Source of the DNA: an uncultured bacterium
GTDB lineage: Bacteria; Omnitrophota; Omnitrophia; Omnitrophales; Aquincolibacteriaceae
Direction of reading: 5' to 3'
Length of the DNA stretch: 64,000 nt
Assembly: GCA_964434115.1 (NCBI GenBank)
Contig: CAYSSX010000010.1
Span: 17,795-81,794, forward strand
Shown: in pieces, positions 1 to 64,000 of the stretch
Layout: the number at the start of each line of letters is the position of its first letter
Position numbering within the stretch: the first letter of the stretch is position 1
Notes under the pieces: model-generated
What the model saw: the letters and a program-made list of their open reading frames with translations, nothing else
Told to the model about the DNA's origin: nothing
Database searches by the model: none
Translations under genes and position numbers: made by a program

Positions 1-2
1 CC

Positions 3-518
3 TCTTTTCAGGAGCGCGCGACCCGGGTGTCGCACCGCAACATGGGTCTCCTTGCGCACAAATGCGGGGGGAAAAAACTGGGGAAAATATGCGCCCTGAT
101 CGCGGGCGATGAAGCCCGCCATGAGCAGGCCTATCAGAATCTCTTCAAGGTTTGTCTGAAAGTCGATCCCAGTGAAGCGCTGGTCGCCATGGCCGATATG
201 CTGCTGTCAAAAGTGGTGATGCCAGCGAGACTCATGGATGACGGCTCTGGCCGTGATTTGTTTTCGGATTATTCGATTGTGGCCCAGAAGCTGGGAATTT
301 ATACGACCCGGGATTATGCGGAAATGCTGCTTTTTCTTGCGGAGACCTGGGAAATTGAGAAATTCAAAAATCTTTCGCCCGAAGCCGCGCAGGCGCAGGA
401 AAAAGTCATGAAGACCGCGGAGAAATACCTCCGCAAATCCGAGAGCCTTTCTGCAGCCATCCAGTCAATTGAAGTCAAACCCTTCTCCTGGGTCACCCCG
501 CAAAAAACCCACGCTTAA
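3..518 (+). CDS. Soluble diiron acyl-ACP desaturase (stearoyl-ACP desaturase family), C-terminal part. The 5' end lies outside the window.
   Basis: The frame is open from nt 3, and the GTG at 27 is only the ORF-caller start. The translation (SFQERATRVSHRN...ICALIAGDEARHEQAY...AMADMLLSKVVMPARLMDDG...DYSIVAQKLGIYT) aligns with the C-terminal half of plant and mycobacterial DesA-type acyl-ACP desaturases (FQERATFISHGNTARLA...IAADEKRHE...). The TAA at 516-518 overlaps the stop of the convergent giant gene. Confidence 0.8.
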   Translation, partial: SFQERATRVSHRNMGLLAHKCGGKKLGKICALIAGDEARHEQAYQNLFKVCLKVDPSEALVAMADMLLSKVVMPARLMDDGSGRDLFSDYSIVAQKLGIYTTRDYAEMLLFLAETWEIEKFKNLSPEAAQAQEKVMKTAEKYLRKSESLSAAIQSIEVKPFSWVTPQKTHA

Positions 519-3500
519 GCAGCCATCTCAATGACCAGGCTCGCCTGATAACGGGCCAGCTCTGTTTTCAGGAAGCCTTCCACCACAGAATAGAATCCGC
601 TTTCCGGGTCTTGATAAACACCGGGCATTTGACCGCCGGATCTCGCCAAGAGGAGTGCCGCAAATAAATCCCGGGACTCCGCGGCAAGAAAGCGAATCAC
701 TTCATCAGAAGCCTGCTCTTTGAGTCTTTCGGCATGCAGGGCAAAATGAACAAGCCTCGGATTCCTATCGCCTGCGGTGCCCCTTTCAAAACCTTTCCCG
801 TAGAGCTGATACGCGCGCTGCAAATCGCCTTCGATCGTAAGAATACCGGCAGCGTCACGAAGCTGCTGCATGCGCGGCGTCATCAAGGCCTCAGGATCAA
901 CACCATAAATAATGACCTTGGTGTTTTTGTCCGACCGGGTTTGGAATCCAAGCGCAAAGACGCTCTCATACAAGGGACTCTCCTGCGAGCGGATTTCTTC
1001 ATAAGAAATAAAAACGCGCGCGGGCAGCTGCGCTGTTTTCTCCAGACTCTCCCGGATTCCTCCGCCCGCACCCAGAAGCCTGAGTTCAGAACGGGAACGA
1101 ACACCCTCAGAGCTGGCCGCGTCTTTTTCCTGTCCCCGGTTTTCTTCGGCCATCCGTTCCGCGATACGGTCAAGGAGAGTGTTCAATTCCGGAACTTTTA
1201 ACGCATAAAGAAAAGACAGCGCGTAATCATCATGAAACCAGCCGAAATGATCCCGGGACCGCTGATCCATGGACTTCGAAGCGTACCGGAAGGATTCCAG
1301 AAGAAAAACATCCAGAAAACTCATGTATCTTTTCTCGCCGAGTGCAAACTGCGGGTTCCGGTTATGGTAGATTTTCAGCGCTTCATACTTCGCATCAAAG
1401 TTTTCAAGCCAATCCTGGGCTTCGGGCTTGATTTGAGCACTCAGGACCTCCGAGATTCTTTTCACATAATCACGGGTCTCTTCAGAGGCTTGGTCTAATC
1501 GGTGCGTCAGCTCCTCGGCAACGCGCTCGACCAAAAGAATCAAAAGCGCCATTCTTTTGTTGCGGAAAGCCTGCACTTCATTGAATTCCTGACCTTGCGG
1601 CATGGCGGGCGGCCCATACTTTTCAAGAGATTCCCAAGGCCGGCTCAAATGCTCCAGCAGAATTTCAGGCGCGATCATCAAACCCGGATCCCAGTTGTTA
1701 AGCTCCACAACACGCCTGCGGTTCACAAAATCAGCGTCCAGCAGAACCGACATCAGCCAATCCGTGAGATCCCCGCTCTTTAGTTTTTTTGCAACAGCAT
1801 CAATCTCAAGCATTTGGTGTTTTTCTTCCGAAGAACTCCTGTTCCAGCTCGAGACGAGCGGGTTTCCCGCATCGCGCGGGGCTTCCCCAGACGTTAAGCC
1901 CTCTTCTTGAACACGCAATTCAGAGCGGGAGTCAGCGCTTATTCTTGCGGATTCAACACGCTCTTTAACCTTGGCAAAAAGCTCTTCCGTACCTTTCTGC
2001 TCCACGCCCCCCCAATAAGTTCGTCCAAAATCCCGCGCCGGAATTCCTTCGGGCGGCTCAGGAGAAAGAGATACGAGCTGGATCCGGCGGTATTTGTCGC
2101 CGGGGAAAGGATAATCGGCCACAATCATGTCATTGCCTTTGTGGATCTTTTCGGTCATGGTTGAACCGTGCACATTCCCTGTGAGTTCGTCGCCGAAGTA
2201 ATACCCAAAACCAAGATCTATCTCCGGGCGCTCAGAGTTTTTCACAGCCTCTTCGGCGTAATGCATCAGGGCTTTGGCCTTGTTCGCATCTGCGGAAAAA
2301 ATATCGATCGAAGATTCACCGCCCACCGACAAGCTGAGATGATTCACAAAATCTTCTCCCAGCCTTTGCGCAAGGAGTTCCTTTAACCGGTCAATGATCG
2401 CGGGGCGGATTTCCGGGGGAAGTTTGGTGATGGTGATGGAGGTCGTTTCCGTGTCCGTGACCTGGCTCCCGCGAAGCTGAATGTAAGGCCCTTGCACGGT
2501 CATGGCCTTGTTTCCAAGATCATCAAAATGAACGCGTCCGGGCTGATAGGCTTCCGGGTTTTCCGCCCAGGGCAATTCATAAATAAGCCCGGGATTCTTG
2601 GATGCATCCTTGATGTACGCCGCACGCAGGGTTTCAATGCCCTCGGCATCAAGGCCAAACTTCTTCTTCCCAAACTCCACAAGCACATCATGAATGGTTT
2701 GTTCCACAACAGGCCGGGAAATACGAAGCTTGGCTTCGTAATCGGAATGTTCCACAGCGTTCCCTTTTTCATCAAACGTCACAAACACGGTTCCCGAGGC
2801 CGAGTAAACAGAGAATGAAATTCCTGAAAGAAGTTCCAGCTTCCCCTGTGCTGTTAAATAATCCTTGAGAGGATTTAAAACCTGGTCCATCACGTCTTTC
2901 ATCGGGTTTCCGGAGTTGATCACAAGCCGGACTTTCTCTTCCAGCATCCAGGCGAGTAACTGGATCATCCCCTCCGCGGCGGGCTTTCTCCGGGCTGCGA
3001 GTGTCTTCTGCATATCAAACATAAAAAATCCGCGTTCACGGATGGCATCCCAATTCGCTGAAATCTGGCGGACAAGTTCTTCCTGGGTTCCAATTTTTCT
3101 TTCCGGCGCGGCGGCTGTTTCAATCTTTGCAAAAACCAGGGCTCCGGTCGAAGAAGGATAGGGGCGGGCACTTGCCGCTGAAACAGAACTGACGCCGTCC
3201 TTCCATTTTCTCTGCATGGCATCACGGCTGTTGGCTAAAAGAAAAACTTCCCTCAGAGGGTCTTCCTCTGCCGATTTCCCAAGGGCCTTCATTTTTTCAC
3301 TGTAAAGCCTCTGAACTTCGGCCCCGAGTTCCTGAGCAGCGGTTCCCTTGCCCTCAAATTTATCGCCGATGATCACAAAAGCAACGGCCTTGCCCTCCCG
3401 GGTGATGCCAACAAGATCATGCGGATACGGATACCGTTTCAAATGAATGGAAAGTTTCCCGCCTTCAATAAAGTATTCACCTGAGGCAAGCTGTTCAAGG

Positions 3501-6500
3501 GGCCTGGGCGTTACTTTGACATATTTGCGGAACGGGTTTTCCAGGGCGTCCCGCTCAAGCTCTTCCTGGGTGTGGGCCTGAAGGTACGGCGAAAGATCAA
3601 TCGTCATGCGGCCGTCCTGCCGGATCACTTCTTTAAAACTCTCACGGTTCTCGTCACGCAGACGGACAAGCTCCTGCTGGGCCAGAGATTCCTTATAAAC
3701 ATAGGAATCAACCTGTCCCTTATCGTCCCGATGCGTTTCAATAAACTGGGGGAAAAGATAGACCTGAAAAATATCCTCAAATTGATGCGCGATGTTTTCA
3801 AAAGGTTCAGCCTGCCCTTCGTGCAAAACGCGCTGTCCAAAAAAGGCCTGCTGAATTTCAGAAGCAATATCCGTCTTCGTCAAATCCGAAGTTCTATAAA
3901 CCTTCACGGCGCCGTTTTCACCCGCGCCTTCTTCAAAAGAAAGCTCTTCGGAAGACGGCGCACGGCTTTTATCCTTCCAATTCACAAACATGCTGTAATT
4001 TCTTTGGTTAAGAGGCTCGCCTTCCCGGTGGTAGAGCCTTTTCGAAGCCCCGTCATAGAGAACAAACCAGTCCACATAATAAAGATTGTGATAGGAGTAA
4101 ATGTCCGCTTCACGGTAACCCAAAGGCCCAAGCTCAGCTTCAAGTTCTTCCCAAGGCTTATTGACTCTTCTTCCCAAGGGATCATTCTCTTCCCCGCCCA
4201 TCGCGCGCTCAAAAAGTTCACCATCCCAGTAACTTTTCCTGTTCACATGATCAAAACGGAAATGTCCGCTTGCGGTTTCATTAAACAAAATTCTCACATC
4301 ATTCTTTTGAAGATCGTAAACCTCCACAACGTGCGGTGAAGCCGGTTCAGCGGCGCGCAGTTCAGAACGCTCAACGTTCTGAACGCCTTGCTGTGCTAAC
4401 GCATTAGCGGTGGTGCGCAGTTCGGATCTTGCCGTGACCATCTTCACCCGCGGGCGCCCTTCAAGGAGAAGGCGTTTATCTTCCTGCATGCGCTCATACA
4501 TTTTGCGTGAGGGGTAAAGCTGAGTGGGACTGGGAATCCATTTCCGGACATCTCCCTTGAGGAGAAGCGCTGTCACCGCGCGCTGCATCAAGGCCTGCCC
4601 TTGATAGGCAGGAAAAACATCCGTCCGCGTGACAAAATAACTTTGATCCTTGCTCTCGCCCTTCCGGAAGGGGCCATCACCCAGTCCCTCAAGAAACGTT
4701 TCAGCGTCCTGTAAAGTCACAAACCCCATGGCGACTGGATGATCCGGGTCATTGCTCAAAATCACAAGGTGACTGTTCTTATTTCCAGCCGGGGAGGCGG
4801 CCGTGTAAGCATTCAAAAGCACCACCCGGAAAGGACCGGGCGCTGCGAGGGGCGCTTTTTCTTGAAGCAGGCGGAGAGTCTCCCTGTCAATGTCTTCCAT
4901 GTCCGCATACGAATGGTCGGCCAGAATCTCGTAATACCCGTAGCGATGCAAAAAAACCTCGTCATGGAGAAACCGGATCAACTCCCCCGGGACGGAGGCA
5001 TCGGGATTTCCCGCAGTACGAAGCTCGGAACGGTTCCGGATGACCTCACCAAGAGCTTCCCAGAGGGCCCCGAATTCCGGATCCTGATTGTCGACGCGAA
5101 GGCTTTCAAGGGTGGGATACTCCGCCCGGGGGTGAAAGACCTGCCCGTCATCTCTTGTAAAAGTCTGCGGCAGGGTGTCCTCAAGCCTTAAAAGCTTCAC
5201 AAGAAATGCAGTCCCGCGGGCTGAGGCCGTCATCGCAAGAAACCGCTCGGAGCTTTGGTTCAGATCATGAAAGTAACTCTTTAAAAATACTTCCGAGAGA
5301 TTTTCTTTACCGAGATTTGTGAGACGCACAATCACATCCGCAAGATCCAGGAACCTGTAGGCCCTCTCTTCCTCAGGGGTCATTTCCGGTGTTTTCATCT
5401 TTGTGGTATTGAGGTCTCTGAAAATAATTTCAAAGCGGCCTCTCAAAACTTCTATCCCCATGTTCGCCGGATGCGGAAAGCCGTGATAAAACCCTGCCTC
5501 ATGATAATTTCGAAGCGCCCGTCCAATCGCCTGATAAAGAACCTCTTCGGAGCCTTCGTCCATTTCACCTCCGCTTCGGGCCTGAACGGGCGCAACGGCC
5601 AGCGTCACGCCAGAACCTTCGCGCTGGCCAACCGAAGTCACGCGCCAATCGTCTCCGGTGAGACCCGCGATCACAAACCCCGCGGAATTTTCCTGGAAAG
5701 TCATCCCCGGAAAAGTGCCCCAGGCCACGGCATAATCCGTTCGGAACTGCAGCGTTTCACGGGCACGCATCATCACGGAGAATTCGGTCCGCGCATCTTT
5801 CTCCCGCATGCCTCCGGCCAGGGCCGTTTCTGCCGGAACAGCGTTCAGAACACCGCCCCGGTCAGGCACAAGGTAGCGGCGGACGCTCCCCTGTCCGGTA
5901 TAAGGCTGCACACCACCCGCCTCCGTCAGAATAGGCTTAACGCCTTTGAGACGGAGCTGCGTGATTTGAACTTTTTCCTGACTACCGCTTTTCGGGGACA
6001 CTTCCACCGGGGTTTCAAGACGCAGGTAAACACTGCGTCCTTCCTCGCTGAAATCCCCGTCTTCGTTTTTAAAATAAATCCTTCCCGAGCTTTCCCCCGC
6101 CATCCGGCGGACGTCCTCACGGCTTCCCGAAAGCAGTTTCATTAATACTTCCCGGTCATTCCGCCCGAGCTTGGCAAAAAAGCCCTGGTCTTTTTCCACA
6201 GTCACAACACCTGCCGGATCTTCCCATTCTTCACCGTCCCCAGCTGTCCTCAACTCCGAGCGCTGCATAAACTCGCGCTCGCGGCTGTTCATCACACGCA
6301 GGACTCTTCCGTAAACCTGTTCAAGCTGTTTTCTGATCTCCCCGATTTCTTCATAGTGCCGGGCTGTAAATTGCTTCGCGGCCGCGGAATTCACGGCCCC
6401 GGAACCAATCCGGTTTGCGGCATTGTGCCCGTAAATCAAAGGCTTCACACCTTCCCCGACCTCCGAATAATCGTTGAGCGGGCGGTTCGTCAAATCCTCC

Positions 6501-8914
6501 AGCACCTTGGTGCTTACCCACAAGTCATCCGCCACATCCCTTAACATCGAGTAAGTGACGCTGCGCGGAGAAAAGAGCAGAATGGTCAAAAGATTATTCA
6601 GGCCATGCTCTGTGTTTTCCCTGAAATAAAATAATTTTCGAGCCGGAGAGCCTGACGGCTCCTTTTCGGATGTGATCGAACTGAGTTTCGTCCTTTTCAC
6701 CCATTCCGGGTCAAAATCATACTTGGCAATGGAGTCCCGTATGTTCGTAAGCGCCTCCCCGATTTTCAAAATCTCGGAAGTGCGGGCTTCCTCTTCCCCT
6801 GTTTCGGGATTCTCTTTCAAAAGACTCCGCTCAAGCCCTGTCGTAAGCGGGTAAACAAATTGTTCCCCAACCTCCGAAGGGCCATAACTTTCAAACCCCG
6901 CTTTTTCAAGCGCCCGGGAAGCCACCGTAAAAGAGACTTGATGGAAATTGGCAAAATAAGGAAGCCCGACAACTTTCCGCTCACGCGCCAGACGAAGCGC
7001 ATGAATTTCAACAGCTGAAATCGGCGGTTCGGATAATTTCTCAGGGGCGCTGCTGTATTCCGCACGGAGCTCGGAACGGATTTCGACTAGATAGGCCTGA
7101 ATCGAAGCAATGTTCTCACGCGCGGGATCAAAAAGAATGTCGGCCGGAATCTCAGACTCTATGGACTTAAGCGTTCTTGAAAGAGTTCCATAATCCCTGT
7201 CACCTGCCAGCTGCCGGACAAAATCAAGACGTTCCTGTATTGTTTGGAGAATCTGAACGTACCCCATCTTTCGGACCCGCTCGATGCTCAGGCGATTTCC
7301 GGCCAGACTATTCACAAGTTCTGAGAAAAGTTCTGAAAAGCGCCCGTAAATTTCATCCTCTTGTTGCAGCGGGTCAACCTCGGCAAAATCGTCACTGCGC
7401 AGTTCCGGTCTCGATGAAAGAAGTAAATCCATTTCCGCCAGCACTTCGGCAGAATCCCCGGCCTTCACCTGTTTCGCGGCAGTTTCAACCCGCGTAATAA
7501 GCCCGCGAAGATTTGCCGATTGTTCGGGGTGTAAAACAGGAAACTCCATGGCCCGGGGCGCCACAGAGGCTCTTGCTGCGGCTTCGGGAAGAGAGAGGTT
7601 CCGGTACCCCTGCCGCATCAGCTGCTGGTAGTAGTCTTGATGCTTCCGGCTCACCCCTGTCATGCGGGGAGAAATCACATAGCAGGCATCGCCGCTCCGC
7701 TGAAGCATGGCCTTGATGCTGTCTTTATGAAACCCTCCGAAAACAAGCGCGGAGGCCGCGGGAGCGTACTTCAAAACTTTTTCGATTTTCTTGTCACGCG
7801 CCTGGGCAAGCGTGTAGAAACGGACCGCCTTGCGGATGTTCTTTTCCCACTGCCGGGAAAGCACCAGGGATTGTCCGGATTCTCGAACCAGAAATTTCGC
7901 AAGATGGCGTGTATCAAAATCTTTCAGGGTTCCCTGAAGTGCTTCGTACTCCGCTGAGGACACTTTCATTTCACTAAGGCGCCGCAAAAGCTCAATATTT
8001 TGGGTATAACTAAAAATCCTTAAGCTGTCTTCGCCCTTTAAGAATCTTCCGGCCGTGTTTTTTTCAAGCTTCTGAATCTCGGTGTAAACTCCCTTGGCAT
8101 CAATCGTCTCAACGCCCGGGGTTTCCGGCTTTTCCTCCTTCAGGGCAAGAAGCATCTTAAGCATCGGATATTCCCCCGCGTCTTCGGACTTGTCACCGGA
8201 ATGACCCAAGTCAAAAACACGCTTCACGTAATCCAGAAGCTCGATCTCACCTTCATCCAATCTCTTTTTGAGTTTCATCCACTCTTTAAGTTCATTCGGG
8301 AAAGTCCTGTCCGCGAGTTTTCTGACCTCAGAACTTAAAACCGCCAGATCGCGCTGAGTTTCCTCTTTTTGAGAAACCGATTGCTGAAAGGCCCGGATGT
8401 TTTCAAAGTGCAGCGCGATGCTGTCCGCGCCGATGAGATCGAAATTTTTTTTGCGGTTGATGTGCGCGTATTCTGCGCCGCCGAGCCTCAGCTTATCCAT
8501 CAAGTAGTAAGAGACTTTTTCACGCAGCGCAGAGTCTTGAATCCCTCCGAAATAATCATCGCTCGGAACAAGCCCTTCGTAACCTTCTTCAAAAACAGTT
8601 TTGATCCCTTGGGTTTCCATCAAAAAATTGAGGATTTTCGCGATATTTTCCTGGGCTTCCAGGGAGTCGTGGGCGTCCTGAAGGTAAAAAATGATTTTGC
8701 CGGAGCGGCCGGGATGAAACTCTTCAACCGTCCCCAGAGTTTCCGGGAGGTTCAAAGCCGTCTTGCCCTGGGACGCGGCGGGCGGCACAAAAATAGCGGA
8801 GTCGCCGGGACCGGGGTCCGCATAAACCCGGGGATCTGAAAACGGCAGACTAAGGCAAAGAAAAAGCGCCGTAAGCCGTATCAACAAGTGAAGTTCAGGG
8901 GATCTTTTTTGCAA
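515..8914 (-). CDS. Giant exported multidomain protein, 2799 aa, paralog of the 6161-aa ORF. It has a signal peptide, a shared N-terminal domain of about 400 aa, and 6 RSELR punctuation motifs.
   Basis: Single uninterrupted ORF with a TTG start at 8914-8912. The N-terminus MQKRSPELHLLIRLTALFLCLSLPFSDPRVYA-DPG reads as a Sec signal peptide. Residues ~60-420 (IFYLQDAHDSLEAQENIA...KTVFEEGYEG...GGAEYAHINRK...FGGFHK) are ~50% identical to the corresponding region of ORF 28725..47210. Exact RSELR motifs sit at nt 7064-7078, 5018-5032, 4415-4429, 4355-4369, 1913-1927 and 1079-1093. Confidence 0.8.
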   Translation of the reverse strand: MQKRSPELHLLIRLTALFLCLSLPFSDPRVYADPGPGDSAIFVPPAASQGKTALNLPETLGTVEEFHPGRSGKIIFYLQDAHDSLEAQENIAKILNFLMETQGIKTVFEEGYEGLVPSDDYFGGIQDSALREKVSYYLMDKLRLGGAEYAHINRKKNFDLIGADSIALHFENIRAFQQSVSQKEETQRDLAVLSSEVRKLADRTFPNELKEWMKLKKRLDEGEIELLDYVKRVFDLGHSGDKSEDAGEYPMLKMLLALKEEKPETPGVETIDAKGVYTEIQKLEKNTAGRFLKGEDSLRIFSYTQNIELLRRLSEMKVSSAEYEALQGTLKDFDTRHLAKFLVRESGQSLVLSRQWEKNIRKAVRFYTLAQARDKKIEKVLKYAPAASALVFGGFHKDSIKAMLQRSGDACYVISPRMTGVSRKHQDYYQQLMRQGYRNLSLPEAAARASVAPRAMEFPVLHPEQSANLRGLITRVETAAKQVKAGDSAEVLAEMDLLLSSRPELRSDDFAEVDPLQQEDEIYGRFSELFSELVNSLAGNRLSIERVRKMGYVQILQTIQERLDFVRQLAGDRDYGTLSRTLKSIESEIPADILFDPARENIASIQAYLVEIRSELRAEYSSAPEKLSEPPISAVEIHALRLARERKVVGLPYFANFHQVSFTVASRALEKAGFESYGPSEVGEQFVYPLTTGLERSLLKENPETGEEEARTSEILKIGEALTNIRDSIAKYDFDPEWVKRTKLSSITSEKEPSGSPARKLFYFRENTEHGLNNLLTILLFSPRSVTYSMLRDVADDLWVSTKVLEDLTNRPLNDYSEVGEGVKPLIYGHNAANRIGSGAVNSAAAKQFTARHYEEIGEIRKQLEQVYGRVLRVMNSREREFMQRSELRTAGDGEEWEDPAGVVTVEKDQGFFAKLGRNDREVLMKLLSGSREDVRRMAGESSGRIYFKNEDGDFSEEGRSVYLRLETPVEVSPKSGSQEKVQITQLRLKGVKPILTEAGGVQPYTGQGSVRRYLVPDRGGVLNAVPAETALAGGMREKDARTEFSVMMRARETLQFRTDYAVAWGTFPGMTFQENSAGFVIAGLTGDDWRVTSVGQREGSGVTLAVAPVQARSGGEMDEGSEEVLYQAIGRALRNYHEAGFYHGFPHPANMGIEVLRGRFEIIFRDLNTTKMKTPEMTPEEERAYRFLDLADVIVRLTNLGKENLSEVFLKSYFHDLNQSSERFLAMTASARGTAFLVKLLRLEDTLPQTFTRDDGQVFHPRAEYPTLESLRVDNQDPEFGALWEALGEVIRNRSELRTAGNPDASVPGELIRFLHDEVFLHRYGYYEILADHSYADMEDIDRETLRLLQEKAPLAAPGPFRVVLLNAYTAASPAGNKNSHLVILSNDPDHPVAMGFVTLQDAETFLEGLGDGPFRKGESKDQSYFVTRTDVFPAYQGQALMQRAVTALLLKGDVRKWIPSPTQLYPSRKMYERMQEDKRLLLEGRPRVKMVTARSELRTTANALAQQGVQNVERSELRAAEPASPHVVEVYDLQKNDVRILFNETASGHFRFDHVNRKSYWDGELFERAMGGEENDPLGRRVNKPWEELEAELGPLGYREADIYSYHNLYYVDWFVLYDGASKRLYHREGEPLNQRNYSMFVNWKDKSRAPSSEELSFEEGAGENGAVKVYRTSDLTKTDIASEIQQAFFGQRVLHEGQAEPFENIAHQFEDIFQVYLFPQFIETHRDDKGQVDSYVYKESLAQQELVRLRDENRESFKEVIRQDGRMTIDLSPYLQAHTQEELERDALENPFRKYVKVTPRPLEQLASGEYFIEGGKLSIHLKRYPYPHDLVGITREGKAVAFVIIGDKFEGKGTAAQELGAEVQRLYSEKMKALGKSAEEDPLREVFLLANSRDAMQRKWKDGVSSVSAASARPYPSSTGALVFAKIETAAAPERKIGTQEELVRQISANWDAIRERGFFMFDMQKTLAARRKPAAEGMIQLLAWMLEEKVRLVINSGNPMKDVMDQVLNPLKDYLTAQGKLELLSGISFSVYSASGTVFVTFDEKGNAVEHSDYEAKLRISRPVVEQTIHDVLVEFGKKKFGLDAEGIETLRAAYIKDASKNPGLIYELPWAENPEAYQPGRVHFDDLGNKAMTVQGPYIQLRGSQVTDTETTSITITKLPPEIRPAIIDRLKELLAQRLGEDFVNHLSLSVGGESSIDIFSADANKAKALMHYAEEAVKNSERPEIDLGFGYYFGDELTGNVHGSTMTEKIHKGNDMIVADYPFPGDKYRRIQLVSLSPEPPEGIPARDFGRTYWGGVEQKGTEELFAKVKERVESARISADSRSELRVQEEGLTSGEAPRDAGNPLVSSWNRSSSEEKHQMLEIDAVAKKLKSGDLTDWLMSVLLDADFVNRRRVVELNNWDPGLMIAPEILLEHLSRPWESLEKYGPPAMPQGQEFNEVQAFRNKRMALLILLVERVAEELTHRLDQASEETRDYVKRISEVLSAQIKPEAQDWLENFDAKYEALKIYHNRNPQFALGEKRYMSFLDVFLLESFRYASKSMDQRSRDHFGWFHDDYALSFLYALKVPELNTLLDRIAERMAEENRGQEKDAASSEGVRSRSELRLLGAGGGIRESLEKTAQLPARVFISYEEIRSQESPLYESVFALGFQTRSDKNTKVIIYGVDPEALMTPRMQQLRDAAGILTIEGDLQRAYQLYGKGFERGTAGDRNPRLVHFALHAERLKEQASDEVIRFLAAESRDLFAALLLARSGGQMPGVYQDPESGFYSVVEGFLKTELARYQASLVIEMAA

Positions 8915-9101
8915 CTTTTTCCTCGCTTATTTAAAGAAGCTCTGGCCGTGCGTCGGTAAAGATTGCCCGACGAACCGCTTTCCTTCAAATCGGGCGAAAA
9001 CCTGTTTAGCCATTGCTTAAGGATGCTAACAAATGATAGCAGGGAAAACCTCAGGAAAAGCCGTTCAGAGCACAAGCGGACTTATGTTATGATCTCGCCT
9101 T

Positions 9102-9371
9102 ATGACTGATGACCCTTTTGGAAACGAAGAGCTTCAATTTCCGCTCGACTGCCAATTCAGAATCATTGCCGAGAACCGCGAAGGCATGCATTTTGTCATC
9201 GAGACAATCTTAATCGAACAGGGCGTCACGGCACCGCTTGAGCCGCAGAATCTGTCCCACGGGGGTAAATATCAATCCTACCTGGTGATGGTCCGCGTCG
9301 AATCCAGGGATCACATGGGCCGGATTGATGCCGCGCTTCGGAACATCACCGGCGTCAAGATGGTTCTTTGA
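9102..9371 (+). CDS. YbeD/UPF0250 (DUF493) family small protein
   Basis: 89 aa. The sequence ...FPLDCQFRIIAEN...YQSYLVMVRVESRDHMGRIDAALRNITGVKMVL is typical of DUF493. Its stop overlaps the next start (ATGA at 9368-9371). Confidence 0.55.
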   Translation: MTDDPFGNEELQFPLDCQFRIIAENREGMHFVIETILIEQGVTAPLEPQNLSHGGKYQSYLVMVRVESRDHMGRIDAALRNITGVKMVL

Positions 9372-10096
9372 TGGATGTAATACCCGCCTCTTTTTTCCGG
9401 ATCCGCGAGCGCCGCTTGGAACCGGAACTCATGGATGACCTTTCGCTCGACGCGGAACTTCACCGCCAGGCGCTCAGGGGCCTTGAACGCATCAACGCCT
9501 TAAGCTTGACTGCGGAGACTTTTTGGAAACCGATAAAAGAATTTTATTTATCCGAAAAAAAACCCCTGCGGATCCTGGACATAGCCTCCGGCGCCGGCGA
9601 TATTCTGACCCGGCTTGCGTTGAAAACCCGCAAAGAAAACCTTCCCTTTGTTTTTGAAGGCTGTGATTTTAACTCCCAGGCCGTCGATTATGCAAACCAC
9701 CGCGCGAAAATCCGGAACCTCCCTGTTTCATATTTTCTCCACGATGCCTTAAGGGATCCCATGCCGGAAAGATTTGACATCGTAATCAACAGTCTTTTTC
9801 TTCACCACTTGTCCGAAGACGGGCTTGGGCAGTTTTTTAAAACACTTCATGCCTCACGGGCCCGGCTCCTGCTCATCTGTGATTTGAAACGCTCACGCGC
9901 GGGCCTGTCGCTTGCTTATTTAGGCACCCGTCTTTTGTCACGCTCCCGGATCGTTCACTGGGACGGCCCTCAATCCGTGCGTGCCGCCTTTACAACCGCT
10001 GAGATTCTTCAGTTTGTGGACTCCGCCGGACTTCCCAAGCCCCGGCTTCAGACCGTTTGGCCCCAGCGCTACTTACTGGCCTGGCACCGTTCATGA
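9368..10096 (+). CDS. Class I SAM-dependent methyltransferase
   Basis: Motif I ILDIASGAGDILTRLA, post-I acidic residue and motif II/III spacing. Translationally coupled to flanking genes. Confidence 0.75.
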   Translation: MMDVIPASFFRIRERRLEPELMDDLSLDAELHRQALRGLERINALSLTAETFWKPIKEFYLSEKKPLRILDIASGAGDILTRLALKTRKENLPFVFEGCDFNSQAVDYANHRAKIRNLPVSYFLHDALRDPMPERFDIVINSLFLHHLSEDGLGQFFKTLHASRARLLLICDLKRSRAGLSLAYLGTRLLSRSRIVHWDGPQSVRAAFTTAEILQFVDSAGLPKPRLQTVWPQRYLLAWHRS

Positions 10097-11274
10097 GTTT
10101 CTCATCCACCCTGCCAAAACCCGCCGAAAACACCCCGCCCAAAGATCTTGCTCAAAAACTTTGGGATTTTATTATTATTGGCGCGGGTCCCGCGGGTTCC
10201 ATGGCGGCTTATGAACTTTCCAAATTCAACCGCAGCATTCTTATGGTGGATCAAGCGGAATTTCCGAGGCTCAAGGTTTGCGGCGGATGTCTCAGCCGCC
10301 GGGCCCTTCAAATCCTCAAACACGCGGGACTCGGGGATCTTTCGGGAAGGCTTGGCGCAAAAAAACTCCGCGAGGTCCGTCTTTTTTCAGAAGGAAAATC
10401 CGTATCCCTTACAATTCCAGAAGGCGCGGGCCTTTCCCGTGAACGTCTGGATTCGGCCCTCGCAGCGGAAGCCATCAAAAGAGGCGCTGTTTTCTTGGAC
10501 AAAACCAAAGGCCGTTTTGACCGGGTTGAGGAAGGTTCAGCTTATGTGCATCTCACCCGCCCCGAAGGCGGAATCGAAGTCCGTGCTCAAATGGTTTTGC
10601 TCTGCGGCGGGCTTTCCGGAACAGCGTCAGGCCTGAAGGTTTCTGAGCGGGCTTTGCCTGCCAAAGATTCGCTCATCGGAATTTCAGCGGTCCTGCCTTC
10701 TTCCGCCCTGAGCGTGGAAGAAGGCGTTATTACCATGCTCTGCGCGGACGAAGGCTATGCCGGGATTACAAAAAGAGAAGACGATCAGCTGGACATTGCC
10801 GCAGCCATACAGCCTTCGTTTTTAAAGCGTTCGGGAACTCCGGGCCGGTGTCTTGAGCAGGTCTTTTCGCAAAACGGTTTCGCGGTTCCTGAAGGGCTTC
10901 ACACCGCGGCCTGGCACGGGACACAGCCCCTCACGCATTCCCAAAAAAAAGTTTCGGCGCCCCGCTGTTTTATTCTGGGAGATGCTTCGGGTTATGTCGA
11001 ACCTTTCACGGGTGAGGGCATGACCTGGGCGCTTCTTCAAGCCAGGGATTTTGCGGCACTGCTTGAAAGCCGCGGGTTTGAATGGGATGAATCCCTCATC
11101 AAAACATGGCAAAAGCGGCATCAACAGAAAATGGGCCTGAGGATGCGGGCCTGCCGCGTCATAACTTTGCTTCTTCGCTTTGCGTGGGCCAGAACAGCGG
11201 CCCTGAACACCCTGCGTGCGGCGCCCTGGCTCGCGGCCCCGCTAATCCGTTTTATTCATGGAGATTCTGAATGA
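10090..11274 (+). CDS. FAD-dependent oxidoreductase (geranylgeranyl-reductase/UbiH-like flavoprotein)
   Basis: Dinucleotide-binding motif IIIGAGPAGSMAAYEL near the N-terminus. ATG at 10090 overlaps the upstream stop (ATGA). The ORF track gives a longer alternative start at 10057. Confidence 0.7.
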   Translation, partial: FMSFSSTLPKPAENTPPKDLAQKLWDFIIIGAGPAGSMAAYELSKFNRSILMVDQAEFPRLKVCGGCLSRRALQILKHAGLGDLSGRLGAKKLREVRLFSEGKSVSLTIPEGAGLSRERLDSALAAEAIKRGAVFLDKTKGRFDRVEEGSAYVHLTRPEGGIEVRAQMVLLCGGLSGTASGLKVSERALPAKDSLIGISAVLPSSALSVEEGVITMLCADEGYAGITKREDDQLDIAAAIQPSFLKRSGTPGRCLEQVFSQNGFAVPEGLHTAAWHGTQPLTHSQKKVSAPRCFILGDASGYVEPFTGEGMTWALLQARDFAALLESRGFEWDESLIKTWQKRHQQKMGLRMRACRVITLLLRFAWARTAALNTLRAAPWLAAPLIRFIHGDSE

Positions 11275-12389
11275 AAAAAAAATCCCTTCCTAAAAAAAAC
11301 ACCTGCGTCCTTTCCGGCCTTGGGCTTTCCGTCCCGCGCCACGCCATGACGCAGAAAGAAACCGCGCTCACAGCCATCGGCCTGTCTTCCCGGGGCGATA
11401 AAGAAGTAAGCTTTCTCAAAATGCTTTACCATAAAACCAGAATTCAAAAGCGCGGCTCGGTTCTTTTTGAACGGCCCCAAGGATCTTCCAAAGCAGAACA
11501 AAACTTCTTCAAGCCCCGGAAGCATGACCTGGACCTCGGTCCGGGAACCCAAGAGCGCATGGCGGTTTTTGAAAAGAAGGCCTTTGAGCTGGCTTTACCC
11601 GCATGCCGAGCCGCGCTTCGCGCTGCCGGTTTAAAAGGTACGGCCATGACCCACCTTGTACTTGTGTCCTGCACGGGCTTTTCTTCCCCGGGCCTTGACC
11701 TTGCTTTGATCCGGAAGCTCCCGCTGAGCCTGGATATTGAGCGGGCGCAAATCGGCTTCATGGGCTGTCACGGGGCGGTTAACGGAATGCGGGTCGCGCA
11801 CGCTTTGGCCGAACAAAACCCAAAAAACAAAGTTTTGCTGATCGCGGTTGAGATTGCCTCCATTCATTACGCCTACGGACGGGGCACGGACTCTCTCGTG
11901 GCGAATTCCCTTTTTGCGGATGGCGCCGCGGCCTGCGTTCTCGCTTCCCGGAAACCCTCTTCCAAAGATTGGACGTTGAAAGCCACGGGGTCTTTTTTCT
12001 TTCCCGGGTCAGAAGATGCTATGTCCTGGAAAATCGGTAACCATGGTTTTGAAATGCGCTTGTCCGCGCAGGTCCCCGGGTTGATTGAATCAGGTTTGAA
12101 AGACCCCGTGCGCAAGTGGCTGAAAAAGGCGGGGCTGGATTTAAAAGATATCAAAACGTGGGCGATTCATCCGGGCGGCCCCAAAGTCCTGGATGCCGCG
12201 GAAAGAGGGCTGTCTTTACCTGAAAACTCTCTCAGCACGTCCCGGCTCATCCTCAGGGATCATGGGAATATGTCTTCTCCCACACTGCTTTTTATTATTG
12301 ACCGCCTGAAGCGCTCCGGAGCCCCGCTGCCGTGCGCAGCGCTGGCTTTCGGGCCCGGGCTTGTCACGGAAGCGGCCCTGTTTGTTTAG
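11271..12389 (+). CDS. Type III polyketide synthase (chalcone/stilbene synthase family)
   Basis: The Cys-His-Asn triad context is conserved: MGCHGAVNGMRVA (active Cys), WAIHPGGPKVLD (His), DHGNMSSPTLLF (Asn). Length 372 aa. Start overlaps the upstream stop. Confidence 0.8.
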   Translation: MKKKSLPKKNTCVLSGLGLSVPRHAMTQKETALTAIGLSSRGDKEVSFLKMLYHKTRIQKRGSVLFERPQGSSKAEQNFFKPRKHDLDLGPGTQERMAVFEKKAFELALPACRAALRAAGLKGTAMTHLVLVSCTGFSSPGLDLALIRKLPLSLDIERAQIGFMGCHGAVNGMRVAHALAEQNPKNKVLLIAVEIASIHYAYGRGTDSLVANSLFADGAAACVLASRKPSSKDWTLKATGSFFFPGSEDAMSWKIGNHGFEMRLSAQVPGLIESGLKDPVRKWLKKAGLDLKDIKTWAIHPGGPKVLDAAERGLSLPENSLSTSRLILRDHGNMSSPTLLFIIDRLKRSGAPLPCAALAFGPGLVTEAALFV

Positions 12390-12574
12390 TCTTCCGCTTC
12401 AGCGCTGAAATCGACGACTTCATCATCTTCAAAAGCCAGGCGGATGTGAATCGGTTTGCAGCAGACTTCGCAATCGTGGATAAAATCCTGCTTCTGCCCC
12501 GCCGTGGCATCAAGGCGGACCGCGAGTCCCTCCCCGCAGTAAGGGCATTCGAATTCAAAATCATTTTCAAGCAT
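12386..12574 (-). CDS. CPXCG-motif cysteine-rich small protein (zinc-ribbon-like)
   Basis: 62 aa. Contains ECPYCGE...HDCEVCCKP followed by an acidic tail. Overlaps the PKS stop convergently by 4 nt. Confidence 0.5.
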   Translation of the reverse strand: MLENDFEFECPYCGEGLAVRLDATAGQKQDFIHDCEVCCKPIHIRLAFEDDEVVDFSAEAED

Positions 12575-12875
12575 CTTCGGCGCCTTTTGCAGGCCTGCTG
12601 AGCCAGCGGATCAAAATCAGGGTTACTTTTCCGACCAGCCAAATAAAAAAAAGAAGCAGCAGGATCCCGACAAGAATTCTCAGAAAAAAACCAAGAACCA
12701 GAAAAAGCGGCAAAAGTAAAATTCCCAGCACCGACAGAATAGAGATCAGGGCCAGCACCAGCAGCCCCACGAAAAATGCAAGCATGAACACCTCCACACA
12801 AAAAGTTAAAAAATTCGCTCCTTCACAGCATACCTTAAAAAAAACTTTTTTTAGGACGTCTTTTAATTCCGGCAA
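12567..12875 (-). CDS. Small hydrophobic membrane protein (hypothetical)
   Basis: Three predicted TM stretches (LLVLALISILSVLGILLLPLFLVLGFFLRILVGILLLLFFIWLV). No recognisable family. Confidence 0.35.
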   Translation of the reverse strand: MPELKDVLKKVFFKVCCEGANFLTFCVEVFMLAFFVGLLVLALISILSVLGILLLPLFLVLGFFLRILVGILLLLFFIWLVGKVTLILIRWLSRPAKGAEDA

Positions 12876-12889
12876 AAGAATCTAGAAGA

Positions 12890-13204
12890 TTGTGCCCAAG
12901 CATCATTTATGCTAGCGTGATCATGTTCAAAAGGAGGTTTTCCATGAAACCGAATATGGGTTTGACTCAAAGAAAAGTCCGGAAAATTCTGGGGGCTGTC
13001 ATTATGCTGGCAAGTTTGCTTGCTCATAATGGGATTTTAGCGATCATCGGAGGCATTCTGTTTATTTCAGGAGTCATAGGTTACTGCCCCCTTTGCAGCA
13101 TCGGCAAAGGCTCTTGCGGCACCCAGGACGGGGCCTGTCACGACAATACCCCGAAAACAGAAGAACCTAAAAAAGACGGCGGCTGCTGCGGCGGCACGCA
13201 CTAA
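12890..13204 (+). CDS. DUF2892 (YgaP-like) membrane protein with a Cys-rich tail
   Basis: The region AVIMLASLLAHNGILAIIGGILFISGVIGYCPLCS resembles the DUF2892 two-helix hairpin. A C-terminal CCGG motif follows. Confidence 0.45.
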   Translation: MCPSIIYASVIMFKRRFSMKPNMGLTQRKVRKILGAVIMLASLLAHNGILAIIGGILFISGVIGYCPLCSIGKGSCGTQDGACHDNTPKTEEPKKDGGCCGGTH

Positions 13205-13215
13205 CTCCAGCCTTT

Positions 13216-13497
13216 TCAGGACGCTCCCTTTTCCTGAAGCGCTTCTTGTTTTCTTTTCCTCAAGAGCGCTTCGGGAACAGCGTCCTTCTTAATACTCTCC
13301 ACTTCAGTGATTGAAATCCACCGCGGGTTTTCCTGTTCATTTCCGGGAACAAAATAAAGTGTTGTTTCCCCCTGCGCCCCGATATGACCTTTGAGGACAC
13401 TGCCGTCCTTCATATGGATTTCATCCGCGAAAGCTTCCAGCGGCCCCTGGAAACATAGAAACGTGAGCAGCACAGGCACTAAATACAATCTTTTCAT
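13216..13497 (-). CDS. Small secreted protein (hypothetical)
   Basis: Signal peptide MKRLYLVPVLLTFLCFQGPLEAFA. 93 aa. Confidence 0.4.
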   Translation of the reverse strand: MKRLYLVPVLLTFLCFQGPLEAFADEIHMKDGSVLKGHIGAQGETTLYFVPGNEQENPRWISITEVESIKKDAVPEALLRKRKQEALQEKGAS

Positions 13498-14246
13498 GAC
13501 CGCCGCTTTCCTTCCGGTCCTTTTAAAAACGAATCAAAAAATGCAGGCCTCTCGGACACAAACACCATTTCTTTTCCGCTTACGGGGTGGATGAAAGTCA
13601 ATCCTGACCCATGCAGCAAAAGCCTTTCGGACTTCACAACGCGCCGCATGCCTTCACGCCAGCCATGGCGGATATACTGATCAAAAACACGCTCATCAAT
13701 GTAAATTTTATCGCCGAGCACGGGATGTCCGGTAAATGAGAAGTGCGCCCGGATCTGATGCTTGCGCCCGGTTTCAGGTTTCACTTGGACAAGCGCCGCT
13801 TCAGGGCCCTGCTTCAAAACTTCATAATGGGTCACCGCGGTCTCGCCTTCGGGATCAGGCTTTCTCAGGTGGAGTGAACGGCGGTGCACGGTCCCGAGCT
13901 TGATGGAAATCGTTCCCTTCTGCGGTTTGGGAACACCCAGCACCACGGCCAGATACTCTTTTTTCACTTGGCGCTTTTCGAAAAGAACCCCAAGCTTCCC
14001 GGCCATCTCTGAAGACTTGGCCACAATCACAAGGCCGCTGGTCTCAGAGTCCAGACGGTTCACGATTCTGAACCCTCCGGCTTCCGCAGGGCGGTCTTTC
14101 CGGAGAAGGCTGAGCAGGTTTTTCTCTGTAAATCTTCCCACGGGATGAACCGGCAGGGGTGCGGGCTTCTCCACAATGAGAAAACTCTCATCGTCATAAA
14201 GAATTTTGTACCCAGTCTCGACGTGAAGGTCGTCTTCGCTGCGCAT
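13494..14246 (-). CDS. RluA-family pseudouridine synthase
   Basis: Catalytic-Asp motif VNRLDSETSGLVIVAKS. Family-typical length of 250 aa. Confidence 0.8.
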   Translation of the reverse strand: MRSEDDLHVETGYKILYDDESFLIVEKPAPLPVHPVGRFTEKNLLSLLRKDRPAEAGGFRIVNRLDSETSGLVIVAKSSEMAGKLGVLFEKRQVKKEYLAVVLGVPKPQKGTISIKLGTVHRRSLHLRKPDPEGETAVTHYEVLKQGPEAALVQVKPETGRKHQIRAHFSFTGHPVLGDKIYIDERVFDQYIRHGWREGMRRVVKSERLLLHGSGLTFIHPVSGKEMVFVSERPAFFDSFLKGPEGKRRS

Positions 14247-15295
14247 CAGGCCTTCAGGGTTTTGATGTCGATCACAAAACGGTATCGGACATCCGCCTTA
14301 ATCGTGCGCTCGTAGGCTTCATTGACTTTTTGGATTGGAATGATTTCAACTTCGGGGAGAATATTTTTCTGGGCGCAGTAATCAAGCATTTCCTGGGTTT
14401 CCTTGATGCCGCCGATCAAAGAAGCAGCCAGCTTCCGGCGTTTCATAATCAGGGAAAAGGCGTGGACCTCAGCGGGTTTATCCGGAACCCCGACCAGCGC
14501 CAGCGTTCCATCCCTGCGGAGAAGATTAAGGTACGTATTCAAATCATGGGGCGCGGAAACCGCGTCCAGAATAAAATCAAACGTATTGGCCAGTGGTTCA
14601 AAAACTTTCGGGTCTTTCGTCACCACAAAACTTTCGGCACCAAAAGCCTTGGCATCCGCTTCCTTTGCCTTGGAAGTGCTGAACACCGTCACCCTTGCGC
14701 CCATGGCCGCGGCAAACTTAACGCCCATATGTCCCAGCCCGCCCATTCCGACAACGCCGACTTTCTGTCCCGCCGCCACCTTAAAATGCCTCAGGGGCGA
14801 ATAGGTTGTGATGCCCGCGCAAAGAAGCGGAGCCACTTTTTCCAGCGGAAGTTTCGGGGAAACTTTCAGCACGTAATTTTCATCCACCACAATCTGCGTG
14901 GAGTAGCCGCCGAAGGTGGGCGTCTTCTGATCTTTCTCCGTGCTGTTGTAAGTAAAAGAAATGTGTCCGTCGCAGTACTGCTCAAGTCCGTCTTTGCAGT
15001 TTCCGCATTGCCGGCAGGAGTCCACGAAACACCCCACGCCCACAGCGTCTCCGGCTTTAAAGCGCGTGACCTTGGAACCCGCGCGCACCACGCGTCCCGC
15101 GATTTCATGCCCGGGCACCATGGGGTACGTCGCGTTCTGCCACTCATTTCTCGCCTGGTGAATATCCGAGTGGCAAATGCCCGCGTAAAGAATTTCGATA
15201 AGAACATCGTATTCTCCCGGCTCCCTGCGTTCAAAAGCAAACGGTTCGAGTTTGGAAGCGGCAGTCTGGACGGCATAGCCCTGGGTCTTAAGCAT
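14246..15295 (-). CDS. Zinc-type NAD(P)-dependent alcohol dehydrogenase (YahK/cinnamyl-ADH like)
   Basis: Motifs GICHSDIH...GHEIAGRV plus the structural-Zn Cys cluster CRQCGNCKDGLEQYC and Rossmann GVVGMGGLGH. Confidence 0.8.
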   Translation of the reverse strand: MLKTQGYAVQTAASKLEPFAFERREPGEYDVLIEILYAGICHSDIHQARNEWQNATYPMVPGHEIAGRVVRAGSKVTRFKAGDAVGVGCFVDSCRQCGNCKDGLEQYCDGHISFTYNSTEKDQKTPTFGGYSTQIVVDENYVLKVSPKLPLEKVAPLLCAGITTYSPLRHFKVAAGQKVGVVGMGGLGHMGVKFAAAMGARVTVFSTSKAKEADAKAFGAESFVVTKDPKVFEPLANTFDFILDAVSAPHDLNTYLNLLRRDGTLALVGVPDKPAEVHAFSLIMKRRKLAASLIGGIKETQEMLDYCAQKNILPEVEIIPIQKVNEAYERTIKADVRYRFVIDIKTLKA

Positions 15296-15358
15296 AAGGA
15301 CGCTCCTTTAGAATTCAATCGTGTAAAAAAATCCGTTAGATCATCTCTTTTTTGAAAT

Positions 15359-16570
15359 TTATTCCGCGGTCAAAACTTTTCCGAGTTCCGGGTTTTCAAG
15401 CAGGCTGCCATAATGAAACACCGCACATCCGCGGGCCCCTGAGACCGCACAGATTTCCCATTGCTTACGGAAAGTTTCCGGGGCTTCAAGAAGTTTATAA
15501 GCCCCAAGCCCGACATTGACCCTTTGAAAATCCTCGGCACGCGCCTTCGCGCCCATGATGTTTTCTTCAAGATCCAAAGGATCCACCGGGTAGCTCATCA
15601 TCGTAACAAAATCAACAAGACCATTTTCAATCCAGGAGGCCCAGTCCTGAAACGCCTCATGATAGGCCCTGGAATAAGGGGCGCATCCAGTGGTTGAAAA
15701 AATAATTCCGGGGTGCATCCCGCGGGCTTTCTTTGAAAGAAGCTCAACAAGTTCCGTCACCTGACGGCGCCGCCAGTCTTTCCAGCCCGGCGTGTACTCC
15801 TCAACGGTTTGAATGCCGCTGGCTTCACGGAAACGGGCCATGTTTTCTTCCGTATATCCGTAAAAAGGATGACTGTCCGGGTAGCGGATATAATCCATTT
15901 GAACTCCGTCCAGCGCGGGATAGGCCGTGATCAACTCCCCCATAATTTCCGACAGGTAGGAGCGGACCCTCTCATCGCTGGGTTCCAAAAAATACTGATG
16001 ATCAATCAGGTAATCTTCAATTTTGACCTTCTCCCCGGGCTTGCGGGTCAAAACACCGGGGCCGTATTTTTTCAAAATGGGCGCGTCCTGATTCGTGCTT
16101 AAACTCAAGAGGTTCATCCACGCGTGGACTTCTAGGCCGGCGGCGTGCGCTTCCTTGATCAAAAAGGCCAAGGGGTCTTCCCCGGTACTTTCCAGGGCTT
16201 TGCGGTAAGGCGAATCATCCGAGAGGTTTGAGGGAAACCAGGTTTGATCCGACCTGTAGACCTGAACAAAAAGTGTCTTCACACCCGCCTGTTTTGAAAA
16301 AGCCACAAGGTCCTTCATCGCCTGAAGGCTGGTGAGTGTCTGCGGGACCTGAATCACAGAAACAAAAAGCTCACGCTGGGGACGCTCGGAGGGATTCTGA
16401 GCCGCGGCAAGACCGGGCTTTAAAAAGGCAAGGCACGCGAGGAAGGCAAAAAAAAGGTTCTTCATAAAAGGCTTCGGCTCCTCGGGCATTTTAGGATAGT
16501 TAAGCCATGCGGGCAAGCGGCGGATGAGTGACAAAGCGCTGTGCCCTTCACCGGGGGAGGAGCAGTTCAA
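15359..16570 (-). CDS. Glycoside-hydrolase-like family 10 (GHL10/DUF4015) lipoprotein or secreted protein
   Basis: An internal start MKNLFFAFLACLAFLKPGLAAA (about nt 16465) gives a signal peptide. The body resembles family-10-like glycosyl hydrolases. Confidence 0.5.
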   Translation of the reverse strand: MNCSSPGEGHSALSLIRRLPAWLNYPKMPEEPKPFMKNLFFAFLACLAFLKPGLAAAQNPSERPQRELFVSVIQVPQTLTSLQAMKDLVAFSKQAGVKTLFVQVYRSDQTWFPSNLSDDSPYRKALESTGEDPLAFLIKEAHAAGLEVHAWMNLLSLSTNQDAPILKKYGPGVLTRKPGEKVKIEDYLIDHQYFLEPSDERVRSYLSEIMGELITAYPALDGVQMDYIRYPDSHPFYGYTEENMARFREASGIQTVEEYTPGWKDWRRRQVTELVELLSKKARGMHPGIIFSTTGCAPYSRAYHEAFQDWASWIENGLVDFVTMMSYPVDPLDLEENIMGAKARAEDFQRVNVGLGAYKLLEAPETFRKQWEICAVSGARGCAVFHYGSLLENPELGKVLTAE

Positions 16571-16576
16571 ATCCGT

Positions 16577-17644
16577 TTAGAGAACTTTGACCTTTTTCAT
16601 GGCCAGTTCAATGCGGTTAAGACCTTCTTCGATCAGCTTCACGTCCAGTGCGTAACTCAGGCGGATATGATCCGGCGCGCCGAACCATTCACCCAGGTAC
16701 GTAATCACTTTGTAGTCCTGATAAAGCACGGTCAGAAACTCGCGGGCATTTTTGCATTTGGGCAGGATATAAAACGCGCCTTCCGGACGCCACAGGTCAA
16801 AGCCCAGATCACAGAAGCCCTTATAAATGAAGTCACGCCGCTCGCGCCAGATCTGCTGCTGCTGAAGAATGTATTCCTTCGGAGCTTTCATTGCGGAAAG
16901 GGCCATGTCCTGCCCCACCAGGTTGGTGTTCATCGACGTATGGGTTTTCATCTCGCAGACATTTTCGACAATTGCCTTGTCCGCGCTCCACAGATACCCG
17001 ACGCGCACGCCGCACATGGCGTAAGTTTTCGAAAAGGAGTTTACAGTGATCACGTGATCGCCCTGAAGATGGTAATTCTCGCGCTCGTAAATCAGGTCTT
17101 TATAGACTTCATCCGAAACCACGTAAACGCCAAGCTCGGCCGTGATTTTTTCAATTTCTTTCAAGGTCGCGATATCTTCGACCCGGCCCGTGGGATTCGA
17201 CGGTGAATTGATCAGTACCGCGCGGCAGCCCTTCACCTTCTTCTTAAAATCGTTAATGTCGATGCGGCCGTCAATAAGGTCCGTGTAAACAGGCACCATG
17301 CCGGCGAGTTCGATGATCGGCGGGTAGGAATAATAGTAGGGTCTTGGCAAAAGGACTTTCTCGCCCTTGCCCCAGCCGCGGAAAATAAGGTCCAGGGCCT
17401 CGGAAGCGCCGTTGGTGATCACAAAATTTTCAGCCGTAGATCCCGGGTACTCGTGCGTGAGCGCCTCGCGCAGTTTAAGTTCGCCCTGGATCAAACCATA
17501 GCGGAGGTCCTTGCGAAGGTCGAGTCCCTCAAACGCTTCCTTAGGCGGCGGAAGGTCAGGCTGTCCGGATCCAAAACTGATGACACCATTGCCCTGCTTG
17601 CCGATAAAGTCAGCCGGGCTTTTCAAACGAAGAGTCTCTGCCAT
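16577..17644 (-). CDS. Class I/II PLP-dependent aminotransferase
   Basis: PLP-lysine context SFSKTYAMCGVRVGY. 355 aa. Confidence 0.8.
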   Translation of the reverse strand: MAETLRLKSPADFIGKQGNGVISFGSGQPDLPPPKEAFEGLDLRKDLRYGLIQGELKLREALTHEYPGSTAENFVITNGASEALDLIFRGWGKGEKVLLPRPYYYSYPPIIELAGMVPVYTDLIDGRIDINDFKKKVKGCRAVLINSPSNPTGRVEDIATLKEIEKITAELGVYVVSDEVYKDLIYERENYHLQGDHVITVNSFSKTYAMCGVRVGYLWSADKAIVENVCEMKTHTSMNTNLVGQDMALSAMKAPKEYILQQQQIWRERRDFIYKGFCDLGFDLWRPEGAFYILPKCKNAREFLTVLYQDYKVITYLGEWFGAPDHIRLSYALDVKLIEEGLNRIELAMKKVKVL

Positions 17645-17735
17645 AAAGAAGTCCTAGTGTAAGAAATAAAGGTGATGAAAAAGAGGCACTATTGTATCCG
17701 AATTTTACCGCCAGGCAATGGAAGAACTAACGCTT

Positions 17736-18572
17736 TTACCGGACAAGGCGGATCCCATCCTCATCAATGGAAATCAGTTGCTGCCTGAAAAGCCCTCCCA
17801 AGGCCTTTTTGAATGTCTTCTTGCTCATGTGAAACAATCCGTAAATCACTTCCGGCGAGGTCTTGTCCGTCAACGGAAGAAAGCCGCCCTGGGCTTTCAG
17901 CATGGCCATGATTTCATCGGAGATATCTTCCACTTTCATGGAACCCGGGGGGTTGAGCGAAAGGTCGAGCTTTCCGTCATCGCGGATATTTTTGATATAG
18001 CCCGTCCGGCGCGTGCCTCCCTTCAAAATCTCAAAAACTTCATGCTCCAGAATAAGCCCCCAATGCAGATCATTCACAATCGCACGCCACCCAAGATCGG
18101 TCCTGTTGCAGATCAGAAGAGAAACTTCCTGGCCGGCTTCGTAGTTGGCGGGCGTCCGGTCTAGAAACTTGTCCAGCTTCGTGGAAGCCACAATACGATT
18201 CGTGTATTCATCGAGATACGCCCGCACGGTCCGCCAGTCGCCGACCTGGAGGCGCTTTTTCTGCTGGTTGAACGGAAGAATTAAATCCTTGGAAAGTCCC
18301 CAATCCAAAAAAGCGCCGTAAGAATTCACCGCCACCACTTCAAGGTAGGCAAACTCTCCCACCATAACATAGGGCTTTTCGGTCGTGGCAATAATGCGGT
18401 CTTCGGAATCTTTATAAATGAACACATCCAGGGAATCGCCGACCTTCAGTCCTTCGGGGACATAGCGTATCGGCAGCAGGATCTTTTCAAAATCAATACC
18501 GCCTTCCAGATAAAACCCGAAGTCCACTTCCTTGACGACTTCAAGGTGGTTCATTCTTCCAATCTCAATCAT
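17736..18572 (-). CDS. cvfB: CvfB/YitL-family S1-domain RNA-binding protein
   Basis: Tandem S1-like repeats and C-terminal winged-helix layout. 278 aa. Confidence 0.65.
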   Translation of the reverse strand: MIEIGRMNHLEVVKEVDFGFYLEGGIDFEKILLPIRYVPEGLKVGDSLDVFIYKDSEDRIIATTEKPYVMVGEFAYLEVVAVNSYGAFLDWGLSKDLILPFNQQKKRLQVGDWRTVRAYLDEYTNRIVASTKLDKFLDRTPANYEAGQEVSLLICNRTDLGWRAIVNDLHWGLILEHEVFEILKGGTRRTGYIKNIRDDGKLDLSLNPPGSMKVEDISDEIMAMLKAQGGFLPLTDKTSPEVIYGLFHMSKKTFKKALGGLFRQQLISIDEDGIRLVR

Positions 18573-18583
18573 CGCGCGCCTTT

Positions 18584-19051
18584 TTATCTCAGGAACTGCT
18601 GATACGCCGCTACCGCCAGCTCATCACAGCGCTCATTCTCGGGGTGCCCGGTGTGTCCGCGGACATGCGTGAATTTAATTTTGTGCATTGTTACCAGCCG
18701 GTCGAGCTCCTGCCACAGGTCCAGATTTTTGACCGGTTTGTTCCCCGGAAGTTTCCAGCCCCGCATTTTCCATTTCGGCATCCACTCCGTCAGCCCCTGC
18801 CCCACATACTGGCTGTCGGTCACGATTTCAACGGAACTTGGTTTTTTCAGCGCCTTCAAACCTTCGATCACCGCCGTCATTTCCATACGGTTATTGGTGG
18901 TCTCGCGTTCTCCGCCCGAGTTTTCAACTTCTTTTCCAGATTTGGGATGCCGGAGAATATACGCCCATCCGCCCGGCCCGGGGTTGCCGCTGCAGCCGCC
19001 GTCAGTGAAAAGCACCACATCCGCCGACGGGTCCGAAGTTTTCGTTGTCAT
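18584..19051 (-). CDS. rnhA: Ribonuclease HI
   Basis: Active-site motifs DGGCSGNPGPGGWAYIL...TNNRMEMTAVIEGL...HTGHPENERCDELA. Confidence 0.85.
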   Translation of the reverse strand: MTTKTSDPSADVVLFTDGGCSGNPGPGGWAYILRHPKSGKEVENSGGERETTNNRMEMTAVIEGLKALKKPSSVEIVTDSQYVGQGLTEWMPKWKMRGWKLPGNKPVKNLDLWQELDRLVTMHKIKFTHVRGHTGHPENERCDELAVAAYQQFLR

Positions 19052-20955
19052 GACTCCATGCTCTCCAGGTATTCCCAGCGTTCATACATTTTTGAAAGTT
19101 CCACGGCAAGGTCCTGCATCTTCAGCTTTGCCTGCGCGATGTCCAGCGGATCCTTCTGATAGAAAGAAGGTTCGGCCATTTTGCCCAAAAGTTTCGTCTG
19201 TTCCTCTTCGAGCTCTTCGATTTTTTTAGGCAGGGTTTCTTTCTCGCGCTTCTCCTTAAAGGAAAGCTTCTGCTTCTTGACCGCATCCGCTTCGGCCTGG
19301 CCTTTTTGCGCAGACTCTTTTTCCTCCGGAGTGCGCGGCCGCGCTTTAAGGCTCCGCTTCGCGTCCTGCTGTTTCAGGCAGTCATCATAACCGCCGGCAT
19401 ACTCCCCGATTTCACCGCCGCCCTCCAGCACAATGGTCGAGGTCACGACATTGTTCAAAAAAGCGCGGTCATGGCTAACAAGAAGCAGCGTTCCGGCGTA
19501 TTCCACGAGCAGTTCTTCAAGCAGCTCAAGGGTTTCGATATCCAGATCATTCGTCGGTTCATCCATCACCAGAAGATTCGCGGGCCGGGTAAACAGCCGC
19601 GCGAGAAACAACCGGTTGCGCTCTCCGCCCGACAAAACCTTAACCTTGGTCCGCGCGCGTTCGGGCGCAAAAAGAAAATCCTGCAAATAGGCCATGATGT
19701 GTTTTGTTTTTCCGTTGATGGTAACGCTTTCGCTTCCTTCGCTTACATTTTCGGCCACAGTTTTGTTTTCATCGAGCTGTTCCCGGAGCTGATCATAGTA
19801 GGCAATCTGAAGATTTGTTCCCAGGGAAACCGTTCCTTTTTGCGGGGCAAGCTGGCCGAGCAGAATTCTAAGCAAGGTGGTTTTCCCGCAGCCATTAGGC
19901 CCGATCACGCCGATCTTGTCTCCCCGCATAATGCGGGTTGAAAAATCACGGATCAAACACTTGTCGCCGTAAGCATGCCCAAGGTGTTCGGCCTTTGTGA
20001 CCACCTGACCGGACCGGTCGGCTTCCTGCGCTTTCATGCGCACTTTACCCATGATCTGACGCTGCGCGCTCTTTTCCTCACGCATTTTTTCCAGGGCGCG
20101 GACCCGGCCTTCATTGCGGGTGCGCCGGGCCTTAATCCCCTGGCGGATCCAGATTTCTTCCTGCGCCAGCCTTTTTTCAAATCGGGCGCGCTCCGCGGCT
20201 TCATTTTCAAGGGCCGCCTGCTTGCGCTCGAGGAAAGTCGCGTAGTCACAAGCCCAGCTCAGCATCTTTCCGCGGTCAAGTTCCATAATCGTCGTGGCCA
20301 GATGCTGCATGAACATGCGGTCGTGAGTGACAAAGAAAATGGTGCCTGCGTAATTTTTAAGAAAGCCTTCCAGCCAGTCAATGGATTCGATGTCGAGATG
20401 GTTCGTGGGTTCATCCAGCATCAGGACTTCCGGCTTCAGCACGAGCGCGCGGGCCAAAAGCGCGCGGCGTTTCTGTCCGCCCGATAAATTTTCAAAAAGG
20501 CTTTCGGGGTCGAGCTTCATTTCGTGAATGACTTCTTCGACCTGACGGTTTGTTTCCCAGCCGTTGGTCCGGTCCATTTCTTCCTGAAGGTTGCCGAGCT
20601 GGCGCATCAGCTGCTCGGAATACTCGGTCTGAAGGCGGTGGTTCACGTGATGGTAATCGCTGAGAAGTTTGACCCTGTCGCCAAGGCCCGAAAGCACGAC
20701 GTCAAACACCGGGCCCTGAATATTCACGGGCACTTCCTGCGGCAAATGGGTCACCCGGATTCCCTTTTGGTAAACAACCGCCCCCTGGTCCACCTTGACC
20801 TCACTGGCCATAACTTTCATGAGCGTGGTCTTTCCCACGCCATTACGGCCAAGAAGCGCCACGCGCTCGCCGGCTTCCAGCTGAAAACTGAGTTTGTCAA
20901 AAAGAAGCGGGCCGCCGAAGGCCAGAGACACATCCTGTAAACTGATTAAAGCCAT
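19048..20955 (-). CDS. ABC-F family ATPase (Uup/YheS-like, two ABC cassettes, no TMD)
   Basis: Two Walker A motifs (GRNGVGKTT, GPNGCGKTT), two signature LSGG(Q/E) motifs, and an inter-domain linker plus charged C-terminal coiled coil. Confidence 0.85.
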   Translation of the reverse strand: MALISLQDVSLAFGGPLLFDKLSFQLEAGERVALLGRNGVGKTTLMKVMASEVKVDQGAVVYQKGIRVTHLPQEVPVNIQGPVFDVVLSGLGDRVKLLSDYHHVNHRLQTEYSEQLMRQLGNLQEEMDRTNGWETNRQVEEVIHEMKLDPESLFENLSGGQKRRALLARALVLKPEVLMLDEPTNHLDIESIDWLEGFLKNYAGTIFFVTHDRMFMQHLATTIMELDRGKMLSWACDYATFLERKQAALENEAAERARFEKRLAQEEIWIRQGIKARRTRNEGRVRALEKMREEKSAQRQIMGKVRMKAQEADRSGQVVTKAEHLGHAYGDKCLIRDFSTRIMRGDKIGVIGPNGCGKTTLLRILLGQLAPQKGTVSLGTNLQIAYYDQLREQLDENKTVAENVSEGSESVTINGKTKHIMAYLQDFLFAPERARTKVKVLSGGERNRLFLARLFTRPANLLVMDEPTNDLDIETLELLEELLVEYAGTLLLVSHDRAFLNNVVTSTIVLEGGGEIGEYAGGYDDCLKQQDAKRSLKARPRTPEEKESAQKGQAEADAVKKQKLSFKEKREKETLPKKIEELEEEQTKLLGKMAEPSFYQKDPLDIAQAKLKMQDLAVELSKMYERWEYLESMES

Positions 20956-20980
20956 AAACTCCTAAAGACATTCTGTCTTG

Positions 20981-21019
20981 AAATAAAAAAGGCGCTGCCG
21001 CTTACCGCAGCAGCGCCTT
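20981..21019 (-). terminator. Intrinsic terminator downstream of the lipoprotein gene
   Basis: Perfect 10-bp GC-rich inverted repeat AAGGCGCTGC / GCAGCGCCTT (20989-20998 and 21010-21019). On the minus strand it is followed by a run of seven T's. Confidence 0.6.
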
Positions 21020-21041
21020 AAATTACGGGTTTTTTAAACGC

Positions 21042-21260
21042 TTACAGACCCATCTTCTTTTTCATTTCGGCGCCTTTTTTCTCTGCGCATTTGGAAGCGC
21101 GGGCGGCCGTGCGTTCAGCAATAATCTTATCCTTTTCGAGACCTGACTTGCCAATCGTCGCCAGGCTGTTACCAAGCTTATCTTCCTTACAGACATCGCC
21201 GCATCCAACCAAGCTAAAAGTAACTGCCAGCACAGACACAGCCATCAAAAGCTTTTTCAT
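21042..21260 (-). CDS. Small lipoprotein (hypothetical)
   Basis: An internal ATG at 21260 with an AAGGA RBS gives MKKLLMAVSVLAVTFSLVGC (lipobox LVGC). The track's longer start at 21347 is unlikely. Confidence 0.5.
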   Translation of the reverse strand: MKKLLMAVSVLAVTFSLVGCGDVCKEDKLGNSLATIGKSGLEKDKIIAERTAARASKCAEKKGAEMKKKMGL

Positions 21261-21371
21261 ATTTCGTTCCTTCGTTTTAAGGTTTTTAATGCTCCCCCAA
21301 AGGGGGAAAGGCCGGAAACTTTTGGACATTATAAGCGATTTTCTCAAAAAGACAGTTTTTTATTCAAGGAA

Positions 21372-22292
21372 TCAGGCATTCAAAGACGGGATTTTCCCGC
21401 CTTCTTTTATCACCACATTCATAGCGGGTGATCTGCCCAACTTATCCTGTCCCATATAAAGCGTGAGGTGCGGAAAAGGTATTTCTATATTTTTTGAATC
21501 AAAAGCCTTTTTAAGCCGCGCGTTGAATTCCCTCCCTACATTCCACTGCTTAATCGGGAGTGTTTTGATGCGTGCCTTAATCACAACAGAGGAGTCCCCA
21601 AACTTATCGAGCCCCAAAATTTCAATCGGCTCAATAATATCGGCCTTGAACGCCGGGTCACGGCGCATTTCCGCATCAACCTGACGGATCACCTCGATGA
21701 CTTCATCCGTACTTTCACGGTAGGCAACACCGATATCAAAAACGTAATAAGAAAAATCCTTGGTCATATTCGTTACGATGTCTATCTTGCTGTTGCGCAC
21801 AAAATGAACGTTCCCCGACAAGTCCCGCAGAACGATCATTCTCAAATCCACTTTTTCCACCAGCCCCCCGACGCCCGCTATATTTACAACATCCCCCACC
21901 CGAATTTGATCCTCGAGCAGGATAAAAAAACCACTGATGACATCCTCGACCAGTTTCTGCGCTCCAAAACCGACAGCAAGCCCCACAACACCGGCCGCAG
22001 CAAGAACAGGACCGATTTCAATTCCCAGAACGCCTAGAATTGTCATAATTCCGATACCTGCAATGATAACGCGGAGAGTTGCTTTGACGATGCCTGTCAA
22101 TGTATTCGCACGCTTCTCAAGCTCACCGTCATTTCTTCTGAACTTCCTAAATAATGTTTCGAGAATCTTTTCAACAACCAGATCGATGGCTCTCATGCCA
22201 ATCGTCAACAGGACAACAACGACAACGATACGAAACCCGGTGGTCACGGCCCACTGACCGACCATCTCAAGATAGTGTTCAATATTATCCAT
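21372..22292 (-). CDS. MscS-family small-conductance mechanosensitive channel
   Basis: Three N-terminal TM helices and a conserved pore/beta-domain region. Confidence 0.75.
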   Translation of the reverse strand: MDNIEHYLEMVGQWAVTTGFRIVVVVVLLTIGMRAIDLVVEKILETLFRKFRRNDGELEKRANTLTGIVKATLRVIIAGIGIMTILGVLGIEIGPVLAAAGVVGLAVGFGAQKLVEDVISGFFILLEDQIRVGDVVNIAGVGGLVEKVDLRMIVLRDLSGNVHFVRNSKIDIVTNMTKDFSYYVFDIGVAYRESTDEVIEVIRQVDAEMRRDPAFKADIIEPIEILGLDKFGDSSVVIKARIKTLPIKQWNVGREFNARLKKAFDSKNIEIPFPHLTLYMGQDKLGRSPAMNVVIKEGGKIPSLNA

Positions 22293-22421
22293 AAACCACC
22301 TTTTGTATTTTAGCCGCAGTAACTTCGCGGAAATTCTTCGGAAGAGATTGCTGCGCGGGGAATTTTTGTATTATAGACACGCCCTCCGCTCCCAGCAAGC
22401 AGCGGTTGCTTAAAAATCACC

Positions 22422-22991
22422 TTAATCAAAAACGGCGCCCTGTTTGCGGCCGTTTTTAGTCCGGACATCATAGTCAGCATTTTCCTTCTGCCATATTTTA
22501 AGAATCCGTTCAGCCTCCTGATCCGCGGCTTCCCGGACCTGCGGGCATGAGAGCCCGCGCCCCAATTTCCCAAGAGCTTCATCAATTTCACGGGCGGCTT
22601 TCCTGCCGATATCCGCATGTCCGTCTTCATGCGTCTTCAAGGCCGCATAATAATTTTCCCATTTTTCAACAAGGCCGGAGGAAACCCCGGGACCCGGAAC
22701 CCATCGGGGGAGAAAAAAACTTATTTCCAGATCCGTGACCACGGAAAAAATACGGCATCCGTCCGCGGCCGGGGCATACTGGTATTTCCAGCTCACAAGC
22801 CAGTCCGTGTGGGCGTGAAACCGTTTCCCGTTTTCGTGAACCCCCTTTTTCTTCATCTCCTTGATCAGGTCTTTTTTACTGTTCCCTTGTATGTCGTAAT
22901 ACTCGACCACGGTATTTTCTTTCGGCTGCGCCCCTGCGGCCGGAGAAAAAAACAACGCTCCCATAAAAAAAACCGCGAAAATATTTTTCAT
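22422..22991 (-). CDS. DUF922-family secreted putative Zn-metallopeptidase
   Basis: Signal peptide [21 protein letters not shown]. HExxH-like motif HEDGHADIG. Confidence 0.5.
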
Positions 22992-23395
22992 TCGGTGTCT
23001 CCCCCAGAAGGAACTCTCCGCCGCAGCTTCTTTTTTTCTCCGGTTCTCTTTTTTTCCTTCAGCATCCGTTCACGCGCGCTTTTGGATTTCTTCCGCTTTT
23101 GCCGCCGTATCTTGGAGTCCAGCATGGCCTTTTCCTGCCGGCGCCGGAGTTCCATCGCCTGCAGTTTTTTGAGGAGAATGCTCCGGGCAGCGATTCTGTT
23201 GGCAGCCTGTGAACGCCCCTGCTGGCACTTGACGGTAAGTCCGCTCGGAAGGTGCTTTAACACCACGCACGTGGAGACCTTATTCACATTTTGTCCTCCG
23301 GGGCCCCCGGAACGGACAAAACTCTCTTCCAGCTCTTCTTCTTTTAGTAAATAGGGGGTTCCGGAAAAAACCGGTTTTTGCTTTTTATCCATCAT
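22988..23395 (-). CDS. arfB: Alternative ribosome-rescue factor ArfB (peptidyl-tRNA hydrolase, GGQ motif)
   Basis: [19 protein letters not shown] and a Lys/Arg-rich C-terminal tail. The likely start is MMDKKQKP at about 23395. The track's 23434 start would overlap slyX. Confidence 0.7.
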
Positions 23396-23405
23396 CGCGT
23401 GCGAA

Positions 23406-23603
23406 TCAATAGTGCGGGGGTGGAACTTCTTCATCGGGGCGCTTGATAAACGCGCCTGTCTGCACCTGGCTGTGGAGGGACTTTACGAGCTTCTCAAGCG
23501 CATCCATTCTTTTTTGCTGCTCAATCAGGGCCTGGCTCAGCTGTTCAATCGTTTCTTCCTGAAAAGCGGATTTTTTTTCAAGCTCAATAATCCTGTTTTC
23601 CAT
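23406..23603 (-). CDS. slyX: SlyX-family coiled-coil protein
   Basis: [50 protein letters not shown] at 23603. Confidence 0.65.
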
Positions 23604-23668
23604 GGTTTTCCCACCCCTCCCGCTGGATCTCGGGAACAAGCCCTGGCATGTCCCCGGTATTTTTTCTC

Positions 23669-24409
23669 TTACGCGTTCCAGCCCCCATCAACATCAAGCC
23701 GGGCGCCCGTCACATAAGCGGAATCAGGCCCTGCCAAAAACGCCACTGCCCCGGCTATTTCTTCAGGCTGCCCATAACGGCCCAGCGCTGTTTGAGATTT
23801 CATAAAATCGGAAAACTCTCCGACTTCAGGATTCATCTCGGTATTGATGGGACCCGGCTGAATCGCATTGACCAGAATCCCCTTTTGCCCAAGGTCCTTG
23901 GCCCATGCGCGGCTAAACCCTGTCACAGCGAATTTCGATGCACAGTAAATACTCATCCCTGGACCTGTTGCGCGCTCCCCCAGTCCGCTGCTGATGTTGA
24001 TAATCCGGCTGCCTGGCTTCATCACTTTTGCCGCCGCATTTGAAAGCACAAAAACAGATTCCACATTCACCTTCATGATCCGTTCATAATCCTGATGACT
24101 CACTTCGCCGATCATTCCGGTTTCAAACACGCCTGCGTTGTTCACCAGAATATCCAGACCGCCAAAATCTTTCACAACCTGGCTGATCAACCCTTCGAGG
24201 GACTCCGGTTTTGCTGCATCAGCAAGATAAGCCCTGGCTTTAACACCGAGCCCCAAGAGCTCTTTCACAACAGCTTCCGCAGCGGCTGCTGATTTTCCAT
24301 ACGTGACTGCAACATTCGCACCTTCTCGCGCCAAACGCCGTGCAGAGGCCGCACCAATCCCGCGCGAACCGCCGGTCACGAGCGCCGTTTTTCCTTTTAG
24401 AGGCTGCAT
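23669..24409 (-). CDS. SDR-family oxidoreductase (FabG-like)
   Basis: TGGSRGIGAASARRLAREGANVAVTY and catalytic YxxxK (IYCASKFAV). Confidence 0.8.
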   Translation of the reverse strand: MQPLKGKTALVTGGSRGIGAASARRLAREGANVAVTYGKSAAAAEAVVKELLGLGVKARAYLADAAKPESLEGLISQVVKDFGGLDILVNNAGVFETGMIGEVSHQDYERIMKVNVESVFVLSNAAAKVMKPGSRIINISSGLGERATGPGMSIYCASKFAVTGFSRAWAKDLGQKGILVNAIQPGPINTEMNPEVGEFSDFMKSQTALGRYGQPEEIAGAVAFLAGPDSAYVTGARLDVDGGWNA

Positions 24410-24423
24410 CCTTTTCTCCCGCG

Positions 24424-25497
24424 TTACGCCACCGTGACTTCTTTGCAAAGGTAAACGTCCTGAATAAGATTAAGAAGTTTGACGCCGTCCTGCATGGAGC
24501 GCTGGAAGGCCTTGCGTCCGCTGATGAGCCCCATGCCGCCTGCGCGTTTGTTGATCACGGCCGTGGCCGCGGCTTCGGCAAAATCATTTTCGCCGGAAGC
24601 GCCGCCGGAATTAATCAGTCCGATGCGGCCCATGTAATTATTGATGACCTGATAACGGCAGAGATCAATCGGGTGATCGCTCGCGAGATCCGAATACATC
24701 CGCTTGTCATATTTTCCGTAACCCTTCTTCTCTTTATTAATCGCGTCATAGCCGCCGTTCAAGGTCGGAAGTTTTTGTTTGATGATGTCCGCTTCGATCG
24801 TCACGCCCAGGTGATTGGCCTGGCCCGTAAGGTCTGCGCTGGTGTGGTAATCCTTATCGCCCACTTTAAAACCGCTGTTGCGCAGGTAACACCACAGAAT
24901 CGTTGCCATGCCGAGCTCATGCGCGCGCGCGAAAGCGGCGCTGACTTCCTGAATCTGGCGCGTGCTGTGGTCAGACCCAAAATAAATCGTGGCACCCACC
25001 GCGACAGCGCCCATCTCAAAAGCCTGCTCCACCTGCCCGAACATAATCTGGTCATACTGATTGGGAAGTGTCAGCAGTTCATTGTGATTAATCTTTACGA
25101 TAAAAGGAATTTTGTGCGCGTATTTGCGGGCCACGGCACCGAGAACCCCAAACGTCGAGGCCACCGCGTTACAGCCGCCTTCGATCGCGAGCTTCACAAT
25201 ATTTTCGGGATCAAAATATTCCGGGTTCGGGGCGAACGACGCGCCCGCCGAATGTTCAATGCCCTGGTCCACGGGGAGGATCGAAACATAACCCGTTCCG
25301 CCAAGCCGGCCGTTACGGCTGATAGCCTCAAGGCTTCTCAGCACCGTGGTCGGCCGGTCCGTTGGAGAGATAAGGCGGTCCACCCAGTCCGCGCCGGGAA
25401 GATGCAGTTTATCTTTGGGGAATTTACATTTGTGTTTCAGAAGACTGTCGGAATCCTTGCCAAGATACTCGGTGATTTTATCGATATTTGCGGCCAT
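24424..25497 (-). CDS. fbaB: Class I fructose-bisphosphate aldolase (FbaB/DhnA type)
   Basis: Near-colinear with E. coli FbaB ([17 protein letters not shown]...[35 protein letters not shown]...[11 protein letters not shown]...LTGQANHL...[18 protein letters not shown]). Confidence 0.85.
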
Positions 25498-25747
25498 AAC
25501 TTCTCCTTCTGAATTTTGAGTGACTCGCGAAGAAAGAAAAAACCTGCGAACTTCACAGGGTGAATGAGTTTGAAAAGATACCGGGGATTGGCGATAGGTT
25601 AAATCGGGAAACCGGCGCGGTCAACGAGACTTTTTCCCCTCTCCATGGTTTTGAAGAACCATTGGACAAACTTCCGTGGAGAAGTAATAATTCACCTTTC
25701 AAATAATTTTATCCCCCGGTACCCCAATATTTCCCACGAGGTTTCAA

Positions 25748-26827
25748 ATGCCGTCTCTTTTTGACCCTATGACCGTAGGCGATCTCACACTTCCAAGCCG
25801 CATCATTATGGCTCCGCTCACACGCAGCCGGGGTACGGGCACGGATGGCCGCGTCCCTAACGATCTCATGGTGGAGTATTATTCCCAGCGCGCCTCTGCG
25901 GCCCTGATCTTGAGCGAAGCCACGGCCGTCACCCCGATGGGGGTCGGGTATGCGAACACTCCGGGAATCTGGTCGGAGGAACAGGTCGAGGGCTGGAAAA
26001 AAATCACCGCGGCTGTTCACGCCAAAGGCGGGCGGATGTTTCTTCAGCTCTGGCATGTGGGCCGCATTTCAGACCCCATGTTTCTGGGCGGCGAACTTCC
26101 GGTGGCCCCAAGCGCCGTAACGCCTTCAGGCTATGTCAGCCTTGTCCGCCCTCAAAAACCTTACGTCACACCGCGCGCGTTAAGAACCGATGAAATTCCG
26201 GGCGTTGTTGAGGCCTACCGGAAAGGCGCTGAGAACGCGAAGCGTGCTGGTTTTGACGGTGTCGAAATTCACGGAGCCAACGGTTATCTTCTCGACCAGT
26301 TTCTTCAGGACGGTTCTAACAAGCGGACGGATCAGTACGGCGGCTCCATTGAAAACCGGGCGCGCTTGATGCTTGAAGTCACAGATGCAGCGATTTCGGT
26401 TTGGGGCCCCGGCCGCGTGGGGATGCACCTGGCTCCCCGTGGAGATGCCCAGAGCATGTCTGACTCAAACCCCGCCGCGACATTCGGCTACGTAGCCCAG
26501 GAACTCGGAAAAAGAAAAATCGCGTTTATCTGCACGCGCGAACGCTTGGGGGACGGCCGACTTGGCCCGGCTCTGAAAAAAGCCTTTGGCGGAGTGCTTA
26601 TTGCCAATGAAGGTTTTACAAAAGAAACTGCGGAACAAGTACTTGCGGCCGGAGAAGCCGATGCTGTGGCGTTTGGCCGGCTTTTTATTGCTAATCCCGA
26701 CCTTCCTGAACGCTTGGCAAAAAACGCCCCGCTTAACACGCCGGATTCTCAGACCTTTTATGTGCCCGGCCCCAAGGGTTATACGGATTATCCCTTTCTT
26801 GCTGAAAGCGAAGCAGCTCTCTCTTAA
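25748..26827 (+). CDS. Old Yellow Enzyme family NAD(P)H:flavin oxidoreductase / alkene reductase (NemA-like)
   Basis: IIMAPLTRSRG...HGANGYLLDQFLQDGSNKRTDQYGGSIENRARL... Confidence 0.85.
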   Translation: MPSLFDPMTVGDLTLPSRIIMAPLTRSRGTGTDGRVPNDLMVEYYSQRASAALILSEATAVTPMGVGYANTPGIWSEEQVEGWKKITAAVHAKGGRMFLQLWHVGRISDPMFLGGELPVAPSAVTPSGYVSLVRPQKPYVTPRALRTDEIPGVVEAYRKGAENAKRAGFDGVEIHGANGYLLDQFLQDGSNKRTDQYGGSIENRARLMLEVTDAAISVWGPGRVGMHLAPRGDAQSMSDSNPAATFGYVAQELGKRKIAFICTRERLGDGRLGPALKKAFGGVLIANEGFTKETAEQVLAAGEADAVAFGRLFIANPDLPERLAKNAPLNTPDSQTFYVPGPKGYTDYPFLAESEAALS

Positions 26828-27444
26828 GAACCGCGGAGACACTTCTCCTCTTTGCCCTCTTTAAAAAAGCGTATGTTTCCGGGCGGAACTGAAAGCCGGT
26901 ATTGTTTGATGCCGTTGGCTTCCAGAAAATCCCGGGGATTTTTTTCAAGAAGATACCCGGCCGCCACACCCCGGAGCCGGCTGAAAATTTGATACCCATC
27001 CGAAGGAATCACGCGGGCCGCGCGCAAATCCTGAATCGAAACCCAGCCCGGTTTATTTATTTTCATTTCCCGGGCAAGATAATGAAGCAGCCGGAAAAGA
27101 GAGTCGCTCATGCGCAGAGGCTCGCCATTTAACTGGAGGTTGGGTTTCCCGGCTTCCGCCTCAGGGAAAAAATCAATTTCATCACGGCACCGGTAAAGGG
27201 CCGGGTTTCCGGCGGCATATTCCGCCTGAGGTTCCGCGGTTCCCAGAACCTGTTTTTCCTGATGCGCGTTCAAGGTGATGATCTGGGTTTTGAATCCGGC
27301 ATCCTGGCGGCTGCGCAGAATCAGTCTCAGCCCGGAAGCTCCCTGCTCAATTTCAACTTCTTCAAACTGTCCGCCCCAGCTCTTTTCAAGCGCCTGTAAA
27401 ATCCTCTCATCGACGCCCAAATGCTTCAGCAACGCCGTATCCAT
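26824..27444 (-). CDS. Hypothetical protein co-oriented downstream of lexA
   Basis: 206 aa with no recognisable motifs. It starts about 100 bp downstream of the lexA stop on the same strand. Confidence 0.4.
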   Translation of the reverse strand: MDTALLKHLGVDERILQALEKSWGGQFEEVEIEQGASGLRLILRSRQDAGFKTQIITLNAHQEKQVLGTAEPQAEYAAGNPALYRCRDEIDFFPEAEAGKPNLQLNGEPLRMSDSLFRLLHYLAREMKINKPGWVSIQDLRAARVIPSDGYQIFSRLRGVAAGYLLEKNPRDFLEANGIKQYRLSVPPGNIRFFKEGKEEKCLRGS

Positions 27445-27547
27445 ACCGCTCCCCTTTTTATTGATAGACCCGCTTCGGGGTAGCGTCTCTGATCCTCGGC
27501 AAAAAAACGGGAGAAAGAGGGGCTGTTTCCGCTGAGTCCTGCTTTTC

Positions 27548-28174
27548 TTACAAATGCATTCTTATCACACCGCAAACTTTTCCGACCAGACGGAAGGCCT
27601 GATCCGCCTTCACAACAATCGGTTTGTACACCGGATTCTCGGCCTTGAGTTCAATATGCGCGGCTCGTTTGTAATATCTTTTGACCGTGGCTTCGCCGTC
27701 GACGAGGCACACCGCAATCTGGCCGTTTTCGCAGTCTTTCTGGGGCCTCACGATCACCAAATCGCGGTCCAGAATGTGCGCATTCACCATGCTGTCCCCT
27801 TTGACGCGCAGCAAAAAACTATCCCTCACCGCACCCGACTCCCGGCTCACCACAAAATGCCCCTCGATATTTTCTTCCGCCAGGATCGGAGTTCCGGCCG
27901 CGACCTGTCCGACAATCGGCAGCTTGACCAAACCGTCGGGCTGAACGTCGAACCCATCATCATCGAGAATCTCAATATCCCGGGCTTTGGGAGAGCGGCG
28001 GATGTACCCCTTCTTTTGAAGGACATTCAAATAATCCTGCACGGTTCCTACGGCCCGGAATCCGAAATGGGTCTGAATCTCCTGCAGCGAAGGAAAATTC
28101 CGGCTTCGCGCGCGGGTTTTCAGGAGGTATTCCAGGATTTTCCTTTGATTGTCTGTTAAGGGTTTCTTTTCCAT
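27548..28174 (-). CDS. lexA: LexA repressor (S24 peptidase)
   Basis: N-terminal winged-helix LTDNQRKILEYL plus the S24 Ser/Lys dyad region VKGDSMVNAHILDRDLVIVRP...ATVKRY. The likely start is MEKKPL at 28174 with a GGGAGG RBS. The track gives an alternative start at 28192. Confidence 0.85.
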   Translation of the reverse strand: MEKKPLTDNQRKILEYLLKTRARSRNFPSLQEIQTHFGFRAVGTVQDYLNVLQKKGYIRRSPKARDIEILDDDGFDVQPDGLVKLPIVGQVAAGTPILAEENIEGHFVVSRESGAVRDSFLLRVKGDSMVNAHILDRDLVIVRPQKDCENGQIAVCLVDGEATVKRYYKRAAHIELKAENPVYKPIVVKADQAFRLVGKVCGVIRMHL

Positions 28175-28188
28175 ACGCCTCCCATATA

Positions 28189-28204
28189 CCATAAATATTT
28201 ATGG
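28189..28204. promoter_or_regulatory. Perfect 16-bp palindrome CCATAAATATTTATGG, candidate LexA operator (SOS box)
   Basis: An exact inverted repeat immediately 5' of the lexA RBS and start codon. It is AT-rich in a ~55% GC genome. Confidence 0.45.
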
Positions 28205-28724
28205 CATTCAAGCGCATAAAAAAAATCCTTGGTTCTTAGCCTAGAAAGACTGCCCAAAAGCTGTACTCCTGCCACAAGAAAACCCCCAAGAAATAGGAAC
28301 CAAAAAACCCAGCCCATGCCGAGAAGGAGTTTCAGCGCTGCCTTTTTAAAATGATGCCTGCCTTTGGTTTTCTCTTCCGGAATGCGCCTGATCTGAATCC
28401 ATTGCACTCCTTGAAGCTGGCTGTTCACAATCATTTCGCTTCTCCTGCTCAAAACACGGGGACGGCGTTTCACTTCAAGCTGTTTCATAAAGACTCTCCT
28501 TCGGTTGCTGGTTTTTGTCATACCGGAAGCCTAGCGGACAGTGTACCGGCGAGACAATCACGGAGGCCTCACGGAGGTTTGAGACGCTTAAACCCCCTTT
28601 TTGAACACTCAGGAACGATCATTTTTTAGTATTGTTTTCACTTTTTCTCATGAAATTTGTCATAGGGAAGGATGGCGGGTAATCTTACGCAGCAGGAAAA
28701 ACCCCCTGCCTACATTAATAGATA

Positions 28725-31700
28725 ATGAAAAAAAATCTGCCTCTTAAAATCATGGCCGCTTTCACGGCGATTTCCCTGATGACAGATCCGGGAAACGTCT
28801 ATGCCGCCACCGGTCTGCCCAAAGCAGCTTCTTCCCCAGCAAAAGCTCCCGAAATTTCAGAAACTGCCGGCCAAATGGAAGATTTTTTTCAGGGAACTTC
28901 CGCAAAAACTATTCTCTACATTCAGGACGCCCATGACTCGCTTGAGGCGCAGAAAAACATCGCGTCCCTGATTTCTCAATTCACCGAAAAGGACGGGGTC
29001 AAAACTGTTTTTGAAGAAGGGTATGAAGGCCCGGTTCCGACAGACCGCTTTTTCGGGTTCATACCCGCCTCTGAAATCCGGGAAAAGGTTTCCGGTTTTC
29101 TTTTGGACAAGCTCCGGATCGGGGGCGCGGAATATGCCCATATCAATCGGAAGACAGACTTCAAGCTCATCGGCGCGGACAATCTGGACAAATACAAAAA
29201 AAACATTGAGGCCTTCCGCGCGGCAGCCAAAGAAAATCAAGTCATTGCCCGCGATCTTGACGCCATCCTTACGGAAATCGAGTCCCTGGCGAGTCAGCGC
29301 TTTCCCAAGTCCTTCCGCGAATGGGTGAAACTACGCGACAAATACGACTGCGCGGCGGTTGATCTTCTAGACTACTTAAAGCGCACAAGAAAAATCCTTG
29401 AGACTTCTCCCTCCGGCCTTGCCGGCGTTCCGGAAAAAATTCCGGCCATCGAACTTTTACTTAGGGCTTCGGCTTCGGATCAGAATGAAACCCTGACCAC
29501 TCAAGCCAAAACCATTACCCCTCAAGCCCTGTTTCAGGATCTCGCAGCTTTGGATACCCTGACCGCAGAACGGTTCCTGACCGCGGAAGGAGACCGCCGG
29601 ATTTTTCACTACCGCGAAGCTTTGCATCTTCTGAAGCGCCTTAATCAAATGGAGGTCACGCCGGCCGAGTACGCGGCCTCTCAAAAAATGATTACCGGGC
29701 TCAACACCCGGGAACTGGCCGACTTTATCGCACGCGAATCCAAAAAGTCCCTGGTTCTTTCCAAGGCATGGGAAAACAGCATTCAAAAAGCCTCAGCGTT
29801 TTATGAATTGGCAAAGCAGCGTGACGAAGCCATTGAGAAAACACTTTCGGACTTCCTTCAGCAGCCGGATGAAACCACCGCCGTCCTCGTCTACGGCGGA
29901 TTTCACAAGGCCAACATTCTGTCGATTTTTCAAAAACTGGGCGTTTCCTACGGCATCATCACCCCGAAAATTTCAGGCCCGGACCCCGTTCATGAACGGT
30001 ATTACAAGGAACTCATGGCCGTGGGCCTGCATGACTATGAAAAAACCGTTCTCCCCGCCGCGGGAACTGCCGCACGGGCCACACGACCGCCATCTCTGTT
30101 TGTGGAAACTTTTGGCGAGGCCTCAATCCAGTCGCTTTACCGGACGGTTGAACAAAACCCGGATACGCCGCTTGAACTTCTTGAACGCGAAGTCCCAAGG
30201 TCAGAACTTCGCTCGGAAGCCAGCCCATCGGCAAATCTGATTGCCGCGGATTCAGCGCTTGCGGCCTTCGGCCGAGGTTTAGGCGTCAACTTTAATGTTC
30301 CCGAATCAGCGCTGCGAAACGGTTACTGGCAATACGAAATCAATCCGCTGCCAGCGGAAAGAAAAGTCATTCACAAGCGCATGATTCCGGCCTATAAAAA
30401 CGGCAGTGAACAGCTGCCCACCCATTTGCGTTTAATTTTCAAAGACCGCCAGCCGCTTCTTATTGTCTCTGACGGTATTGCCTGGGGCCAAATCCCTGAA
30501 GACATTCGATCGGCCAATGAAAAGGCCTTCATTGCCCGGTTCGCAGGCGTTTACAAACACCTTTCTCCGGGCAAGGCTCAGAAAAAAGGACGCGAAGAAT
30601 TCTTAAGATCCATTTCAAAAAAACAAATTGCTCTTGGGTTTTCCCTTGTACCCGAAGAAGCCCAGCATCCTTTCTTACTGGCCCAGAGATGGTTCGAAGC
30701 ACAAACCCAATCAGTCGGTACGTACTCTACACAGTTCTTTGATGTGACCAAACCCGAAGACCTGCAGTCCCCCATCCTCACCTTTGAGGGTGTCTACAAA
30801 CCCTACACGGTGAGCAGTCATCTCTTCAGGTCAGGGATCCGTCCTGGGAAAAATTCCCTGGTTTATGTTTTAGGATCAGGGTCGGGCGCGGATGCTCTCC
30901 GCGCCGCGGAAAAGGCCAAAGGCCAGATCCGGATTGTGGCCTCCGACATTGATTCTTTGGCCGCTGAAAACACCCGCTACAACGCTGCACGAAGCCCTTA
31001 CAGTGCAGTCATTGAAGTCCACCGGGCAGATCTTTTTAATATCCCCGGACGGCCGGAAGGTGAACGGGCTGATCATATTTACTTCAACCCTCCCTTGAGC
31101 ATGAATGCAGCGGACGGAAACCTTGCCACGGCAGATGAAGGCATGCGTGTCCTCACCCGCTTCCTGACCGAAGCACCGGATCATCTGAAAGAGACGGGCA
31201 CACTTGAACTCACTTATACCGAGACGCCTGAATTTCTTCATAAAGTTTATTCCCTCGGCTGGGAGCCAGCACTGATTGAGGGGCTTCATCTTTCACGTAA
31301 ACATTTTCCGAACAACCGTTCAGACTATGTCCGCTTCACACTTCGCCGCATGTCCACCAGCCGGACAGCGGAGCTGCAAGAGGTTGTGTCGGATTGGGCA
31401 AAACTGATTCCCCTGCAGAAAAAAACCCGGGGAGGGCCCAATCCCTTTACCGCGTCAGACCTGGCACTGCTGAAAGCCTTGAAAGGAAAGTATTCGGCAT
31501 CCCAGGATTTCACGGGCAGGCTTATTTCAAAAACGCTCTATGCGCTTGAAAAAATTTCACAGGGTCTTACACCGCTTCGTCCCGAAGACGACAAACGCTT
31601 CAACCTGAATTATCCGCAGACGCTTCCCGTCCCCGGCCAGGTTTACCAGCATTCCCAGCGCCAGGAGCTCACGGTCCAAGTCACGCGCCTTGAAAGCAAC

Positions 31701-34700
31701 GGCTCTTTTAATATTCAGTCTTTTCAAGACGGACGGTCTCAAGGCCCTGAACAAATAGTTCCCGAAGAACAAACAGAGGCTTTCCTTCGGGAATTTGCTC
31801 CGGTCCGCAGCGAACTGCGCATGGTGTCTTCTTTTGAAATGGAGCTGGCCTTCGGAGATCTTGCCAAGACTCCTACTTTAAGCGGCGGAAGAAACGATGA
31901 CTTCCTTTACGAGAACGGGAAGAAAGTTGCTGTCATTATGCCTTGGTCGAAATTTATTTACCGGGCGCTGGATTCGGACGGGCGCGAAATTCCCGACCGT
32001 ATTTACAAAATCACTCATTACGCGTCCGAAAACGAAACGCTTTTTGAGGAAGCCAAAAAGATTTTCGCTCTACAGACTCCTGGCGTTTCCAAATTGCAGC
32101 GCATCGGGACGCTGAAAAGCGGCGGCATGTGGGTGGAACTCAAAGGCATTGCTTCAGCACGTTCCATGGACCGCGAAATTTTCGGCAGAACGCCCCGGCT
32201 TTTCAATGTCCTGATCCGGGCCGGAGAGCTGTTAAAAGGTATTCATGAACGCGGGATCGTTCACGGCGATATCAAGCCGGAAAACCTTTTGATCAATAAC
32301 GCCCAGGAACTCGAATGGATTGATTTCGGCGGCAATTTCACACGCGGTTATGTGGCTCTGGATGAGGAAAAGAACCCGATCGAAGACAAAACTTCCCCGG
32401 ACGTGGATGTTTACAGTTTCATCATGATCATTGCGCACCTTTTGGATCATCAGATTCAGGCACAGTCTCCGGAAATCGGCAAAACTCTGCGCCGCATGCG
32501 GGACGAATACCTTCACCTCATTCTCAAGGACTGGACCTTTCAGCGTTTTGAAGAACTGCTTCAGATCGGGGTATGGACAGAGAAGCTGACCCCGCTTCCC
32601 CGTAAAAAATGGCCGAAAGACATGTCGGAAATCACTGAAAAATTAAAACACGATCTTCAGGAACTGTCGGAAAACCATCCTGAATTGTTCACAACCGCGG
32701 TTGAAGAAGAAAAGAAGCTGATTCACGCAAGCGTTCATTCGTCCGAAACCAGGGACACCGCACAGAAACTCAAGCAGCTTCTCGACACTCTTCAGCGTGA
32801 CGGCGCGCTTCACCCCGGGAAAATTGCGGTCACGGATTTGAGCCGGGGCGCGGTCGCTCCCGCGTTCAAAGAACAGGTCGAGGCCTTTTCTCATCAAAAA
32901 GAAATCAGCATTGTCATGGAAGGGGCTTATCTTGACGATTGCTGCCGGCAGGCCTCCTGGACGCTTCTCGAGTATGCCCGGAACAATCCCGAAAAAAATC
33001 TGAACCTCCACTTCCCCGTCGACTTGATCGCGTACCCTCATGACTTTCTCGCTGAATCCGATTCAAAAGAAAAAATCAGCGCGCTGCTCTTTAACCTTGA
33101 GGCAGACGCGGCGGGCCTTTCTTACGAAGTCTTCGTGGACGGTGTAAAAACTGAAAGCACTGATGCGCCAGCCGGCCCCCAGGAGCCGGTTCGCGTGAAA
33201 CTTTACCTGTGGTCTGATTCACTGCTCATGGCCCAGACCGTGACTGAATCCCTCAGGCCCGGTTCCGGGGACCAGAACACAGATTCCCGGTCAGAGTTGA
33301 GGCAGCCCGGGGAAACAAATCCCCTTATCCAAAATCTTTTTTTTGAAAAAGAAATCACGCCTGAAACGATTGCCGCGGCGGAAGCCCTGATTCCAAAACC
33401 CATTCTCGACAGACTGATCCGGGAAGGCTATGAGCTTCCTAAGGGATTCAAGACCCAAGGGGCTCCGGGAGCCGCCCGAAAATTGATTTTGGATATCCAA
33501 AAAGGCGCCGGATCTCTGCAAATTATTTTAAAGGACAGGAAAAACCCCAGTTATGAATTTTTGAAAATTCCGCTCAGCGTCAAAGGGAAACAGCTCGGCC
33601 TCGGCTTCGGCCATTTGAATCAATTCAGTGAGGCAAAAACCGCTTATCCTGGGTACGACGACCCTGTCTTTGCCTGGTGGTTCCTGAAAAACCTCGTTCC
33701 TTTTGCAAAGCAAACAGGCTTTGACGATTTCGACCTTATTCAAGGCCCGCTTTCTGATGATGATTTAACAAAAGCCGGTTTTAAACTTCGCGACGAAGAG
33801 TCTGGCGTTCCTTTATGGATTTATGACCTAAAGCTGCGGGAATCCCGGTCTGAACTAAGGAACGACGGCGAGCGGTTGGAAATCCCGCTGGGAGAAACCC
33901 GGAAAGTGACCGTCGCGGCAGGCGAAAAAATTCTTGTGTCGGGTTTTGATCCGAAACGAAGAACCTCGGCACTGATTGAAATAAGATCCGTTGAAAAATC
34001 CCCGGGAAGAGAAATTGGGGGCCGTTTCAAAGCCCCGCGCCGTGAAGCGGAAATCCGCATCTCTGCACCGCCCGAAATTGTCATTTTGAGGGACACGGAA
34101 TGGCTGGAGTTTCTTTCGGACCACGAAAACCCGGACGCGTCCGTCAACATTTTTGGGCATTGGAACCGTCCGGCACTTTGGGCACTCCGGGACAAACTGA
34201 TCGCGAGGAGCTTTGGCAGGCGCTTTATGAGCTGGCGCGCGTATCTTCCGGAAGAGAGAAAAGTCTACCTCATGGACCTCAATACCCGGGCCCGGGTCGA
34301 GATTGAAATAACGAATACGGATATCGAAAAAAATGAGGCGGACCTGATCCTTCGTCCCGTCGTGAGCGCAGAATTTGGAACAGGGTATTTCGTGCAGGCC
34401 TTTTCAAATTCGCAGCAGCCTGTCTCTGCTATCCGTTCTGAATTGAGCCGAGCTAAAATCAATGAGACAGAGCTCAGTGAAGTCAAAACGCACGCGCAGC
34501 GGGTGGCTGCTGATTTCGGTTTTCCATCCGAGTTCACTAGCTTTGCTGTCCTGGATAAAGTCCACGCGCCAGAAATCGATCCGGATTTGACGGCCTACCT
34601 TGTAAAACTCACAGTCCTTCTTCCCTCTTCCACGGAAACAGAAAAAGAATTTTTAATCGGTCTTGATCAAAACCGCCGGCTTGCGGCGGGTGCCTGGCTG

Positions 34701-37700
34701 ATACCACTCAATGCACAAGAAAAGACTTTTCAGATGGGGCAAACCCGGGCCTTCATCTCCCAAAAGGGCTTGATGCAAAGAACCCTCACCCTTGCCTTAA
34801 AAAGCGGTGTCATCAACACATGGTTTTCAGATACCGAGTACAACCGGTCAGATGATGCGGAAGACATGTATGACCGCCTGATGAAAGACCCGGAACTTAG
34901 CATCGAAGAAATTCAGGACCAGTTCAAGGTGAAGCTCCGTACCCGCTCAGAACTTCGTGCTTTGGCGTCTAACAATGCCGACGCCCCCGCCCTTCTTGAG
35001 GCCTATCCCAAGCTGAAGCAAATCTCGGATGCATGGGAAGAATTTCTTAGAAACTCGGAAGTCGACCGCAATAAATTCCTGAATGCTTATGAAGGCGGCG
35101 CTTTTGTTCGCTCCCCTTTCCAGTGGATGAACTTCATGAAAGAGAACTGGAACCTGAATGCCCAAAGCCGCATTCTGGATGTGGGCAGCGGCAACGGGCT
35201 TGCGGCCATGGCTTTTAATATTCTCACCGGCGCCCAGGTCACATCCATTGAGATCGATCCCATGCGCTGGGTGGTGCTCCAGAATTTTCTCACTTTCCTG
35301 AAGGATCAAAAAGGGCTCGAATTTCCAGGGGTCCGCTTTGAGCAGGGCGATTTTCTAAAATACCCGCTTGAAGGCGTGGATTTCATTTATTTTTATTACA
35401 CGCATCCGGTCGTGCATCAAGCCCGCCAGGGTGACGCCATTGTCGATCGCCTCGAAAATGATCTTCCTCAGGGTGCTGTTTTTGTAAGTCCGGGATTTTA
35501 TCTTGAAGCCGAATACAGCCGCATGCTTCTGAGAAGAATTAACCGTGAAGCCTACTTTGCAGAAACTTCTCTCCATTACCGTGAGGCCAGGCTTCCCCCA
35601 GGAAATCCTCTTCAGCACACACGCACAGCCGTGGTGCTGACAAAACGTATGGATGGGGCGATTCCTGAAAATCCTCCGCGCTCCGAATTGAGAGCTGCTG
35701 AAATTCCCGCGGAGCTCGCAGGCTTCAATTCGAACGCACCTCTTTGGGATTTTCTGAAATCCTTCGGCATTGATCCGTCAAAAGCAAAAATCGAAAAACT
35801 CGAAGGCCCTTGGGGACGCGTGCGCGCAGCCCAGCATGAGGTTTTTGGTGTCCTCCCGGGCTCTGAACTTGACGCGGCTGTCATGGAAAGTGCATTTGCA
35901 GTTTTTGACGCACAGGAAATTCGCGAGCGCCTCCGTCAAAATGGACACCCGGAAGATTCCGCCCTTCAATACCTTTATCTGCTGACTCATGAAAACAAAC
36001 CTGCAGCGTTTGTCTGGGCCATTCCCGGAGCTGCCTTTGAGCCCATATATTATTATCCGCTCAGAGGCAGAGAACAGCAGGCCCTTTGGCCTTCTGCAGA
36101 AGACAGGGGCTCAGACGGAGCCGCGTTAACACTTCCTCCGGAGACCGAGCTTTTTATCCGGCATTTTCACAAGAAAGATTATGGGAAAAACCCGGTCATG
36201 CAGGGCGGCTTGCCGTTGAGCACTCTCGGGCAGGGACTACCCGGAGCACAATTAAGAACCTTTGAAGAAGGCCTCGCTTTTCCTACGGTGTTTAGTTTAA
36301 ATCACGCCAGTTCAAAGGGGCTTGTCGCTGCCGCGGACCTGCTTATTAATAACGGTGTTCTCAGCGTCCGGGATAAAACCATTTCCGAAATCGGCTCTGG
36401 AGCCGGATGGATTGGAACCCAGATGACACTTCGAGGAGCCAGGGAAGCTCATCTGTACGACCTAACCTTGATCAAAGCCGCGAACGCGATGAGCACAGCG
36501 AAGCTCTTCGGAGCGGGTGAACGGGTTCACACTTACCGCTCCAAATCCGCCGATATTCTGCCTTCAAGCGACGTTTACTTCTGGAACATTCCAGATTTTT
36601 CGAGCAGCGCAAGAGATCTGTCAGGCAGCATGCCTCTTGATCAGAAAGCCAGCATCGACGTCAACAATAGAATCCGGATTGAGAGTGTTCAAAAAGTGTT
36701 TCATGAACTCTTGAACGCCTCTCCCGCCAGCGCGTCGTTTCTCGTTAGAATCAACCCGCTTGATGAATCAGCCTTCCGCGGCATGCTTAAAGAATCGGGA
36801 TGGGAGATTCATCCGAAAGCCGCCGGACTTATCCAAAACCCAGGAAGAGGCGGATCTTATTTTCTTTTGAGACCGGAACTTCAGGGAGCCGAAGCCAAAA
36901 CCCGTCAGGCCGAGGACAAACTTTCGCCAGGCCTGCAGAATAATCCGGAGCTGCTTGAAGCTTTCAGGGAAATCGGCCGGGATCTTCTCCCCCTCGGCAA
37001 TCAAATGCCAGTGCTGCTGGTTGAAGGCATGCCGGGGTCGGGGAAATCTTCACGCGCCAAGGATCTCAAAGCGGTCCTCGAAAGCGAAGGCCGAAGAGCG
37101 GTCATCATTCACAGTGAAAGTTATCTTCGAAACGGCCGCTACGACAAGCCTCTTAAAGGTTTCTTCGGCCTGCTCTTCCGGTGGCTCACCCGCCGCCCGG
37201 CCCGTGAACTCCTGGCTTACGCGGTGAGCATGTTTGTCAACGAAGGCACTGTTGCAAACTGGATCCAGCAGATTCAGGAAATCCAAAAGGAACCGGAAGG
37301 TTCGGGATTTTTAAAGATTAATGGAAACCCAAGAGATGACGTCTATATTGGTCCTGAGACGATCTTGATTATAGAAGGCACGCTATCCTCCGTCTTATTT
37401 GCCTCAGTTCCGAACGTCAAAAAACTATTCCTTGATCTTTCAGGTTCAAAAATACGAAGTCAGTTTATCCGCAGAGCCCTTCGGGAAACAAACCTGGGCC
37501 CGGTCTATGCTTTCTTCAAAGCATGGCTTATGGTTCCTGAAATCGCGGTCCGCTTTTTCAGAATTCTTTCACGGAATTTTGATTTTATCTTGAACCTTAC
37601 GGATGAAAAGAGTCCGGTGCTAACCCGGCCGCACAAACTTTCAGGTCAGCCCCATGCCGCAAGTCCGCGGTCTGAGCTCCGGGCTGAAAAATCTGGCCAG

Positions 37701-40700
37701 GGAAAAGACCGCCTCTTTGACCCTGCACAGTCTCCAGGGGAGCTAACGGCCGAAGAAAAAGAAATGATCCGTCAAACGCAGCGGACAGGTTTATTCCGCG
37801 CCGGCCCTCTTGATGAAACAAAACCTCTCTGGCTTTTCGGTGAGCAGGATGTCATGGGACCTTTTATTGCGGGACATCTTGGGGACGCGGCGGCTCCCCT
37901 GATCAAGCCCGAGCTTTATGCGGGTAAAAAAGTCTTAGTCGTGCCCGGGTATGGGAATCTTCCTTTTTTACTGCGTGCTTTTGGTGCACGTGAAGTGACA
38001 GCCATGGACCTCGATCCAGCAACCATTGCCTGGCAGAAACTAAAATGGAAATCGGGTACCGAGGAGCTGCAAAACTGGCTTTTTGTAACCGAAACCTCTC
38101 GCCCCATGATCCGCAGTCATCACCGGAGCGGCTGGGTCTCGAATCTCGATCAACCTCCCGCGGGTGACGTCATGGACCATATGACTTTTCAAACGGGCAA
38201 TATTCTCAACCCCATTCCACTTTCCGGTGAAAAGTATGACCTTGTGGTCATTCCTTATTTATTCGGCTTTGCACACGGGCTGGTGACAGAAGATCAGTGG
38301 GACAAGGTGCTTGAGAATCTTGCCAAAGTCCTCACCCCGGAAGGGCGGGTTATTTTAGTCCCCGGTAAAATGGACCTTTCTAAGTTCAGGGAAAGCGATG
38401 AAAAAAGCCAGACTGAAAACTACCAGATCTGGTTGAATGATCTTGAACGTAAAGGGTGGAAAGTCAGCCACAGCAAGCGTTATGGATTTCATAATATCCT
38501 CGGCTACGAACCCGTCTCGGCAGGGTTCTCAATCCTGACTCCGCGAAGTGAACTGCGTCCGGAAGAACTGGGTTCTTTTTTTCAAAAGGTCCGGGACGTC
38601 TTTGACCACCTGCCGGCGGACTTCAAGCACCGCAATGTGCTGGGTTATGAATTTAAGACTCCGCAGGAAGTTTCAGAACACCTCGGGGGCCTCGGCGATG
38701 AGGTCAGCGCTGCTGTTGCAGGAATTTATCATACCCGGGGATTTATGATGGGCTCCGAAAGCATTGATCCCCAGGATACCGGCAAGCCTGTCCACTCCCG
38801 GACTTTCTGGATAGATCCCTCAAACCCCAACTTTCGATTTGCCGCGCTCCTTGAGGTCATCAAACGAGGCACAGAAGCAGTCGAGGGGGTTTACGATCAG
38901 CGCGACACCGAAGCCGCTGTTAACTTACTCCGGCAGCACCTCGGAGAAAAACCTGAAAAACAGGCCCTTACGGCAGGACTTGCTTCTTTTTCCTCCTGGC
39001 GCACACTTCTGGATGAAGTTATGGTCATGGATCAGCGGAGGATCAGCCGTTCTGAACTCCGGACAAAGACTCAAGTGGAAATGAACTTTGATGTCCCTGT
39101 AGAAATCTCCGGGCTTGCGGAACTGATTGCAAAGGCCCCCACAATAGAAGCATTGGCTCAAGACCCGGCGCAAAAAATCAGGCGCTTTCCGGATGGCACT
39201 TATGGAAATCTTTACGATGCCCCTTTTGGCCATTATCCCAGCTATAAAATTCTCTGGCAAAACGGCGATTTAACCGTGTCTCACCAGCTCTTCAAGGATC
39301 ATCCCCTTGAGATCATTTATTTTTCAGCTGCAAAACAAGGGTCGCTCTTTTCGCTTCAAATTGAATCCGGAAAAATCAAAAAGCTTTACGCTTATGATCC
39401 GTCCCGGATCGAACCTTTTATCTTCTCTCCTCAATCGGAAGGCATGCCGTTCAAAGAAGAAGTCATACGGTGGCTGAAACTAAAAAAACCGGATGATGCG
39501 GCCATCAAGGCCGCTTATGCGCGCGTGGAGAAAGATAAAGCCGATGTTTGGGAAAACCTGGGTGTCATGATGATGATGGACCAGTTTGACACGAGCGTTA
39601 CTGGAAAGGCCCCTGAGATGCTCGCCTCGGACGAGGCTGCACTCACAGCCCGAATCAAGGACATGCATCACGGTATTTTCTGGGAACAAGACTTGTTTCA
39701 ATTCACAGACGGATCCTGGGCTTTTCTAGACGGCAAAAGCGGCTTGGTCCCTAACCTCGAAGATAGTTTCAGAAGCCGTGCCCACATCTCCATTCACAAT
39801 CATCCCATGATGGCACCCGAAGAAGAAAGCGGCATCAGCCGCGGCGACCAGGGCGTTTTCTTGAAAGAAACCAGTCTTAAAGCCGAGTACGTGATCGCGG
39901 ATTATGGAGGCGCTTACAAAATGACCCTGTCGGCAGAAGCTCCTGATCCCGGGGCCGGAGAAAAAATCCTCGAAGGCCTCCAAAAGCACGTCACGCTTAC
40001 AGGGGTTTCACGGGCTTGGGTTCATGACACGGAAAGCGGACGCTGGATCAAAATCGAATATTTACCGGAAGATGCTTTCCAGAAACTCTTCCTTGAACAC
40101 GGTCTCAAAATTTTCACGGATGTGAACCTTGACTGGAAATCTTTCGGTGAAAGTAAACGTTCCGAACTCCGCGCCCCGGAGCAGCCTGAGAAGAGCAAAG
40201 AGAAAGCGGTGAAAGCGCCGGATGAGCTTCAGGTCATGCGTAACAGCCTCCGGCATTTTCTGCGCCGGCAGCTCGCGGGCCGCCCGATTGATCCTTCGAA
40301 ATATGTTTTCATCTCAGACTTTCTTCCCTACCGGATTCTGGCCGCCCGCAATGCGGAAGGAAAAATCCTCGGCTTTGCGTTTGGTAAAAAAGGTAATCGC
40401 CGCATGCACTCGCTGATCACGGAAGAAGGTCATGAGCCTTCTGGTTTTCTCCATGAGAAAGATGAACATGGCGTCCGGATCATCACGTACGTCACAGAGG
40501 GTGACAAAAATTATAAGGAAGATGAATTCGTGCTGGGCCGTTATGGGGATGTGTACCGCCTCAAGATTGAGGAATCCGGAGGCACCCCGACCCAGCAGGC
40601 CATTGAGTACGCCAGCTGGATGCCGAGCTACATGCTCACAAAAGCGCAGGAAGTGGAAGCACTTTCAAAAATCCTTGGGCCTCAGCTTTACGCGGGACTC

Positions 40701-43700
40701 CGGCAGTTCCTTCCCCCTGAAGCAAAACTCGTACTCGCGCCGGGCATGGAACCGGAAGCACGCATGACTTACTGGCCCAGCGTTCAGGGTTCGATCCGCT
40801 CCCGCGAAGAAGTCTTCGGAGGTCTGGATCATGAAGGGTTTGATGTGGCGCATATCCAGACCCCTGACGCTGCTCAGCGGCAGCTGAAGGAAGGAACGCC
40901 CATTCAATCCCTGGTGAATGAAAGGGGCCGGGTCCAATGGGTCTTTGAGGATAATGTTCAATCCACGGCCATTGTGTTAAGTGATCTGGTCATGCCCATC
41001 GGATCCACAAGAATGCTGATCCCGAAAAATCCGGACGATGTGGCCCAGCTTCAAAGACGGACTGACGGCACCATCGGTTTTCCGGAATCCGTGGAAGTCG
41101 AAACGGTAGAAACCCCGGGAGAAAGGTACCGCATCGCATTCGTTTACACGCACCTGAAACTCGAGGATTGGGTCCGGCCCGGCGCTGAAATCAAAGCCAG
41201 CGATCCGAGAACCCTCGGCACGATTGAGCGCCACCGCAAATACCCTTTTTCGCCGGTGGTCCCCCATCTGCACTTTGCGGTCATGCTTTTCAAAGAAAGT
41301 GAAATCGGAAAATACCCTTCGTTGAATTATGATTTGCTCAACAGCAAACTCGGCCCTAATAAAACAGTGCTCTATGTCAACCCGCTCAGTCTTTTGGATG
41401 CGGCCCAGCGCACGGACCTTTTTGTGGAGGGCGATGCTGCCCGTCCGGGTTTTCGCTCCGCGGCGATCCAAGCCCTTGATCCCAATGCTTTAAAATCCGT
41501 GCGTGCCCGGCTGGCGCACACCCTGCTCGGTATTCCAGTCTGGACAGCCGCGTCACCCGCTCAGCTCTCTGAAGAAATGCAGCAAAGCGACCTCGTGATT
41601 CATCAAACACCGGCAGGCTGGGAAATTTTGTTGAGCGGCCTGATGAAAGACAAACTTCTTCATTTGAAAACAACTGCCGCGGACGAAGACGAACTCATCC
41701 AGCTCATCGAGGCTATGGATCTTCAGCTCAGGCGCCCCAAACATGACGCCCTCGGTTTGTCGATGAAAGAAACCAAAACCATGACGCCTTCCGAAACCGT
41801 GGAAGCGATCCGGAGCATGGCCTCGCGGGAAGAAATCAAGGATCATCATGACAGTGCTTTCATTGATGTGGTTCATCCGGATTTCGCACTGGTCAACATC
41901 GGTTACGGCGTGCACGCCGGCCTTCTGACGCCTTCGGATTCAAAAGGCTTCAACACGGATACGAGAATCTTCTTTTTCAGGATTCATTACCGTCCGGACC
42001 GGGAAATTCACGGACAGAAAATCCCTGAATACCTCGTCATCAAACCTCCTTATCTGGTGGAAGATCCTTCTGTACAGAAAGCCGGGGCCGGCGATCTTTC
42101 AAAAATGGAACCCGGTCTTTATACGGATTTAATTTCGCTCGCCCGTTTTCTTTTGGCGGGAGGATTCCCGGAAAACACAAAGATCCGTGTGGATGAATTC
42201 GACAATTTTCCGAATATTCTCGGGACTCTGGCCCTGCATGAAGAGGATGGAGCCCTGCCTCTCGCAAGACTTTCGGCCCTTCCCACAGAGCTTGCGCGTT
42301 CTGAATTAAGAGCTGCGGGGGAAACCTCGGAAGCCGCGGATCAAAAAGAAAGCCTGCTTCCCTCGCTCTGGGCAGGCGCTCGATCCGCTTTTGGGAAGCG
42401 TGTTTTCAGTTATGAGGAGTTCACCGCCAAGGCTTTCCCTGTATCAAAAGCCGTTTTCCGCAGCCAGTTCGAACTTTTGGAAACCCTTGGACTTGCCAGG
42501 GTTGAGCGTGCAGAAGGCATCTCCGGAAGACCACTCCGGGTAAGACTCACACGCGCTGCGGAAAAGTGGACAGCAGACAAACGGCGCATCCATGAAGAGG
42601 AACTCGATTTTCTGCTGCACCAATACAGCCGTCCGGGAGACGAGGAAATTATACGTCCCCAAGTGGCACGCGTGCTTTCGGGAGAACAGCTTTTTAAACT
42701 GCCGGTTCAAGCAGACTCTTATGAAAAACAGGAAATTGACATGTCCAGGGATGACTATTTCTTCCCTGGCCTTGTGATTACTTTCAGAACCCTCAGGAAT
42801 TATTTCGGCAAAGAATATGTCAAGGCCTCCGCTCTTGCAGAACTTCTCAATAAAAACGACGACAAGGGCCGGGCTCTTCGAAAATGGGTGGAAGATCTTG
42901 AAAAACTCGGCCTTCTCGAAACCTCCCGCAAAGGCGCAACGGGAAGCGTTTGGGTACGCCTGCGGCAAGACCTTGACAGTATCAAGGCCGCCAAAATCGA
43001 GCAGGTTCTTCTTGAGTCCTCAAAAACCAAAGCGGATCCTTCTCTTTCCTTCAAAATCCGGAACATTCTGGAAGACCGCGCAGCTCCCGTTGATCAGCAT
43101 AAATCAGCCGTAACAACTCCGCCGGCAAAGGTTCTGGGGCAGTGGAAGCTGACACTGCCGACACTCGTCCGGGCGATTGAGGAAGAAGAACTAGCTCAGC
43201 AGAGCCAGGGGATTCAGGAGCCTTCTGTCCGCTTGAATCAGGTCGCAAAACGACTCAATGTTAACATCACGGCTTTTCATCAAAGTATTCTACAAAACTA
43301 TGTCGATTTGAGGCGGCTTGGTATCCAAGGCCTGGCCCTGGGGCTACCCGTAGACAGCTCAACAACTCCCGAACCCCGAAAAAGGAATCCTCTGGATCTG
43401 GAAAAAGCCCGTCCCGTTTTTGAGCAGTTGATCCGCTCCGCTGTACAGCGCCTGCGCGGCACAGACCCGGAGTTTGCTGAAATTCCCATCAGAACTTCCC
43501 TTCTGGCTTATGAGCTCGGACTCAGTGACACAGGGCTTCGGGATCCGCTGAAGGAGCTCAGCCTTCTTCCGCTCTTGGAAGAGCTGGGGGTCTTTTCATT
43601 CAAGCCTTCAACACCCGCGCTGGAAAATCAGACCCGGGAATTCCTGAAATCCTTAAATCTGCAAGACACCCAGGAGCTGGTCGATTTCACAATCGGGAAA

Positions 43701-46700
43701 TCAGGCACTCGAAGAAAAGCGCCTTCAAAAGATCCTTCCTTTGATACAGTGCAGCGGGTCTTGGACAAATGGATCAACGAGCAGGATATCCGCCGAAAGC
43801 AGCGCCGCAGAGACTATGTGGAGGCTCTTCAGCGCCAGGCCGTGGAGGATTACGAGGAAGCTCTTCCGGCTTCAGCCGGGCTGGACGAAAAGAAAAAAGC
43901 GCTGCGAGCTCTTTTCCCCGGCCACCCAGCACTCCTGGAAGAAGCGGGACTGGATCCCGCCGCTCAAAAACCCCTGGATGAATATCTGATACCCGCAGGC
44001 GTCCGGACAAATTTTGAAGGCTATCTCCGTGACTTCAGAAGCGGGTTCCTTAACGAGCTGGGTGTATTGAAACTGCATACCAAAATTAACTTTCAGATTC
44101 TTATGGCCGCAGTTGAAGCGCGTGACAGAACAGCTGCCGCTGATGAAATTAAAGCCGAAAGATTCACGGGTTTTGGTGTTTCAAGTTTTGAAGGTGTCAT
44201 GCAGAAGGCTAAGAAAATGAAGACACTCCAGTCCTTTTGGAGTGCGTGGGATTTGGCTGACCAGTACCCTCCTCTTGGCGGCGAAATCATCAACGAGCTT
44301 AAAACCCTCGACCGTTTTTATGGAAACCGTTCCGAGCTCCGCAGCATGAATGAAGCCGCTCTGAAAGAGACTCTCAAAAAGAGCACTGATCTTATGACCT
44401 GGTTCCAGGCCCTTGGAAATTTCGAACCCGAAGACCTGAATCAAAAAATACAAATCACGCTTCAGATCTCAAGGGGCATTCAATTGAAAATGCCGATGCT
44501 TCGCTCCCTGCTGACAGATCCTGAATTTAAAGCATCCGCGCACCGCTTCATCGCAGCCTGGATTTATAACCTCTCCGTTGTTTACGGTACCGGTTTTGCT
44601 GCCGCCGGCGTGGAAGGCGAACCCGATCTTGTCGACATCAAGCTCCTTGAAGACCTCCTGACCTCGGGGGATTTGTCCAGCATCCGCGAATCCCTGGGTA
44701 AAGGGCCGGAGAATCCTCTCGGTATCCGTAATTACGCTAACGCGGGGCGCGAAGTGGTCATCAAGCGGCTTAATGAGCTCACGGATCAGGAAAAAGAAAT
44801 CACGCCCACGGCTATGGACATCAGACTTCAGACCGAAGTCGCTGGAGCTTATCTTGGTGTTGACGTGGGCGGAGGCTCCGCCAAGTGGGCGGTCATCAAA
44901 GACGGACAAATTCTTTCCCTGCCCGCGGAATTAAAGAGCACGACCACTCTTTTACTGAACACGGCCGGAGATCCTGTCAAAGAAACCGCGGCGGAATACG
45001 TAACGCGTCTCACAGCTCATGCTCAGAAAATTCTCGCTTATGTCGGCCAAACCTACGGCATTGAAAAATTTGACGGCGTGGGGATCGACATCCCCGGTGC
45101 TGCGGACTTTGAAAGCAACCGCATGGTGACGCTGGGCCAGATTCCGGTGAAGAAAGAATGGAATCAGGGGGATGTGGAATGGGCGGGGCGGGAAATTCCC
45201 CTTCAAATGGCGGCGGCACTCGATCTTGATTCAGGGCATGTCAAAATCCGCAACGACATGGATGGTGTTCTTCCCGGGGTCGCATCGGTGCTGGCTCAGG
45301 CCAAACCGGATTTCTGGACAGAAACTCAGGGGAACTTCGGCTTTGATTGGATGGGCACCGGCCACGGTAACCAGTATGCTGTGGGCGGCGTTCCGATGAA
45401 CGCTCCGACAGAGTCCGGACACATGATGTTTGAATTCGGAAAACCCGGCAAAGGAATCTTCGACACCGAGGCCTACACAAGTATTCCGAGCATGCTGGCC
45501 TATGCCCGCGCACTCGTTCAACAAAAAGGCATTACCTGGCATGAAATCTCAAGCGATCAGCTGAAGCCCTTGGCAGATCAAGCATTCTATGAGGGTGCCA
45601 ACTCCGTAGAATTATCCAAAAAAGAAATCGCTCTTCGAGTTTTCGACCGCTTTGCTGAAAAATACGCGGCCAACCTTGCGCAGCGTTACACCCTTGCCCG
45701 GGGAAGCGTCTACGGCAATGCGGCCGACGTTCTTTTGGGCGGCGGCATTGCCCGCGGACAAACCGGCGCACTTTTAAAAGACCTCACAATGGAAAAGCTA
45801 AAAGCCTATGGTCTGGAAAGCGCCATTCGCATTACCGTGATTCAGGACGATGACATCCGCGCGGCCGGTCTTGATCCTGATGATGTCGGGCCTGTCGGGT
45901 CAGCTTATTTTATTCAAAGTATTCTGGCCAATCAACCGCCGGCTCCAAACGGCCGGGACTTTGAACTCGGGGGCATTTCTCAGGGCACAAATGACACTGA
46001 AATCAATACCGCTTCAAAACGTCTTCTCGAACTCATGTCCGGCAAAGCGGTTTCCTGGATCCAGCCCGGAATACCCGGTGGTGAGAGTGAACGTCGTACG
46101 GTCATCCTTTCGGATGAGAGCGAATACTTTCAGTGGCGCACAACCCCGGATCAAAAACCTCTCCGGGCGGATCTCCACTTCCACAGCCGTCCCGCGGAGG
46201 AAGAAGTCCGGGCCTTCCCGAATCTTGAAAAGCTTCAGGCTGGCGACCCCGAACTGGCCGCTCTCACCTCCGACTTCGGAAAAATTTCCGGAAATTTTTT
46301 CAAAGCTCCCGATGGAGAGATCGTGTTTATCGTGAGCGTTGTACAGACCGGTGAAAACTGGAGACTTCTCGAAAGAACCACCAAGAACCGATATGACCCT
46401 CACCGGGGCTCAAGTGAGCGCCCTGAAGGAAACCGTTACAGCTGGTATGGAGCGCTTATCGCGTCCTTGGAAGACGCGCTTCGTGAAATGGGCATTCACA
46501 AAATCGCGGTCCTTTCCTCGGACGGCGTCAAAGAAATCCGTGACATCAGCGGCATCAAAATTCAAGACCCGATCACACAAAAAATGTACGGTAAGCCCGG
46601 CCCAGGCTACAGCGCAGACAGGATCACGCTGACCGCACCCGGGGAAACGCATGAGCTTCAAGTCTGGGTCAAGCCGCTTGGCAGCGAAACGCGTTCTGAA

Positions 46701-47210
46701 CTCAGGCAAAGTGAACGCACGGATACTTCCCTTCAAAAAGGAACACTGCTCATCAATGCGGACATGCTTGCCGGTTTATCCCCAGCCCAGGCTGATGAAC
46801 TTTTCTCAAGGCTCTACCTCAATAAAACAGATCTCCGTCTTGTGGTGTTCAATGAAAACGGACAGGTTCCTTTGACCCCGGCTTTCAACGCCATTCTCAA
46901 ACTTCCCAATGTTTTCAAGACTTCCGGAAGCGATTACAATGCGGCGGGAGAAAAATATGGTTTTCCGAACAGCGTGAGTGTTCTCTTTCTGAACCCGGGT
47001 GAAATTTTTCAACCCAAGAGTAACCTTTTAAAAGCCGTGCTGCTGAAAAAACGGGCGGGAGAAATTGAGTTCGCGAGACTGCTGGCTTTTAACGGCGGGA
47101 AACTACCTGAGGCTTCGGAAGAGAACGGGGTTTTTGATCCCCCTGCCAGCTTCCTTTCAGATCTTGACCAAAGAATCCTGAGCACGCTGGTGATCGCATA
47201 CTCCGCTTAA
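28725..47210 (+). CDS. Giant exported multi-enzyme protein, 6161 aa. It has a signal peptide, a shared N-terminal domain, four Rossmann/SAM-MTase-like cores, a Ser/Thr kinase-like core, a P-loop, an M23-like motif and an ASKHA sugar-kinase-like motif. There are 12 exact RSELR punctuation motifs plus one RSELSR variant.
   Basis: An 18.5 kb uninterrupted ORF. The N-terminus MKKNLPLKIMAAFTAISLMTDPGNVYA-ATG reads as a Sec signal. Domain motifs are listed as separate features. The gene ends 10 bp from the convergent CHASE2 kinase gene. Confidence 0.85.
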   Translation: MKKNLPLKIMAAFTAISLMTDPGNVYAATGLPKAASSPAKAPEISETAGQMEDFFQGTSAKTILYIQDAHDSLEAQKNIASLISQFTEKDGVKTVFEEGYEGPVPTDRFFGFIPASEIREKVSGFLLDKLRIGGAEYAHINRKTDFKLIGADNLDKYKKNIEAFRAAAKENQVIARDLDAILTEIESLASQRFPKSFREWVKLRDKYDCAAVDLLDYLKRTRKILETSPSGLAGVPEKIPAIELLLRASASDQNETLTTQAKTITPQALFQDLAALDTLTAERFLTAEGDRRIFHYREALHLLKRLNQMEVTPAEYAASQKMITGLNTRELADFIARESKKSLVLSKAWENSIQKASAFYELAKQRDEAIEKTLSDFLQQPDETTAVLVYGGFHKANILSIFQKLGVSYGIITPKISGPDPVHERYYKELMAVGLHDYEKTVLPAAGTAARATRPPSLFVETFGEASIQSLYRTVEQNPDTPLELLEREVPRSELRSEASPSANLIAADSALAAFGRGLGVNFNVPESALRNGYWQYEINPLPAERKVIHKRMIPAYKNGSEQLPTHLRLIFKDRQPLLIVSDGIAWGQIPEDIRSANEKAFIARFAGVYKHLSPGKAQKKGREEFLRSISKKQIALGFSLVPEEAQHPFLLAQRWFEAQTQSVGTYSTQFFDVTKPEDLQSPILTFEGVYKPYTVSSHLFRSGIRPGKNSLVYVLGSGSGADALRAAEKAKGQIRIVASDIDSLAAENTRYNAARSPYSAVIEVHRADLFNIPGRPEGERADHIYFNPPLSMNAADGNLATADEGMRVLTRFLTEAPDHLKETGTLELTYTETPEFLHKVYSLGWEPALIEGLHLSRKHFPNNRSDYVRFTLRRMSTSRTAELQEVVSDWAKLIPLQKKTRGGPNPFTASDLALLKALKGKYSASQDFTGRLISKTLYALEKISQGLTPLRPEDDKRFNLNYPQTLPVPGQVYQHSQRQELTVQVTRLESNGSFNIQSFQDGRSQGPEQIVPEEQTEAFLREFAPVRSELRMVSSFEMELAFGDLAKTPTLSGGRNDDFLYENGKKVAVIMPWSKFIYRALDSDGREIPDRIYKITHYASENETLFEEAKKIFALQTPGVSKLQRIGTLKSGGMWVELKGIASARSMDREIFGRTPRLFNVLIRAGELLKGIHERGIVHGDIKPENLLINNAQELEWIDFGGNFTRGYVALDEEKNPIEDKTSPDVDVYSFIMIIAHLLDHQIQAQSPEIGKTLRRMRDEYLHLILKDWTFQRFEELLQIGVWTEKLTPLPRKKWPKDMSEITEKLKHDLQELSENHPELFTTAVEEEKKLIHASVHSSETRDTAQKLKQLLDTLQRDGALHPGKIAVTDLSRGAVAPAFKEQVEAFSHQKEISIVMEGAYLDDCCRQASWTLLEYARNNPEKNLNLHFPVDLIAYPHDFLAESDSKEKISALLFNLEADAAGLSYEVFVDGVKTESTDAPAGPQEPVRVKLYLWSDSLLMAQTVTESLRPGSGDQNTDSRSELRQPGETNPLIQNLFFEKEITPETIAAAEALIPKPILDRLIREGYELPKGFKTQGAPGAARKLILDIQKGAGSLQIILKDRKNPSYEFLKIPLSVKGKQLGLGFGHLNQFSEAKTAYPGYDDPVFAWWFLKNLVPFAKQTGFDDFDLIQGPLSDDDLTKAGFKLRDEESGVPLWIYDLKLRESRSELRNDGERLEIPLGETRKVTVAAGEKILVSGFDPKRRTSALIEIRSVEKSPGREIGGRFKAPRREAEIRISAPPEIVILRDTEWLEFLSDHENPDASVNIFGHWNRPALWALRDKLIARSFGRRFMSWRAYLPEERKVYLMDLNTRARVEIEITNTDIEKNEADLILRPVVSAEFGTGYFVQAFSNSQQPVSAIRSELSRAKINETELSEVKTHAQRVAADFGFPSEFTSFAVLDKVHAPEIDPDLTAYLVKLTVLLPSSTETEKEFLIGLDQNRRLAAGAWLIPLNAQEKTFQMGQTRAFISQKGLMQRTLTLALKSGVINTWFSDTEYNRSDDAEDMYDRLMKDPELSIEEIQDQFKVKLRTRSELRALASNNADAPALLEAYPKLKQISDAWEEFLRNSEVDRNKFLNAYEGGAFVRSPFQWMNFMKENWNLNAQSRILDVGSGNGLAAMAFNILTGAQVTSIEIDPMRWVVLQNFLTFLKDQKGLEFPGVRFEQGDFLKYPLEGVDFIYFYYTHPVVHQARQGDAIVDRLENDLPQGAVFVSPGFYLEAEYSRMLLRRINREAYFAETSLHYREARLPPGNPLQHTRTAVVLTKRMDGAIPENPPRSELRAAEIPAELAGFNSNAPLWDFLKSFGIDPSKAKIEKLEGPWGRVRAAQHEVFGVLPGSELDAAVMESAFAVFDAQEIRERLRQNGHPEDSALQYLYLLTHENKPAAFVWAIPGAAFEPIYYYPLRGREQQALWPSAEDRGSDGAALTLPPETELFIRHFHKKDYGKNPVMQGGLPLSTLGQGLPGAQLRTFEEGLAFPTVFSLNHASSKGLVAAADLLINNGVLSVRDKTISEIGSGAGWIGTQMTLRGAREAHLYDLTLIKAANAMSTAKLFGAGERVHTYRSKSADILPSSDVYFWNIPDFSSSARDLSGSMPLDQKASIDVNNRIRIESVQKVFHELLNASPASASFLVRINPLDESAFRGMLKESGWEIHPKAAGLIQNPGRGGSYFLLRPELQGAEAKTRQAEDKLSPGLQNNPELLEAFREIGRDLLPLGNQMPVLLVEGMPGSGKSSRAKDLKAVLESEGRRAVIIHSESYLRNGRYDKPLKGFFGLLFRWLTRRPARELLAYAVSMFVNEGTVANWIQQIQEIQKEPEGSGFLKINGNPRDDVYIGPETILIIEGTLSSVLFASVPNVKKLFLDLSGSKIRSQFIRRALRETNLGPVYAFFKAWLMVPEIAVRFFRILSRNFDFILNLTDEKSPVLTRPHKLSGQPHAASPRSELRAEKSGQGKDRLFDPAQSPGELTAEEKEMIRQTQRTGLFRAGPLDETKPLWLFGEQDVMGPFIAGHLGDAAAPLIKPELYAGKKVLVVPGYGNLPFLLRAFGAREVTAMDLDPATIAWQKLKWKSGTEELQNWLFVTETSRPMIRSHHRSGWVSNLDQPPAGDVMDHMTFQTGNILNPIPLSGEKYDLVVIPYLFGFAHGLVTEDQWDKVLENLAKVLTPEGRVILVPGKMDLSKFRESDEKSQTENYQIWLNDLERKGWKVSHSKRYGFHNILGYEPVSAGFSILTPRSELRPEELGSFFQKVRDVFDHLPADFKHRNVLGYEFKTPQEVSEHLGGLGDEVSAAVAGIYHTRGFMMGSESIDPQDTGKPVHSRTFWIDPSNPNFRFAALLEVIKRGTEAVEGVYDQRDTEAAVNLLRQHLGEKPEKQALTAGLASFSSWRTLLDEVMVMDQRRISRSELRTKTQVEMNFDVPVEISGLAELIAKAPTIEALAQDPAQKIRRFPDGTYGNLYDAPFGHYPSYKILWQNGDLTVSHQLFKDHPLEIIYFSAAKQGSLFSLQIESGKIKKLYAYDPSRIEPFIFSPQSEGMPFKEEVIRWLKLKKPDDAAIKAAYARVEKDKADVWENLGVMMMMDQFDTSVTGKAPEMLASDEAALTARIKDMHHGIFWEQDLFQFTDGSWAFLDGKSGLVPNLEDSFRSRAHISIHNHPMMAPEEESGISRGDQGVFLKETSLKAEYVIADYGGAYKMTLSAEAPDPGAGEKILEGLQKHVTLTGVSRAWVHDTESGRWIKIEYLPEDAFQKLFLEHGLKIFTDVNLDWKSFGESKRSELRAPEQPEKSKEKAVKAPDELQVMRNSLRHFLRRQLAGRPIDPSKYVFISDFLPYRILAARNAEGKILGFAFGKKGNRRMHSLITEEGHEPSGFLHEKDEHGVRIITYVTEGDKNYKEDEFVLGRYGDVYRLKIEESGGTPTQQAIEYASWMPSYMLTKAQEVEALSKILGPQLYAGLRQFLPPEAKLVLAPGMEPEARMTYWPSVQGSIRSREEVFGGLDHEGFDVAHIQTPDAAQRQLKEGTPIQSLVNERGRVQWVFEDNVQSTAIVLSDLVMPIGSTRMLIPKNPDDVAQLQRRTDGTIGFPESVEVETVETPGERYRIAFVYTHLKLEDWVRPGAEIKASDPRTLGTIERHRKYPFSPVVPHLHFAVMLFKESEIGKYPSLNYDLLNSKLGPNKTVLYVNPLSLLDAAQRTDLFVEGDAARPGFRSAAIQALDPNALKSVRARLAHTLLGIPVWTAASPAQLSEEMQQSDLVIHQTPAGWEILLSGLMKDKLLHLKTTAADEDELIQLIEAMDLQLRRPKHDALGLSMKETKTMTPSETVEAIRSMASREEIKDHHDSAFIDVVHPDFALVNIGYGVHAGLLTPSDSKGFNTDTRIFFFRIHYRPDREIHGQKIPEYLVIKPPYLVEDPSVQKAGAGDLSKMEPGLYTDLISLARFLLAGGFPENTKIRVDEFDNFPNILGTLALHEEDGALPLARLSALPTELARSELRAAGETSEAADQKESLLPSLWAGARSAFGKRVFSYEEFTAKAFPVSKAVFRSQFELLETLGLARVERAEGISGRPLRVRLTRAAEKWTADKRRIHEEELDFLLHQYSRPGDEEIIRPQVARVLSGEQLFKLPVQADSYEKQEIDMSRDDYFFPGLVITFRTLRNYFGKEYVKASALAELLNKNDDKGRALRKWVEDLEKLGLLETSRKGATGSVWVRLRQDLDSIKAAKIEQVLLESSKTKADPSLSFKIRNILEDRAAPVDQHKSAVTTPPAKVLGQWKLTLPTLVRAIEEEELAQQSQGIQEPSVRLNQVAKRLNVNITAFHQSILQNYVDLRRLGIQGLALGLPVDSSTTPEPRKRNPLDLEKARPVFEQLIRSAVQRLRGTDPEFAEIPIRTSLLAYELGLSDTGLRDPLKELSLLPLLEELGVFSFKPSTPALENQTREFLKSLNLQDTQELVDFTIGKSGTRRKAPSKDPSFDTVQRVLDKWINEQDIRRKQRRRDYVEALQRQAVEDYEEALPASAGLDEKKKALRALFPGHPALLEEAGLDPAAQKPLDEYLIPAGVRTNFEGYLRDFRSGFLNELGVLKLHTKINFQILMAAVEARDRTAAADEIKAERFTGFGVSSFEGVMQKAKKMKTLQSFWSAWDLADQYPPLGGEIINELKTLDRFYGNRSELRSMNEAALKETLKKSTDLMTWFQALGNFEPEDLNQKIQITLQISRGIQLKMPMLRSLLTDPEFKASAHRFIAAWIYNLSVVYGTGFAAAGVEGEPDLVDIKLLEDLLTSGDLSSIRESLGKGPENPLGIRNYANAGREVVIKRLNELTDQEKEITPTAMDIRLQTEVAGAYLGVDVGGGSAKWAVIKDGQILSLPAELKSTTTLLLNTAGDPVKETAAEYVTRLTAHAQKILAYVGQTYGIEKFDGVGIDIPGAADFESNRMVTLGQIPVKKEWNQGDVEWAGREIPLQMAAALDLDSGHVKIRNDMDGVLPGVASVLAQAKPDFWTETQGNFGFDWMGTGHGNQYAVGGVPMNAPTESGHMMFEFGKPGKGIFDTEAYTSIPSMLAYARALVQQKGITWHEISSDQLKPLADQAFYEGANSVELSKKEIALRVFDRFAEKYAANLAQRYTLARGSVYGNAADVLLGGGIARGQTGALLKDLTMEKLKAYGLESAIRITVIQDDDIRAAGLDPDDVGPVGSAYFIQSILANQPPAPNGRDFELGGISQGTNDTEINTASKRLLELMSGKAVSWIQPGIPGGESERRTVILSDESEYFQWRTTPDQKPLRADLHFHSRPAEEEVRAFPNLEKLQAGDPELAALTSDFGKISGNFFKAPDGEIVFIVSVVQTGENWRLLERTTKNRYDPHRGSSERPEGNRYSWYGALIASLEDALREMGIHKIAVLSSDGVKEIRDISGIKIQDPITQKMYGKPGPGYSADRITLTAPGETHELQVWVKPLGSETRSELRQSERTDTSLQKGTLLINADMLAGLSPAQADELFSRLYLNKTDLRLVVFNENGQVPLTPAFNAILKLPNVFKTSGSDYNAAGEKYGFPNSVSVLFLNPGEIFQPKSNLLKAVLLKKRAGEIEFARLLAFNGGKLPEASEENGVFDPPASFLSDLDQRILSTLVIAYSA
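28890..29990 (+). other. Shared N-terminal domain of the two giant proteins (unknown function, possibly TIKI/TraB/ChaN-like)
   Basis: ILYIQDAHDSLEAQKNIASLI...VKTVFEEGYEGPVP...REKVSGFLLDKLRIGGAEYAHINRK...VLVYGGFHKANI aligns residue-by-residue with the 515..8914 product. The DAH / EEGYEG / GGFH(K) triplet loosely recalls the GTxH...E...GxxH motifs of the TIKI/TraB/GumN superfamily. This is inference only. Confidence 0.3.
30867..31094 (+). other. SAM-methyltransferase-like module 1 (HemK/N6-MTase-like with NPP motif)
   Basis: Motif I VLGSGSGADAL at 30867-30899 and motif IV FNPPL at 31083-31097. Confidence 0.5.
31880..32620 (+). other. Eukaryotic-like Ser/Thr protein kinase catalytic core
   Basis: Catalytic loop IVHGDIKPENLL (HGD at 32262-32270). 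DFG-like IDFGG (32322-32330). Upstream Lys-region candidate KKVAVIMPW. Downstream DVYSFIMIIAHLL fits the kinase subdomain IX position. Confidence 0.6.
35171..35500 (+). other. SAM-methyltransferase-like module 2
   Basis: Motif I RILDVGSGNGLAAMAFNILTGAQVTSIEIDP. It lies between RSELR sites 5 and 6 and is 248 aa, roughly one MTase fold. Confidence 0.5.
36383..36700 (+). other. Rossmann/MTase-like module 3
   Basis: ISEIGSGAGWIGTQMTLRGAREAHLYDL. Confidence 0.4.
37026..37400 (+). other. P-loop NTPase/kinase-like module
   Basis: Walker A VEGMPGSGKSSRAK (37026-37052). Downstream IIHSE and LIIEGT resemble nucleoside/nucleotide kinase Walker B. Confidence 0.5.
37900..38350 (+). other. Rossmann/MTase-like module 4
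   Basis: KVLVVPGYGNLPFLLRAFGAREVTAMDLDP...DLVVIPYL. It lies between RSELR sites 7 and 8 and is 293 aa. Confidence 0.4.
41150..41330 (+). other. Degenerate M23-peptidase (LytM)-like motif
   Basis: VRPGAEIKASDP...GTIERHRKYPFSPVVPHLHFAV (PHLHF at 41262-41276) resembles the M23 HxxxD ... HLHFE zinc-ligand signature. Confidence 0.35.
44856..45800 (+). other. ASKHA-fold (ROK/BadF/glucokinase-like) sugar-kinase-like module
   Basis: Phosphate-1 loop LGVDVGGGSAKWAVIKDGQ (44856-44888). Later GVGIDIPGA and LGGGIARG resemble phosphate-2 and adenosine motifs. Confidence 0.45.
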
Positions 47211-47219
47211 GGCAGGCCC

Positions 47220-49190
47220 TTACAGCGGCAGAAGAATTTTCCACGTGGTTCCCTGGCCCTGAACCGAAAGAGCCGTAATCTCCCCGCCGTGGCTGTGAAT
47301 AATCCCGTGGCAAACAGAAAGCCCCAGCCCTGTGCCCTGGCCTTCGGGCTTGGTGGTCACAAACGGCTGAAACAAATGCTTCCGCACCTTCTCAGGGATA
47401 CCCGGCCCATTATCCTGAACCTCAATCCGCACGCTCTTTGTTTCGGCTTTCAGCCTCAAAGTAATACTCCTTTTTTCCTGGGTAAGGAGCGCGTCACGGG
47501 CATTACGGATCAAGTTCATCAGAACCTGGGAAATCTGCCCCGAATCATAAGCAAAAACCGGGACCTCTTCCAGTTCCCGGATCACTTCAATGCTGTTCAT
47601 CTCCAGATCTTTTTCCAGAAACATCAGCGTGCTTTCAATCGTCCTTTTTAAATTTCCGGGCACAGAATTCGGCTCGCTTTTCCGGGCAAAGGTCAGAAGG
47701 CTGTTCAAAATGGTTTTCGCGCTCTTCATAACTTCCTGCACATGGTCCAGGCTCTGCTTCACGCGTTCAGGAGAGGAGCTTGCAATGGCCGCGTAATCCA
47801 CATTCATACTGATGGCCGCGAGAATATTCCGGAACTCGTGCGCCATGCCCGCGGACAACTCGCCAAGAGCCGCCATCTTCGTGGATTGAATCAGCTGGTG
47901 CTGCGTGCGCTTGAGTTCCTCAAGCGCGGTAAAATAATGAGAGCTGGTCACGCCGATAAACACCACCAAAATGACCATCAGCGGGCCGGCAAGCGGCAGC
48001 CACAACCCCAGCATAAAAGCGCCCTGAGCTCCGGCGAAGCATCCCGCCGCCAGAACAAAAACGGCTGGAAGCGCGCGCCGGAAGTGCAGAAAAAGGGTGA
48101 CCCCAAGGGCCAATGCGCCCGCCAAAAGCCATAACAGAAAAGCGATCCAGGCCGGCGGGCGCGCCAGAAAATTGCCTTCGAGAATATTCGCGATGGCTTG
48201 AGCGTGAAGACTGACACCGGTTTCATAACGCGCCATGGGTGTCACGCGCCGGTCCCCCAGCCCCAAAGCGGTCACTCCGACCACCACAATTTTATCTTTC
48301 AGCGCCAGCAGGATATCGGGGCTGTCTTCCCCCGCCATCCACAATTTTCCCGCGTTTAGAATTTGCACAAAGGAATACGCGTGAATGCTCTGCGAACTCG
48401 CGTAGTAATTGATCAGCATCTCTCCGTTTTTGTTGACCGGAATTTCAATTCTCCCCATGCGGCTCTTTTGAATGACCACCTTGCGCGGATGGACCCTCAC
48501 GTCTTCAAGTTTGGCTTCCAGGGCGCGCAGAGCAATCAGCAAATCCATGGAGGGGTAAATCTTGCCGCGGTAACGCATGAGGAGCTGGGCATGACGCGTC
48601 TTACCGTCGGAATCCAGCGGCGTGTTCACAAACGCAAGATCCGTGGCACCGGCAAGATCGTCATAAGGAAGCGAAACCCGGTTGGCTTCTTCCAGACCTT
48701 CGGGCAAAGCCCGGCTTCCGGGCACCGCAAAAGTCTGGAGGCGTTTTTCATTGGGATGTTCCTCGGCCTGCTTCGCGGAACTTTTCTCAAAAAAGTACGC
48801 CGTAACCAGCGGGTTGGGAAAAGACTTGATCTGATAGGCCAGCGATAAATCCCCGGTCGGGTTCGCCAGGCTTCGGCTTTCAAAAAGAAGGTCATAGCCG
48901 ACCACACGGGGACGGAAAGGCTCATAGCGCAAAAGGCCGATCAGCGCGGCATGATGATCCCGGGGCCAGGGCCATTGCCCCAGAGAATCCAAACTCACTT
49001 CATCAACACCGATCACCGCAATTTTGTCCGGAAAAGGGCGGGCAGGGCGTAATTTAAAATGAAGATCCAGGAAAAGGTACTCCAAAGGGTCGATCCAGCC
49101 GGTAAGGCCGGCCAGCGAGGTGACAAGCAAAAGGGCTCCCCCCACCACGAGTTCGATCTTTTTACGCTTGTCCAGCCGGATCTTTTTCAT
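47220..49190 (-). CDS. CHASE2-domain sensor histidine kinase
   Basis: N-terminal periplasmic CHASE2 region flanked by TM segments. HisKA H-box AAGMAHEFRN. HATPase G-boxes DNGPGIP...GTGLGLS. Confidence 0.8.
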   Translation of the reverse strand: MKKIRLDKRKKIELVVGGALLLVTSLAGLTGWIDPLEYLFLDLHFKLRPARPFPDKIAVIGVDEVSLDSLGQWPWPRDHHAALIGLLRYEPFRPRVVGYDLLFESRSLANPTGDLSLAYQIKSFPNPLVTAYFFEKSSAKQAEEHPNEKRLQTFAVPGSRALPEGLEEANRVSLPYDDLAGATDLAFVNTPLDSDGKTRHAQLLMRYRGKIYPSMDLLIALRALEAKLEDVRVHPRKVVIQKSRMGRIEIPVNKNGEMLINYYASSQSIHAYSFVQILNAGKLWMAGEDSPDILLALKDKIVVVGVTALGLGDRRVTPMARYETGVSLHAQAIANILEGNFLARPPAWIAFLLWLLAGALALGVTLFLHFRRALPAVFVLAAGCFAGAQGAFMLGLWLPLAGPLMVILVVFIGVTSSHYFTALEELKRTQHQLIQSTKMAALGELSAGMAHEFRNILAAISMNVDYAAIASSSPERVKQSLDHVQEVMKSAKTILNSLLTFARKSEPNSVPGNLKRTIESTLMFLEKDLEMNSIEVIRELEEVPVFAYDSGQISQVLMNLIRNARDALLTQEKRSITLRLKAETKSVRIEVQDNGPGIPEKVRKHLFQPFVTTKPEGQGTGLGLSVCHGIIHSHGGEITALSVQGQGTTWKILLPL

Positions 49191-49309
49191 GCCCCTCCTG
49201 TTCCTATAACCTTAGCATATCGGCACAGTTACGGCATTACCGCAGGCCGTTTATCAGCCTTTTAAGCCCCCTTCCGGTTTGACGGGGCCGTCCTCAACCA
49301 CGTACACTA

Positions 49310-50506
49310 ATGAAAAGGCCAGACCTTATCTGGCGTACGACGTTCTTCAAGGGGGATTCCGTGAAAAGCAAAATACCATTACTTCTCGTCCTGGTCGCAG
49401 CCTCCGCTGCCGCCGTCATCATTCTTAATACCCGTAAACCGGCTCCGGAACCCATGCCGGTCGAAACCGCGGCGGCCCCCGTCCCGGCACCCGAGGCACC
49501 CGCTGTGCCCAAAGCCGGTCCCAAAGAAGGAAGCCTTGTGGATCAAAAAGCTACTGTCTTTAACCTCCAGGGCACTGCCCGCATCCTCAAGAAAGGCAAC
49601 GGCAAATGGGAGCCCGTAGAAGTGGGCACCGTCATTGCCGCGGGAGATCAGATCAAAACCGAGACGGACTCGATTGTTGAAATTCATTATGATGCTTACT
49701 TCTTGAACGTGGCCAAAATCACGCCCAACAGCGTGGCGGAATTCATGTCCATTGAGCCGACTAAAATATTTGTTTCAAGCGGATCGATTTACAATTCGCT
49801 CGAAGGACTTCCGGAAGGAACCACTTATGATGTCATTACCCCGACCGCGGTCGGAGGCGTGAGATCCACGGTTTTTGAACGCTCCTTTGATCCCGTGACC
49901 CAGTCCGACCAAACCGTTGTGCTCGAAGGAACGGTCTATCTCGCGGCCGGCGTTCGTGATGCTTCCAAACTTTCTGAAGATGAAATCTGGCTGGTCCACC
50001 AGGATGAACAATTCGGTTTCTCCGGTGAAGAACTCAGCTCAGGCGCGGTGAAGAACCTTAAACCTGAACCTCTTTCCGCGGATGAAAGCGCCGCGGCACG
50101 CAAGATCATCGCCGAGACCAAAGAGCATGTGAAAATTTTCGCGGGCGGCGAGGAAGCTATTCAGCAGGCCGTGGAATCATGGCAGGCGGTTAAAAGCGAT
50201 CCGAAAAAACTGGCCGCGGTCAAAGCCAAGATGGACATCAACCGTTTTTACGAACGCATTGAAAACAAGAAAGACAGCTCCAAACCGGATTCGTCTGTAA
50301 GCCCGGCAGCCATTGCGGCAGGCACAGCACCGGCAGCAGCGGCAGCAGCGGCTGAAGCAGCCCCCGCGGTCAATACAACTCCCGTAACGCTTGAGAAAAA
50401 AGCCGATGAGGTGGTGGATCCTTCCCGCAATAAAGGCACCATGGCGGTGCATGCGGATGTTTATGAACAGGACGGCACACCGGTCAAAGAAGCAAAGGCC
50501 GGGTAA
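49310..50506 (+). CDS. FecR-domain protein with Ala/Pro-rich linkers, secreted or membrane-anchored
   Basis: TM/signal segment KIPLLLVLVAASAAAVIIL. FecR-like beta region GTVIAAGDQIKTETDSIVEIHYDA...TAVGGVRSTVFER. Transcribed divergently from the CHASE2 kinase. Confidence 0.55.
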   Translation: MKRPDLIWRTTFFKGDSVKSKIPLLLVLVAASAAAVIILNTRKPAPEPMPVETAAAPVPAPEAPAVPKAGPKEGSLVDQKATVFNLQGTARILKKGNGKWEPVEVGTVIAAGDQIKTETDSIVEIHYDAYFLNVAKITPNSVAEFMSIEPTKIFVSSGSIYNSLEGLPEGTTYDVITPTAVGGVRSTVFERSFDPVTQSDQTVVLEGTVYLAAGVRDASKLSEDEIWLVHQDEQFGFSGEELSSGAVKNLKPEPLSADESAAARKIIAETKEHVKIFAGGEEAIQQAVESWQAVKSDPKKLAAVKAKMDINRFYERIENKKDSSKPDSSVSPAAIAAGTAPAAAAAAAEAAPAVNTTPVTLEKKADEVVDPSRNKGTMAVHADVYEQDGTPVKEAKAG

Positions 50507-50539
50507 GCTTTCTCTTTCAGAGCTTCTGTTCTGCCGTTT

Positions 50540-50968
50540 TTACAATTTGCGGTATTCCTTCAACATGCATTTATTCATGACCACCTGAAGACCCGCGGCA
50601 CGGGCACGGTCTGCGGCCGCGTTATTCACAATTCCTTCCTGCATCCAAACGACTTTCGCTTTTTTCAGAATGGCCTGTTCCACCACTTCCGGCACATCTT
50701 CGGGCTTGCGGAAAACATCCACAATCTCCACCTCCCACGGAATCGAAGCAAGATCCGGATAAGCCTTCTCCCCAAGGACTTCTTCCAGCCTTGGGTTGAC
50801 CGGAATAATCCGGTACCCATGGCTTTTGAGAAAATCCGCGACATGATGGCTGGGCCGGTCTTCCTTATCTGAAATACCCACCACAGCCACGGTCTTATAA
50901 CCCGTCAGGATTTTCCTGATTTCTTCTGTTGTGGCATTCTGCTTTGGAAACTCACATTCATTTGGCAT
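50540..50968 (-). CDS. CoA-binding domain protein (YccU-like)
   Basis: KTVAVVGISDKEDRPSHHVADFLKSHGYRIIPVNP. Confidence 0.75.
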   Translation of the reverse strand: MPNECEFPKQNATTEEIRKILTGYKTVAVVGISDKEDRPSHHVADFLKSHGYRIIPVNPRLEEVLGEKAYPDLASIPWEVEIVDVFRKPEDVPEVVEQAILKKAKVVWMQEGIVNNAAADRARAAGLQVVMNKCMLKEYRKL

Positions 50969-50993
50969 AAAATCCCCTCCGGATCTTTAAAGC

Positions 50994-51416
50994 TTAACCG
51001 CCGCTCCCTTTTTCCGCCAGCTCTTTAAACTTAATCTGAATCATATCCCTGACTTTCCGGAATTCATTCACCACGCTTTCCGTGATGACTTGATCATGCG
51101 GCGGGTCAGGAAATCCCCAATGCAGTTTTTGAACGGCCTTTAGATACAAGGGACAGGATTCCTGCGCGTGATCGCATACGGTAATCACAAGATCAAAGGT
51201 TTTGTCTTTAAACTCATCGAGATGTTTCGAGCGATGTCCCGAAATATCGATCCCGATTTCCTTCATCACGCGGATTGCGGTTTCATTCACCGTGGAAGGC
51301 TTTGACCCCGCGCTCTCCACGTCAAACCGCCCGGCCCCGTAATGCCGGAGCACGCCTTCGGCCATTTGCGAGCGGCAGGAATTTCCTGTACAAAGAATCA
51401 AAACACTGGTTTTCAT
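50994..51416 (-). CDS. arsC: Arsenate reductase, LMW-PTP / thioredoxin-coupled type
   Basis: P-loop VLILCTGNSCRSQMAEG and distal Cys pair. Start MKTSV at 51416. Confidence 0.8.
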   Translation of the reverse strand: MKTSVLILCTGNSCRSQMAEGVLRHYGAGRFDVESAGSKPSTVNETAIRVMKEIGIDISGHRSKHLDEFKDKTFDLVITVCDHAQESCPLYLKAVQKLHWGFPDPPHDQVITESVVNEFRKVRDMIQIKFKELAEKGSGG

Positions 51417-51730
51417 AGCTTCCTCAGAAAATTTAAAATCACACCAGCCGCAGCCCCTCCCGCGCATTGACTCAGGCAGTAAAGAGGCACTATCCCGGCG
51501 GGAATTCTTTTTGTCAAAGCAAACGCCAGCGTTACGGCCGGGTTAAAGTGGGCGCCCGACACAGCCCCCACCGCTAAAATCATGACAGACACCATCACTC
51601 CAAAAGTAACGGCCACACCAAAGCCCGGCAGAAAGTCCGGCATCCTCTCGGAAACAAGAAGGGAACCGCCGCCGATCAGAATGACCGCAAAAGTGCCGGA
51701 CATTTCCGCCAAGGCTATTAAATACAGGTT
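51413..51730 (-). pseudogene. Half-length aquaporin/aquaglyceroporin (MIP family first repeat only), probably truncated
   Basis: MNLYLIALAEMSGTFAVILIGGG...GAVSGAHFNPAVTLAFAL... carries one NPA box and ends after about 105 aa directly at the arsC start. The second MIP repeat is absent. Confidence 0.5.
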
Positions 51731-51823
51731 CATTGACAACATCCTCCCCCGCAGCCATCCATGGGGCCTGCCTCCTTTCCTTTTCCATATCTGCATAAGC
51801 AGATGTATTGATGCAAAAAAAAG

Positions 51824-52171
51824 CTACTTACAGCACGCAACAAGACCGCTCTTGATTTTATGAAATTCATTCACATCCCGCTTCAACTCCTCAAACTCTG
51901 AGCGGGCTGAAGTCAGGGATTCAAGCACCGCGCGAACCAGCCTAAGGCTGGGCGTGGCCAAAGAGTAATACATCCAAAGCCCCTGCTTGCGAGCCTCCAC
52001 AAGCCCGGCTTCACGAAGGTACGCCAAATGCCGGGAAATCTTGGACTGCGGCTCTTTCAAAACACTCATCACATCACACACGCACAATTCACCTTCCATC
52101 AAAAGATTCAAAATCCTCAGACGGGTCGGATCGGCCAACGCTGTAAAAATAGGGGTTTCACTGAGTTTCAT
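51824..52171 (-). CDS. arsR: ArsR/SmtB-family metalloregulator
   Basis: As(III)-binding motif ELCVCDV within an HTH (VMSVLKEPQSKISRHLAYLREAGLV). Likely start MKLSETPIF. Confidence 0.8.
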   Translation of the reverse strand: MKLSETPIFTALADPTRLRILNLLMEGELCVCDVMSVLKEPQSKISRHLAYLREAGLVEARKQGLWMYYSLATPSLRLVRAVLESLTSARSEFEELKRDVNEFHKIKSGLVACCK

Positions 52172-52349
52172 GAGGAAACTATATACGCCTAGGCAGATAT
52201 ATGTCAAGGGGCTTGTCAAGTTTCCCGGACACCTCTGCGTTTTCCTGTAGGATTGTGCGTCACTTCCCGGTCTTTCCCGCGGATTCTCCCAGGAACCCCC
52301 ATGGCATGGATCTTGATTTTAATCCGTTAAAAATCTCCAGGAGGGCTTT

Positions 52350-52550
52350 ATGGCTGAAAAACGCTGTCCTGAATGCGGTATGCCCGAAACAAAGTGGCCT
52401 CAAAAAGAAGGCTTTGCAAAAGGAAAGGAGCTTTATTGCTGCGCGGGATGCGCGGAAAAAACCGGATGCGTTTGCCCCGAAGATAAAAATTGGGCCAAAA
52501 ATAATCCAAGTCTTGAAGGCATCCGGGAATCCGCACGAGCCGATGTTTAA
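52350..52550 (+). CDS. Cys-rich small protein, candidate metallothionein-like metal binder
   Basis: 66 aa with 7 Cys (CPECG ... YCCAGCAEKTGCVCPED). Strong AGGAGGG RBS 8 nt upstream. Divergent from arsR in an smtB/smtA-like arrangement. Confidence 0.45.
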   Translation: MAEKRCPECGMPETKWPQKEGFAKGKELYCCAGCAEKTGCVCPEDKNWAKNNPSLEGIRESARADV

Positions 52551-52854
52551 ACGCCCGGTAAAAACAGCGCCGATAAAGCCACCCGGGATGCCCGCTTTGC
52601 TGTATAGTGAGCGAGGCGGCAATGTTTTTTCCGCTTTGGAAATCGATGTCCCAACGAAGGAGTTCTTATGGCCAAATCACAGGAACGTGTCGGAAATAAA
52701 AATTCGCAGAAGAAAAAGCCGCTCAAGACTCTGCAGGAGAAACGCGCGGAAAAAAGAGAAAAGAAAAACCCTTCTTCAAAAAGCATTTTTTAGAACTTCC
52801 AAAACGGTCCTCACGCGCCCGGGGTCTCCCCGGCGCTGCGGGACCGGAAGGCCC

Positions 52855-53886
52855 CTAGACCCGCCAAGCCCCGTTTTGAAAAACCACCTCGTCGTCCAGT
52901 AAAACCGATTCCGTGGCCGCAAAAATATCCACATGGTACTGTCCCGCCTTGGCTTTAAAGTTGGGCTTTTTATAAAGCGCGTGCTTCGCGCCCAGTGAAA
53001 AATGAATGCCCCGCATCCGCTCAAAAGTTCCAATATCGCTGACTAACCGCTCCGGCGAAAACGCGGGGTTGAGCCCAAAGCCCAGCTCGCGCAGCCAAAT
53101 CTCACCTTCGTCCGCGCGAATCGCGGCAAGCACCTGGTCGAACTCCGGCGTGGAATCAATCGCTTCCGTCACACGGCCTTTACTCACCACAAGGGTGATT
53201 GGCTTTCCGGGTTTGTTGGCTGTAAACGTCATGTCTCCAAAAACCGAAACCCGCACGCGCCCGTTCACGGCTTCCAAATCCCGAGCCTCGGTAAAAACCT
53301 CCCCGATGGGAAACTGTCCTCCCACATTTTTCATTTCCCGGTAATCCCCGATGTTCATCTTTGCAATTTCAAAAGGTGAATCAAAAATCAGTTTCTCTCC
53401 CCCGCTGTCCACGATGCACCGCTTTGCCCGGTCAATCTTCTCTTTCAAAGCCGGACCTACCCGGCGGTAATAAGCAGGGTCATACGCAAGGGAATCCAGG
53501 TAGATAAGGGATTCCACGCCTGGCATGCGCCCCAGATGCGGGTGCTCAATGACTTTCAGAGAACGCTTGAACAGTTCCACGCGGATCCGGAAATCATCCA
53601 GACGGAAATTCGTGGTTTGAATCAGCACCACAAGATCGGAGGGTTTCAACGTATCAAAAGCTGAAAAGATGTCTTTCGGAGTCACTGCATCGAAATCCAT
53701 GAACTCTGCCTTTGGAAGGGCTCCGCGGTAAGCCCTGGTCAGCGCCTTCGCGAGATCACAGCGCAAATCAAAAACCACCACTGCGGCATGAGCATGAGAA
53801 TGTTCAAATGCGGTCAGCAGAATGTCCCGCACATGTTTTTCAGCGACTCGCACGTTGTCTTCGGGGATAGTCAAAATCGTCGGCAT
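52855..53886 (-). CDS. Hypothetical protein, possibly an M29 (aminopeptidase T/AmpS)-like peptidase
   Basis: Weak resemblance to the M29 core (GGQFPIGEVFTEA ... WLRELGFGLNP). 343 aa. Confidence 0.35.
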   Translation of the reverse strand: MPTILTIPEDNVRVAEKHVRDILLTAFEHSHAHAAVVVFDLRCDLAKALTRAYRGALPKAEFMDFDAVTPKDIFSAFDTLKPSDLVVLIQTTNFRLDDFRIRVELFKRSLKVIEHPHLGRMPGVESLIYLDSLAYDPAYYRRVGPALKEKIDRAKRCIVDSGGEKLIFDSPFEIAKMNIGDYREMKNVGGQFPIGEVFTEARDLEAVNGRVRVSVFGDMTFTANKPGKPITLVVSKGRVTEAIDSTPEFDQVLAAIRADEGEIWLRELGFGLNPAFSPERLVSDIGTFERMRGIHFSLGAKHALYKKPNFKAKAGQYHVDIFAATESVLLDDEVVFQNGAWRV

Positions 53887-53899
53887 GCTTAAACTCTTC

Positions 53900-55075
53900 T
53901 TAGGGGGCAGACTTGCCGGAAGTCAGGCCGGGCACATCGACACCGTATTTTTCAGCGATCATTTTTAATTTTTCAAGATGCGGCAAGGCTTTGTTCTTTT
54001 CCGGCATTTTTAAACACAGGCCCAGATACAGCATGTAATAGTCCGTACGGTATTTAAAAACCTTTTCCGCCATCGGCATATGCCGCACGGAGTCCAAAGC
54101 ACCAAGCGCCGAATCATAGTCACGCTTGAGGATATAACACTCTGCGGCCTTGTAGTAAACCTCGAGATAATTCGGCGCCGCATCCATGGCCTTCCAGCAA
54201 AATCCCAAGGCGGCGTCCCAATCCTTACGCCCCATGCTTGTCTCAGCCGCGTGCAGCCAATCCAGCGCCCCATCAACATCGTTCAAATACGGCAGCGGAT
54301 CATAATAGCGGTTACTCAGGGAAAGTTTCAGCCCGCGGATTGCGTTACGGAACTCACGGTAGCACTCTGCCGGCTGGGCCGTAAAAGCCGCCACGCGGGC
54401 CATCATGTCCCGCAGAATCCATAATCCATCCTCCTTGTGTCTCAAGGGGTCCTGAACCGGAACACTCAGCAAAAAATCCACGACCTTCCGGTGGTCGGGG
54501 TGCTGCGGGTCAACATAAGCTTCCAAGGCTTCAAGCACAGGTTCTTTTGCATGATTAGGATCTAAGGTGTATTTCGTTTTTTCGCCGTAGAATTTTTGCA
54601 CGAGCTGCTGGAATTGTTCCCATTTTTGAAGCGGCACACGCCGAATCGTGTAATGCGCAAGAGCAACGGAAAGCTCTTCGTGTTCAGCGACGTCCTTTTC
54701 ATGCGTGGTTCTTCTCTGTCCCGAAAGATAAAGGTTGTCGAGATGAACAGAAGCTTCTTCAAGGGTCTTCGAGGTTTCCAAAATGCGAAGCACGTCATCA
54801 TAAAGCCGGATGTCTTTTGTTGCGACTGTCCGGATCTCGGCTTCCAGAAACCCTATCTCGATGAGGAACATTTCCCGCCCTTCGGTACGGATGGAAACCG
54901 TCTTTCCCCCTTCGAATTCCACCTCAACGGCCCGGCCTTCTTTTCGTTTCGTAATCTTACCCATCCATTGTCCCCGCATCAGTTTCTTGATGCTAAAGCC
55001 CGACAAAAACTTCCCGGAGATATTCGTTTTCCGGAACAGAAGAAAAGAACCTTGAAAGAAAGTCTGCAAAATCAT
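53900..55075 (-). CDS. PilZ-like N-terminal domain plus TPR-repeat protein (hypothetical)
   Basis: N-terminal beta-rich segment RKEGRAVEVEFEGGKTVSIRTEGREMFLIEIGF. C-terminal TPR-like helices (LEVYYKAAECYILKRDYDSALGALD...). Confidence 0.4.
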   Translation of the reverse strand: MILQTFFQGSFLLFRKTNISGKFLSGFSIKKLMRGQWMGKITKRKEGRAVEVEFEGGKTVSIRTEGREMFLIEIGFLEAEIRTVATKDIRLYDDVLRILETSKTLEEASVHLDNLYLSGQRRTTHEKDVAEHEELSVALAHYTIRRVPLQKWEQFQQLVQKFYGEKTKYTLDPNHAKEPVLEALEAYVDPQHPDHRKVVDFLLSVPVQDPLRHKEDGLWILRDMMARVAAFTAQPAECYREFRNAIRGLKLSLSNRYYDPLPYLNDVDGALDWLHAAETSMGRKDWDAALGFCWKAMDAAPNYLEVYYKAAECYILKRDYDSALGALDSVRHMPMAEKVFKYRTDYYMLYLGLCLKMPEKNKALPHLEKLKMIAEKYGVDVPGLTSGKSAP

Positions 55076-55135
55076 GTTAACATATAAATTAAGAGTGAAC
55101 GAACCGATTTATACGTACCGTTCAGACAGGCCACG

Positions 55136-55372
55136 ATGAAAGAAAAACAGTTCTTCACGGCTTTGCTGGTCAGCGTAGGGCTTATCATCTTTGGCGGTGT
55201 CGGCTACCTGCTGGCGCTGGAGGGAGTGCCTTTTTTCCTGGCCCTCAAAAGCTTTTTTATCGCGGTATTGAGTTTCGGCGGGTTTTTGCTTCTGTTCTTT
55301 ATCGCAACGGCGGTTCTGCTTGGAATCTTCGACTTCATTGCTTCATTCTTCAAGAGCTCTAAGAAAAAATAG
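55136..55372 (+). CDS. Small two-TM membrane protein (hypothetical)
   Basis: 78 aa. Two hydrophobic helices. Confidence 0.35.
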   Translation: MKEKQFFTALLVSVGLIIFGGVGYLLALEGVPFFLALKSFFIAVLSFGGFLLLFFIATAVLLGIFDFIASFFKSSKKK

Positions 55373-55385
55373 AAAAAGTTCTGCG

Positions 55386-55808
55386 TTAATCTGTCTTATG
55401 CCTGCCAAGACTGATTGCCCGTTCCATCCGGGAAATGATTTTACAAGTACATGCAGCCTTTGCAACAAGCTGCTTTTGTCCGTTTACAACCTCGCATTCA
55501 AGATAATATAAGGTTCTGCCCCTCGACAGGGTTTTCGCCGAAGCCTGCAGAAGCTCCCCCCTGCGCACGGGTTTCAAAAAATTGATTTTAAACTCCACCG
55601 TCACCCCCGTCTCGTCCGGCATCAACCAGGTCAAAAAGGAATACCCCATGGCCGCGTCTGCCAAATCGCATAAAATGCCGCCGTGGAGAGTGCCGTTCGT
55701 ATTCTCATGTTTTTTCTGCGCCTGCATCGAACAAGTCACAGCGCCCTTTTTTATTTGGGCGATTTTAAATCCGATCAATTTTGCAACGGGCGGCAAGGCA
55801 AGCTTCAC
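55386..55808 (-). CDS. PaaI/hotdog-fold thioesterase
   Basis: GTLHGGILCDLADAAMGYSF ... VEFKINFLKPV. Confidence 0.7.
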   Translation of the reverse strand: MKLALPPVAKLIGFKIAQIKKGAVTCSMQAQKKHENTNGTLHGGILCDLADAAMGYSFLTWLMPDETGVTVEFKINFLKPVRRGELLQASAKTLSRGRTLYYLECEVVNGQKQLVAKAACTCKIISRMERAISLGRHKTD

Positions 55809-55822
55809 GGGCGACTCCTGTT

Positions 55823-57853
55823 TTACGATGTTGTTGTACTGCGGCTCACAAAGGCCCGTAAAAAACGGGCAAGGAACACACTTTCCCGAAAAGCATTCAG
55901 GCCGACTTTAAGGAAATTAATCTTCCAGATCCTTCCCTGCTTCAAATTCTGCTTCACGTTCGACCAAAAATGAACCATGGGACGCCGCGTCGAGGTCAAT
56001 CGATCAGAGATAAAACCCCATTTCTGAAACCAGAGCTGCAAAAAGGAAGGAATCCTGACCGGCTCCGGCAGCTGAAGCGTCTCGGCCGCCCGGTGATAGA
56101 GAGCCCTGACTTTTGACAGACGAAGGGACCGCAAACTGGATAATCTTTGCTGGTAATGCTCCATTTCCAGGATAACCCGGGACTCCAAAGGACCCCGGTG
56201 CCGCGTGGCCAGCCAGACCTCTTCCATCTCAAACGCCAGCTTGAGCCATCCCTTCAGGGTTCGCGCAATGTCTTTCACTCGCCGCTTCAAAAAAACCATC
56301 CGGCTTTCCAAGGGGAAAATAGTCCGCCGCTCCGAGCGGGTTTTCCGCCTCACAAAACCATGCACCATCGGGTGTCCGCCTTCTACCTGAATCGCGTTTT
56401 TGTACCAAAGAAAATTAAGAAACACCTCCCAATACTTCTTAGGCTGCGTATTGCGCAGAATTCTTTTCATATTCTCCAGCCCGTAAAATCCTTTCCAGGC
56501 CTCTTCATAAACCCGGGTCCAGGCTCCATTTCTCATTTTCGGATGACAGACCGTTTCATGAAAAGAATCAAACCGGTTTAAATCCGCGTCCATTGGCAGG
56601 CCATCCTTGATCCTGTTCCGGTAATCCATGGATCCCGGCAGCGGCGTCAGCATAAAAAAGGATGCCTGCTCCGCGCCCAGACCCCGGAGCCTTTCCATAT
56701 CCTCTTTGACCGACACCTCCGTATCAAACGGAAACCCGATGATATAGGCTAAATGGGTCGCGATTCCGGACTCGTGATAAGCCTGAATCAATTCTTTAAA
56801 TTCATCCACCTTATTCTGGTTCTTTCCCGCGGCTTTCAGATTTTCCGCATTTAAACTCTCCATTCCGATGAACACCTGGCTGCAGCCCGCATACGCCGCC
56901 TTCTCAACAAACCCCGCAACGCGGTGCGACTGCGTATCCACCTGAATCATAAACGTGATGGGCATATTTTCTTCTTCACGCAGACGAATCAGAAGATCCA
57001 GAATCTCCGGCCATTTCTTATTCCGGCAAAAATTGTCATCCGTAAAAAAATAATGCCGGATTTTATGTTCCCGCCAATTCAGCTTTATAATTTCCTCAAT
57101 AGCCTTCACCCCGCGGCAGCGCATCTTTCGCCCTTGCACGTTGATCACGGTGCAGAAACTGCAGTTAAAGGGGCAGCCCCGTCCGCAATCGAGGGTAGAA
57201 AATCGAGTCACCGCGTAACGGTTCAGCAAATTGACTGGAATTTTTGGAACTCCCGAGGAGGTCAGCTCCGGCGGCTCTTTGAGGTAATTATAGAAAGGCT
57301 TCAGCGAATCTTTCATCGCGTCGCGCAATAGACCGGCCCACCGCCCTTCAATTTCACCGGCCACAACCGTCACGCCCGCCTTTTGAAGCTCAGTCACTTC
57401 CGGTGGAAGTTCTTCCAGGGTCGCGGCCACGCCGCTCACATGAAAACCGCCGATTAAAACTTCCGCCCCATGTTTTCTGAATTCAAGCGCCAGGTCTGCG
57501 GCACGCGGGAATTGATTGCTCTGCACCCCCGCCAGGCACACAACCGTTTTCGTCCCGGGCTGCTTTCCGGCCCGCGTAATCTTTGCCGGGTCAATGCCCT
57601 GCACCGTGTCATCCAGCGCTTCAATGGTCCATTGAAGATCCTTTCCCAAGGCCCCGCTCAAACGGACCTCCTCGCTAAGCCCGTACAGGCAGGCCAGCGT
57701 ATTGCTCGGAAGCACACCTTTCCAATAACGGATCACATACCCGTCGTCATCGTATTTTGACGGTTTAATCAGATAAAGGCGCAGATTTTTATAGGCGGGG
57801 GTTTGAGCGGAGGAAACTTCAACAGGCCTTTCGGCCGCGGCATTCGTTCTCAT
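55823..57853 (-). CDS. B12-binding-domain radical SAM protein (class B rSAM, DUF4070-type C-terminus)
   Basis: N-terminal cobalamin-binding Rossmann region. Radical SAM cluster CGRGCPFNCSFCTV. Likely ATG at 57853 (track alternative 57895). Confidence 0.75.
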   Translation of the reverse strand: MRTNAAAERPVEVSSAQTPAYKNLRLYLIKPSKYDDDGYVIRYWKGVLPSNTLACLYGLSEEVRLSGALGKDLQWTIEALDDTVQGIDPAKITRAGKQPGTKTVVCLAGVQSNQFPRAADLALEFRKHGAEVLIGGFHVSGVAATLEELPPEVTELQKAGVTVVAGEIEGRWAGLLRDAMKDSLKPFYNYLKEPPELTSSGVPKIPVNLLNRYAVTRFSTLDCGRGCPFNCSFCTVINVQGRKMRCRGVKAIEEIIKLNWREHKIRHYFFTDDNFCRNKKWPEILDLLIRLREEENMPITFMIQVDTQSHRVAGFVEKAAYAGCSQVFIGMESLNAENLKAAGKNQNKVDEFKELIQAYHESGIATHLAYIIGFPFDTEVSVKEDMERLRGLGAEQASFFMLTPLPGSMDYRNRIKDGLPMDADLNRFDSFHETVCHPKMRNGAWTRVYEEAWKGFYGLENMKRILRNTQPKKYWEVFLNFLWYKNAIQVEGGHPMVHGFVRRKTRSERRTIFPLESRMVFLKRRVKDIARTLKGWLKLAFEMEEVWLATRHRGPLESRVILEMEHYQQRLSSLRSLRLSKVRALYHRAAETLQLPEPVRIPSFLQLWFQKWGFISDRLTSTRRPMVHFWSNVKQNLKQGRIWKINFLKVGLNAFRESVFLARFLRAFVSRSTTTS

Positions 57854-57934
57854 AGATTTAAATTCGGCGGAGAAAAATAAAGACAGGCGTATCAAAAATT
57901 TTCGGCATCCTACAAGAACTGAAACCGGATGGCT

Positions 57935-57948
57935 GTGACCGCGGTCAC
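57935..57948. promoter_or_regulatory. Perfect 14-bp palindrome GTGACCGCGGTCAC in the divergent intergenic region
   Basis: Exact inverted repeat between the rSAM gene (minus) and the DUF3108-like gene (plus). Confidence 0.3.
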
Positions 57949-58041
57949 GGGCCGGGGCAAAGCGCCGCCGGCAGGTTATCCCTTGCGAGTCTTGTATTGC
58001 CGGTGCTTAAGATTTCTTTATAATGCGGCGGGGAAATAAAC

Positions 58042-58833
58042 ATGATGAGAAAATACTTTCTTTTAACTTTGGGGTTCTTGCTTTTGACTCTTGGGGGCTT
58101 ACCCTCTGTCTTTGCGGAACCGTCTGTCCAGGAAACGCTCCCCCTCGGGGAGCGGCTTGTCTACAAAATCACCTGGCTTCGAATCCCTGTAGGCGTGGGC
58201 GAAATCTGGGTCAAAGAAAAAACCACGCTGAACGGCCGCGAGGTTTATCACGTGGTGGGAAAAATCGAAACCAACAAGGTTCTTTCCAAAATCTTTCCCA
58301 TGCACGATGAAGCGCATAGCTGGATTGATGTCGAGACCCTTGAATCCCTGAAGTTCGAAAAAGTCATCGACGAACTTTTCCTGGATGTACACGAAGTCAT
58401 GACTTTTGACAGCGCCCGCAAAAAGGGCTTTTTCGAGTCCTTCACGTCCGGTAAGAAAAACGAGTTTTCCGTGACAACGCCTGTGCAGGATGTTTTCAGC
58501 GTTTTTTACTGGATACGGCGGCAGAATCTTGTCCCGGGAACGCCCCTTAAAACCGTGCTCTGTGCCGACCAAAAAGATTGGACTTTGACCATAAACACGC
58601 GGGGTGAAGAAACCGTTAAGCTCAATGATAAGAAAATCAAAACTCTGCGCGTGGACCCGGATTCCGTTGTAGAGGGTGTGGAAAAACGCGGCCGCTCAAA
58701 AATCAATCTTACAAACGATGCCTCGCGAAAACCCCTGCGCATCACTTTCAAGGCCGCGTTCGGCTCTGTTACCGGCACACTGATTGGCTCGGGCGGGGAA
58801 ACCCAGCTTACCGCATCAACCGGAGAAGCTTAA
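58042..58833 (+). CDS. Secreted protein, possibly DUF3108 family
   Basis: Signal peptide MMRKYFLLTLGFLLLTLGGLPSVFA. 263 aa. Family assignment is tentative. Confidence 0.45.
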   Translation: MMRKYFLLTLGFLLLTLGGLPSVFAEPSVQETLPLGERLVYKITWLRIPVGVGEIWVKEKTTLNGREVYHVVGKIETNKVLSKIFPMHDEAHSWIDVETLESLKFEKVIDELFLDVHEVMTFDSARKKGFFESFTSGKKNEFSVTTPVQDVFSVFYWIRRQNLVPGTPLKTVLCADQKDWTLTINTRGEETVKLNDKKIKTLRVDPDSVVEGVEKRGRSKINLTNDASRKPLRITFKAAFGSVTGTLIGSGGETQLTASTGEA

Positions 58834-58863
58834 CTCTCTGAACTTTCTAAGGACTGTCCGCGT

Positions 58864-59013
58864 TTAGAGCGGCGCTTCCGCGGATGGGTTTTGCGGCGCC
58901 TCGGCAGGCTCGCCGCCTTTGGATTTATTCAAACGCCGGGCGCGTTTTTCTTCCTGCTTCTTCTTGCGGTCTTCTTCTTTTCTGCGTTTATTGCCGGAAT
59001 AGTTAACTCGCAT
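58864..59013 (-). CDS. 49-aa highly basic/charged small protein (not in the ORF track)
   Basis: ATG at 59013 preceded by AGGAG. Translation MRVNYSGNKRRKEEDRKKKQEEKRARRLNKSKGGEPAEAPQNPSAEAPL. Confidence 0.35.
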   Translation of the reverse strand: MRVNYSGNKRRKEEDRKKKQEEKRARRLNKSKGGEPAEAPQNPSAEAPL

Positions 59014-59254
59014 TATGGCTCCTGACTCAATGGCCGTTTCCGGCTCCTGCGTGAAAAATCAAAAGGACTGCCTGGTTCTTCGTACTTCGTTATACAGTGT
59101 TTACTTGATCCCCACAACCCTAGAGTCGGGGCCGGCGAGATGAACAACACTTGTCGCACGGAAGCAGGGCTGTGTCCGTTTCACTCGAAGTTTTAAAAGG
59201 GTGTTCGAATTATAGGGAAATCCAGCCTGGGGAGCAACCGCTTAAAGAAACGGT

Positions 59255-60718
59255 TTAGGAAGGTGTTTGTTTACCGTCAGCAAGGGAAAGGCTGAACTGC
59301 CAGCCTCCGCCGAGTGCCTTGTAAATAGCGACAAGCTGAACCGCGGTCGAAGTCTCGCTCACCGCAAGGGCATCTTCGGTTTCAAGCTGGGTGCGCTCGG
59401 TGTCGAGCAGATCCAGAAAATTGTCCAGCCCTGCCTCAAACCGGGAATGCGCCAGTTCCGTGGCTTCCACGCTGGAACGCGCGGCGTCCCGCAAATTAAG
59501 GCGGCGCTGTTCTTCCTTGGAAAAATCGGTCAGTGCATTTTCAATTTCTTCCAGCGCTTCCAGCACGGTCTTCTGGTAATTTTTCACGCTGGCCCGGGAA
59601 TCCTGATCCGTTTGCTTCATCCGCGAAAGAATGCGTTCAAGGTCCAGAATCCTCCAGCTCAGCGAAGGTCCAGTGGACGCGCGCAAAGCGCCGGCGGAAA
59701 ACCACTGCCCAAAAGTCGTGGCCGTGAACCCAAATGCGCCTTTAAAAGAAATTTCCGGAAAGAGTTCATTCAGGGCCAGGTTATAAGCGGCCATCGCCGC
59801 GGCCGCGCCTTGTTCAGCCCTTTGAATATCGGGGCGCCGGCGGATCAGCATTTCGGGATTTCCAATGTTCAGCGTCATGGGTACGGTCGGCAACGGCTTC
59901 ATGGTCTTCAAATCTTTTTCCAGGGTCTGAGGCAGCTGGCCCGTCAAAACGCTGAGACGGCGGATGGAACGCGCAACCGAAGCTTCGAGCGCGGGAATAC
60001 GCGCGCGCGTGGATTCGAGCTGTGTTTTCGCGCGGGCCACGTCCAGGTTGGTGCTTTGGCCGCCCGCGGATTTCTGCTGGGTGATCTCAAGCGTCTTCTG
60101 CTGATTGGCCGCATTACGCTGGGCAATATCAAGACGGTATTGCGCGCCGCGAAGTTCCATATAAACGCGCGCGGCCTCCGCCGTCACGGTCACCTGCACG
60201 CCCCGTAAATCGGCAAGCGCCTGACGGTTGAATGCGCGGGCCTGTTCAATCCGGTGGGAAACACGCCCGAATAAATCCAGTTCCCAAAAGGCATCAAATC
60301 CGCCGTCGTATAAGTTGACAGTCCTCTCAAGCGCGCGGCCGCCGATGCCTTCATTGCTAAGCCTTGCCCGGGCATAGGAGGCATTGGTTCCCACCGTGGG
60401 AAAACGGTCGGCTCCGGTTTCACGCAGGGCCGCGCGTGATTTCTCAAGCTGGGTCACGGCAATTTGAAGATCCAGATTGTTGCGGATCGTGTCCTCCACG
60501 ATTTGACTCAGGGTTGAATCATGCAGCTCACGCCACCACGCCGCCACAGGTTCTCCCGATTGATACATCGCGGCATCTTCCTGATGAAAGTCCTTTTCAT
60601 TCTCCGCCGGATTGGGCAAAGGCTGGGCCTTGCGGCCAACAGCGCAGCCGCTGAAAGCCAACACGCCGAGCAGCCCCAAAGCTGTCCAGGAAATCCTGTT
60701 ACCGGTCGCCGGCTTCAT
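59255..60718 (-). CDS. RND efflux outer-membrane factor lipoprotein (NodT/OprM family)
   Basis: ATG at 60718 with AAGGAG RBS. Lipobox LAFSGC. Two coiled-coil/beta-barrel repeats typical of OMF proteins. Confidence 0.85.
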   Translation of the reverse strand: MKPATGNRISWTALGLLGVLAFSGCAVGRKAQPLPNPAENEKDFHQEDAAMYQSGEPVAAWWRELHDSTLSQIVEDTIRNNLDLQIAVTQLEKSRAALRETGADRFPTVGTNASYARARLSNEGIGGRALERTVNLYDGGFDAFWELDLFGRVSHRIEQARAFNRQALADLRGVQVTVTAEAARVYMELRGAQYRLDIAQRNAANQQKTLEITQQKSAGGQSTNLDVARAKTQLESTRARIPALEASVARSIRRLSVLTGQLPQTLEKDLKTMKPLPTVPMTLNIGNPEMLIRRRPDIQRAEQGAAAAMAAYNLALNELFPEISFKGAFGFTATTFGQWFSAGALRASTGPSLSWRILDLERILSRMKQTDQDSRASVKNYQKTVLEALEEIENALTDFSKEEQRRLNLRDAARSSVEATELAHSRFEAGLDNFLDLLDTERTQLETEDALAVSETSTAVQLVAIYKALGGGWQFSLSLADGKQTPS

Positions 60719-63700
60719 GCCATTCTCCTTTTTCAATCCGGACCTTCCCGGCTTGTTTACGTTTGGAGAACCAGCCCGAGGCCGCGGAACCAAGCTTGCG
60801 GCAGAGCACGTAAAAAACCGGCGTCAAAAAAAGTCCGAACAAAGTCACGCCCAGCATTCCGCTGAAAACGGTCGTCCCCAGAGCGCGGCGCATCTCCGAA
60901 CCCGCGCCGCTTGCGAACATCAGCGGCACCACGCCCAGAATAAATGAAAAAGCCGTCATCAGGATCGGACGCAGGCGGAGACGGGCCGCCTCCACCGCGG
61001 CTTCATAAACGCCCATGCCCCGGTCTTCCAGCTGTTTGGCAAATTCCACGATCAAAATCGCGTTTTTACTGGCCAGCCCGACCAGCACAATCAAACCAAT
61101 CTGCACCAGGATACTGTTTTCCATTCCGGCCATGGAGATACCGGTAATAGCCGGCAAAAGACACATCGGCACAATCAAAACAATCGCGAGCGGCAGGGTC
61201 CAGCTTTCAAACTGCGCGGCCAGCAGTAAAAAAACAAAAACCATGGCGAGAATAAAGGCGATGCTTGCCGTGTCTCCGGATTTTTTCTGCTGATACGCCA
61301 CGTCCGTCCACTCATAAGAAATACCGTCGGGTAGAACCTTTTCCGCGAGGCGTTCCATGGCACGCAGGCCTTCACCGGAACTATGCCCGGGCTTCACGTC
61401 ACCAATCAGGGCGGCCGCCGGATAAAGGTTGTAGTGCGACACAAGCGCGGGGCCCGCGACGTCCCTTGATGTTCCGAGCGAACCGAGCGGAACCATTTCA
61501 CCGTGGGTATTCCTGACACGCAGCCTCGCGATATCATCCGTTGTCAGCCGGTAAGGCGCGTCCGCCTGCGCGGTCACACGGAACGAGCGGCCGAGATAAC
61601 TAAAATCATTCACAAAAGACGAGCCCAGATAAACTTCCAGGGCCTTAAAAACTTCCGAAATCGGCACGCCCAGTTTTTCCGCGCGTTCACGGTCAATATC
61701 AAAATAAATCTGCGGAGTGTCGGTGTTAAAAAAAGTGAATACGTTTCTTAAAACAGGGTCTTGATTGGCGGCCCCCATAAGTTCGTAGGTGGAATTTTTC
61801 AAAAGCTCAAGGCCCCTTCCCCTGCGGTCCTGCACCATCATGCGGAAACCGCCCGCGCTGCCCATGCCGCGCACCGGCGGCGGCGTGATCACAACGGCAA
61901 AGGCATCCGGGTCCGACCCCATCGCCTGATTCAGACCCGTAAGAATTTCGGAATACTGAACGCCTTCCTTTTTCCGTTCCTCAAACGATTTCAAAGTCAC
62001 AAAGATGGCCGCGGAGTTGGACGCATTCGTAAACGTGGCCGCGTCAAACCCGGCAAAGGCGACCGCATTTTCAACGCCTTTGACCTGGAGCAGCTTGGCG
62101 ATCGACCTTTGAATCACCGTGTCCGTACGCCCAAGGGCAGAACCCGGAGGCAGTTGAATGACCGTAATAAAATAGCCCTGGTCCTGCGCCGGAATATAAC
62201 CGGTCGGGACTTTCCCGAATTGATGTTTTGTGACCACCAGCAGCCCCGCGTAAACCACCAGCGCCAAAAGGCTCACGCGCAGGACTTTTTTCAGCAGACC
62301 TGAATATCCGCCCGTAAATTTCGCCAGCCCATAATTGAAAGAGCGGTTGAACCAAAGCAAGGGGCGCTGCCACAGAGGCTTCTCCGAAAGAGGCGCCTTG
62401 TCCTCATGCCCTTTGGGTTTCAGCAAAAGACCTGCCAGCGCAGGACTCAGCGTCAGGGACACAATCACCGAGATCATGGTCGCGACCGCAATCGTGACAC
62501 CGAACTGCTTGTAAAACTGTCCCGATACGCCCTGAATAAAAATCGTCGGCAGAAAAACCGCGACCAGCACAAGCCCCATGGCCACGAGAGCCGAGCCGAC
62601 TTCATCCATGGTTTTCCGCGCGGCTTCCTTGGGCGTCATCCCCTGTTCCATATTTAATTCCATATTTTCCACGACCACGATCGCGTCATCGACCACGATA
62701 CCGATCGCAAGCACAAGTCCGAACAGCGTCAGGTTATTGAGCGAATACCCCAAGGCATGCATCACGGCAAAAGTTCCGATCAATGAAACCGGAATGGCCA
62801 AAACAGGAATCAGCGATGCCCGCCACGACTGAAGAAAAACCATGATCACGATCACCACCAGAAAAATGGCCTCGAAAATCGTGTGCCCCACTTCATGAAT
62901 GGACTCTTCCACAAACTTCGTGGGGTTGTAGGCGATTTTATACTCGAGCCCGGGCGGAAAACTCTTGGCGAGTTCTTTCATTTTCGCGGAAACATCTTCC
63001 GCGGTTTTAATGGCGTTCGTTCCCGGACGCTGAAAAATCGGGAGCGCCACGGCAGGCTTGGTTCCCAGGTAGCCGCGCGTCGTGTAACTCTCCGCGCCCA
63101 TTTCAACGCGCGCAACGTCCTTCAAACGCACCAGTCTTCCGTTTTCGCCGGACTTCACGATAATATTGCCGAATTCTTCAGGCGTTTCGAGCCGGCCCTT
63201 GGTCCTCACGTTCAATTCAAAGGCGAGCGGGTCCGGCACAGGCTGCTGATTTAACGTTCCGCTGGCGATCTGCACATTCTGTTCACGCATGGCCTGAAGC
63301 ACTTCCCCGGCCGTCATGTCCATGGCTGCCACGCGGTCCGGATCAAGCCAGATACGCATGGAATATTCACTGGCACCGAAAAGGCGTAAATCCCCCACCC
63401 CTTCGATGCGCGCCAGCTCATTTTTAATTTGAAGCGTCGCGTAATTGGCTATGTAGGTTTGGTCAAAGGTGTTGTCCGGAGAAACCATGTTGACCACAAG
63501 CAGAAGGTCCGGAGAGTTTTTGCGCGTGGTCACGCCAAGACGCCGCACTTCTTCCGGCAGGCGCGGTTCAGCGATCGCCACGCGGTTCTGCACAAGCACC
63601 TGCGCGTCATCAAGGTTGGTTCCCAGGGCAAAGGTGATCGTCAAGCTGACGCGGCCGTCAGCGGTCGATTGCGCGAGCATATAAAGCATGTTCTCAACGC

Positions 63701-63917
63701 CGTTGATTTCCTGCTGAAGCGGCACGGCCACCGTGCTGGCGACCGTCTCCGCGCTCGCGCCCGGGTAAGCGGCCGAAACCTGGATTGTCGGCGGCGCGAC
63801 TTCCGGATACTGCGCGATCGGCAGCGCGAAAAACGAAAGCGTTCCGATCAGCACCGTAAAAATCGAAAGGACCGTCGCGAAAATCGGCCGGTCAATGAAG
63901 AAACGGCTCAGGGTCAC
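60699..63917 (-). CDS. RND multidrug efflux permease (AcrB/HAE1 family)
   Basis: 1072 aa. N-terminus MTLSRFFIDRPIFATVLSIFTVLIG. 12-TM plus two large periplasmic loops. GTG start overlaps the MFP stop (GTGA). Confidence 0.9.
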   Translation of the reverse strand: MTLSRFFIDRPIFATVLSIFTVLIGTLSFFALPIAQYPEVAPPTIQVSAAYPGASAETVASTVAVPLQQEINGVENMLYMLAQSTADGRVSLTITFALGTNLDDAQVLVQNRVAIAEPRLPEEVRRLGVTTRKNSPDLLLVVNMVSPDNTFDQTYIANYATLQIKNELARIEGVGDLRLFGASEYSMRIWLDPDRVAAMDMTAGEVLQAMREQNVQIASGTLNQQPVPDPLAFELNVRTKGRLETPEEFGNIIVKSGENGRLVRLKDVARVEMGAESYTTRGYLGTKPAVALPIFQRPGTNAIKTAEDVSAKMKELAKSFPPGLEYKIAYNPTKFVEESIHEVGHTIFEAIFLVVIVIMVFLQSWRASLIPVLAIPVSLIGTFAVMHALGYSLNNLTLFGLVLAIGIVVDDAIVVVENMELNMEQGMTPKEAARKTMDEVGSALVAMGLVLVAVFLPTIFIQGVSGQFYKQFGVTIAVATMISVIVSLTLSPALAGLLLKPKGHEDKAPLSEKPLWQRPLLWFNRSFNYGLAKFTGGYSGLLKKVLRVSLLALVVYAGLLVVTKHQFGKVPTGYIPAQDQGYFITVIQLPPGSALGRTDTVIQRSIAKLLQVKGVENAVAFAGFDAATFTNASNSAAIFVTLKSFEERKKEGVQYSEILTGLNQAMGSDPDAFAVVITPPPVRGMGSAGGFRMMVQDRRGRGLELLKNSTYELMGAANQDPVLRNVFTFFNTDTPQIYFDIDRERAEKLGVPISEVFKALEVYLGSSFVNDFSYLGRSFRVTAQADAPYRLTTDDIARLRVRNTHGEMVPLGSLGTSRDVAGPALVSHYNLYPAAALIGDVKPGHSSGEGLRAMERLAEKVLPDGISYEWTDVAYQQKKSGDTASIAFILAMVFVFLLLAAQFESWTLPLAIVLIVPMCLLPAITGISMAGMENSILVQIGLIVLVGLASKNAILIVEFAKQLEDRGMGVYEAAVEAARLRLRPILMTAFSFILGVVPLMFASGAGSEMRRALGTTVFSGMLGVTLFGLFLTPVFYVLCRKLGSAASGWFSKRKQAGKVRIEKGEWHEAGDR

Positions 63918-64000
63918 TTGTAAGTCCTTTCGTCCGTTTCCGGGGCTGAGAGGTCGGTCATTTGCGGCTCTACTTCTACGCCATTTCTGACTTTCTGAAT
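63914..64000 (-). CDS. RND membrane-fusion protein (periplasmic adaptor), 3' end only
   Basis: The translated C-terminus ...IQKVRNGVEVEPQMTDLSAPETDERTYK* resembles the AcrA-type LQKVRPGVQV terminus. The stop overlaps the permease start. Confidence 0.5.
   Translation of the reverse strand: MQKVRNGVEVEPQMTDLSAPETDERTYK

Follow-up and report, generated by a model that had tools for sequence, protein, structure and literature searches.

The hallmark peculiarity of Omnitrophota is their giant multi-enzyme proteins. They have been described as "Archaeovorins" by West-Roberts et al. in 2023 (bioRxiv 10.1101/2023.11.21.568195) and as a class of "multi-enzyme metabolic clusters" by Nielsen & Lui in 2026 (bioRxiv 10.64898/2026.06.07.730766). 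Their lengths range from 10,000 to 147,000 aa, and most have many transmembrane (TM) helices; methyltransferases, kinases, NUDIX, glycosyltransferase, HAD, radical SAM and ROK domains tile one chain behind an N-terminal signal peptide, and the N-terminal region "lacks identifiable domains" (10.1101/2023.11.21.568195; 10.64898/2026.06.07.730766). Cleavage has been suspected, with C39 and S8 peptidase domains as possible processors and cleavage points unknown (10.1101/2023.11.21.568195). Neither paper describes a recurrent motif, a TIKI-like head, a conserved C-terminal domain or cysteine depletion, and the words motif, linker and cleav- are absent from 10.64898/2026.06.07.730766.

Two other systems offer a comparison. 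In viral polyproteins of the picorna-, flavi- and potyvirus type, one ORF encodes mature proteins whose variable linkers bear a short, conserved recognition sequence; the protease is part of the same chain, and short spacer peptides are found between twin sites. The MARTX toxins of Vibrio and relatives have conserved ends around variable, shuffled effector modules that are exchanged as cassettes, and their cargo acts in the cytoplasm of another cell. They leave by type I secretion, have no N-terminal signal peptide and carry glycine-rich repeats at both ends; an in-built, InsP6-activated cysteine protease (CPD) cuts their inter-domain linkers after Leu. The MARTX effector RRSP is a site-specific endopeptidase of the TIKI superfamily (PMC6254334).

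We analyzed a 6161-aa protein encoded in a 64-kb stretch of DNA, hereafter the window. It shares its phylum and a signal-peptide-like N-terminus with the Omnitrophota giants, and its family shows the same tiling of enzymes. It differs in having the signal peptide only, and it falls below the giant-protein catalogue's threshold of at least 10,000 aa. The preliminary description of this DNA called such a protein "not a known architecture", which is too strong given the giants described in the two papers above. The resemblance to MARTX toxins, which extends to the exchange of variable modules as cassettes between conserved ends, is one of function, not descent. The 6161-aa protein has no RTX/HemolysinCabind or C80 Pfam match, only 3 cysteines, no repeats and a predicted N-terminal signal peptide, and we infer that its linkers may be cut in an analogous way. 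Unlike viral polyproteins, it belongs to a family whose genes are chromosomal and bacterial, with several paralogues in each genome, and its chain carries an export signal; its candidate protease has a TIKI fold, whereas those of viral polyproteins have a chymotrypsin or papain fold.

Results

The 6161-aa gene is intact

The preliminary description had reported a single ORF of 18.5 kb, and this was borne out. A single ATG-initiated frame runs from 28725 to 47210 on the + strand (6161 aa plus stop) without interruption, and its GC content is uniform with that of its neighbors. No tandem or direct DNA repeats were found within 28725..47210. The protein is therefore not a repeat adhesin, the case against its own reading that the preliminary description had raised.

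General caution with giant ORFs derived from metagenomes would suggest a chimera made in assembly or a pseudogene whose decayed sequence is read through as a single frame, and nothing specific to this locus points that way. Against it stand the open and repeat-free frame, the matching GC of neighboring genes, the colinear orthologues of 4537 and 2557 aa and the N-terminal domain common to more than 8000 clusters. In addition, 69 of 87 newly retrieved representatives, several of them 6000-6700 aa long, reach the C-terminal domain with the same C-terminal logic. We regard this explanation as effectively refuted. The gene is genuine and is a member of a large Omnitrophota protein family. A phage or mobile-element origin was also rejected, as 2.9 million viral contigs yielded no relative and the neighbors are ordinary chromosomal genes.

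A pentapeptide marks the module junctions

Thirteen copies of RSELR and one of RSELS occur in the protein, where about 0.02 would be expected by chance. These 14 marks delimit 15 modules, and the general form R-x-E-h-R (here RSELR) is present at every module junction. The features of the protein are listed below.

28725..28805, + strand: signal-peptide-like N-terminus, aa 1-27, MKKNLPLKIMAAFTAISLMTDPGNVYA (sequence reading and hydropathy scan)
28857..30053, + strand: M1 core, predicted TIKI/ChaN/erythromycin-esterase-fold hydrolase domain, aa ~45-443
30198..30212, + strand: RSELR site 1, aa 492
30213..31805, + strand: M2, 531 aa, predicted class I SAM methyltransferase with NPP motif (Pfam MTS, E 3.5e-7)
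31806..31820, + strand: RSELR site 2, aa 1028
31821..33287, + strand: M3, 489 aa, protein-kinase-like with HGDIKPEN and DFG (Pfam Pkinase, E 2.3e-8; PDB matches)
33288..33302, + strand: RSELR site 3, aa 1522
33303..33845, + strand: M4, 181 aa, no recognizable family
33846..33860, + strand: RSELR site 4, aa 1708
33861..34433, + strand: M5, 191 aa, no recognizable family, common to relatives P0143 and P0002
34434..34448, + strand: site 5, degenerate RSELS, aa 1904
34449..34943, + strand: M6, 165 aa, no recognizable family
34944..34958, + strand: RSELR site 6, aa 2074
34959..35678, + strand: M7, 240 aa, predicted class I SAM methyltransferase (Pfam PCMT / Methyltransf_31)
35679..35693, + strand: RSELR site 7, aa 2319
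35694..37667, + strand: M8, 658 aa, GxGxG loop N-terminally, then P-loop kinase-like region with GMPGSGKSS (Pfam KTI12)
37668..37682, + strand: RSELR site 8, aa 2982
37683..38543, + strand: M9, 287 aa, predicted class I SAM methyltransferase (Pfam Methyltransf_25/11)
38544..38558, + strand: RSELR site 9, aa 3274
38559..39047, + strand: M10, 163 aa, no recognizable family
39048..39062, + strand: RSELR site 10, aa 3442
39063..40157, + strand: M11, 365 aa, no recognizable family
40158..40172, + strand: RSELR site 11, aa 3812
40173..42296, + strand: M12, 708 aa, M23-type motifs by reading only
42297..42311, + strand: RSELR site 12, aa 4525
42312..44327, + strand: M13, 672 aa, no recognizable family, common to P0002
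44328..44342, + strand: RSELR site 13, aa 5202
44343..46691, + strand: M14, 783 aa, orphan, ASKHA-like glycine loop by motif reading only
46692..46706, + strand: RSELR site 14, aa 5990
46707..47207, + strand: C-terminal domain, ~165-167 aa, HAD-like Rossmannoid fold, ending ...VIAYSA-COOH

Site 5 is taken as a module boundary because P0143 passes straight from M5 to M7. The codons of the marks vary synonymously: Ser draws on both of its codon families, Leu on six codons and Arg on four. This indicates that selection acts on the peptide and not on the DNA. A DNA-level origin as a repeat, a recombination site or an RNA element was rejected on the same variation, on the absence of DNA repeats and on the lack of an Rfam match.

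The motif recurs in the family at large, with 280 copies of RSE[LVMI]R within 219.5 kaa; RSELR is the commonest 5-mer there (113 seen versus 0.63 expected). At 79 related loci plus the window, 403 motifs were counted in 224 kaa of family ORFs versus 34 in 327 kaa of all other ORFs, and nearly all of the 34 sit in truncated family fragments. Between orthologues whose modules are 60-77% identical, the pentapeptide is exact amid linkers that cannot be aligned, and its flanks are not conserved. The motif comes in flavors (RSELR, RAEVR, RSEAR, RPEAR and others) that are specific to a given protein, with a purity of 0.66 versus 0.49 when shuffled, and its second Arg is followed by Ser, Ala or Thr. 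In the literature searched, neither the RSELR motif nor the conserved termini were described, and nothing was found on Omnitrophota polyproteins.

The preliminary description had read the protein as beads on a string. The unrelated enzymes in one chain were confirmed, but the conserved pentapeptide punctuation and the two conserved caps, that is, the N- and C-terminal domains, had been missed. The scarcity of cysteine and a second family member in the window had gone unnoticed as well.

The punctuation and the two caps favor a processed polyprotein over one giant multi-enzyme machine. Our best reading, in which our confidence falls a little short of even, is a polyprotein exported through Sec that probably processes itself and sets free a batch of enzymes. 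The unfolded precursor would first be exported through Sec. The RSELR marks would then be cut, probably C-terminal to the second Arg and before the Ser, Ala or Thr, to give about 15 separate proteins, and the most economical candidate for the protease is the precursor's own N-terminal TIKI-like domain. The freed ATP- and SAM-dependent enzymes would finally act outside the cytoplasm of the producer, plausibly at the surface of a partner or prey cell or inside it.

Alternatively, the chain may remain a giant unprocessed multi-enzyme protein, exported or tethered to the surface, in which R-x-E-h-R is structural and serves as a helix cap, a hinge or a docking motif for M1, the C-terminal domain or a scaffold. 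Some copies of the motif do lie within predicted helices: 19 of 141 proteins have one in the final helix of the C-terminal domain, and many relatives have one where the terminal hairpin of M1 begins. Helix-embedded copies are unusual for a pure linker cleavage site. Published work likewise treats Omnitrophota giants as possibly intact, membrane-associated assemblies. However, a strict pentapeptide amid unalignable linkers exceeds the needs of a hinge, and its flavor drifts as a unit in each protein, as expected of a recognition code. Moreover, 185 of 1157 segments between motifs fall short of 50 aa, a size that is poor for domains but common for the spacer peptides of polyproteins, and an invariant hydrolase active site heads every member. 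We consider an unprocessed chain rather unlikely.

Both termini carry conserved domains

M1, the N-terminal module of ~490 aa, has an alpha/beta core with a central parallel beta-sheet and flanking helices. Its AF2 model has a pLDDT of 85, and the top five Foldseek matches of the model are EreC and BcR135. Against clan profiles M1 gave no above-threshold Pfam or NCBIfam match, and a PDB profile search was empty; matches to Cofac_haem_bdg were sub-threshold in 3 of 23 members (best E 0.017; E 0.11 for the M1 of the window). The residues D68, H70, Q76, E98, E136, R366 and H394 are invariant, and the set D68-x-H70, E98 (+28), R366 and H394 (+28) is conserved at 99.7-100% in 291 sequences. This spacing mirrors that of the RRSP catalytic set, E3900-x-H3902, E3930 (+28), R4001 and H4030 (+29) (PMC6254334), except that M1 has Asp where RRSP has the first Glu. 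The counterparts in BcR135 are H85 and E113. In having a His-Glu pair, a second His, an acidic residue and an Arg, spaced as in RRSP and BcR135, M1 resembles the TIKI superfamily. It has a helical lid as do the Ere enzymes, with a larger insert (~220 aa), and it is placed after an export signal as are TIKI, ChaN and TraB. The model and the conserved residues identify M1 as a domain of the TIKI/ChaN/EreA/TraB fold with a complete catalytic set, for which hydrolytic activity is predicted. M1 is always N-terminal among family members, and we know of no TIKI, TraB, PrgY, ChaN, GumN or erythromycin-esterase member that heads a multi-kilodalton polyprotein.

Throughout the family, the C-terminal domain always closes the protein. 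Its terminus is [AS]-A-COOH, with the final Ala invariant in 141 of 141 relatives, and this Ala is the only invariant column in the alignment of the domain. The motif I position in the 6161-aa protein reads INAD and the DxD nucleophile is absent. A role as a catalytic HAD phosphatase was rejected, as no catalytic residue is conserved.

M1 is put forward as the protease because its superfamily includes the site-specific endopeptidases TIKI and RRSP. It could also be a non-peptidase, since EreC and BcR135, its nearest structural relatives with a helical lid, are esterases and ChaN binds haem. The marks might then be cut by a separate protease encoded elsewhere, be it trypsin-, subtilisin-, kexin-like or tail-specific. 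M1 would in that case be another hydrolase, for example an esterase that attacks the envelope of the target, or would serve in maturation, and the invariant terminal Ala may recruit a PDZ-type tail-specific protease. Besides the esterase matches and this terminus, several observations fit such an enzyme. Both paralogues in the window share the RSELR flavor, as a reader shared genome-wide would have it, and R-x-E-h-R followed by a small residue appears to resemble the P5-P1 site of an Arg-specific protease. There was also no clear covariation between motif flavor and M1 columns; the maximum, 0.27 bit, falls in the variable helical insert, and the comparison as a whole is confounded by phylogeny. 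Arguing the other way, no conserved accessory gene, whether a dedicated protease or a secretion system, was found within 10 kb on either side across the 79 loci, where only generic ABC ATPase and SDR clusters recur. The motif and M1 co-occur in one ORF wherever both ends are visible, and all catalytic residues of the peptidase-capable TIKI superfamily are invariant in M1. A separate protease is unlikely in our judgment, and self-processing by M1 remains the preferred proposal.

The cargo includes putative enzymes of unrelated families

Judged from motifs and profile matches, M2 to M14 appear to include three or four SAM-methyltransferases together with one protein kinase and one P-loop kinase; an M23 peptidase is possible, and the fold of seven further modules is not recognized. 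The calls for M2, M3, M7, M8 and M9 are above the cut-offs set by Pfam itself. Methyltransferases, as named in the preliminary description, were recovered in three modules, M2 (MTS, 30.4 bits versus a cut-off of 23), M7 (PCMT, 22.1 versus 20.3) and M9 (Methyltransf_11, 25.7 versus 21.2). Its Ser/Thr kinase core was recovered in M3, where the HGDIKPEN catalytic loop and DFG can be read; the Pkinase match scores 34.2 bits against a cut-off of 31.7 and spans only 33 residues, and residues 54-187 match the PDB kinases RIPK1 and PknE at E 1e-5. The Walker A motif GMPGSGKSS likewise falls in a KTI12-like P-loop region of M8 (27.5 bits, cut-off 22, E 2.8e-6), a module with a homologue in the relative P0100.

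Two other assignments fared less well. The motifs behind the M23-like call are present in M12 as HEGFD (aa 4036), YTHL (aa 4141) and PHLHF (aa 4180) and are conserved in P0143 and P0002, but M12 has no Pfam match even at E<=5 and no PDB sequence match. The ASKHA call rests on the glycine loop of M14, for which there was no Pfam, NCBIfam or PDB match and no homologue at E<=1e-5.

Composition points to export

The N-terminus (MKKNLPLKIMAAFTAISLMTDPGNVYA/ATG) shows a basic n-region, an h-region of ~11 residues and a VYA-A c-region, and a Kyte-Doolittle scan found no internal TM-grade hydrophobic segment. These readings agree with the signal peptide and the lack of TM helices predicted in the preliminary description. 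A signal-peptide-like N-terminus, with K/R plus a hydrophobic run, is present in 179 of 186 complete relatives. Cysteine accounts for 3 of the 6161 residues (0.05%) and for 0.14% of the family, versus 1.04% in non-family ORFs at the same loci and 0.86% in the remaining genes of the window. This is a depletion of about 7-fold for the family, with all other residues at similar frequencies. Cysteine depletion is typical of exported proteins. We infer from the sequence that the 6161-aa protein is exported through Sec; the depletion and the N-termini of the relatives lend independent support to the exported, effector-like reading proposed earlier.

The cargo weakens this reading, because kinases and methyltransferases need ATP and SAM and the periplasm has neither. 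Cargo of the radical-SAM, sigma-70 or SecA-like type in relatives also fits poorly to an exported-effector role. One may instead envisage a cytoplasmic polyprotein or a fusion of housekeeping-type enzymes, with the hydrophobic N-terminus as a membrane tether and the enzymes in the cytoplasm of the producer. The need for ATP and SAM and the sigma-70, SecA-like, radical-SAM, PGM and glycogen-synthase domains of relatives would suit this arrangement, yet the cysteine depletion amid otherwise normal composition is unexplained for cytoplasmic enzymes. In addition, a basic n-region followed by a short h-region would put the chain outside, and TIKI, ChaN, TraB and GumN domains are typically extracytoplasmic. 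Many giants have been read as membrane-anchored with cytoplasmic domains (10.64898/2026.06.07.730766), which speaks for the cytoplasmic arrangement; on balance we find it improbable, and export remains the preferred reading.

Whole modules are gained and lost in the family

Members share a layout of signal peptide, TIKI-like domain, variable cargo separated by R-x-E-h-R and C-terminal domain. The family comprises 8110 clusters at 50% identity (E<=1e-10). Named M1 homologues are all from Candidatus Omnitrophota/Omnitrophica except for three metagenome bins, deposited under the labels Verrucomicrobiae, Elusimicrobiota or "uncultured Planctomycetales". As far as can be seen from these sequences, the family is restricted to Omnitrophota, in keeping with the affinity suggested in the preliminary description. 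Over M1, identity to the closest locus, L001, is 74%. The window itself encodes another member, and the two genes together cover 42% of it.

515..8914, - strand: second family member, 2799 aa, with signal peptide, M1 domain, 7 RSELR sites, 1 RPELR and a C-terminal domain ending ...VIEMAA

The colinear orthologues P0143 and P0002 differ from the 6161-aa protein by whole modules that were gained or lost at the motif. Modules in the family have a median length of 309 aa, and module homology between proteins stops at a median of 11 aa from the motif. The cargo of relatives extends to amylase, GT4, NUDIX, HAD and ROK domains.

Discussion

Extended to the family, the proposal becomes that of a phylum-wide polyprotein system. 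Thousands of Sec-exported, cysteine-free precursors would be cut at R-x-E-h-R by their own TIKI-fold endopeptidase, with the HAD-fold domain and its terminal Ala as a completion or recognition signal, to release bespoke batches of enzymes that would work beyond the producer's own cytoplasm, at the surface of a host or prey cell or inside it. We offer this wider reading as a real possibility that is, on present evidence, appreciably less than an even bet.

The presence of R-x-E-h-R at module junctions provides a searchable candidate cleavage code with lineage-specific flavors. It is accompanied by a candidate for the protease, built into the chain and invariant in its active site, by a C-terminal cap that is conserved and by an amino-acid composition that bears the mark of export. 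With the motif, any such giant protein can be divided in silico into its functional units for structure prediction, and whether and where Omnitrophota giants are cut becomes directly testable through it. If the cleavage is real, bacteria would have a polyprotein strategy on a par with those seen in RNA viruses and in MARTX toxins, and would use it very widely. If the phylum-wide reading is true, R-x-E-h-R would be the first general cleavage code for Omnitrophota giants and the system a new mode of bulk effector production.

A recurrent pentapeptide divides the giant ORF into modules

The giant ORF runs as a single frame from an ATG start, and it contains 13 copies of RSELR and one of RSELS, which the preliminary description had missed. 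These sites, at residues 492, 1028, 1522, 1708, 1904, 2074, 2319, 2982, 3274, 3442, 3812, 4525, 5202 and 5990, split the protein into 15 modules (M1 to M15) of 163–783 aa each. Family residue frequencies predict about 0.02 occurrences by chance. Arg is encoded by four different codons across the copies, Leu by six and Ser by codons of both families; this synonymous variety indicates that the motif is kept at the protein level and not as a DNA element. The window holds a second family member, and the two ORFs together make up about 42% of it. The motif is absent from every other gene in the window.

Family members in the window
28725-47210, (+): giant ORF, 6161 aa
515-8914, (-): second family member, 2799 aa, with a signal peptide, a TIKI-like M1, seven RSELR and one RPELR, and a C-terminal domain ending VIEMAA

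Two of the RSELR copies in the second ORF form a twin 15 aa apart (4370-4414, (-)). Pfam recognised almost nothing in the cargo of this ORF, the sole match being weak and HAD-like.

The enzymes named in the preliminary description were partly borne out. Pfam matches above their own cut-offs were obtained for a HemK-type methyltransferase (methyltransferase small domain, MTS), a protein-kinase catalytic core, two further class I methyltransferases and a KTI12-like P-loop, in agreement with the proposed HemK-like, Ser/Thr kinase and Walker A modules; the kinase module also matched RIPK1 and PknE in the PDB. The M23-type motifs (HEGFD, YTHL and PHLHF) are real and kept in orthologues, while the M23 assignment itself found no backing in HMM or PDB sequence searches. 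The ASKHA assignment found no support either, and the module so named is without any detectable homologue at E<=1e-5. Seven of the 15 modules have no Pfam or NCBIfam match. The preliminary description had also raised a repeat adhesin or a chimeric ORF. Since neither tandem nor dispersed DNA repeats were found in the giant ORF, it is neither a repeat adhesin, which is ruled out, nor an obvious chimera; its GC content equals that of its neighbours.

The motif punctuates a large family of proteins

A homology search with the first 1526 aa of the giant ORF found 123 proteins that share only its first ~490 aa (M1) at 23–61% identity, most at 36–48%; those with a named source were almost all Candidatus Omnitrophota. 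When 1.84 billion cluster representatives were scanned in full by HMMER using an M1 profile, 9344 matched at E<=1e-3, of which 8110 passed E<=1e-10 and 5808 passed E<=1e-30. Among the matches listed, M1 was N-terminal in 150 of 150, in proteins of up to 6720 aa. The GTDB representative genomes contributed 159 relatives, several per genome, most of which extend past the 10-kb flank; the named ones are all Omnitrophota. No relative was found among 2.9 million viral contigs. A few relatives (the locus L009 on CAZUJQ010000124.1, and proteins P0007, P0079 and P0115) come from bins submitted under other names ('uncultured Planctomycetales', 'Verrucomicrobiae' or 'Elusimicrobiota'); either wrong binning or labelling of Omnitrophota contigs, or a slight reach of the family past the phylum, may explain them.

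The 219.5 kaa of family sequence contain 280 copies of RSE[LVMI]R. RSELR alone accounts for 113, where chance predicts 0.63, and ranks first among all 5-mers, above the conserved motifs of M1. The general form is R-x-E-h-R, with a flavour specific to each protein: single proteins carry 16 RSELR, 15 RAEVR, 8 RSEAR or 8 RPEAR, and the purity of position 4 within proteins is 0.66 versus 0.49 in shuffles (shuffle maximum 0.51). In the window and 79 further loci, 403 motifs were counted in the 224 kaa of ORFs bearing M1 or the C-terminal domain, compared with 34 in the 327 kaa of the remaining ORFs; nearly all of those 34 fall in fragments truncated at a locus edge or by a frameshift. The flanks are variable, with small residues before the motif and small or acidic ones after it. 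The median internal module is 309 aa long (interquartile range 161–531), and module homology between proteins ends a median of 11 aa from a motif. Segments shorter than 50 aa make up 185 of the 1157 between motifs, with a median of 30 aa.

The cargo downstream of M1 differs between relatives and includes amylase, GT4, NUDIX, HAD, ROK, radical SAM, PGM and glycogen synthase, and in further relatives PEP synthase, GNAT, WD40, M23, sigma-70 and SecA-like domains. Of the orthologues, P0143 (4537 aa) is the closest and matches the giant ORF colinearly at M1, M3, M5, M7, M8, M9, M12, part of M14, and M15, at 43–77% identity (60–77% leaving out the partial M14). M2, M4, M6, M10, M11 and M13 are missing from P0143, which brings others of its own, and a second orthologue, P0002, keeps another subset. 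Modules are thus exchanged as cassettes. At junctions shared between orthologues the pentapeptide is exact and the 10–20 residues on either side are unalignable, which is how a functional short linear motif delimiting evolutionary units would behave. We regard this motif-punctuated, capped architecture as real and family-wide with very little doubt.

A conserved head and a conserved tail

No Pfam or NCBIfam model covers M1, and its sole recurring Pfam match, below threshold, is to the ChaN family of the Tiki clan. A model built from a 23-sequence alignment (pLDDT 85, pTM 0.81) predicts an alpha/beta core interrupted by a helical insert of ~220 residues, for which the top five Foldseek matches were EreC and BcR135, all weak. 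The RRSP structure paper (PMC6254334) gives the active set of the superfamily as E3900-x-H3902, E3930, R4001 and H4030 in RRSP, with H85 and E113 in BcR135. Its counterpart in M1 is D68-x-H70, E98 (+28), R366 and H394 (+28), and among 291 family sequences D68 is conserved in 290/291, H70 and E98 in 291/291, R366 in 290/290 and H394 in 289/289. The modelled fold and the conserved catalytic set therefore predict M1 to be, almost certainly, an active hydrolase, in a superfamily with both site-specific endopeptidases (TIKI, RRSP) and esterases.

The last module, of ~165 aa, was homologous in 92 of the 143 C-termini tested and was found in every complete protein checked, always at the extreme end and always in an ORF starting with M1. 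It too is covered by no Pfam or NCBIfam model. Its predicted structure (pLDDT 91.7) is a HAD-like Rossmannoid, and the family alignment contains no conserved catalytic residue; the sole invariant position is the terminal Ala (141/141 proteins), preceded by Ala or Ser in 140/141.

Extra copies of R-x-E-h-R lie in structured parts of both domains. Many relatives carry one at the start of the terminal helical hairpin of M1, 30–40 aa before the first linker copy, and in 19 of 141 proteins the final helix of the C-terminal domain contains one, most commonly 17 aa before the C-terminus. The equivalents in the giant ORF are degenerate (aa ~463, nt ~30111; aa ~6146, nt ~47160). These copies could be pseudo-substrates or remnants of cleavage in cis.

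Signs of export

The N-terminus of the giant ORF, MKKNLPLKIMAAFTAISLMTDPGNVYA, has the basic, hydrophobic and small-residue order of a Sec signal peptide, and no other hydrophobic segment of transmembrane grade occurs in the protein. ORF reading and hydropathy hence upheld the earlier account of one long ORF with a signal-peptide-like start and no transmembrane helix. In 179 of 186 relatives with complete N-termini, the M1 core is preceded by basic residues and then a hydrophobic run free of charges. Cysteine is depleted: the giant ORF has 3 in 6161 aa (0.05%), and the mean is 0.14% in family ORFs, 1.04% in the other ORFs of the same loci and 0.86% in the window's other genes, with the remaining amino acids at similar frequency in family and other ORFs. 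Selective loss of Cys is expected where a protein is translocated in an unfolded state and functions beyond the reducing cytoplasm. From these signs we infer export.

Genes around the giant ORF

The divergent spacer upstream of the giant ORF has no sigma-70-like promoter match, and the 64-kb window contains no tRNA gene and no Rfam family above threshold.

Neighbouring genes in the window
27548-28192, (-): LexA-type repressor (LexA_DNA_bind and Peptidase_S24), divergent from the giant ORF across a 532-bp spacer
47220-49190, (-): CHASE2 sensor histidine kinase converging on the giant ORF, stop codons 9 bp apart
52201-55075: cluster of ORFs of 233, 343 and 398 aa without Pfam match, and a TPR protein
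55823-57895, (-): radical-SAM protein, 690 aa, adjoining the cluster

The other genes are ordinary for a Gram-negative chromosome (AcrB and OEP efflux, MscS, ABC-F ATPase, SDR, DeoC, OYE, DUF922, DUF3108).

Discussion

The observation in the preliminary description is partly confirmed and its interpretation partly supported, and the finding is more interesting than was realised there. Multi-enzyme giant proteins of Omnitrophota have been described (West-Roberts et al. 2023, bioRxiv 10.1101/2023.11.21.568195; Nielsen & Lui 2026, bioRxiv 10.64898/2026.06.07.730766). The former suspected cleavage, named C39 and S8 domains and stated that the cleavage points are unknown; the latter never mentions a motif, linkers or cleavage. 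Compared by their descriptions with those giants (>10 kaa), the giant ORF is a smaller relative with a signal peptide only. Our literature search, over 8 million papers, found nothing tying RSELR or polyproteins to Omnitrophota, and the punctuation code, the TIKI-fold head, the capped tail and the compositional export signature appear unreported. MARTX toxins and viral polyproteins resemble the proposed system in logic, not in descent; unlike MARTX, the giant ORF has no RTX repeats and no C80 protease, and it has a signal peptide.

Several points speak against the self-processing exported polyprotein proposed below. The nearest structures sharing the helical lid of M1 are esterases, a search for covariation of the motif with M1 gave no signal, the motif sometimes lies within helices (the last of the C-terminal domain and the start of the terminal hairpin of M1), and some relatives carry cargo odd for export, radical SAM and sigma-70 among them. 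Within 10 kb on either side of family genes in 79 loci, no accessory gene proved to be conserved; a self-contained system would look like this, though the finding is no proof of it.

As the most economical reading we propose a self-processing exported polyprotein, tentatively and at slightly less than an even chance. Sec would export the precursor, its own head domain M1 would cut it at the R-x-E-h-R marks, and the cuts would free a set of individual enzymes. The C-terminal domain, last out of the translocon, may serve as a completion signal, or its invariant terminus may draw in a reader. The data show the architecture, the selection on the motif, the fold and active site of M1, the loss of cysteine and the evolution by cassettes; from them we infer export, cleavage, which protease cuts and where the ATP- and SAM-dependent cargo would work. 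Twin sites, if cut, would free short spacer peptides.

Follow-up and report, generated by a model that had tools for sequence, protein, structure and literature searches.

A recurring pentapeptide at the cassette joints of a family of giant bacterial proteins: candidate sites of polyprotein maturation

Why should a single bacterial protein repeat the same five residues more than a dozen times? The question is raised by a stretch of DNA of 64,000 nt (the window), in which an open reading frame of 6161 aa on the plus strand (28725..47210, giant ORF G) contains 13 exact copies of RSELR and one RSELSR. A sequence-only reading had listed 12 copies together with the variant at nt 34434, and all of these coordinates are correct and in frame; a further copy at nt 31806 (aa 1028) had been overlooked. 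What was taken for a segment of 1030 aa consists of two segments of 536 and 494 aa, so that the modules are really 167–788 aa long (170–1030 aa had been reported).

RSELR is by far the commonest 5-mer of G, and the next, unrelated 5-mers occur twice each. The composition-based expectation is 0.014 copies versus 13 observed, in good agreement with the earlier estimate of about 0.01. Beyond the great length of the protein nothing speaks for chance, low complexity or a remnant of tandem duplication as the origin of the copies. Against this explanation stand not only these numbers, but also the BLAST comparison of the modules with each other, which revealed no relatedness, and the recurrence of the motif in thousands of diverged proteins (see below). 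We regard it as already refuted, with practically no probability left to it.

A second open reading frame on the minus strand, H (515..8914, 2799 aa), contains seven further exact copies (first bases at nt 7078, 6262, 5032, 4429, 4369, 1927 and 1093), two of which are parted by a mini-spacer of 20 aa. All 20 sites across the two paralogues are exact RSELR, while a six-frame search found the motif in no other real gene of the window and only one out-of-frame chance match. The 20 sites use six Arg, six Ser and six Leu codons, the Ser codons coming from both the TCN and the AGY family. This codon diversity upholds the view, already taken in the sequence-only reading, that the peptide and not the DNA is under selection.

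Layout of the two giant proteins

G has the layout of a modular polyprotein with a head, 13–14 cassettes and a tail, all on the plus strand. By inspection of the sequence, its N-terminus (28725..28808) resembles a signal peptide, with MKKN followed by a hydrophobic stretch and VYA|A; residues 5–19 form a helix in the structure model, and homologues likewise show an n-h-c arrangement with YA|A. The head domain (aa ~49–489, 28869..30191) has a predicted fold like that of the TIKI/TraB/EreA/ChaN hydrolase superfamily and includes a large helical insert of about 225 residues (aa ~154–378). Site 1 (30198..30212, aa 492–496) lies immediately behind the head, and a counterpart is present in most relatives. 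The use of AlphaFold models to find out whether the motif lies in disordered linkers had been proposed earlier, and at site 1 this is the case: in the model of the head domain the fold ends at aa 489, and RSELR at 492–496 is unstructured (pLDDT < 50).

Cassette 1 (aa 497–1032, 30213..31820) matches HemK/N6-type SAM methyltransferases and ends with site 2, the copy at aa 1028 (31806–31820). Cassette 2 (aa 1033–1526, 31821..33302), Ser/Thr protein-kinase-like by domain match, ends with site 3 (33288–33302). Between site 4 (33846..33860, aa 1708) and site 5 (34944..34958, aa 2074) lies the RSELSR variant (34434..34451, aa 1904); the homologous cassette of the relative L007 has a true RSELR behind it at that place. 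Cassette 6 (aa 2079–2323, 34959..35693), closed by site 6 (35679–35693), is a SAM methyltransferase and corresponds to the second MTase module of the sequence-only reading, which does occupy the segment between two sites. Cassette 7, with a KTI12-like P-loop at aa 2761–2801, ends at site 7 (37668..37682, aa 2982), and cassette 8, with a weak MTase match, at site 8 (38544..38558, aa 3274). Site 9 (39048..39062, aa 3442), site 10 (40158..40172, aa 3812), site 11 (42297..42311, aa 4525) and site 12 (44328..44342, aa 5202) follow, and site 13 (46692..46706, aa 5990) is located immediately ahead of the tail module (aa 5995–6161, 46707..47207), which ends with ...LVIAYSA-COOH. For the middle of G (aa 3254–4542) no homologue was detectable among 5.8 billion proteins.

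H has the same head and tail. Its head domain (7505..8914, minus strand) shares 42% identity with the G head across 461 aa, and its tail module (aa 2613–2799, 518..1078, minus strand) ends with ...LVIEMAA-COOH. Between these shared ends the two proteins carry unrelated cassettes (methyltransferases and kinases) parted by the motif. G and H are paralogous members of one very large family. Their neighbours encode LexA, OYE, ABC-F, RNase H, AcrB/OEP and a histidine kinase; neither viral genomic context nor viral hallmark genes were found at G and H, and the other loci of the family have varied chromosomal contexts. A role as a defence system was considered and rejected, the PADLOC matches being generic methyltransferase and kinase domains only.

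The motif as cassette boundary within a large family

No Pfam match crosses a site, and the earlier observation that single folds sit within single segments is supported. The flank pattern proposed earlier, with S/T/P/R before the motif and A/S/T/Q followed by an acidic position behind it, held in part: in the window position −1 is S, P, T, A or N and position +1 is A, T, S or Q, followed by small, acidic or Pro residues. Over 1083 sites of the family both flanks are rich in P/S/T/A, then E/D/P, and the pentapeptide is framed by linker-like sequence, roughly 10 residues to either side. A cassette usually equals one complete enzyme (e.g., cytidylate kinase, acetate kinase, NDK), and in the relative P0134 a complete HATPase_c stops three residues ahead of a site. 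The enzyme domains of G are methyltransferases, a protein kinase and P-loop; relatives carry receiver, radical SAM, GNAT, kinase, acetate kinase, NDK and other domains.

Homologous cassettes lie between sites at differing positions in different proteins. Cassette 6 of G is found elsewhere in the chain of L057, between two RSEIR sites, and the G cassette at aa 3279–3446 matches a cassette of L025 that is flanked by RAEVR sites. HSPs between proteins start within 15 aa of a site in 39% of cases, compared with 7.7±3% for random positions. L003, a relative with 74% identity, is devoid of exactly cassette 1 plus one RSELR, and in L006 a stop codon splits the polyprotein at a joint region. Our data demonstrate that the motif is exactly the point at which cassettes come in, drop out or are swapped, and together with the Pfam limits at the sites this supports the earlier claim that the motif marks module boundaries.

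Insertion, deletion and exchange exactly at the motif could also mean that the motif mirrors, in the protein, a DNA signal for recombination or cassette insertion, comparable to attC or a gene-cassette junction. The 15-nt sequences of the sites, however, differ at every synonymous position (TCN or AGY for Ser, CGN or AGR for Arg), and no DNA site is conserved. Moreover, no resemblance is seen between the 15-mers at the two junctions of the L003 indel, and the sequences ahead of sites 1 and 2, compared as a test for a duplication junction, show no similarity above the null. The codon diversity thus largely refutes a DNA repeat or recombination site, which we consider very improbable.

Relatives of the head form 9400 clusters at 50% identity. 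Four of the five named sources among the head homologues are Candidatus Omnitrophota/Omnitrophica MAGs, the fifth being labelled only 'bacterium', and the best 150 family representatives reach up to 6726 aa. In the 123 representatives of at least 1200 aa we counted 848 R[SA]ExR sites (2.43 per 1000 aa). At metagenome loci, 221 sites in 88.5 kaa correspond to 2.5 per 1000 aa, versus a composition expectation of 0.066 and a value of 0.156 per 1000 aa for the other ORFs of those loci. The sequence-only reading had counted a lack of enrichment in homologous giants from other genomes towards a refutation of its proposal; the motif is strongly enriched there. Its account needs two corrections: the pentapeptide is not fixed as RSELR, since the family form is R-[S/A]-E-x-R with a lineage-specific x, and far from being confined to a single protein, it is the hallmark of a family of thousands.

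Across these thousands of diverged proteins R, E and R are invariant. Position x is near-pure within each protein (12 RSELR in L044, 16 RSELR in P0172, 15 RAEVR in P0078, 8 RSEAR in P0047, 13 RSEVR in P0079) and tracks the tree of the head domain, in keeping with one recogniser per lineage; in both G and H, the paralogues of the genome under study, x is L. Tandem sites with spacers of 7–20 aa occur, and a few lineages punctuate otherwise, with GFG, GEIGF or LGWPS. No prior description of an RSELR-punctuated family was found in the literature, and this family of presumably exported giants is apparently undescribed.

Head, tail and possible maturation of the chain

Both giants start with a head of about 450 aa, for which AlphaFold predicts a fold that matches the TIKI/TraB/EreA/ChaN hydrolase superfamily. 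The core is an alpha/beta structure built on a parallel beta-sheet and resembles the solved structures of the superfamily; Foldseek against the PDB yielded weak matches only. The 2His/2Glu signature is present as D68-A-H70, E98 (His+28) and H394 (in GGFH), and these putative catalytic residues are encoded in G at 28926–28928, 28932–28934, 29016–29018 and 29904–29906. In RRSP the superfamily signature comprises E3900/H3902/E3930/H4030, and in Bcr135 H85/E113 (PMC6254334); the spacing of 28 residues from His to Glu is the same in both as in the head. With TIKI/TraB/PrgY/EreA/ChaN/GumN proteins the head shares the parallel-beta-sheet alpha/beta core and the order D/E-x-H...E(+28)...H. It differs from the superfamily in its large helical insert, in its fusion to kilobases of cargo and in escaping the sequence models: Pfam and NCBIfam profiles (including TraB, Cofac_haem_bdg and Erythro_esteras) gave no match to aa 1–496 of G at E<=0.01, and a head profile search against PDB sequences returned nothing relevant.

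D68, H70 and E98 are invariant in 34 head sequences. In a larger set of 181 heads, [DE]AH is present in all, xEG at +27 to +29 in 179 (EEG in 172) and GG[FY]H in 160; the heads lacking GG[FY]H are probably fragments. Known members of the superfamily are found in the periplasm or otherwise outside the cytoplasm, and there are peptidases with sequence specificity among them. From its signature and its modelled fold, the head is a plausible, putative peptidase. The superfamily is not uniformly peptidase, with esterases (Ere proteins), a haem binder (ChaN) and an inactive protein (PMT) among its members, which speaks against a peptidase function of the head.

The tail module of about 170–200 aa ends with Ala, its last two residues being invariably Ala-Ala or Ser-Ala, and is common to all complete family members. 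Pfam and PDB profile searches with it gave no match, its AlphaFold model (pLDDT 39.7) has no usable fold, and a profile search for relatives yielded two fragments only. G contains 3 Cys in 6161 aa; in the giants Cys makes up 0.05–0.08% of residues versus 0.87% in the products of neighbouring genes, an approximately 15-fold depletion, and no internal TM segments were found in family proteins. Because the N-terminus is signal-peptide-like and Cys is depleted, G and H are presumably exported via a Sec-type signal peptide. Many cassettes are of cytoplasm type, needing ATP, SAM or Fe-S clusters, and fit poorly into a periplasm unless they are delivered into another cell.

Taken together, the best-supported reading is that of an exported multi-enzyme polyprotein with the motif as maturation sites, and we hold it to be probably correct. 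The chain would run from a Sec-type signal peptide through the head and a variable set of unrelated enzyme cassettes to the tail, with the pentapeptide at every joint. After export, a cut at each R-[S/A]-E-x-R joint would release the cassettes as separate proteins, whose final place of action is possibly the inside or the surface of a host or prey cell. Cleavage of the sites seems to us a reasonably good assumption. The cutting enzyme would be the TIKI-like head of the polyprotein itself; no other hydrolase accompanies the sites throughout, which makes the head the most likely cutter, and we put this assignment forward tentatively.

The sequence-only reading had suggested a search for a co-varying protease gene. 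None came to light: in 60 loci there was neither a conserved protease neighbour nor any other conserved neighbour gene (the best cluster, a generic ABC-F protein, is present at 6 loci), and no protease gene adjoins G or H, the only candidate nearby being an unlinked DUF922 gene 6 kb upstream. The sole constantly linked protease candidate is the N-terminal head. These findings speak against a protease that acts in trans, be it a dedicated Arg-specific enzyme of the bacterial periplasm or outer membrane or one that the host or prey cell supplies, with the head having another job such as target attack or anchoring. The invariant R, E and R also imply a recogniser as widespread as the family, and the head domain fits this description. 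Other observations favour cutting in trans. A mutual-information scan of head columns versus x picked out nothing beyond the motif itself and scattered columns, none of them near the catalytic motifs, so that no head residue co-varies with x. The lineages with GFG, GEIGF or LGWPS have unchanged catalytic residues in the head, which is awkward for cleavage by the head if the head alone sets the specificity. RRSP and TIKI work on foreign substrates, and stand-alone heads without cargo or motif exist; the head therefore has a function that is independent of polyprotein processing. On balance, we rate cutting in trans as rather unlikely.

The motif could also remain uncleaved and serve for docking or handling within linkers, bound perhaps by a chaperone for export, by the machinery of secretion or translocation, or by a protein that takes part in assembly, so that the giant acts as one chain. 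The linker-like setting and the lineage specificity fit a co-evolving binding partner as well, and the tandem sites with their short spacers also favour docking. In some members RSExR also occurs at one conserved position within the tail module, which fits docking and speaks against maturation. On the other hand, an invariant R..E.R that stands exactly once in each joint, those directly adjoining head and tail included, is what one typically sees in protease sites, as in viral polyproteins and MARTX, rather than in docking motifs. The cassettes are complete, unrelated enzymes in freely shuffled order, whose physical cooperation need not occur, and with the stop codon of L006 at a joint region, the pieces may exist separately. 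We consider an uncleaved motif quite unlikely.

The giant genes found in uncultivated bacteria with a predatory or episymbiotic way of life are still puzzling. For one very large class of giants, the 9400 clusters described here, the motif provides a simple sequence rule for the joints, with overwhelming statistics, by which the proteins can be split informatically into cassettes for prediction of structure and function. It also offers, for the first time, concrete candidates for the points at which such giants are cut into separate enzymes, together with a built-in protease candidate with named putative catalytic residues. If cleavage is true, this would be the largest known bacterial polyprotein family, would add a new role to the TIKI superfamily and would be a source of orthogonal protease/site pairs.

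Comparison with known systems

The only literature match for the string RSELR itself is the region R-S/T-E-L-R of PL7 alginate lyases, which has the same five letters. There it is one catalytic beta-strand, present once per enzyme alongside QIH and YFKAGxYNQ; with zero occurrences of QIH and YFKAGxYNQ in G and H, this candidate was rejected.

Two preprints deal with giant proteins of Omnitrophota. Nielsen & Lui (2026) define a class of 'multi-enzyme metabolic cluster' giants, and West-Roberts et al. (2023) describe giants of the Archaeovorin/dockerin type. In this work cleavage into several products was suspected, with the cleavage points stated to be unknown, or neither cleavage nor motifs were mentioned. 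The family presented here apparently belongs to the same phylum, and it likewise has enzyme Pfams that tile the chain (methyltransferase, kinase, GNAT, HAD, receiver, radical SAM) and a signal peptide or membrane anchor. As in class 1 of Nielsen & Lui, many distinct enzyme Pfams tile one chain and no repeat dominates, but with 6161 aa (G) and 2799 aa (H) both proteins are shorter than the at least 10,000 aa of that class. The published giants have at least 10–30 kaa, many TM helices and C39 and S8 peptidase domains, and a published catalogue comprises 916 Omnitrophota proteins of at least 10 kaa. What characterises the present family is the TIKI-like head, the tail and the pentapeptide, and its members have 1–7 kaa and no internal TM segments. 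It is possible, if doubtful, that we are dealing with a phylum-wide, hitherto overlooked strategy of protein expression in Omnitrophota and possibly their relatives, in which thousands of Sec-exported, essentially Cys-free, TIKI-headed polyproteins, cutting themselves at lineage-specific R-[S/A]-E-x-R sites or, in some clades, at GFG-type ones, would bring up to about 20 enzymes to the cell surface or to host or prey. If so, the rule may predict the cleavage map of Omnitrophota giants of 10–150 kaa.

The MARTX toxins of Vibrio and relatives are also giant secreted chains. Their effector or enzyme modules are unrelated to each other and pass between strains as cassettes, and modular exchange, at the motif, is observed in the present family too. 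In MARTX the modules are released at short inter-module sites by a protease domain of the same chain, as those of G and H would be if the sites are cut, and the MARTX effector RRSP has a TIKI fold, to which the predicted fold of the head in G and H is similar. Typical of MARTX proteins are RTX-type repeats rich in Gly, type I secretion, and a cysteine protease domain that InsP6 activates and that cleaves behind Leu. In contrast, G and H have an N-terminus like a Sec signal peptide, the TIKI-like head, a tail module of their own that is conserved, and R-[S/A]-E-x-R at the joints; Pfam gave no match to RTX-type repeats, a type I signal or Peptidase_C80 (CPD).

Viral polyproteins, with the picornavirus 3C and potyvirus NIa sites as examples, also combine unrelated units in one ORF with a short conserved peptide between them, a variable site position that is lineage-specific, and a protease in the same chain, a part for which the head is the candidate in the family of G and H. 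G and H differ from them as chromosomal genes, located among housekeeping genes, of a bacterium with a free-living or episymbiotic life, with products that are presumably exported and poor in cysteine to the point of being called cysteine-free, and with a TIKI-type head in place of a chymotrypsin- or papain-like protease fold. If the phylum-wide reading is true, these giants would be a bacterial counterpart of the viral polyproteins.

RSELR sites and module structure of the two giant proteins

Translation of G, a giant ORF of 6161 aa (28725–47210, plus strand), showed that all twelve RSELR coordinates listed in the sequence-only reading and its RSELSR variant at nt 34434 were correct. The total of twelve did not hold, since a thirteenth exact copy lies at nt 31806 (aa 1028). 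This copy splits a supposed segment of 1030 aa, so that the modules between sites measure 167–788 aa instead of the proposed 170 to 1030 aa. With 13 copies, RSELR is the most frequent 5-mer of G (the next unrelated 5-mers occur twice each); 0.014 copies are expected from the protein's own composition, in line with the earlier chance figure of about 0.01. A six-frame scan of the 64 kb window revealed seven further exact copies in H, a second giant ORF (515–8914, minus strand, 2799 aa), and none in other real genes. Over all RSELR sites of the window six Arg, six Ser (both TCN and AGY) and six Leu codons are used, which bears out the codon diversity noted earlier and indicates that the constraint acts on the peptide. 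Two sites of H enclose a 15-residue spacer (TTANALAQQGVQNVE; window 4355–4429, minus strand, aa 1496–1520), and mini-modules of 7–40 aa are also present in relatives.

G and H were cut at the motif and the resulting modules compared by all-against-all BLAST. Homology was confined to the first modules, which share 42% identity over 461 aa; the remaining modules are mutually unrelated. As claimed before for single folds, the recognisable domains of G each lie inside one module: a HemK/N6-type methyltransferase (aa 700–834), a Ser/Thr kinase (aa ~1105–1376), a methyltransferase (aa 2146–2224), a KTI12-like P-loop (aa 2761–2801) and a weak methyltransferase match (aa ~3149–3215). No domain match straddles a site. 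Both proteins have a signal-peptide-like start (basic n-region, hydrophobic stretch, …YA|A) and no internal TM-like segment. Cysteine is nearly lacking, with 3 residues in G and 2 in H, compared to 0.87% in the window's 28 remaining genes; the family-wide median (family proteins P0046–P0183) is 0.08%. Proteins that are exported unfolded typically avoid cysteine to this extreme extent, although the cargo here is made up of enzymes of cytoplasmic type. From the start sequence and the cysteine depletion we infer that G and H would be exported.

The conserved head and tail

The head, the N-terminal domain of both proteins (aa ~49–489 in G), had 43 homologues in a set of 5.8 billion proteins. Four of the five with a named source stem from Candidatus Omnitrophota/Omnitrophica MAGs, the fifth being labelled only "bacterium". 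Wherever these homologues continue past the domain, RSE[LMVF]R comes after the head. D68, A69, H70, A75, Q76, E98, G99 and G150 are invariant in the alignment (34 sequences). Sequence models gave no Pfam, NCBIfam or PDB detection for the head. AlphaFold returned a confident model (pLDDT 87, pTM 0.83), an alpha/beta core with a long helical insert. In this model the last helix stops at residue 489 and the RSELR of site 1 (492–496) is unstructured. Known structures matched by the model were ChaN (9.4), EreC (9.3), a TraB-family protein (9.0), HopBA1 (8.6), the MARTX Ras/Rap1-specific endopeptidase RRSP (7.9) and PMT (7.0), all of them weakly recovered by Foldseek.

Active members of this superfamily are marked by a 2His/2Glu signature, which is E3900-x-H3902, E3930 and H4030 in RRSP and includes H85 and E113 in Bcr135 (PMC6254334). 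The head counterparts are D68-x-H70, E98 and H394 within a GGFH motif; the His-to-Glu spacing is exactly 28 residues, as in RRSP and Bcr135, and the signature is kept in essentially all 181 sequences checked. The head is most aptly placed in the TIKI/TraB/EreA/ChaN superfamily as a divergent branch that lacks annotation, and is probably an active hydrolase.

Complete family members nearly always finish in a tail module of ~170–200 aa with a terminal Ala, following the pattern hydrophobic-hydrophobic-x-x-[A/S]-Ala-COOH. It spans window positions 46707–47207 in G (plus strand, aa 5995–6161, end …VIAYSA) and 518–1078 in H (minus strand, aa 2613–2799, end …VIEMAA); a further example ends in …VISTSA. 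Neither Pfam nor PDB searches matched the module, and from an alignment of four sequences AlphaFold gave no usable fold. Its possible roles include a sorting signal and a tail for a PDZ-type protease. In two representatives (P0044/P0045) RSExR occurs within the tail at one conserved position (…NRSELRLVVFD…), where G has …NKTDLRLVVFN…; in the tails of loci L028, L041 and L048 it occurs again close to the C-terminus.

Motif variation and cassette joints across the family

When the head profile was run with HMMER against the full set of 1.84 billion cluster representatives, 9400 proteins matched at E<=1e-3, of which 6008 also passed E<=1e-30; among the best 150 matches, most are 1–6.7 kaa long and carry the head at the N-terminus. 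Lack of enrichment in giants from other genomes had been named as part of the case against the proposed role of the motif; in these homologues it is strongly enriched. Downstream of the head in eighty retrieved metagenome loci we counted 221 R-[S/A]-E-x-R sites in 88.5 kaa, i.e., 2.5 per 1000 aa versus 0.066 expected by composition. The remaining ORFs of these loci have 0.156, mostly owing to further paralogous giants. In 123 representatives of at least 1200 aa the rate was 2.43 (848 sites in 349 kaa). Several such genes per genome seem to be present, as with G and H; paralogous giants adjacent to retrieved family members are L028:1855-9039 (minus strand), L051:14186-21298 (plus strand) and L030:3707-9886 (plus strand), and the first two have divergent head domains. 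One locus (L006:10779-14891; GCA_023247035.1, JAHFHG010000017.1) has a single in-frame stop codon at 12372-12374, with a head and RSEVR ORF on one side and an 839-aa ORF with three further RSE[VL]R on the other; this could be a true split gene, a read-through/recoding event or a sequencing error.

The variable x is V, L, M, A or I and frequently pure per protein (12 RSELR in L044, 16 RSELR in P0172, 15 RAEVR in P0078, 8 RSEAR in P0047, 13 RSEVR in P0079). It tracks the head-domain tree, the clade with G and H having L. Other punctuation stands at equivalent places in L014 and L023 (GFG[A], 15 and 9 copies), and GEIGF (6), LGWPS (6) and RPEAR (8) replace R[SA]ExR among P0129, P0096 and P0116; the catalytic head residues are unchanged in all these lineages. 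More distant head homologues (21–31% identity) and some stand-alone heads lack both cargo and motif. Over 1083 sites the flanks are enriched in Pro/Ser/Thr/Ala on both sides, followed by Glu/Asp/Pro, a linker-like composition.

The motifs are cassette joints. In the closest genome relative (MAG contig CAYRBY010000024.1, 74% identity), the sequence before site 1 of G is joined via a single RSELR to the sequence after site 2 of G, so that exactly cassette 1 and one motif are absent; P0134 has the same shorter architecture. The methyltransferase cassette 6 of G can be aligned over its full length with an L057 cassette that lies at a different position between two RSEIR. G 3274–3452 matches an L025 cassette with RAEVR sites on both sides, and H 1500–1936 matches one of L015. 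For non-orthologous pairs, 39% of HSP starts lie within 15 aa of a site, versus 7.7±3% for random positions, and 64/92 HSPs have no internal site. A complete HATPase_c finishes 3 residues ahead of an RSELR in P0134, and one cassette of P0013 between two sites contains a single cytidylate-kinase match. Cargo in 144 cassettes, most of them with no Pfam match, includes receiver domains, radical SAM, methyltransferases, GNAT, protein kinases, acetate kinase, cytidylate kinase, NDK, epimerase, HAD and LMW phosphatase. One model, Pfam envelopes, homology boundaries and composition suggest that the sites lie outside folds.

Putative processing and comparison with known systems

A strict pentapeptide once per joint, the linker context, a lineage-specific x shared by the paralogues of one genome, and freely shuffled complete enzymes in between are features expected of polyprotein protease sites, and on these sequence features we lean towards cleavage at the sites. 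The co-varying protease gene suggested earlier was not found nearby: in 60 loci no neighbouring gene is conserved, and family genes lie in unrelated chromosomal contexts. In the window, a DUF922 gene (22422–22991, minus strand) lies 6 kb upstream of G and is not conserved beside family members elsewhere; DUF922 proteins are predicted to be secreted and Zn-peptidase-like. An arsenic-resistance-like set (ArsR-type HTH, MIP channel, LMW phosphatase/ArsC-type) and a CHASE2 histidine kinase follow directly downstream of G (~50900–52000). Elsewhere are genes for a SAM methyltransferase, an FAD-dependent oxidoreductase (halogenase/monooxygenase-like) and a type III polyketide synthase (9368–12389, plus strand), probably a small polyketide cluster, and an OEP-AcrB efflux pair (59255–63917).

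Since no neighbour is conserved, only the head and the tail invariably accompany the sites. The head, always linked, predicted to be active and from a superfamily that includes sequence-specific endopeptidases, is thus favoured for cis or self-encoded processing, in which it would cut its own chain at the sites. Lineages with GFG-type punctuation keep the active site, RSExR occurs inside the tail of some members, the superfamily also includes non-peptidases, and no head column was found that tracks x. Against this counter-evidence the head is a tentative and somewhat doubtful candidate for the protease. We speculate that cytoplasm-type enzymes are delivered to a host or prey cell, in keeping with the lifestyle proposed for this phylum.

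The literature yielded nothing on Omnitrophota polyproteins, and the sole match to the motif strings was an unrelated PL7 alginate-lyase region, in agreement with the earlier statement that no family with RSELR punctuation is described. A 2026 preprint on Omnitrophota giants (Nielsen & Lui) mentions neither cleavage nor the motif, and a 2023 giant-gene preprint (West-Roberts et al.) explicitly calls cleavage points unknown. As far as the searchable literature goes, none of three features, namely the punctuation motif, the head-cargo-tail architecture and the TIKI-like head, therefore seems to have been described. G and H resemble the "multi-enzyme" giants of the 2026 preprint, which covers proteins of at least 10 kaa. 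By analogy, the closest functional counterparts would be MARTX toxins and viral polyproteins; however, G and H lack the RTX repeats, CPD and type I signal of the former and the viral context that defines the latter. The finding would fall among modular secreted polyproteins with sites between their modules.

Follow-up and report, generated by a model that had tools for sequence, protein, structure and literature searches.

A Hanks-type Ser/Thr kinase cassette bounded by a recurrent junction peptide in a giant modular protein with a predicted Sec signal peptide

We found a giant open reading frame (ORF) at positions 28725..47210 on the plus strand of the window, that is, of the whole 64,000-nucleotide stretch of DNA analysed here. 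The ORF encodes 6161 amino acids plus a stop codon without interruption and is divided into 15 modules by a short RSEL(R) peptide; all features of this ORF described below lie on the same strand. The ATG at 28725 follows an in-frame stop and is the earliest possible start, and in the orthologue L003 the reading frame begins one codon upstream of the start. By inspection, residues 1-27 (28725..28805) constitute a Sec-type signal peptide, which is followed by a conserved N-domain (residues 28-491; 28806..30197). The first junction starts at 30198 and opens module 2, a SAM methyltransferase (Pfam MTS; 30198..31805). A second junction (RSELR; 31806..31820) opens the kinase cassette proper (residues 1028-1317; 31806..32675), to which an extension domain of about 200 residues with no assigned function (residues 1318-1521; 32676..33287) is fused, and a third one (RSELR; 33288..33302) closes this kinase-plus-extension module. 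Eleven further junctions of 15 nt each span 33846..46706, starting at 33846, 34434 (RSELS), 34944, 35679, 37668, 38544, 39048, 40158, 42297, 44328 and 46692. The last of these opens the C-terminal module of 172 residues (46692..47207), which terminates in RILSTLVIAYSA-COOH. Among the cassettes of the giant ORF, Pfam recognises SAM methyltransferases, the kinase and a P-loop NTPase-like region; many others have no assigned function.

The family has a second member in the window, a polyprotein of 2799 residues encoded on the minus strand at 515..8914. It has a signal peptide, an N-domain paralogous to that of the giant ORF (42% identity) and seven RSELR peptides, and it ends in YQASLVIEMAA; the C-terminus is -[AS]A in all family members. 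The family layout can be described as a signal peptide, an N-domain, a variable set of cassettes bounded by RSE[LMV]R and a C-terminal module. The C-terminal module of the giant ORF has no Pfam match and returned merely four short fragments in a homology search, and phmmer searches of modules 12-14 against the PDB gave no matches. An ASKHA/ROK-like GVDVGGGS in module 14 and an M23-like HLHF in module 12, both picked out by eye, gained no support from the Pfam scan or the PDB search; likewise, the Pfam scan does not support a kinase-like loop seen by eye in the second ORF. The window contains no tRNA or Rfam features, and no inverted repeat was found in the upstream intergenic region.

We then investigated the kinase cassette. 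A sequence-only reading of this DNA had placed a eukaryotic-like Ser/Thr kinase core at 31880-32620, embedded in a signal-peptide-bearing protein. This interval falls within nt 31806-32675, so that the claim can be sharpened to a single RSELR-bounded cassette, and the core itself proved to be real. The Pfam Pkinase model (PF00069), proposed at the time as a check, matches the cassette above its curated cut-off of 31.7 (34.2-35.4 bits, E 2.3e-8); in the window protein the HMM match runs from the catalytic loop to DFG, a stretch of just 33 residues. In a phmmer search against the PDB, RIPK1 was aligned to cassette residues 59-192 (E 1e-5). A profile built from nine family members matches 1415 PDB kinase chains at E<=1e-3, covering beta3 to alphaH. 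The top-scoring solved kinases are PKR (E 4.9e-11, positions 144-263, with an alignment that extends through alphaH), RIPK1 (E 1.5e-10, positions 58-222) and PknB. Pkinase is matched by all nine members, the best at E 3.7e-14. A single-sequence AlphaFold2 model of the cassette, in which a beta3 strand is predicted, has a pLDDT of only 39.5 and is unusable; the fold assignment is therefore based on sequence profiles. Judged by these profiles, nt 31806-32675 is a complete Hanks-type (ePK) Ser/Thr kinase domain and, taken alone, adds a divergent new member to a fold that is already very well known. The divergence is large: only about 20 proteins were found at E<=1e-10 among 1.84 billion representatives. 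A word-indexed search for homologues of the kinase segment returned only four generic kinases, and the true relatives surfaced only in an exhaustive search of representatives and in contig scans.

Nt 32256-32333 of the plus strand, in frame with ORF 28725-47210, encode the catalytic centre, which reads IVHGDIKPENLLINNAQELEWIDFGG. It contains the catalytic loop H1180-G-D1182-I-K1184-P-E-N1187 (32262..32285) and the D1200-F-G motif (32322..32330). The catalytic Asp, the Lys of the loop and the DFG Asp are thus present as first proposed (HGD, D-x-K-x-x-N and DFG), and candidates for the beta3 Lys and the alphaC Glu can be added to them. The beta3 Lys candidate is K1095 (32007..32009), found in the context R-I-Y-K-I. 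The R-[IV]-x-K-[IV] context of this invariant Lys is present in all nine members, yet its assignment in the HMM alignments is ambiguous: the reference Lys is offset, with K45 of RIPK1 lying four residues upstream of K68 (cassette numbering) and K296 of PKR two residues downstream. The alphaC Glu candidate is E1109 (FEEAK; 32049..32051), which aligns with the alphaC LLEEAK of RIPK1 and is Glu in eight of the nine members and Asp in P0049. The HxDxKxxN Ser/Thr-type core (D-I-K-P-E-N) of the original description stands, and three corrections to that description are needed. First, the Arg of HRD is replaced by Gly, making this a non-RD kinase. Second, the Gly-rich loop departs from GxGxxG; it is reduced to L-S-G-G-R-N (SGGRND) and is missing from some members. 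Several bona fide kinases tolerate such a degenerate loop, which therefore lowers the case for ePK membership without excluding it. Third, the cassette carries the fused extension. In addition, a beta-hairpin-like insert precedes beta3, and the APE motif is not conserved across the kinase family alignment.

Nine positions are invariant in the nine-member alignment (cassette numbering: K68, H153, D155, P158, F174, D201, S204, F205 and R266), which include the alphaF D1228-x-x-S-F and R1293 of the alphaH-alphaI region, and the DFG Asp is kept in eight of the nine. A comparison of orthologues, also suggested in the sequence-only reading, showed that D1182, K1184, N1187, D1200, the beta3 Lys candidate and the alphaF Asp are all kept in L003, L006 and P0049 (89%, 76% and 59% identity, respectively). 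In comparison with L003 the kinase has a dN/dS ratio of 0.046, and with L006 one of 0.093; the ratio of the N-domain is higher (0.128). The kinase domain is under strong purifying selection. These results agree, as far as conservation can tell, with the earlier expectation that the core is probably active. Some paralogues differ at these sites: P0048b has NFS instead of DFG, and Gln substitutes for the catalytic-loop Asn in P0048a and P0050. Since key residues are missing from some paralogues, not all cassettes of the kinase family are active kinases.

We then investigated the junctions. RSELR occurs 13 times in the giant ORF against 0.014 expected, and the 14 junctions there are RSEL(R) in form; in the second ORF (515-8914), seven are observed against 0.011 expected. 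The codons differ at every site, and for this reason a DNA-level repeat or recombination site was ruled out. A junction pentapeptide is found at all cassette boundaries, being RSE[LMV]R in the lineage of the window and GARLA in another; P0068, for instance, has the same architecture with 13 GARLA junctions. In P0053 the junction takes the form [RKH]SEL[RP]. Tandem spacers of 20 residues that repeat the junction motif are also present. The cassettes are gained and lost precisely at these junctions, as judged from alignments. BLAST blocks between the modules of the window and those of L006 and P0049 mostly begin at residue 1 in both. The module 2 methyltransferase is absent from L003, L006 and P0049, where the kinase cassette directly follows the N-domain and the loss is exact at the junction, and the kinase cassette lies elsewhere in the array in P0048 (two copies) and P0050. 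The extension domain forms a junction-bounded module of its own in P0053, P0067 and P0074, and the L-S-E-N-H at the kinase-extension join of the window looks like a decayed RSELR. One homologue, P0051, is free-standing and lacks a signal peptide, suggesting that an enzyme of the cytoplasmic type was taken up as cargo. We also considered whether the kinase phosphorylates the invariant Ser of the junctions; this idea was set aside, as the second polyprotein has junctions and no detectable kinase.

The signal peptide, as inspected by eye, consists of a basic n-region (MKKNLPLK), an h-region of about 11 residues (IMAAFTAISLM), within the usual 7-15, and a small-x-small c-region (TDPGNVYA, with the predicted cleavage before the following Ala). 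The same pattern is found in P0005-P0025, P0049 and L006, and the c-region is conserved in the family as (V/S/G)-(Y/F)-A, a cleavage type. The giant ORF contains no hydrophobic segment beyond the signal peptide, and none reaches a transmembrane score over a 19-residue window. We infer from these features that the giant protein is exported via Sec. The sequence-only reading had offered two possibilities, namely that the kinase acts outside the producer cytoplasm, for instance on a host or prey cell, or that the signal peptide serves membrane targeting only. The first is plausible. The short signal peptide with its conserved c-region and the lack of any other hydrophobic segment favour action outside the producer; as the sister cassettes require SAM or ATP and would have to work in a cytoplasm, action within a host or prey cell is favoured.

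In the N-domain, D68, H70, E98 and R366 are invariant, and E74, E136 and G391-G392-F393-H394 are nearly so. Its AlphaFold2 model has a pLDDT of 85.4, with low values for the residues directly before the first junction. The best Foldseek matches in the PDB are EreA-like BcR135, EreC and ChaN, all of them weak (E 0.03-0.3, TM about 0.2), and the Pfam match to PF04187 is likewise weak and below the cut-off. The N-domain, a candidate hydrolase, thus weakly resembles the Tiki/erythromycin-esterase/ChaN hydrolases in these comparisons. Its named homologues are proteins of Omnitrophota/Omnitrophica MAGs (39-47% identity), and on these the probable assignment of the giant protein and its family to the Omnitrophota is based. 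In the window and in L012, L013 and L014, no dedicated protease or secretion gene is conserved beside the giant genes; the S24 peptidase encoded upstream is LexA.

Our leading interpretation, on which we are evenly poised between belief and doubt, is that the cassette is an active non-RD kinase within a Sec-exported modular giant protein, from which it is released at the junctions as an effector. Sec would carry the giant protein across the inner membrane in an unfolded state, and a protease, for which the ubiquitous N-domain would be the prime candidate, would recognise the junction peptides and cut there. Cutting would free the kinase, still joined to its extension of about 200 residues, along with the other enzymes, and these might act as an effector cocktail within a target (prey or host) cell, similar to the MARTX toxins. 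Because the released enzymes need ATP or SAM, they would act, and the kinase would find its putative substrates, inside the target cell. We identified no pathway by which the protein or its parts would cross the outer membrane or enter a target cell. More tentatively, RSE[LMV]R and GARLA might be the processing code of an undescribed class of Sec-exported Omnitrophota polyproteins, with the N-domain as the co-evolving cognate protease and with Ser/Thr kinases, SAM methyltransferases and NTPases delivered to prey or host.

Alternatively, the giant protein might be an uncleaved multi-enzyme scaffold, a single chain exported or held in the envelope, in which RSExR and GARLA are standard linkers or docking peptides (to which a chaperone or an assembly partner might bind, for example) and the kinase works in cis or locally, regulating neighbouring modules. 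Pfam finds no protease or peptidase domain in any of the 15 modules of the ORF, none is conserved nearby, and one junction has Pro at P1' (RSELR followed by Pro), which argues against simple cleavage past the second Arg. The literature also leaves cleavage open and treats the Omnitrophota giants as possibly single products. On the other hand, a strictly invariant peptide of five residues stands at each boundary and is wholly swapped for another in a different lineage. Passive linkers lack such conservation, and a conserved junction peptide within a variable, low-confidence linker is a hallmark of a sequence-specific recognition site, as in viral polyproteins; the tandem spacers are hard to explain structurally, too. 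We consider a scaffold unlikely.

The kinase could also be an ecto- or periplasmic enzyme that acts in the periplasm of the producer, on its surface or at the zone of contact with prey, using ATP from lysed prey, in the manner of secreted kinases such as FAM20C and the spore-coat kinase CotH. Such a location would suit a protein that has a signal peptide but for which no translocation apparatus could be recognised, and action at the target-cell surface has been proposed for Omnitrophota giant proteins. Against this, the SAM methyltransferase and P-loop NTPase-like sister cassettes also need cytoplasmic cofactors. Moreover, the cassette is a generic ePK nearest to PKR, RIPK1 and PknB, and no CotH, FAM20 or other secretory kinase is found among the best 60 of the 1415 PDB matches. 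We regard an ecto-kinase as quite improbable. There is a slim chance that the cassette is a pseudokinase, which only binds, or a kinase of small molecules such as lipids, sugars or antibiotics, like the APH, Kdo and choline kinases. The degenerate Gly-rich loop and APE, the paralogues without the DFG Asp or the catalytic-loop Asn, and weak secondary Pfam matches to ABC1, Kdo, APH and choline kinase would fit this. However, the orthologue group of the window has all catalytic residues at a dN/dS of 0.05-0.09, the Pkinase match (E 2.3e-8) is better by orders of magnitude than that to APH/Kdo (0.071), and features of the ePK C-lobe are present (alphaF D-x-x-S-F, the alphaH-alphaI Arg and the PKR alignment). 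Least probable of all is an ordinary bacterial signalling kinase in the cytoplasm, tethered to the inner membrane by the N-terminal segment. In its favour, a 2026 preprint predicts most very long Omnitrophota proteins to be membrane-anchored with a cytoplasmic bulk (10.64898/2026.06.07.730766), and the relative P0051 is free-standing and has no signal peptide. However, the h-region of about 11 residues misses the transmembrane score and is not long enough to serve as an anchor, and the Lys-rich n-region points to an N-in/C-out topology with the bulk of the protein outside; both also disfavour the membrane-targeting possibility raised earlier. The family-wide small-x-Ala cleavage pattern is a further point against a tether, and the giant ORF falls in the minority class that has only a signal peptide.

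We compared the junction-released kinase, our preferred reading, with known systems. With the Hanks-type kinases (PF00069; PKR, RIPK1 and Mycobacterium PknB/PknA) it shares H-x-D-x-K-x-x-N and DFG, and it has candidates for the beta3 Lys and the alphaC Glu as well as an invariant Asp and Arg that correspond to those of alphaF and alphaH-alphaI; it differs from them in having HGD instead of HRD, a degenerate Gly-rich loop, no clear APE and the extra insert before beta3, and in being a cassette of a putatively exported polyprotein instead of a free-standing or receptor kinase. Eukaryotic-like kinases that bacteria export into other cells include YpkA/YopO, LegK1-4, OspG/NleH, SteC and HopBF1, which are single proteins delivered into eukaryotic hosts by type III or type IV secretion. 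In contrast, the window contains no type III or type IV secretion system, and Pfam OspG_kinase matches the cassette with an E of only 0.19. The cleavage sites of picornavirus 3C and potyvirus NIa/TEV are short, strictly conserved peptides between unrelated modules and are lineage-specific. The family resembles these viral polyproteins in its invariant short peptide at each boundary, which differs between lineages, whereas the window protein is cellular, bacterial and predicted to be Sec-exported, with no recognisable 3C-like or other protease cassette. Like the MARTX toxins of Vibrio and its relatives, it has several thousand residues and conserved ends around variable, shuffled enzymatic modules. 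The MARTX modules are freed by proteolysis for the cytoplasm of the target cell; release is merely proposed for the family described here. MARTX toxins use type I secretion without a Sec signal peptide and have Gly-rich repeats, as well as an InsP6-activated cysteine protease domain that cleaves after Leu (PMC6315884, PMC5218395). Neither RTX repeats nor an InsP6-activated cysteine protease was detected by Pfam in the 15 modules, and the family instead combines a predicted Sec signal peptide with a Tiki/EreA-like N-domain and a pentapeptide that is strictly kept at each junction. The resemblance is one of design only, and we do not claim membership.

For the Omnitrophota, a predatory or parasitic way of life has been suggested, and it has been hypothesised that their giant proteins are cut into several products (10.1101/2023.11.21.568195; PMC10066038). 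The former states that there is no information on cleavage points, and it describes 'Archaeovorins' of >30,000 residues that contain C39/S8 peptidase domains and numerous transmembrane helices (10.1101/2023.11.21.568195). The window protein is from the same probable phylum and is likewise a multi-enzyme protein with methyltransferases, kinases and P-loop NTPases; it differs from the 'Archaeovorin'-type giants in its 6161 residues, its signal peptide without any transmembrane window and its lack of a Pfam peptidase. Searches by term in 10.1101/2023.11.21.568195, 10.64898/2026.06.07.730766 and PMC10066038 did not turn up a junction motif.

The noteworthy feature of this kinase is its setting: a constrained enzyme with intact catalytic residues is a movable cassette of a putatively exported protein with the same pentapeptide at each boundary, probably from a phylum of uncultivated, ultra-small bacteria under suspicion of predation. 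The motif provides a simple sequence rule by which giant proteins can be divided into units that can be modelled and expressed. If the junctions are cleaved, the family would be a bacterial counterpart of viral polyproteins, or an analogue of the MARTX toxins that depends on Sec, and whether and where Omnitrophota giants are cut would become directly testable. Protein phosphorylation and methylation would then be candidate weapons against prey. On the more tentative reading given above, the motif would also supply the cleavage points that earlier work on these proteins called unknown, and the cassette would be the first protein kinase predicted to be aimed at prey by a nanobacterial predator.

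We found that the kinase motif quoted in the sequence-only reading is real: IVHGDIKPENLLINNAQELEWIDFGG is encoded by nt 32256-32333 (+), in frame with a single uninterrupted ORF (28725-47210, +; 6161 aa). The first possible start of this giant ORF is the ATG at 28725, and at L003, an orthologous locus, the open frame begins one codon 5' of the start. The ORF contains 13 copies of the pentapeptide RSELR and one RSELS, against 0.014 expected from composition, and no 5-mer recurs more than twice except those overlapping RSELR. These junctions start at 30198, 31806, 33288, 33846, 34434, 34944, 35679, 37668, 38544, 39048, 40158, 42297, 44328 and 46692 (all +) and divide the giant protein into 15 modules of 168-788 aa. 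The codons of the 15 nt encoding the junction vary between all sites, and the conservation is therefore at the peptide level, not the DNA level. A second polyprotein (515-8914, -; 2799 aa) has a signal peptide, a paralogous N-domain (the conserved domain after the signal peptide; 42% identity) and a similar C-terminal end. It carries seven RSELR, against 0.011 expected, starting at 7078, 6262, 5032, 4429, 4369, 1927 and 1093 (all -), so that RSELR stands at every module boundary in both giant ORFs of the window. Two of its junctions are only 20 aa apart. Its cargo contains almost no recognisable domains, the sole match being weak and HAD-like.

The N-terminal 491 aa have 43 homologues, and all those with names are 'Candidatus Omnitrophota/Omnitrophica' MAG proteins, from which the window too is placed, with probability, in this phylum. 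Full-length relatives of 3-6.8 kaa (P0048, P0049, P0053, P0065, P0067, P0070, P0074, P0110 and P0162) have in common a signal peptide whose c-region reads x-(Y/F)-A, the N-domain motifs IPxELG, YIQDAHDSLEAQ, FEEGYEG, GAEYAH and GGFHK, and a C-terminal module (C-module) that is poorly conserved, yet invariably ends in -[AS]A-COOH. Between their cassettes stands RSE[LMV]R, whose fourth position is Leu at 44 of 57 sites; the favoured neighbouring residues are A/S/T on its C-terminal side and P/S/A on its N-terminal side. P0053 has [RKH]SEL[RP] junctions and tandem 20-aa spacers repeating the motif. P0068 (5059 aa) is built alike, with 13 copies of another pentapeptide, GARLA, at its junctions; one GARLA lies 18 residues from the C-terminus, much as P0013 has an RSELR 17 residues before its end. 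Constancy of the junction peptide within a lineage, together with wholesale replacement between lineages, is what a recognition site co-evolving with its reader should show, and we give roughly even chances to the putative junctions being proteolytic processing sites. The rival explanation that best survives is an uncleaved scaffold; no other protease is conserved near the giant genes in the window, L012, L013 or L014. Cleavage of the giant multi-enzyme proteins of Omnitrophota is speculated on in published work (10.1101/2023.11.21.568195, 10.64898/2026.06.07.730766, PMC10066038), the first of these stating that there is no information on cleavage points; term searches of these publications did not find the junction motif. 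Within the literature searched, the RSExR/GARLA junction code appears undescribed, as does the family itself, with its signal peptide only, N-domain and cassettes.

The family also has minimal members: P0025 consists of an N-domain and a C-module with zero cargo, and P0013 has a single cargo cassette. In L013 (35-3037), the genes after P0025 are a separate one for a ROK-family kinase and several small unknown ones, and cargo cassettes elsewhere may be fused versions of such operon neighbours. A C-terminal amphipathic tail of about 12 residues (47172-47207, +, and 518-553, -, in the window) is present in every family member, and P0013 and P0068 have an extra junction-peptide copy directly before it. 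A role in sorting, or in recognition by a protease, is possible for this tail.

Alone among the globular parts, the N-domain occurs throughout the family, which makes it the best candidate reader or cutter of the junctions, although its role as a junction protease is a tentative proposal. An AF2 model from a 23-sequence alignment is confident (pLDDT 85.4, pTM 0.78), with low confidence at residues 444-465 and 489-491, directly before the first junction, and has an alpha/beta core with a large helical insertion. Its top three Foldseek PDB matches are the erythromycin-esterase-like BcR135 (2rad, 3b55) and EreC (6xcs), with ChaN (2g5g) 15th; all are weak (E 0.03-0.3, probability 0.57-0.72, TM about 0.2). 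The ChaN Pfam model (PF04187, Tiki superfamily) matches two of the 23 members (best E 8.5e-5; window protein E 0.11). Invariant residues are D68, H70, E98 and R366; G-G-F-H394 is nearly invariant. Taken together, the structural matches, the Pfam matches and these residues hint, consistently but not conclusively, at a Tiki/EreA/ChaN-type hydrolase. Tiki metalloproteases are members of this superfamily.

The giant ORF begins with MKKNLPLK-IMAAFTAISLM-TDPGNVYA|ATG, comprising a basic n-region, an 11-residue h-region and a small-x-Ala c-region, and the signal peptide claimed earlier is, by inspection, of Sec type. In a Kyte-Doolittle scan of all 6161 residues, signal peptide included, no window of 19 residues exceeds 1.6; there is therefore no membrane anchor, the N-terminal hydrophobic stretch being too short for one, and the alternative that the signal peptide serves only for membrane targeting is disfavoured. 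From these features, export of the giant protein via Sec is predicted and seems reasonably probable. Kinases, SAM methyltransferases and P-loop NTPases need cofactors lacking in the periplasm or medium, which is why we propose that the released enzymes might act inside a target cell; this putative action in prey or host is, in our estimate, less likely than not. A further argument for it is that Omnitrophota are presumed to live by predation or parasitism and to raise the expression of their giant proteins upon attachment (PMC10066038; 10.1101/2023.11.21.568195). An ecto- or periplasmic kinase would agree with the signal peptide and would face the same lack of cofactors. A cytoplasmic, tethered giant protein is disfavoured by both the signal peptide and the missing anchor.

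The kinase cassette is module 3 (aa 1028-1521; 31806-33287, +). Pkinase (PF00069) matches it with 34.2 bits (E 2.3e-8; curated Pfam cut-off 31.7 bits), aligned only at residues 143-175, from the catalytic loop to DFG, and ABC1, APH and OspG_kinase score much more poorly. Residues 59-192 align to RIPK1 (E 1e-5, phmmer against PDB), with FEEAK opposite the alphaC LLEEAK of RIPK1. No close relatives came up in a word-indexed search of 5.8 billion proteins; an exhaustive one of 1.84 billion representatives yielded 946 proteins with E<=1e-3, of which 20 reach E<=1e-10 and seven E<=1e-30. Contig scans gave orthologues in a GTDB MAG (L003, 89% identity in the nine-member alignment) and on a 189-kb metagenome contig (L006, 76%). 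We aligned nine family members (31-89% identity; position 1 is the R of RSELR, at protein aa 1028), in which the invariant columns include K68, H153, D155, P158, N164, F174, D199, D201, S204, F205 and R266. All nine match Pkinase (best E 3.7e-14), and the alignment profile matches 1415 solved kinase chains, best PKR (E 4.9e-11; profile positions 144-263, through alphaH), then RIPK1 (E 1.5e-10; positions 58-222), PknB, PknA and p38. The kinase itself adds a new and highly divergent member to a known fold.

The catalytic Asp, the Lys of HxDxKxxN and the DFG Asp are preserved as D1182, K1184 and D1200, and the residues remain intact in the orthologues: the window, L003, L006 and P0049 all keep K1095, H1180-G-D1182-x-K1184-P-x-N1187, D1200-F-G and D1228-x-x-S-F. 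E1109 is kept in the window, L003 and L006, and is Asp in P0049. The catalytic loop D-I-K-P-E-N is of the Ser/Thr type, and with HGD the kinase belongs to the non-RD class. Its Gly-rich loop has degenerated to LSGGRN, and an APE motif is not conserved in the family. The reference beta3 Lys falls 2-4 residues from K68 in HMM alignments; K68 was assigned as beta3 Lys because it is invariant and lies inside an R-[IV]-x-K-[IV] strand pattern. A single-sequence AF2 model of the cassette was unusable (pLDDT 39.5); predicted strand 61-72 and helix 77-90 fit this assignment. Comparison of the kinase domain with L003 and L006 gives Nei-Gojobori dN/dS of 0.046 and 0.093, respectively (N-domain, 0.128), indicating strong purifying selection. 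What the sequence-only reading observed is confirmed, a kinase core with intact catalytic residues in a protein with a signal peptide; its interpretation finds partial support, membrane targeting alone being disfavoured. Catalytic residues are lost in distant paralogues (NFS for DFG in P0048b; Gln for the catalytic-loop Asn in P0048a and P0050), so that probable pseudokinases occur in the family. The window's orthologue group is, judged by its motifs, not among these; we consider its predicted catalytic activity likely and the rival of a pseudokinase or small-molecule kinase improbable.

Several observations indicate that cassettes behave as units. BLAST blocks between the modules of the window and those of L006 or P0049 mostly start at residue 1 on both sides; window modules 2, 6, 10, 11 and 13 have no counterpart in L006 or P0049, which contain modules absent from the window. 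Pfam annotates modules 2, 7 and 9 as SAM methyltransferases and detects a P-loop (KTI12/AAA-like) region in module 8, leaving all others besides the kinase without annotation. In L003, L006 and P0049, the kinase cassette directly follows the N-domain, and the methyltransferase of module 2 is lacking precisely from the junction; module 2 (30198-31805, +), for which no source was found, looks like a recent cassette insertion between N-domain and kinase. P0048 carries two kinase cassettes (aa 2431 and 3360), and P0050 has one at aa 718. The L006 cassette is 299 aa with RSELR at both ends; in the window and L003, the kinase runs without a junction into a domain of about 200 aa that P0053, P0067 and P0074 carry as a module of its own between junctions. 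L-S-E-N-H at this join (32660-32680, +; aa ~1314-1318) looks like a decayed junction. A free-standing relative, P0051 (L011 617-1507, JGI Ga0436674_0033128; 296 aa, 43% identity, WIDFE replacing DFG), lacks a signal peptide and junction motif and has unrelated neighbours, which suggests that the cargo kinase derives from a cytoplasmic one.

Around the giant genes of the window, L012, L013 and L014, the neighbouring genes have metabolic or regulatory functions. The divergent S24 peptidase gene upstream (27548-28192, -) was rejected as a dedicated junction protease; with its LexA DNA-binding domain, it is LexA. LexA directly adjoins the giant gene in the window only: an extra ORF intervenes in L003, a polyketide synthase trio and other genes intervene in L012, and an ORF of LexA size lies further upstream in L006. 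A short conserved element, ATTTG(C/T)CA...CGGGTAA(T/C)CTTA, lies 20-60 nt 5' of the giant-gene ATG in three loci, and no SOS box was identified. In the window, the second polyprotein has the trio (methyltransferase, FAD monooxygenase and type III polyketide synthase; 9368-12389, +) directly upstream; in L012 (4871-7822), the trio stands in that position relative to the first-polyprotein orthologue, which points to rearrangement or duplication of the polyprotein locus. Directly 3' of the giant gene (47220-50506) are genes for a CHASE2 histidine kinase and, after it, a FecR/LipL45-like lipoprotein, an arrangement kept in L012 (21980-25346); a regulatory link of this pair to the giant gene is possible.

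MARTX toxins have conserved ends around shuffled effector modules that are freed by processing (PMC5218395, PMC6315884). The giant protein resembles them in its conserved ends and shuffled cassettes, with release by processing only proposed here, but has none of the MARTX-defining parts. A kinase deployed as a cassette of a putatively exported polyprotein is a new variation on two known themes, that of the effector kinase and that of the multi-effector toxin. The main significance lies in the polyprotein architecture that the kinase reveals, more than in the kinase itself.
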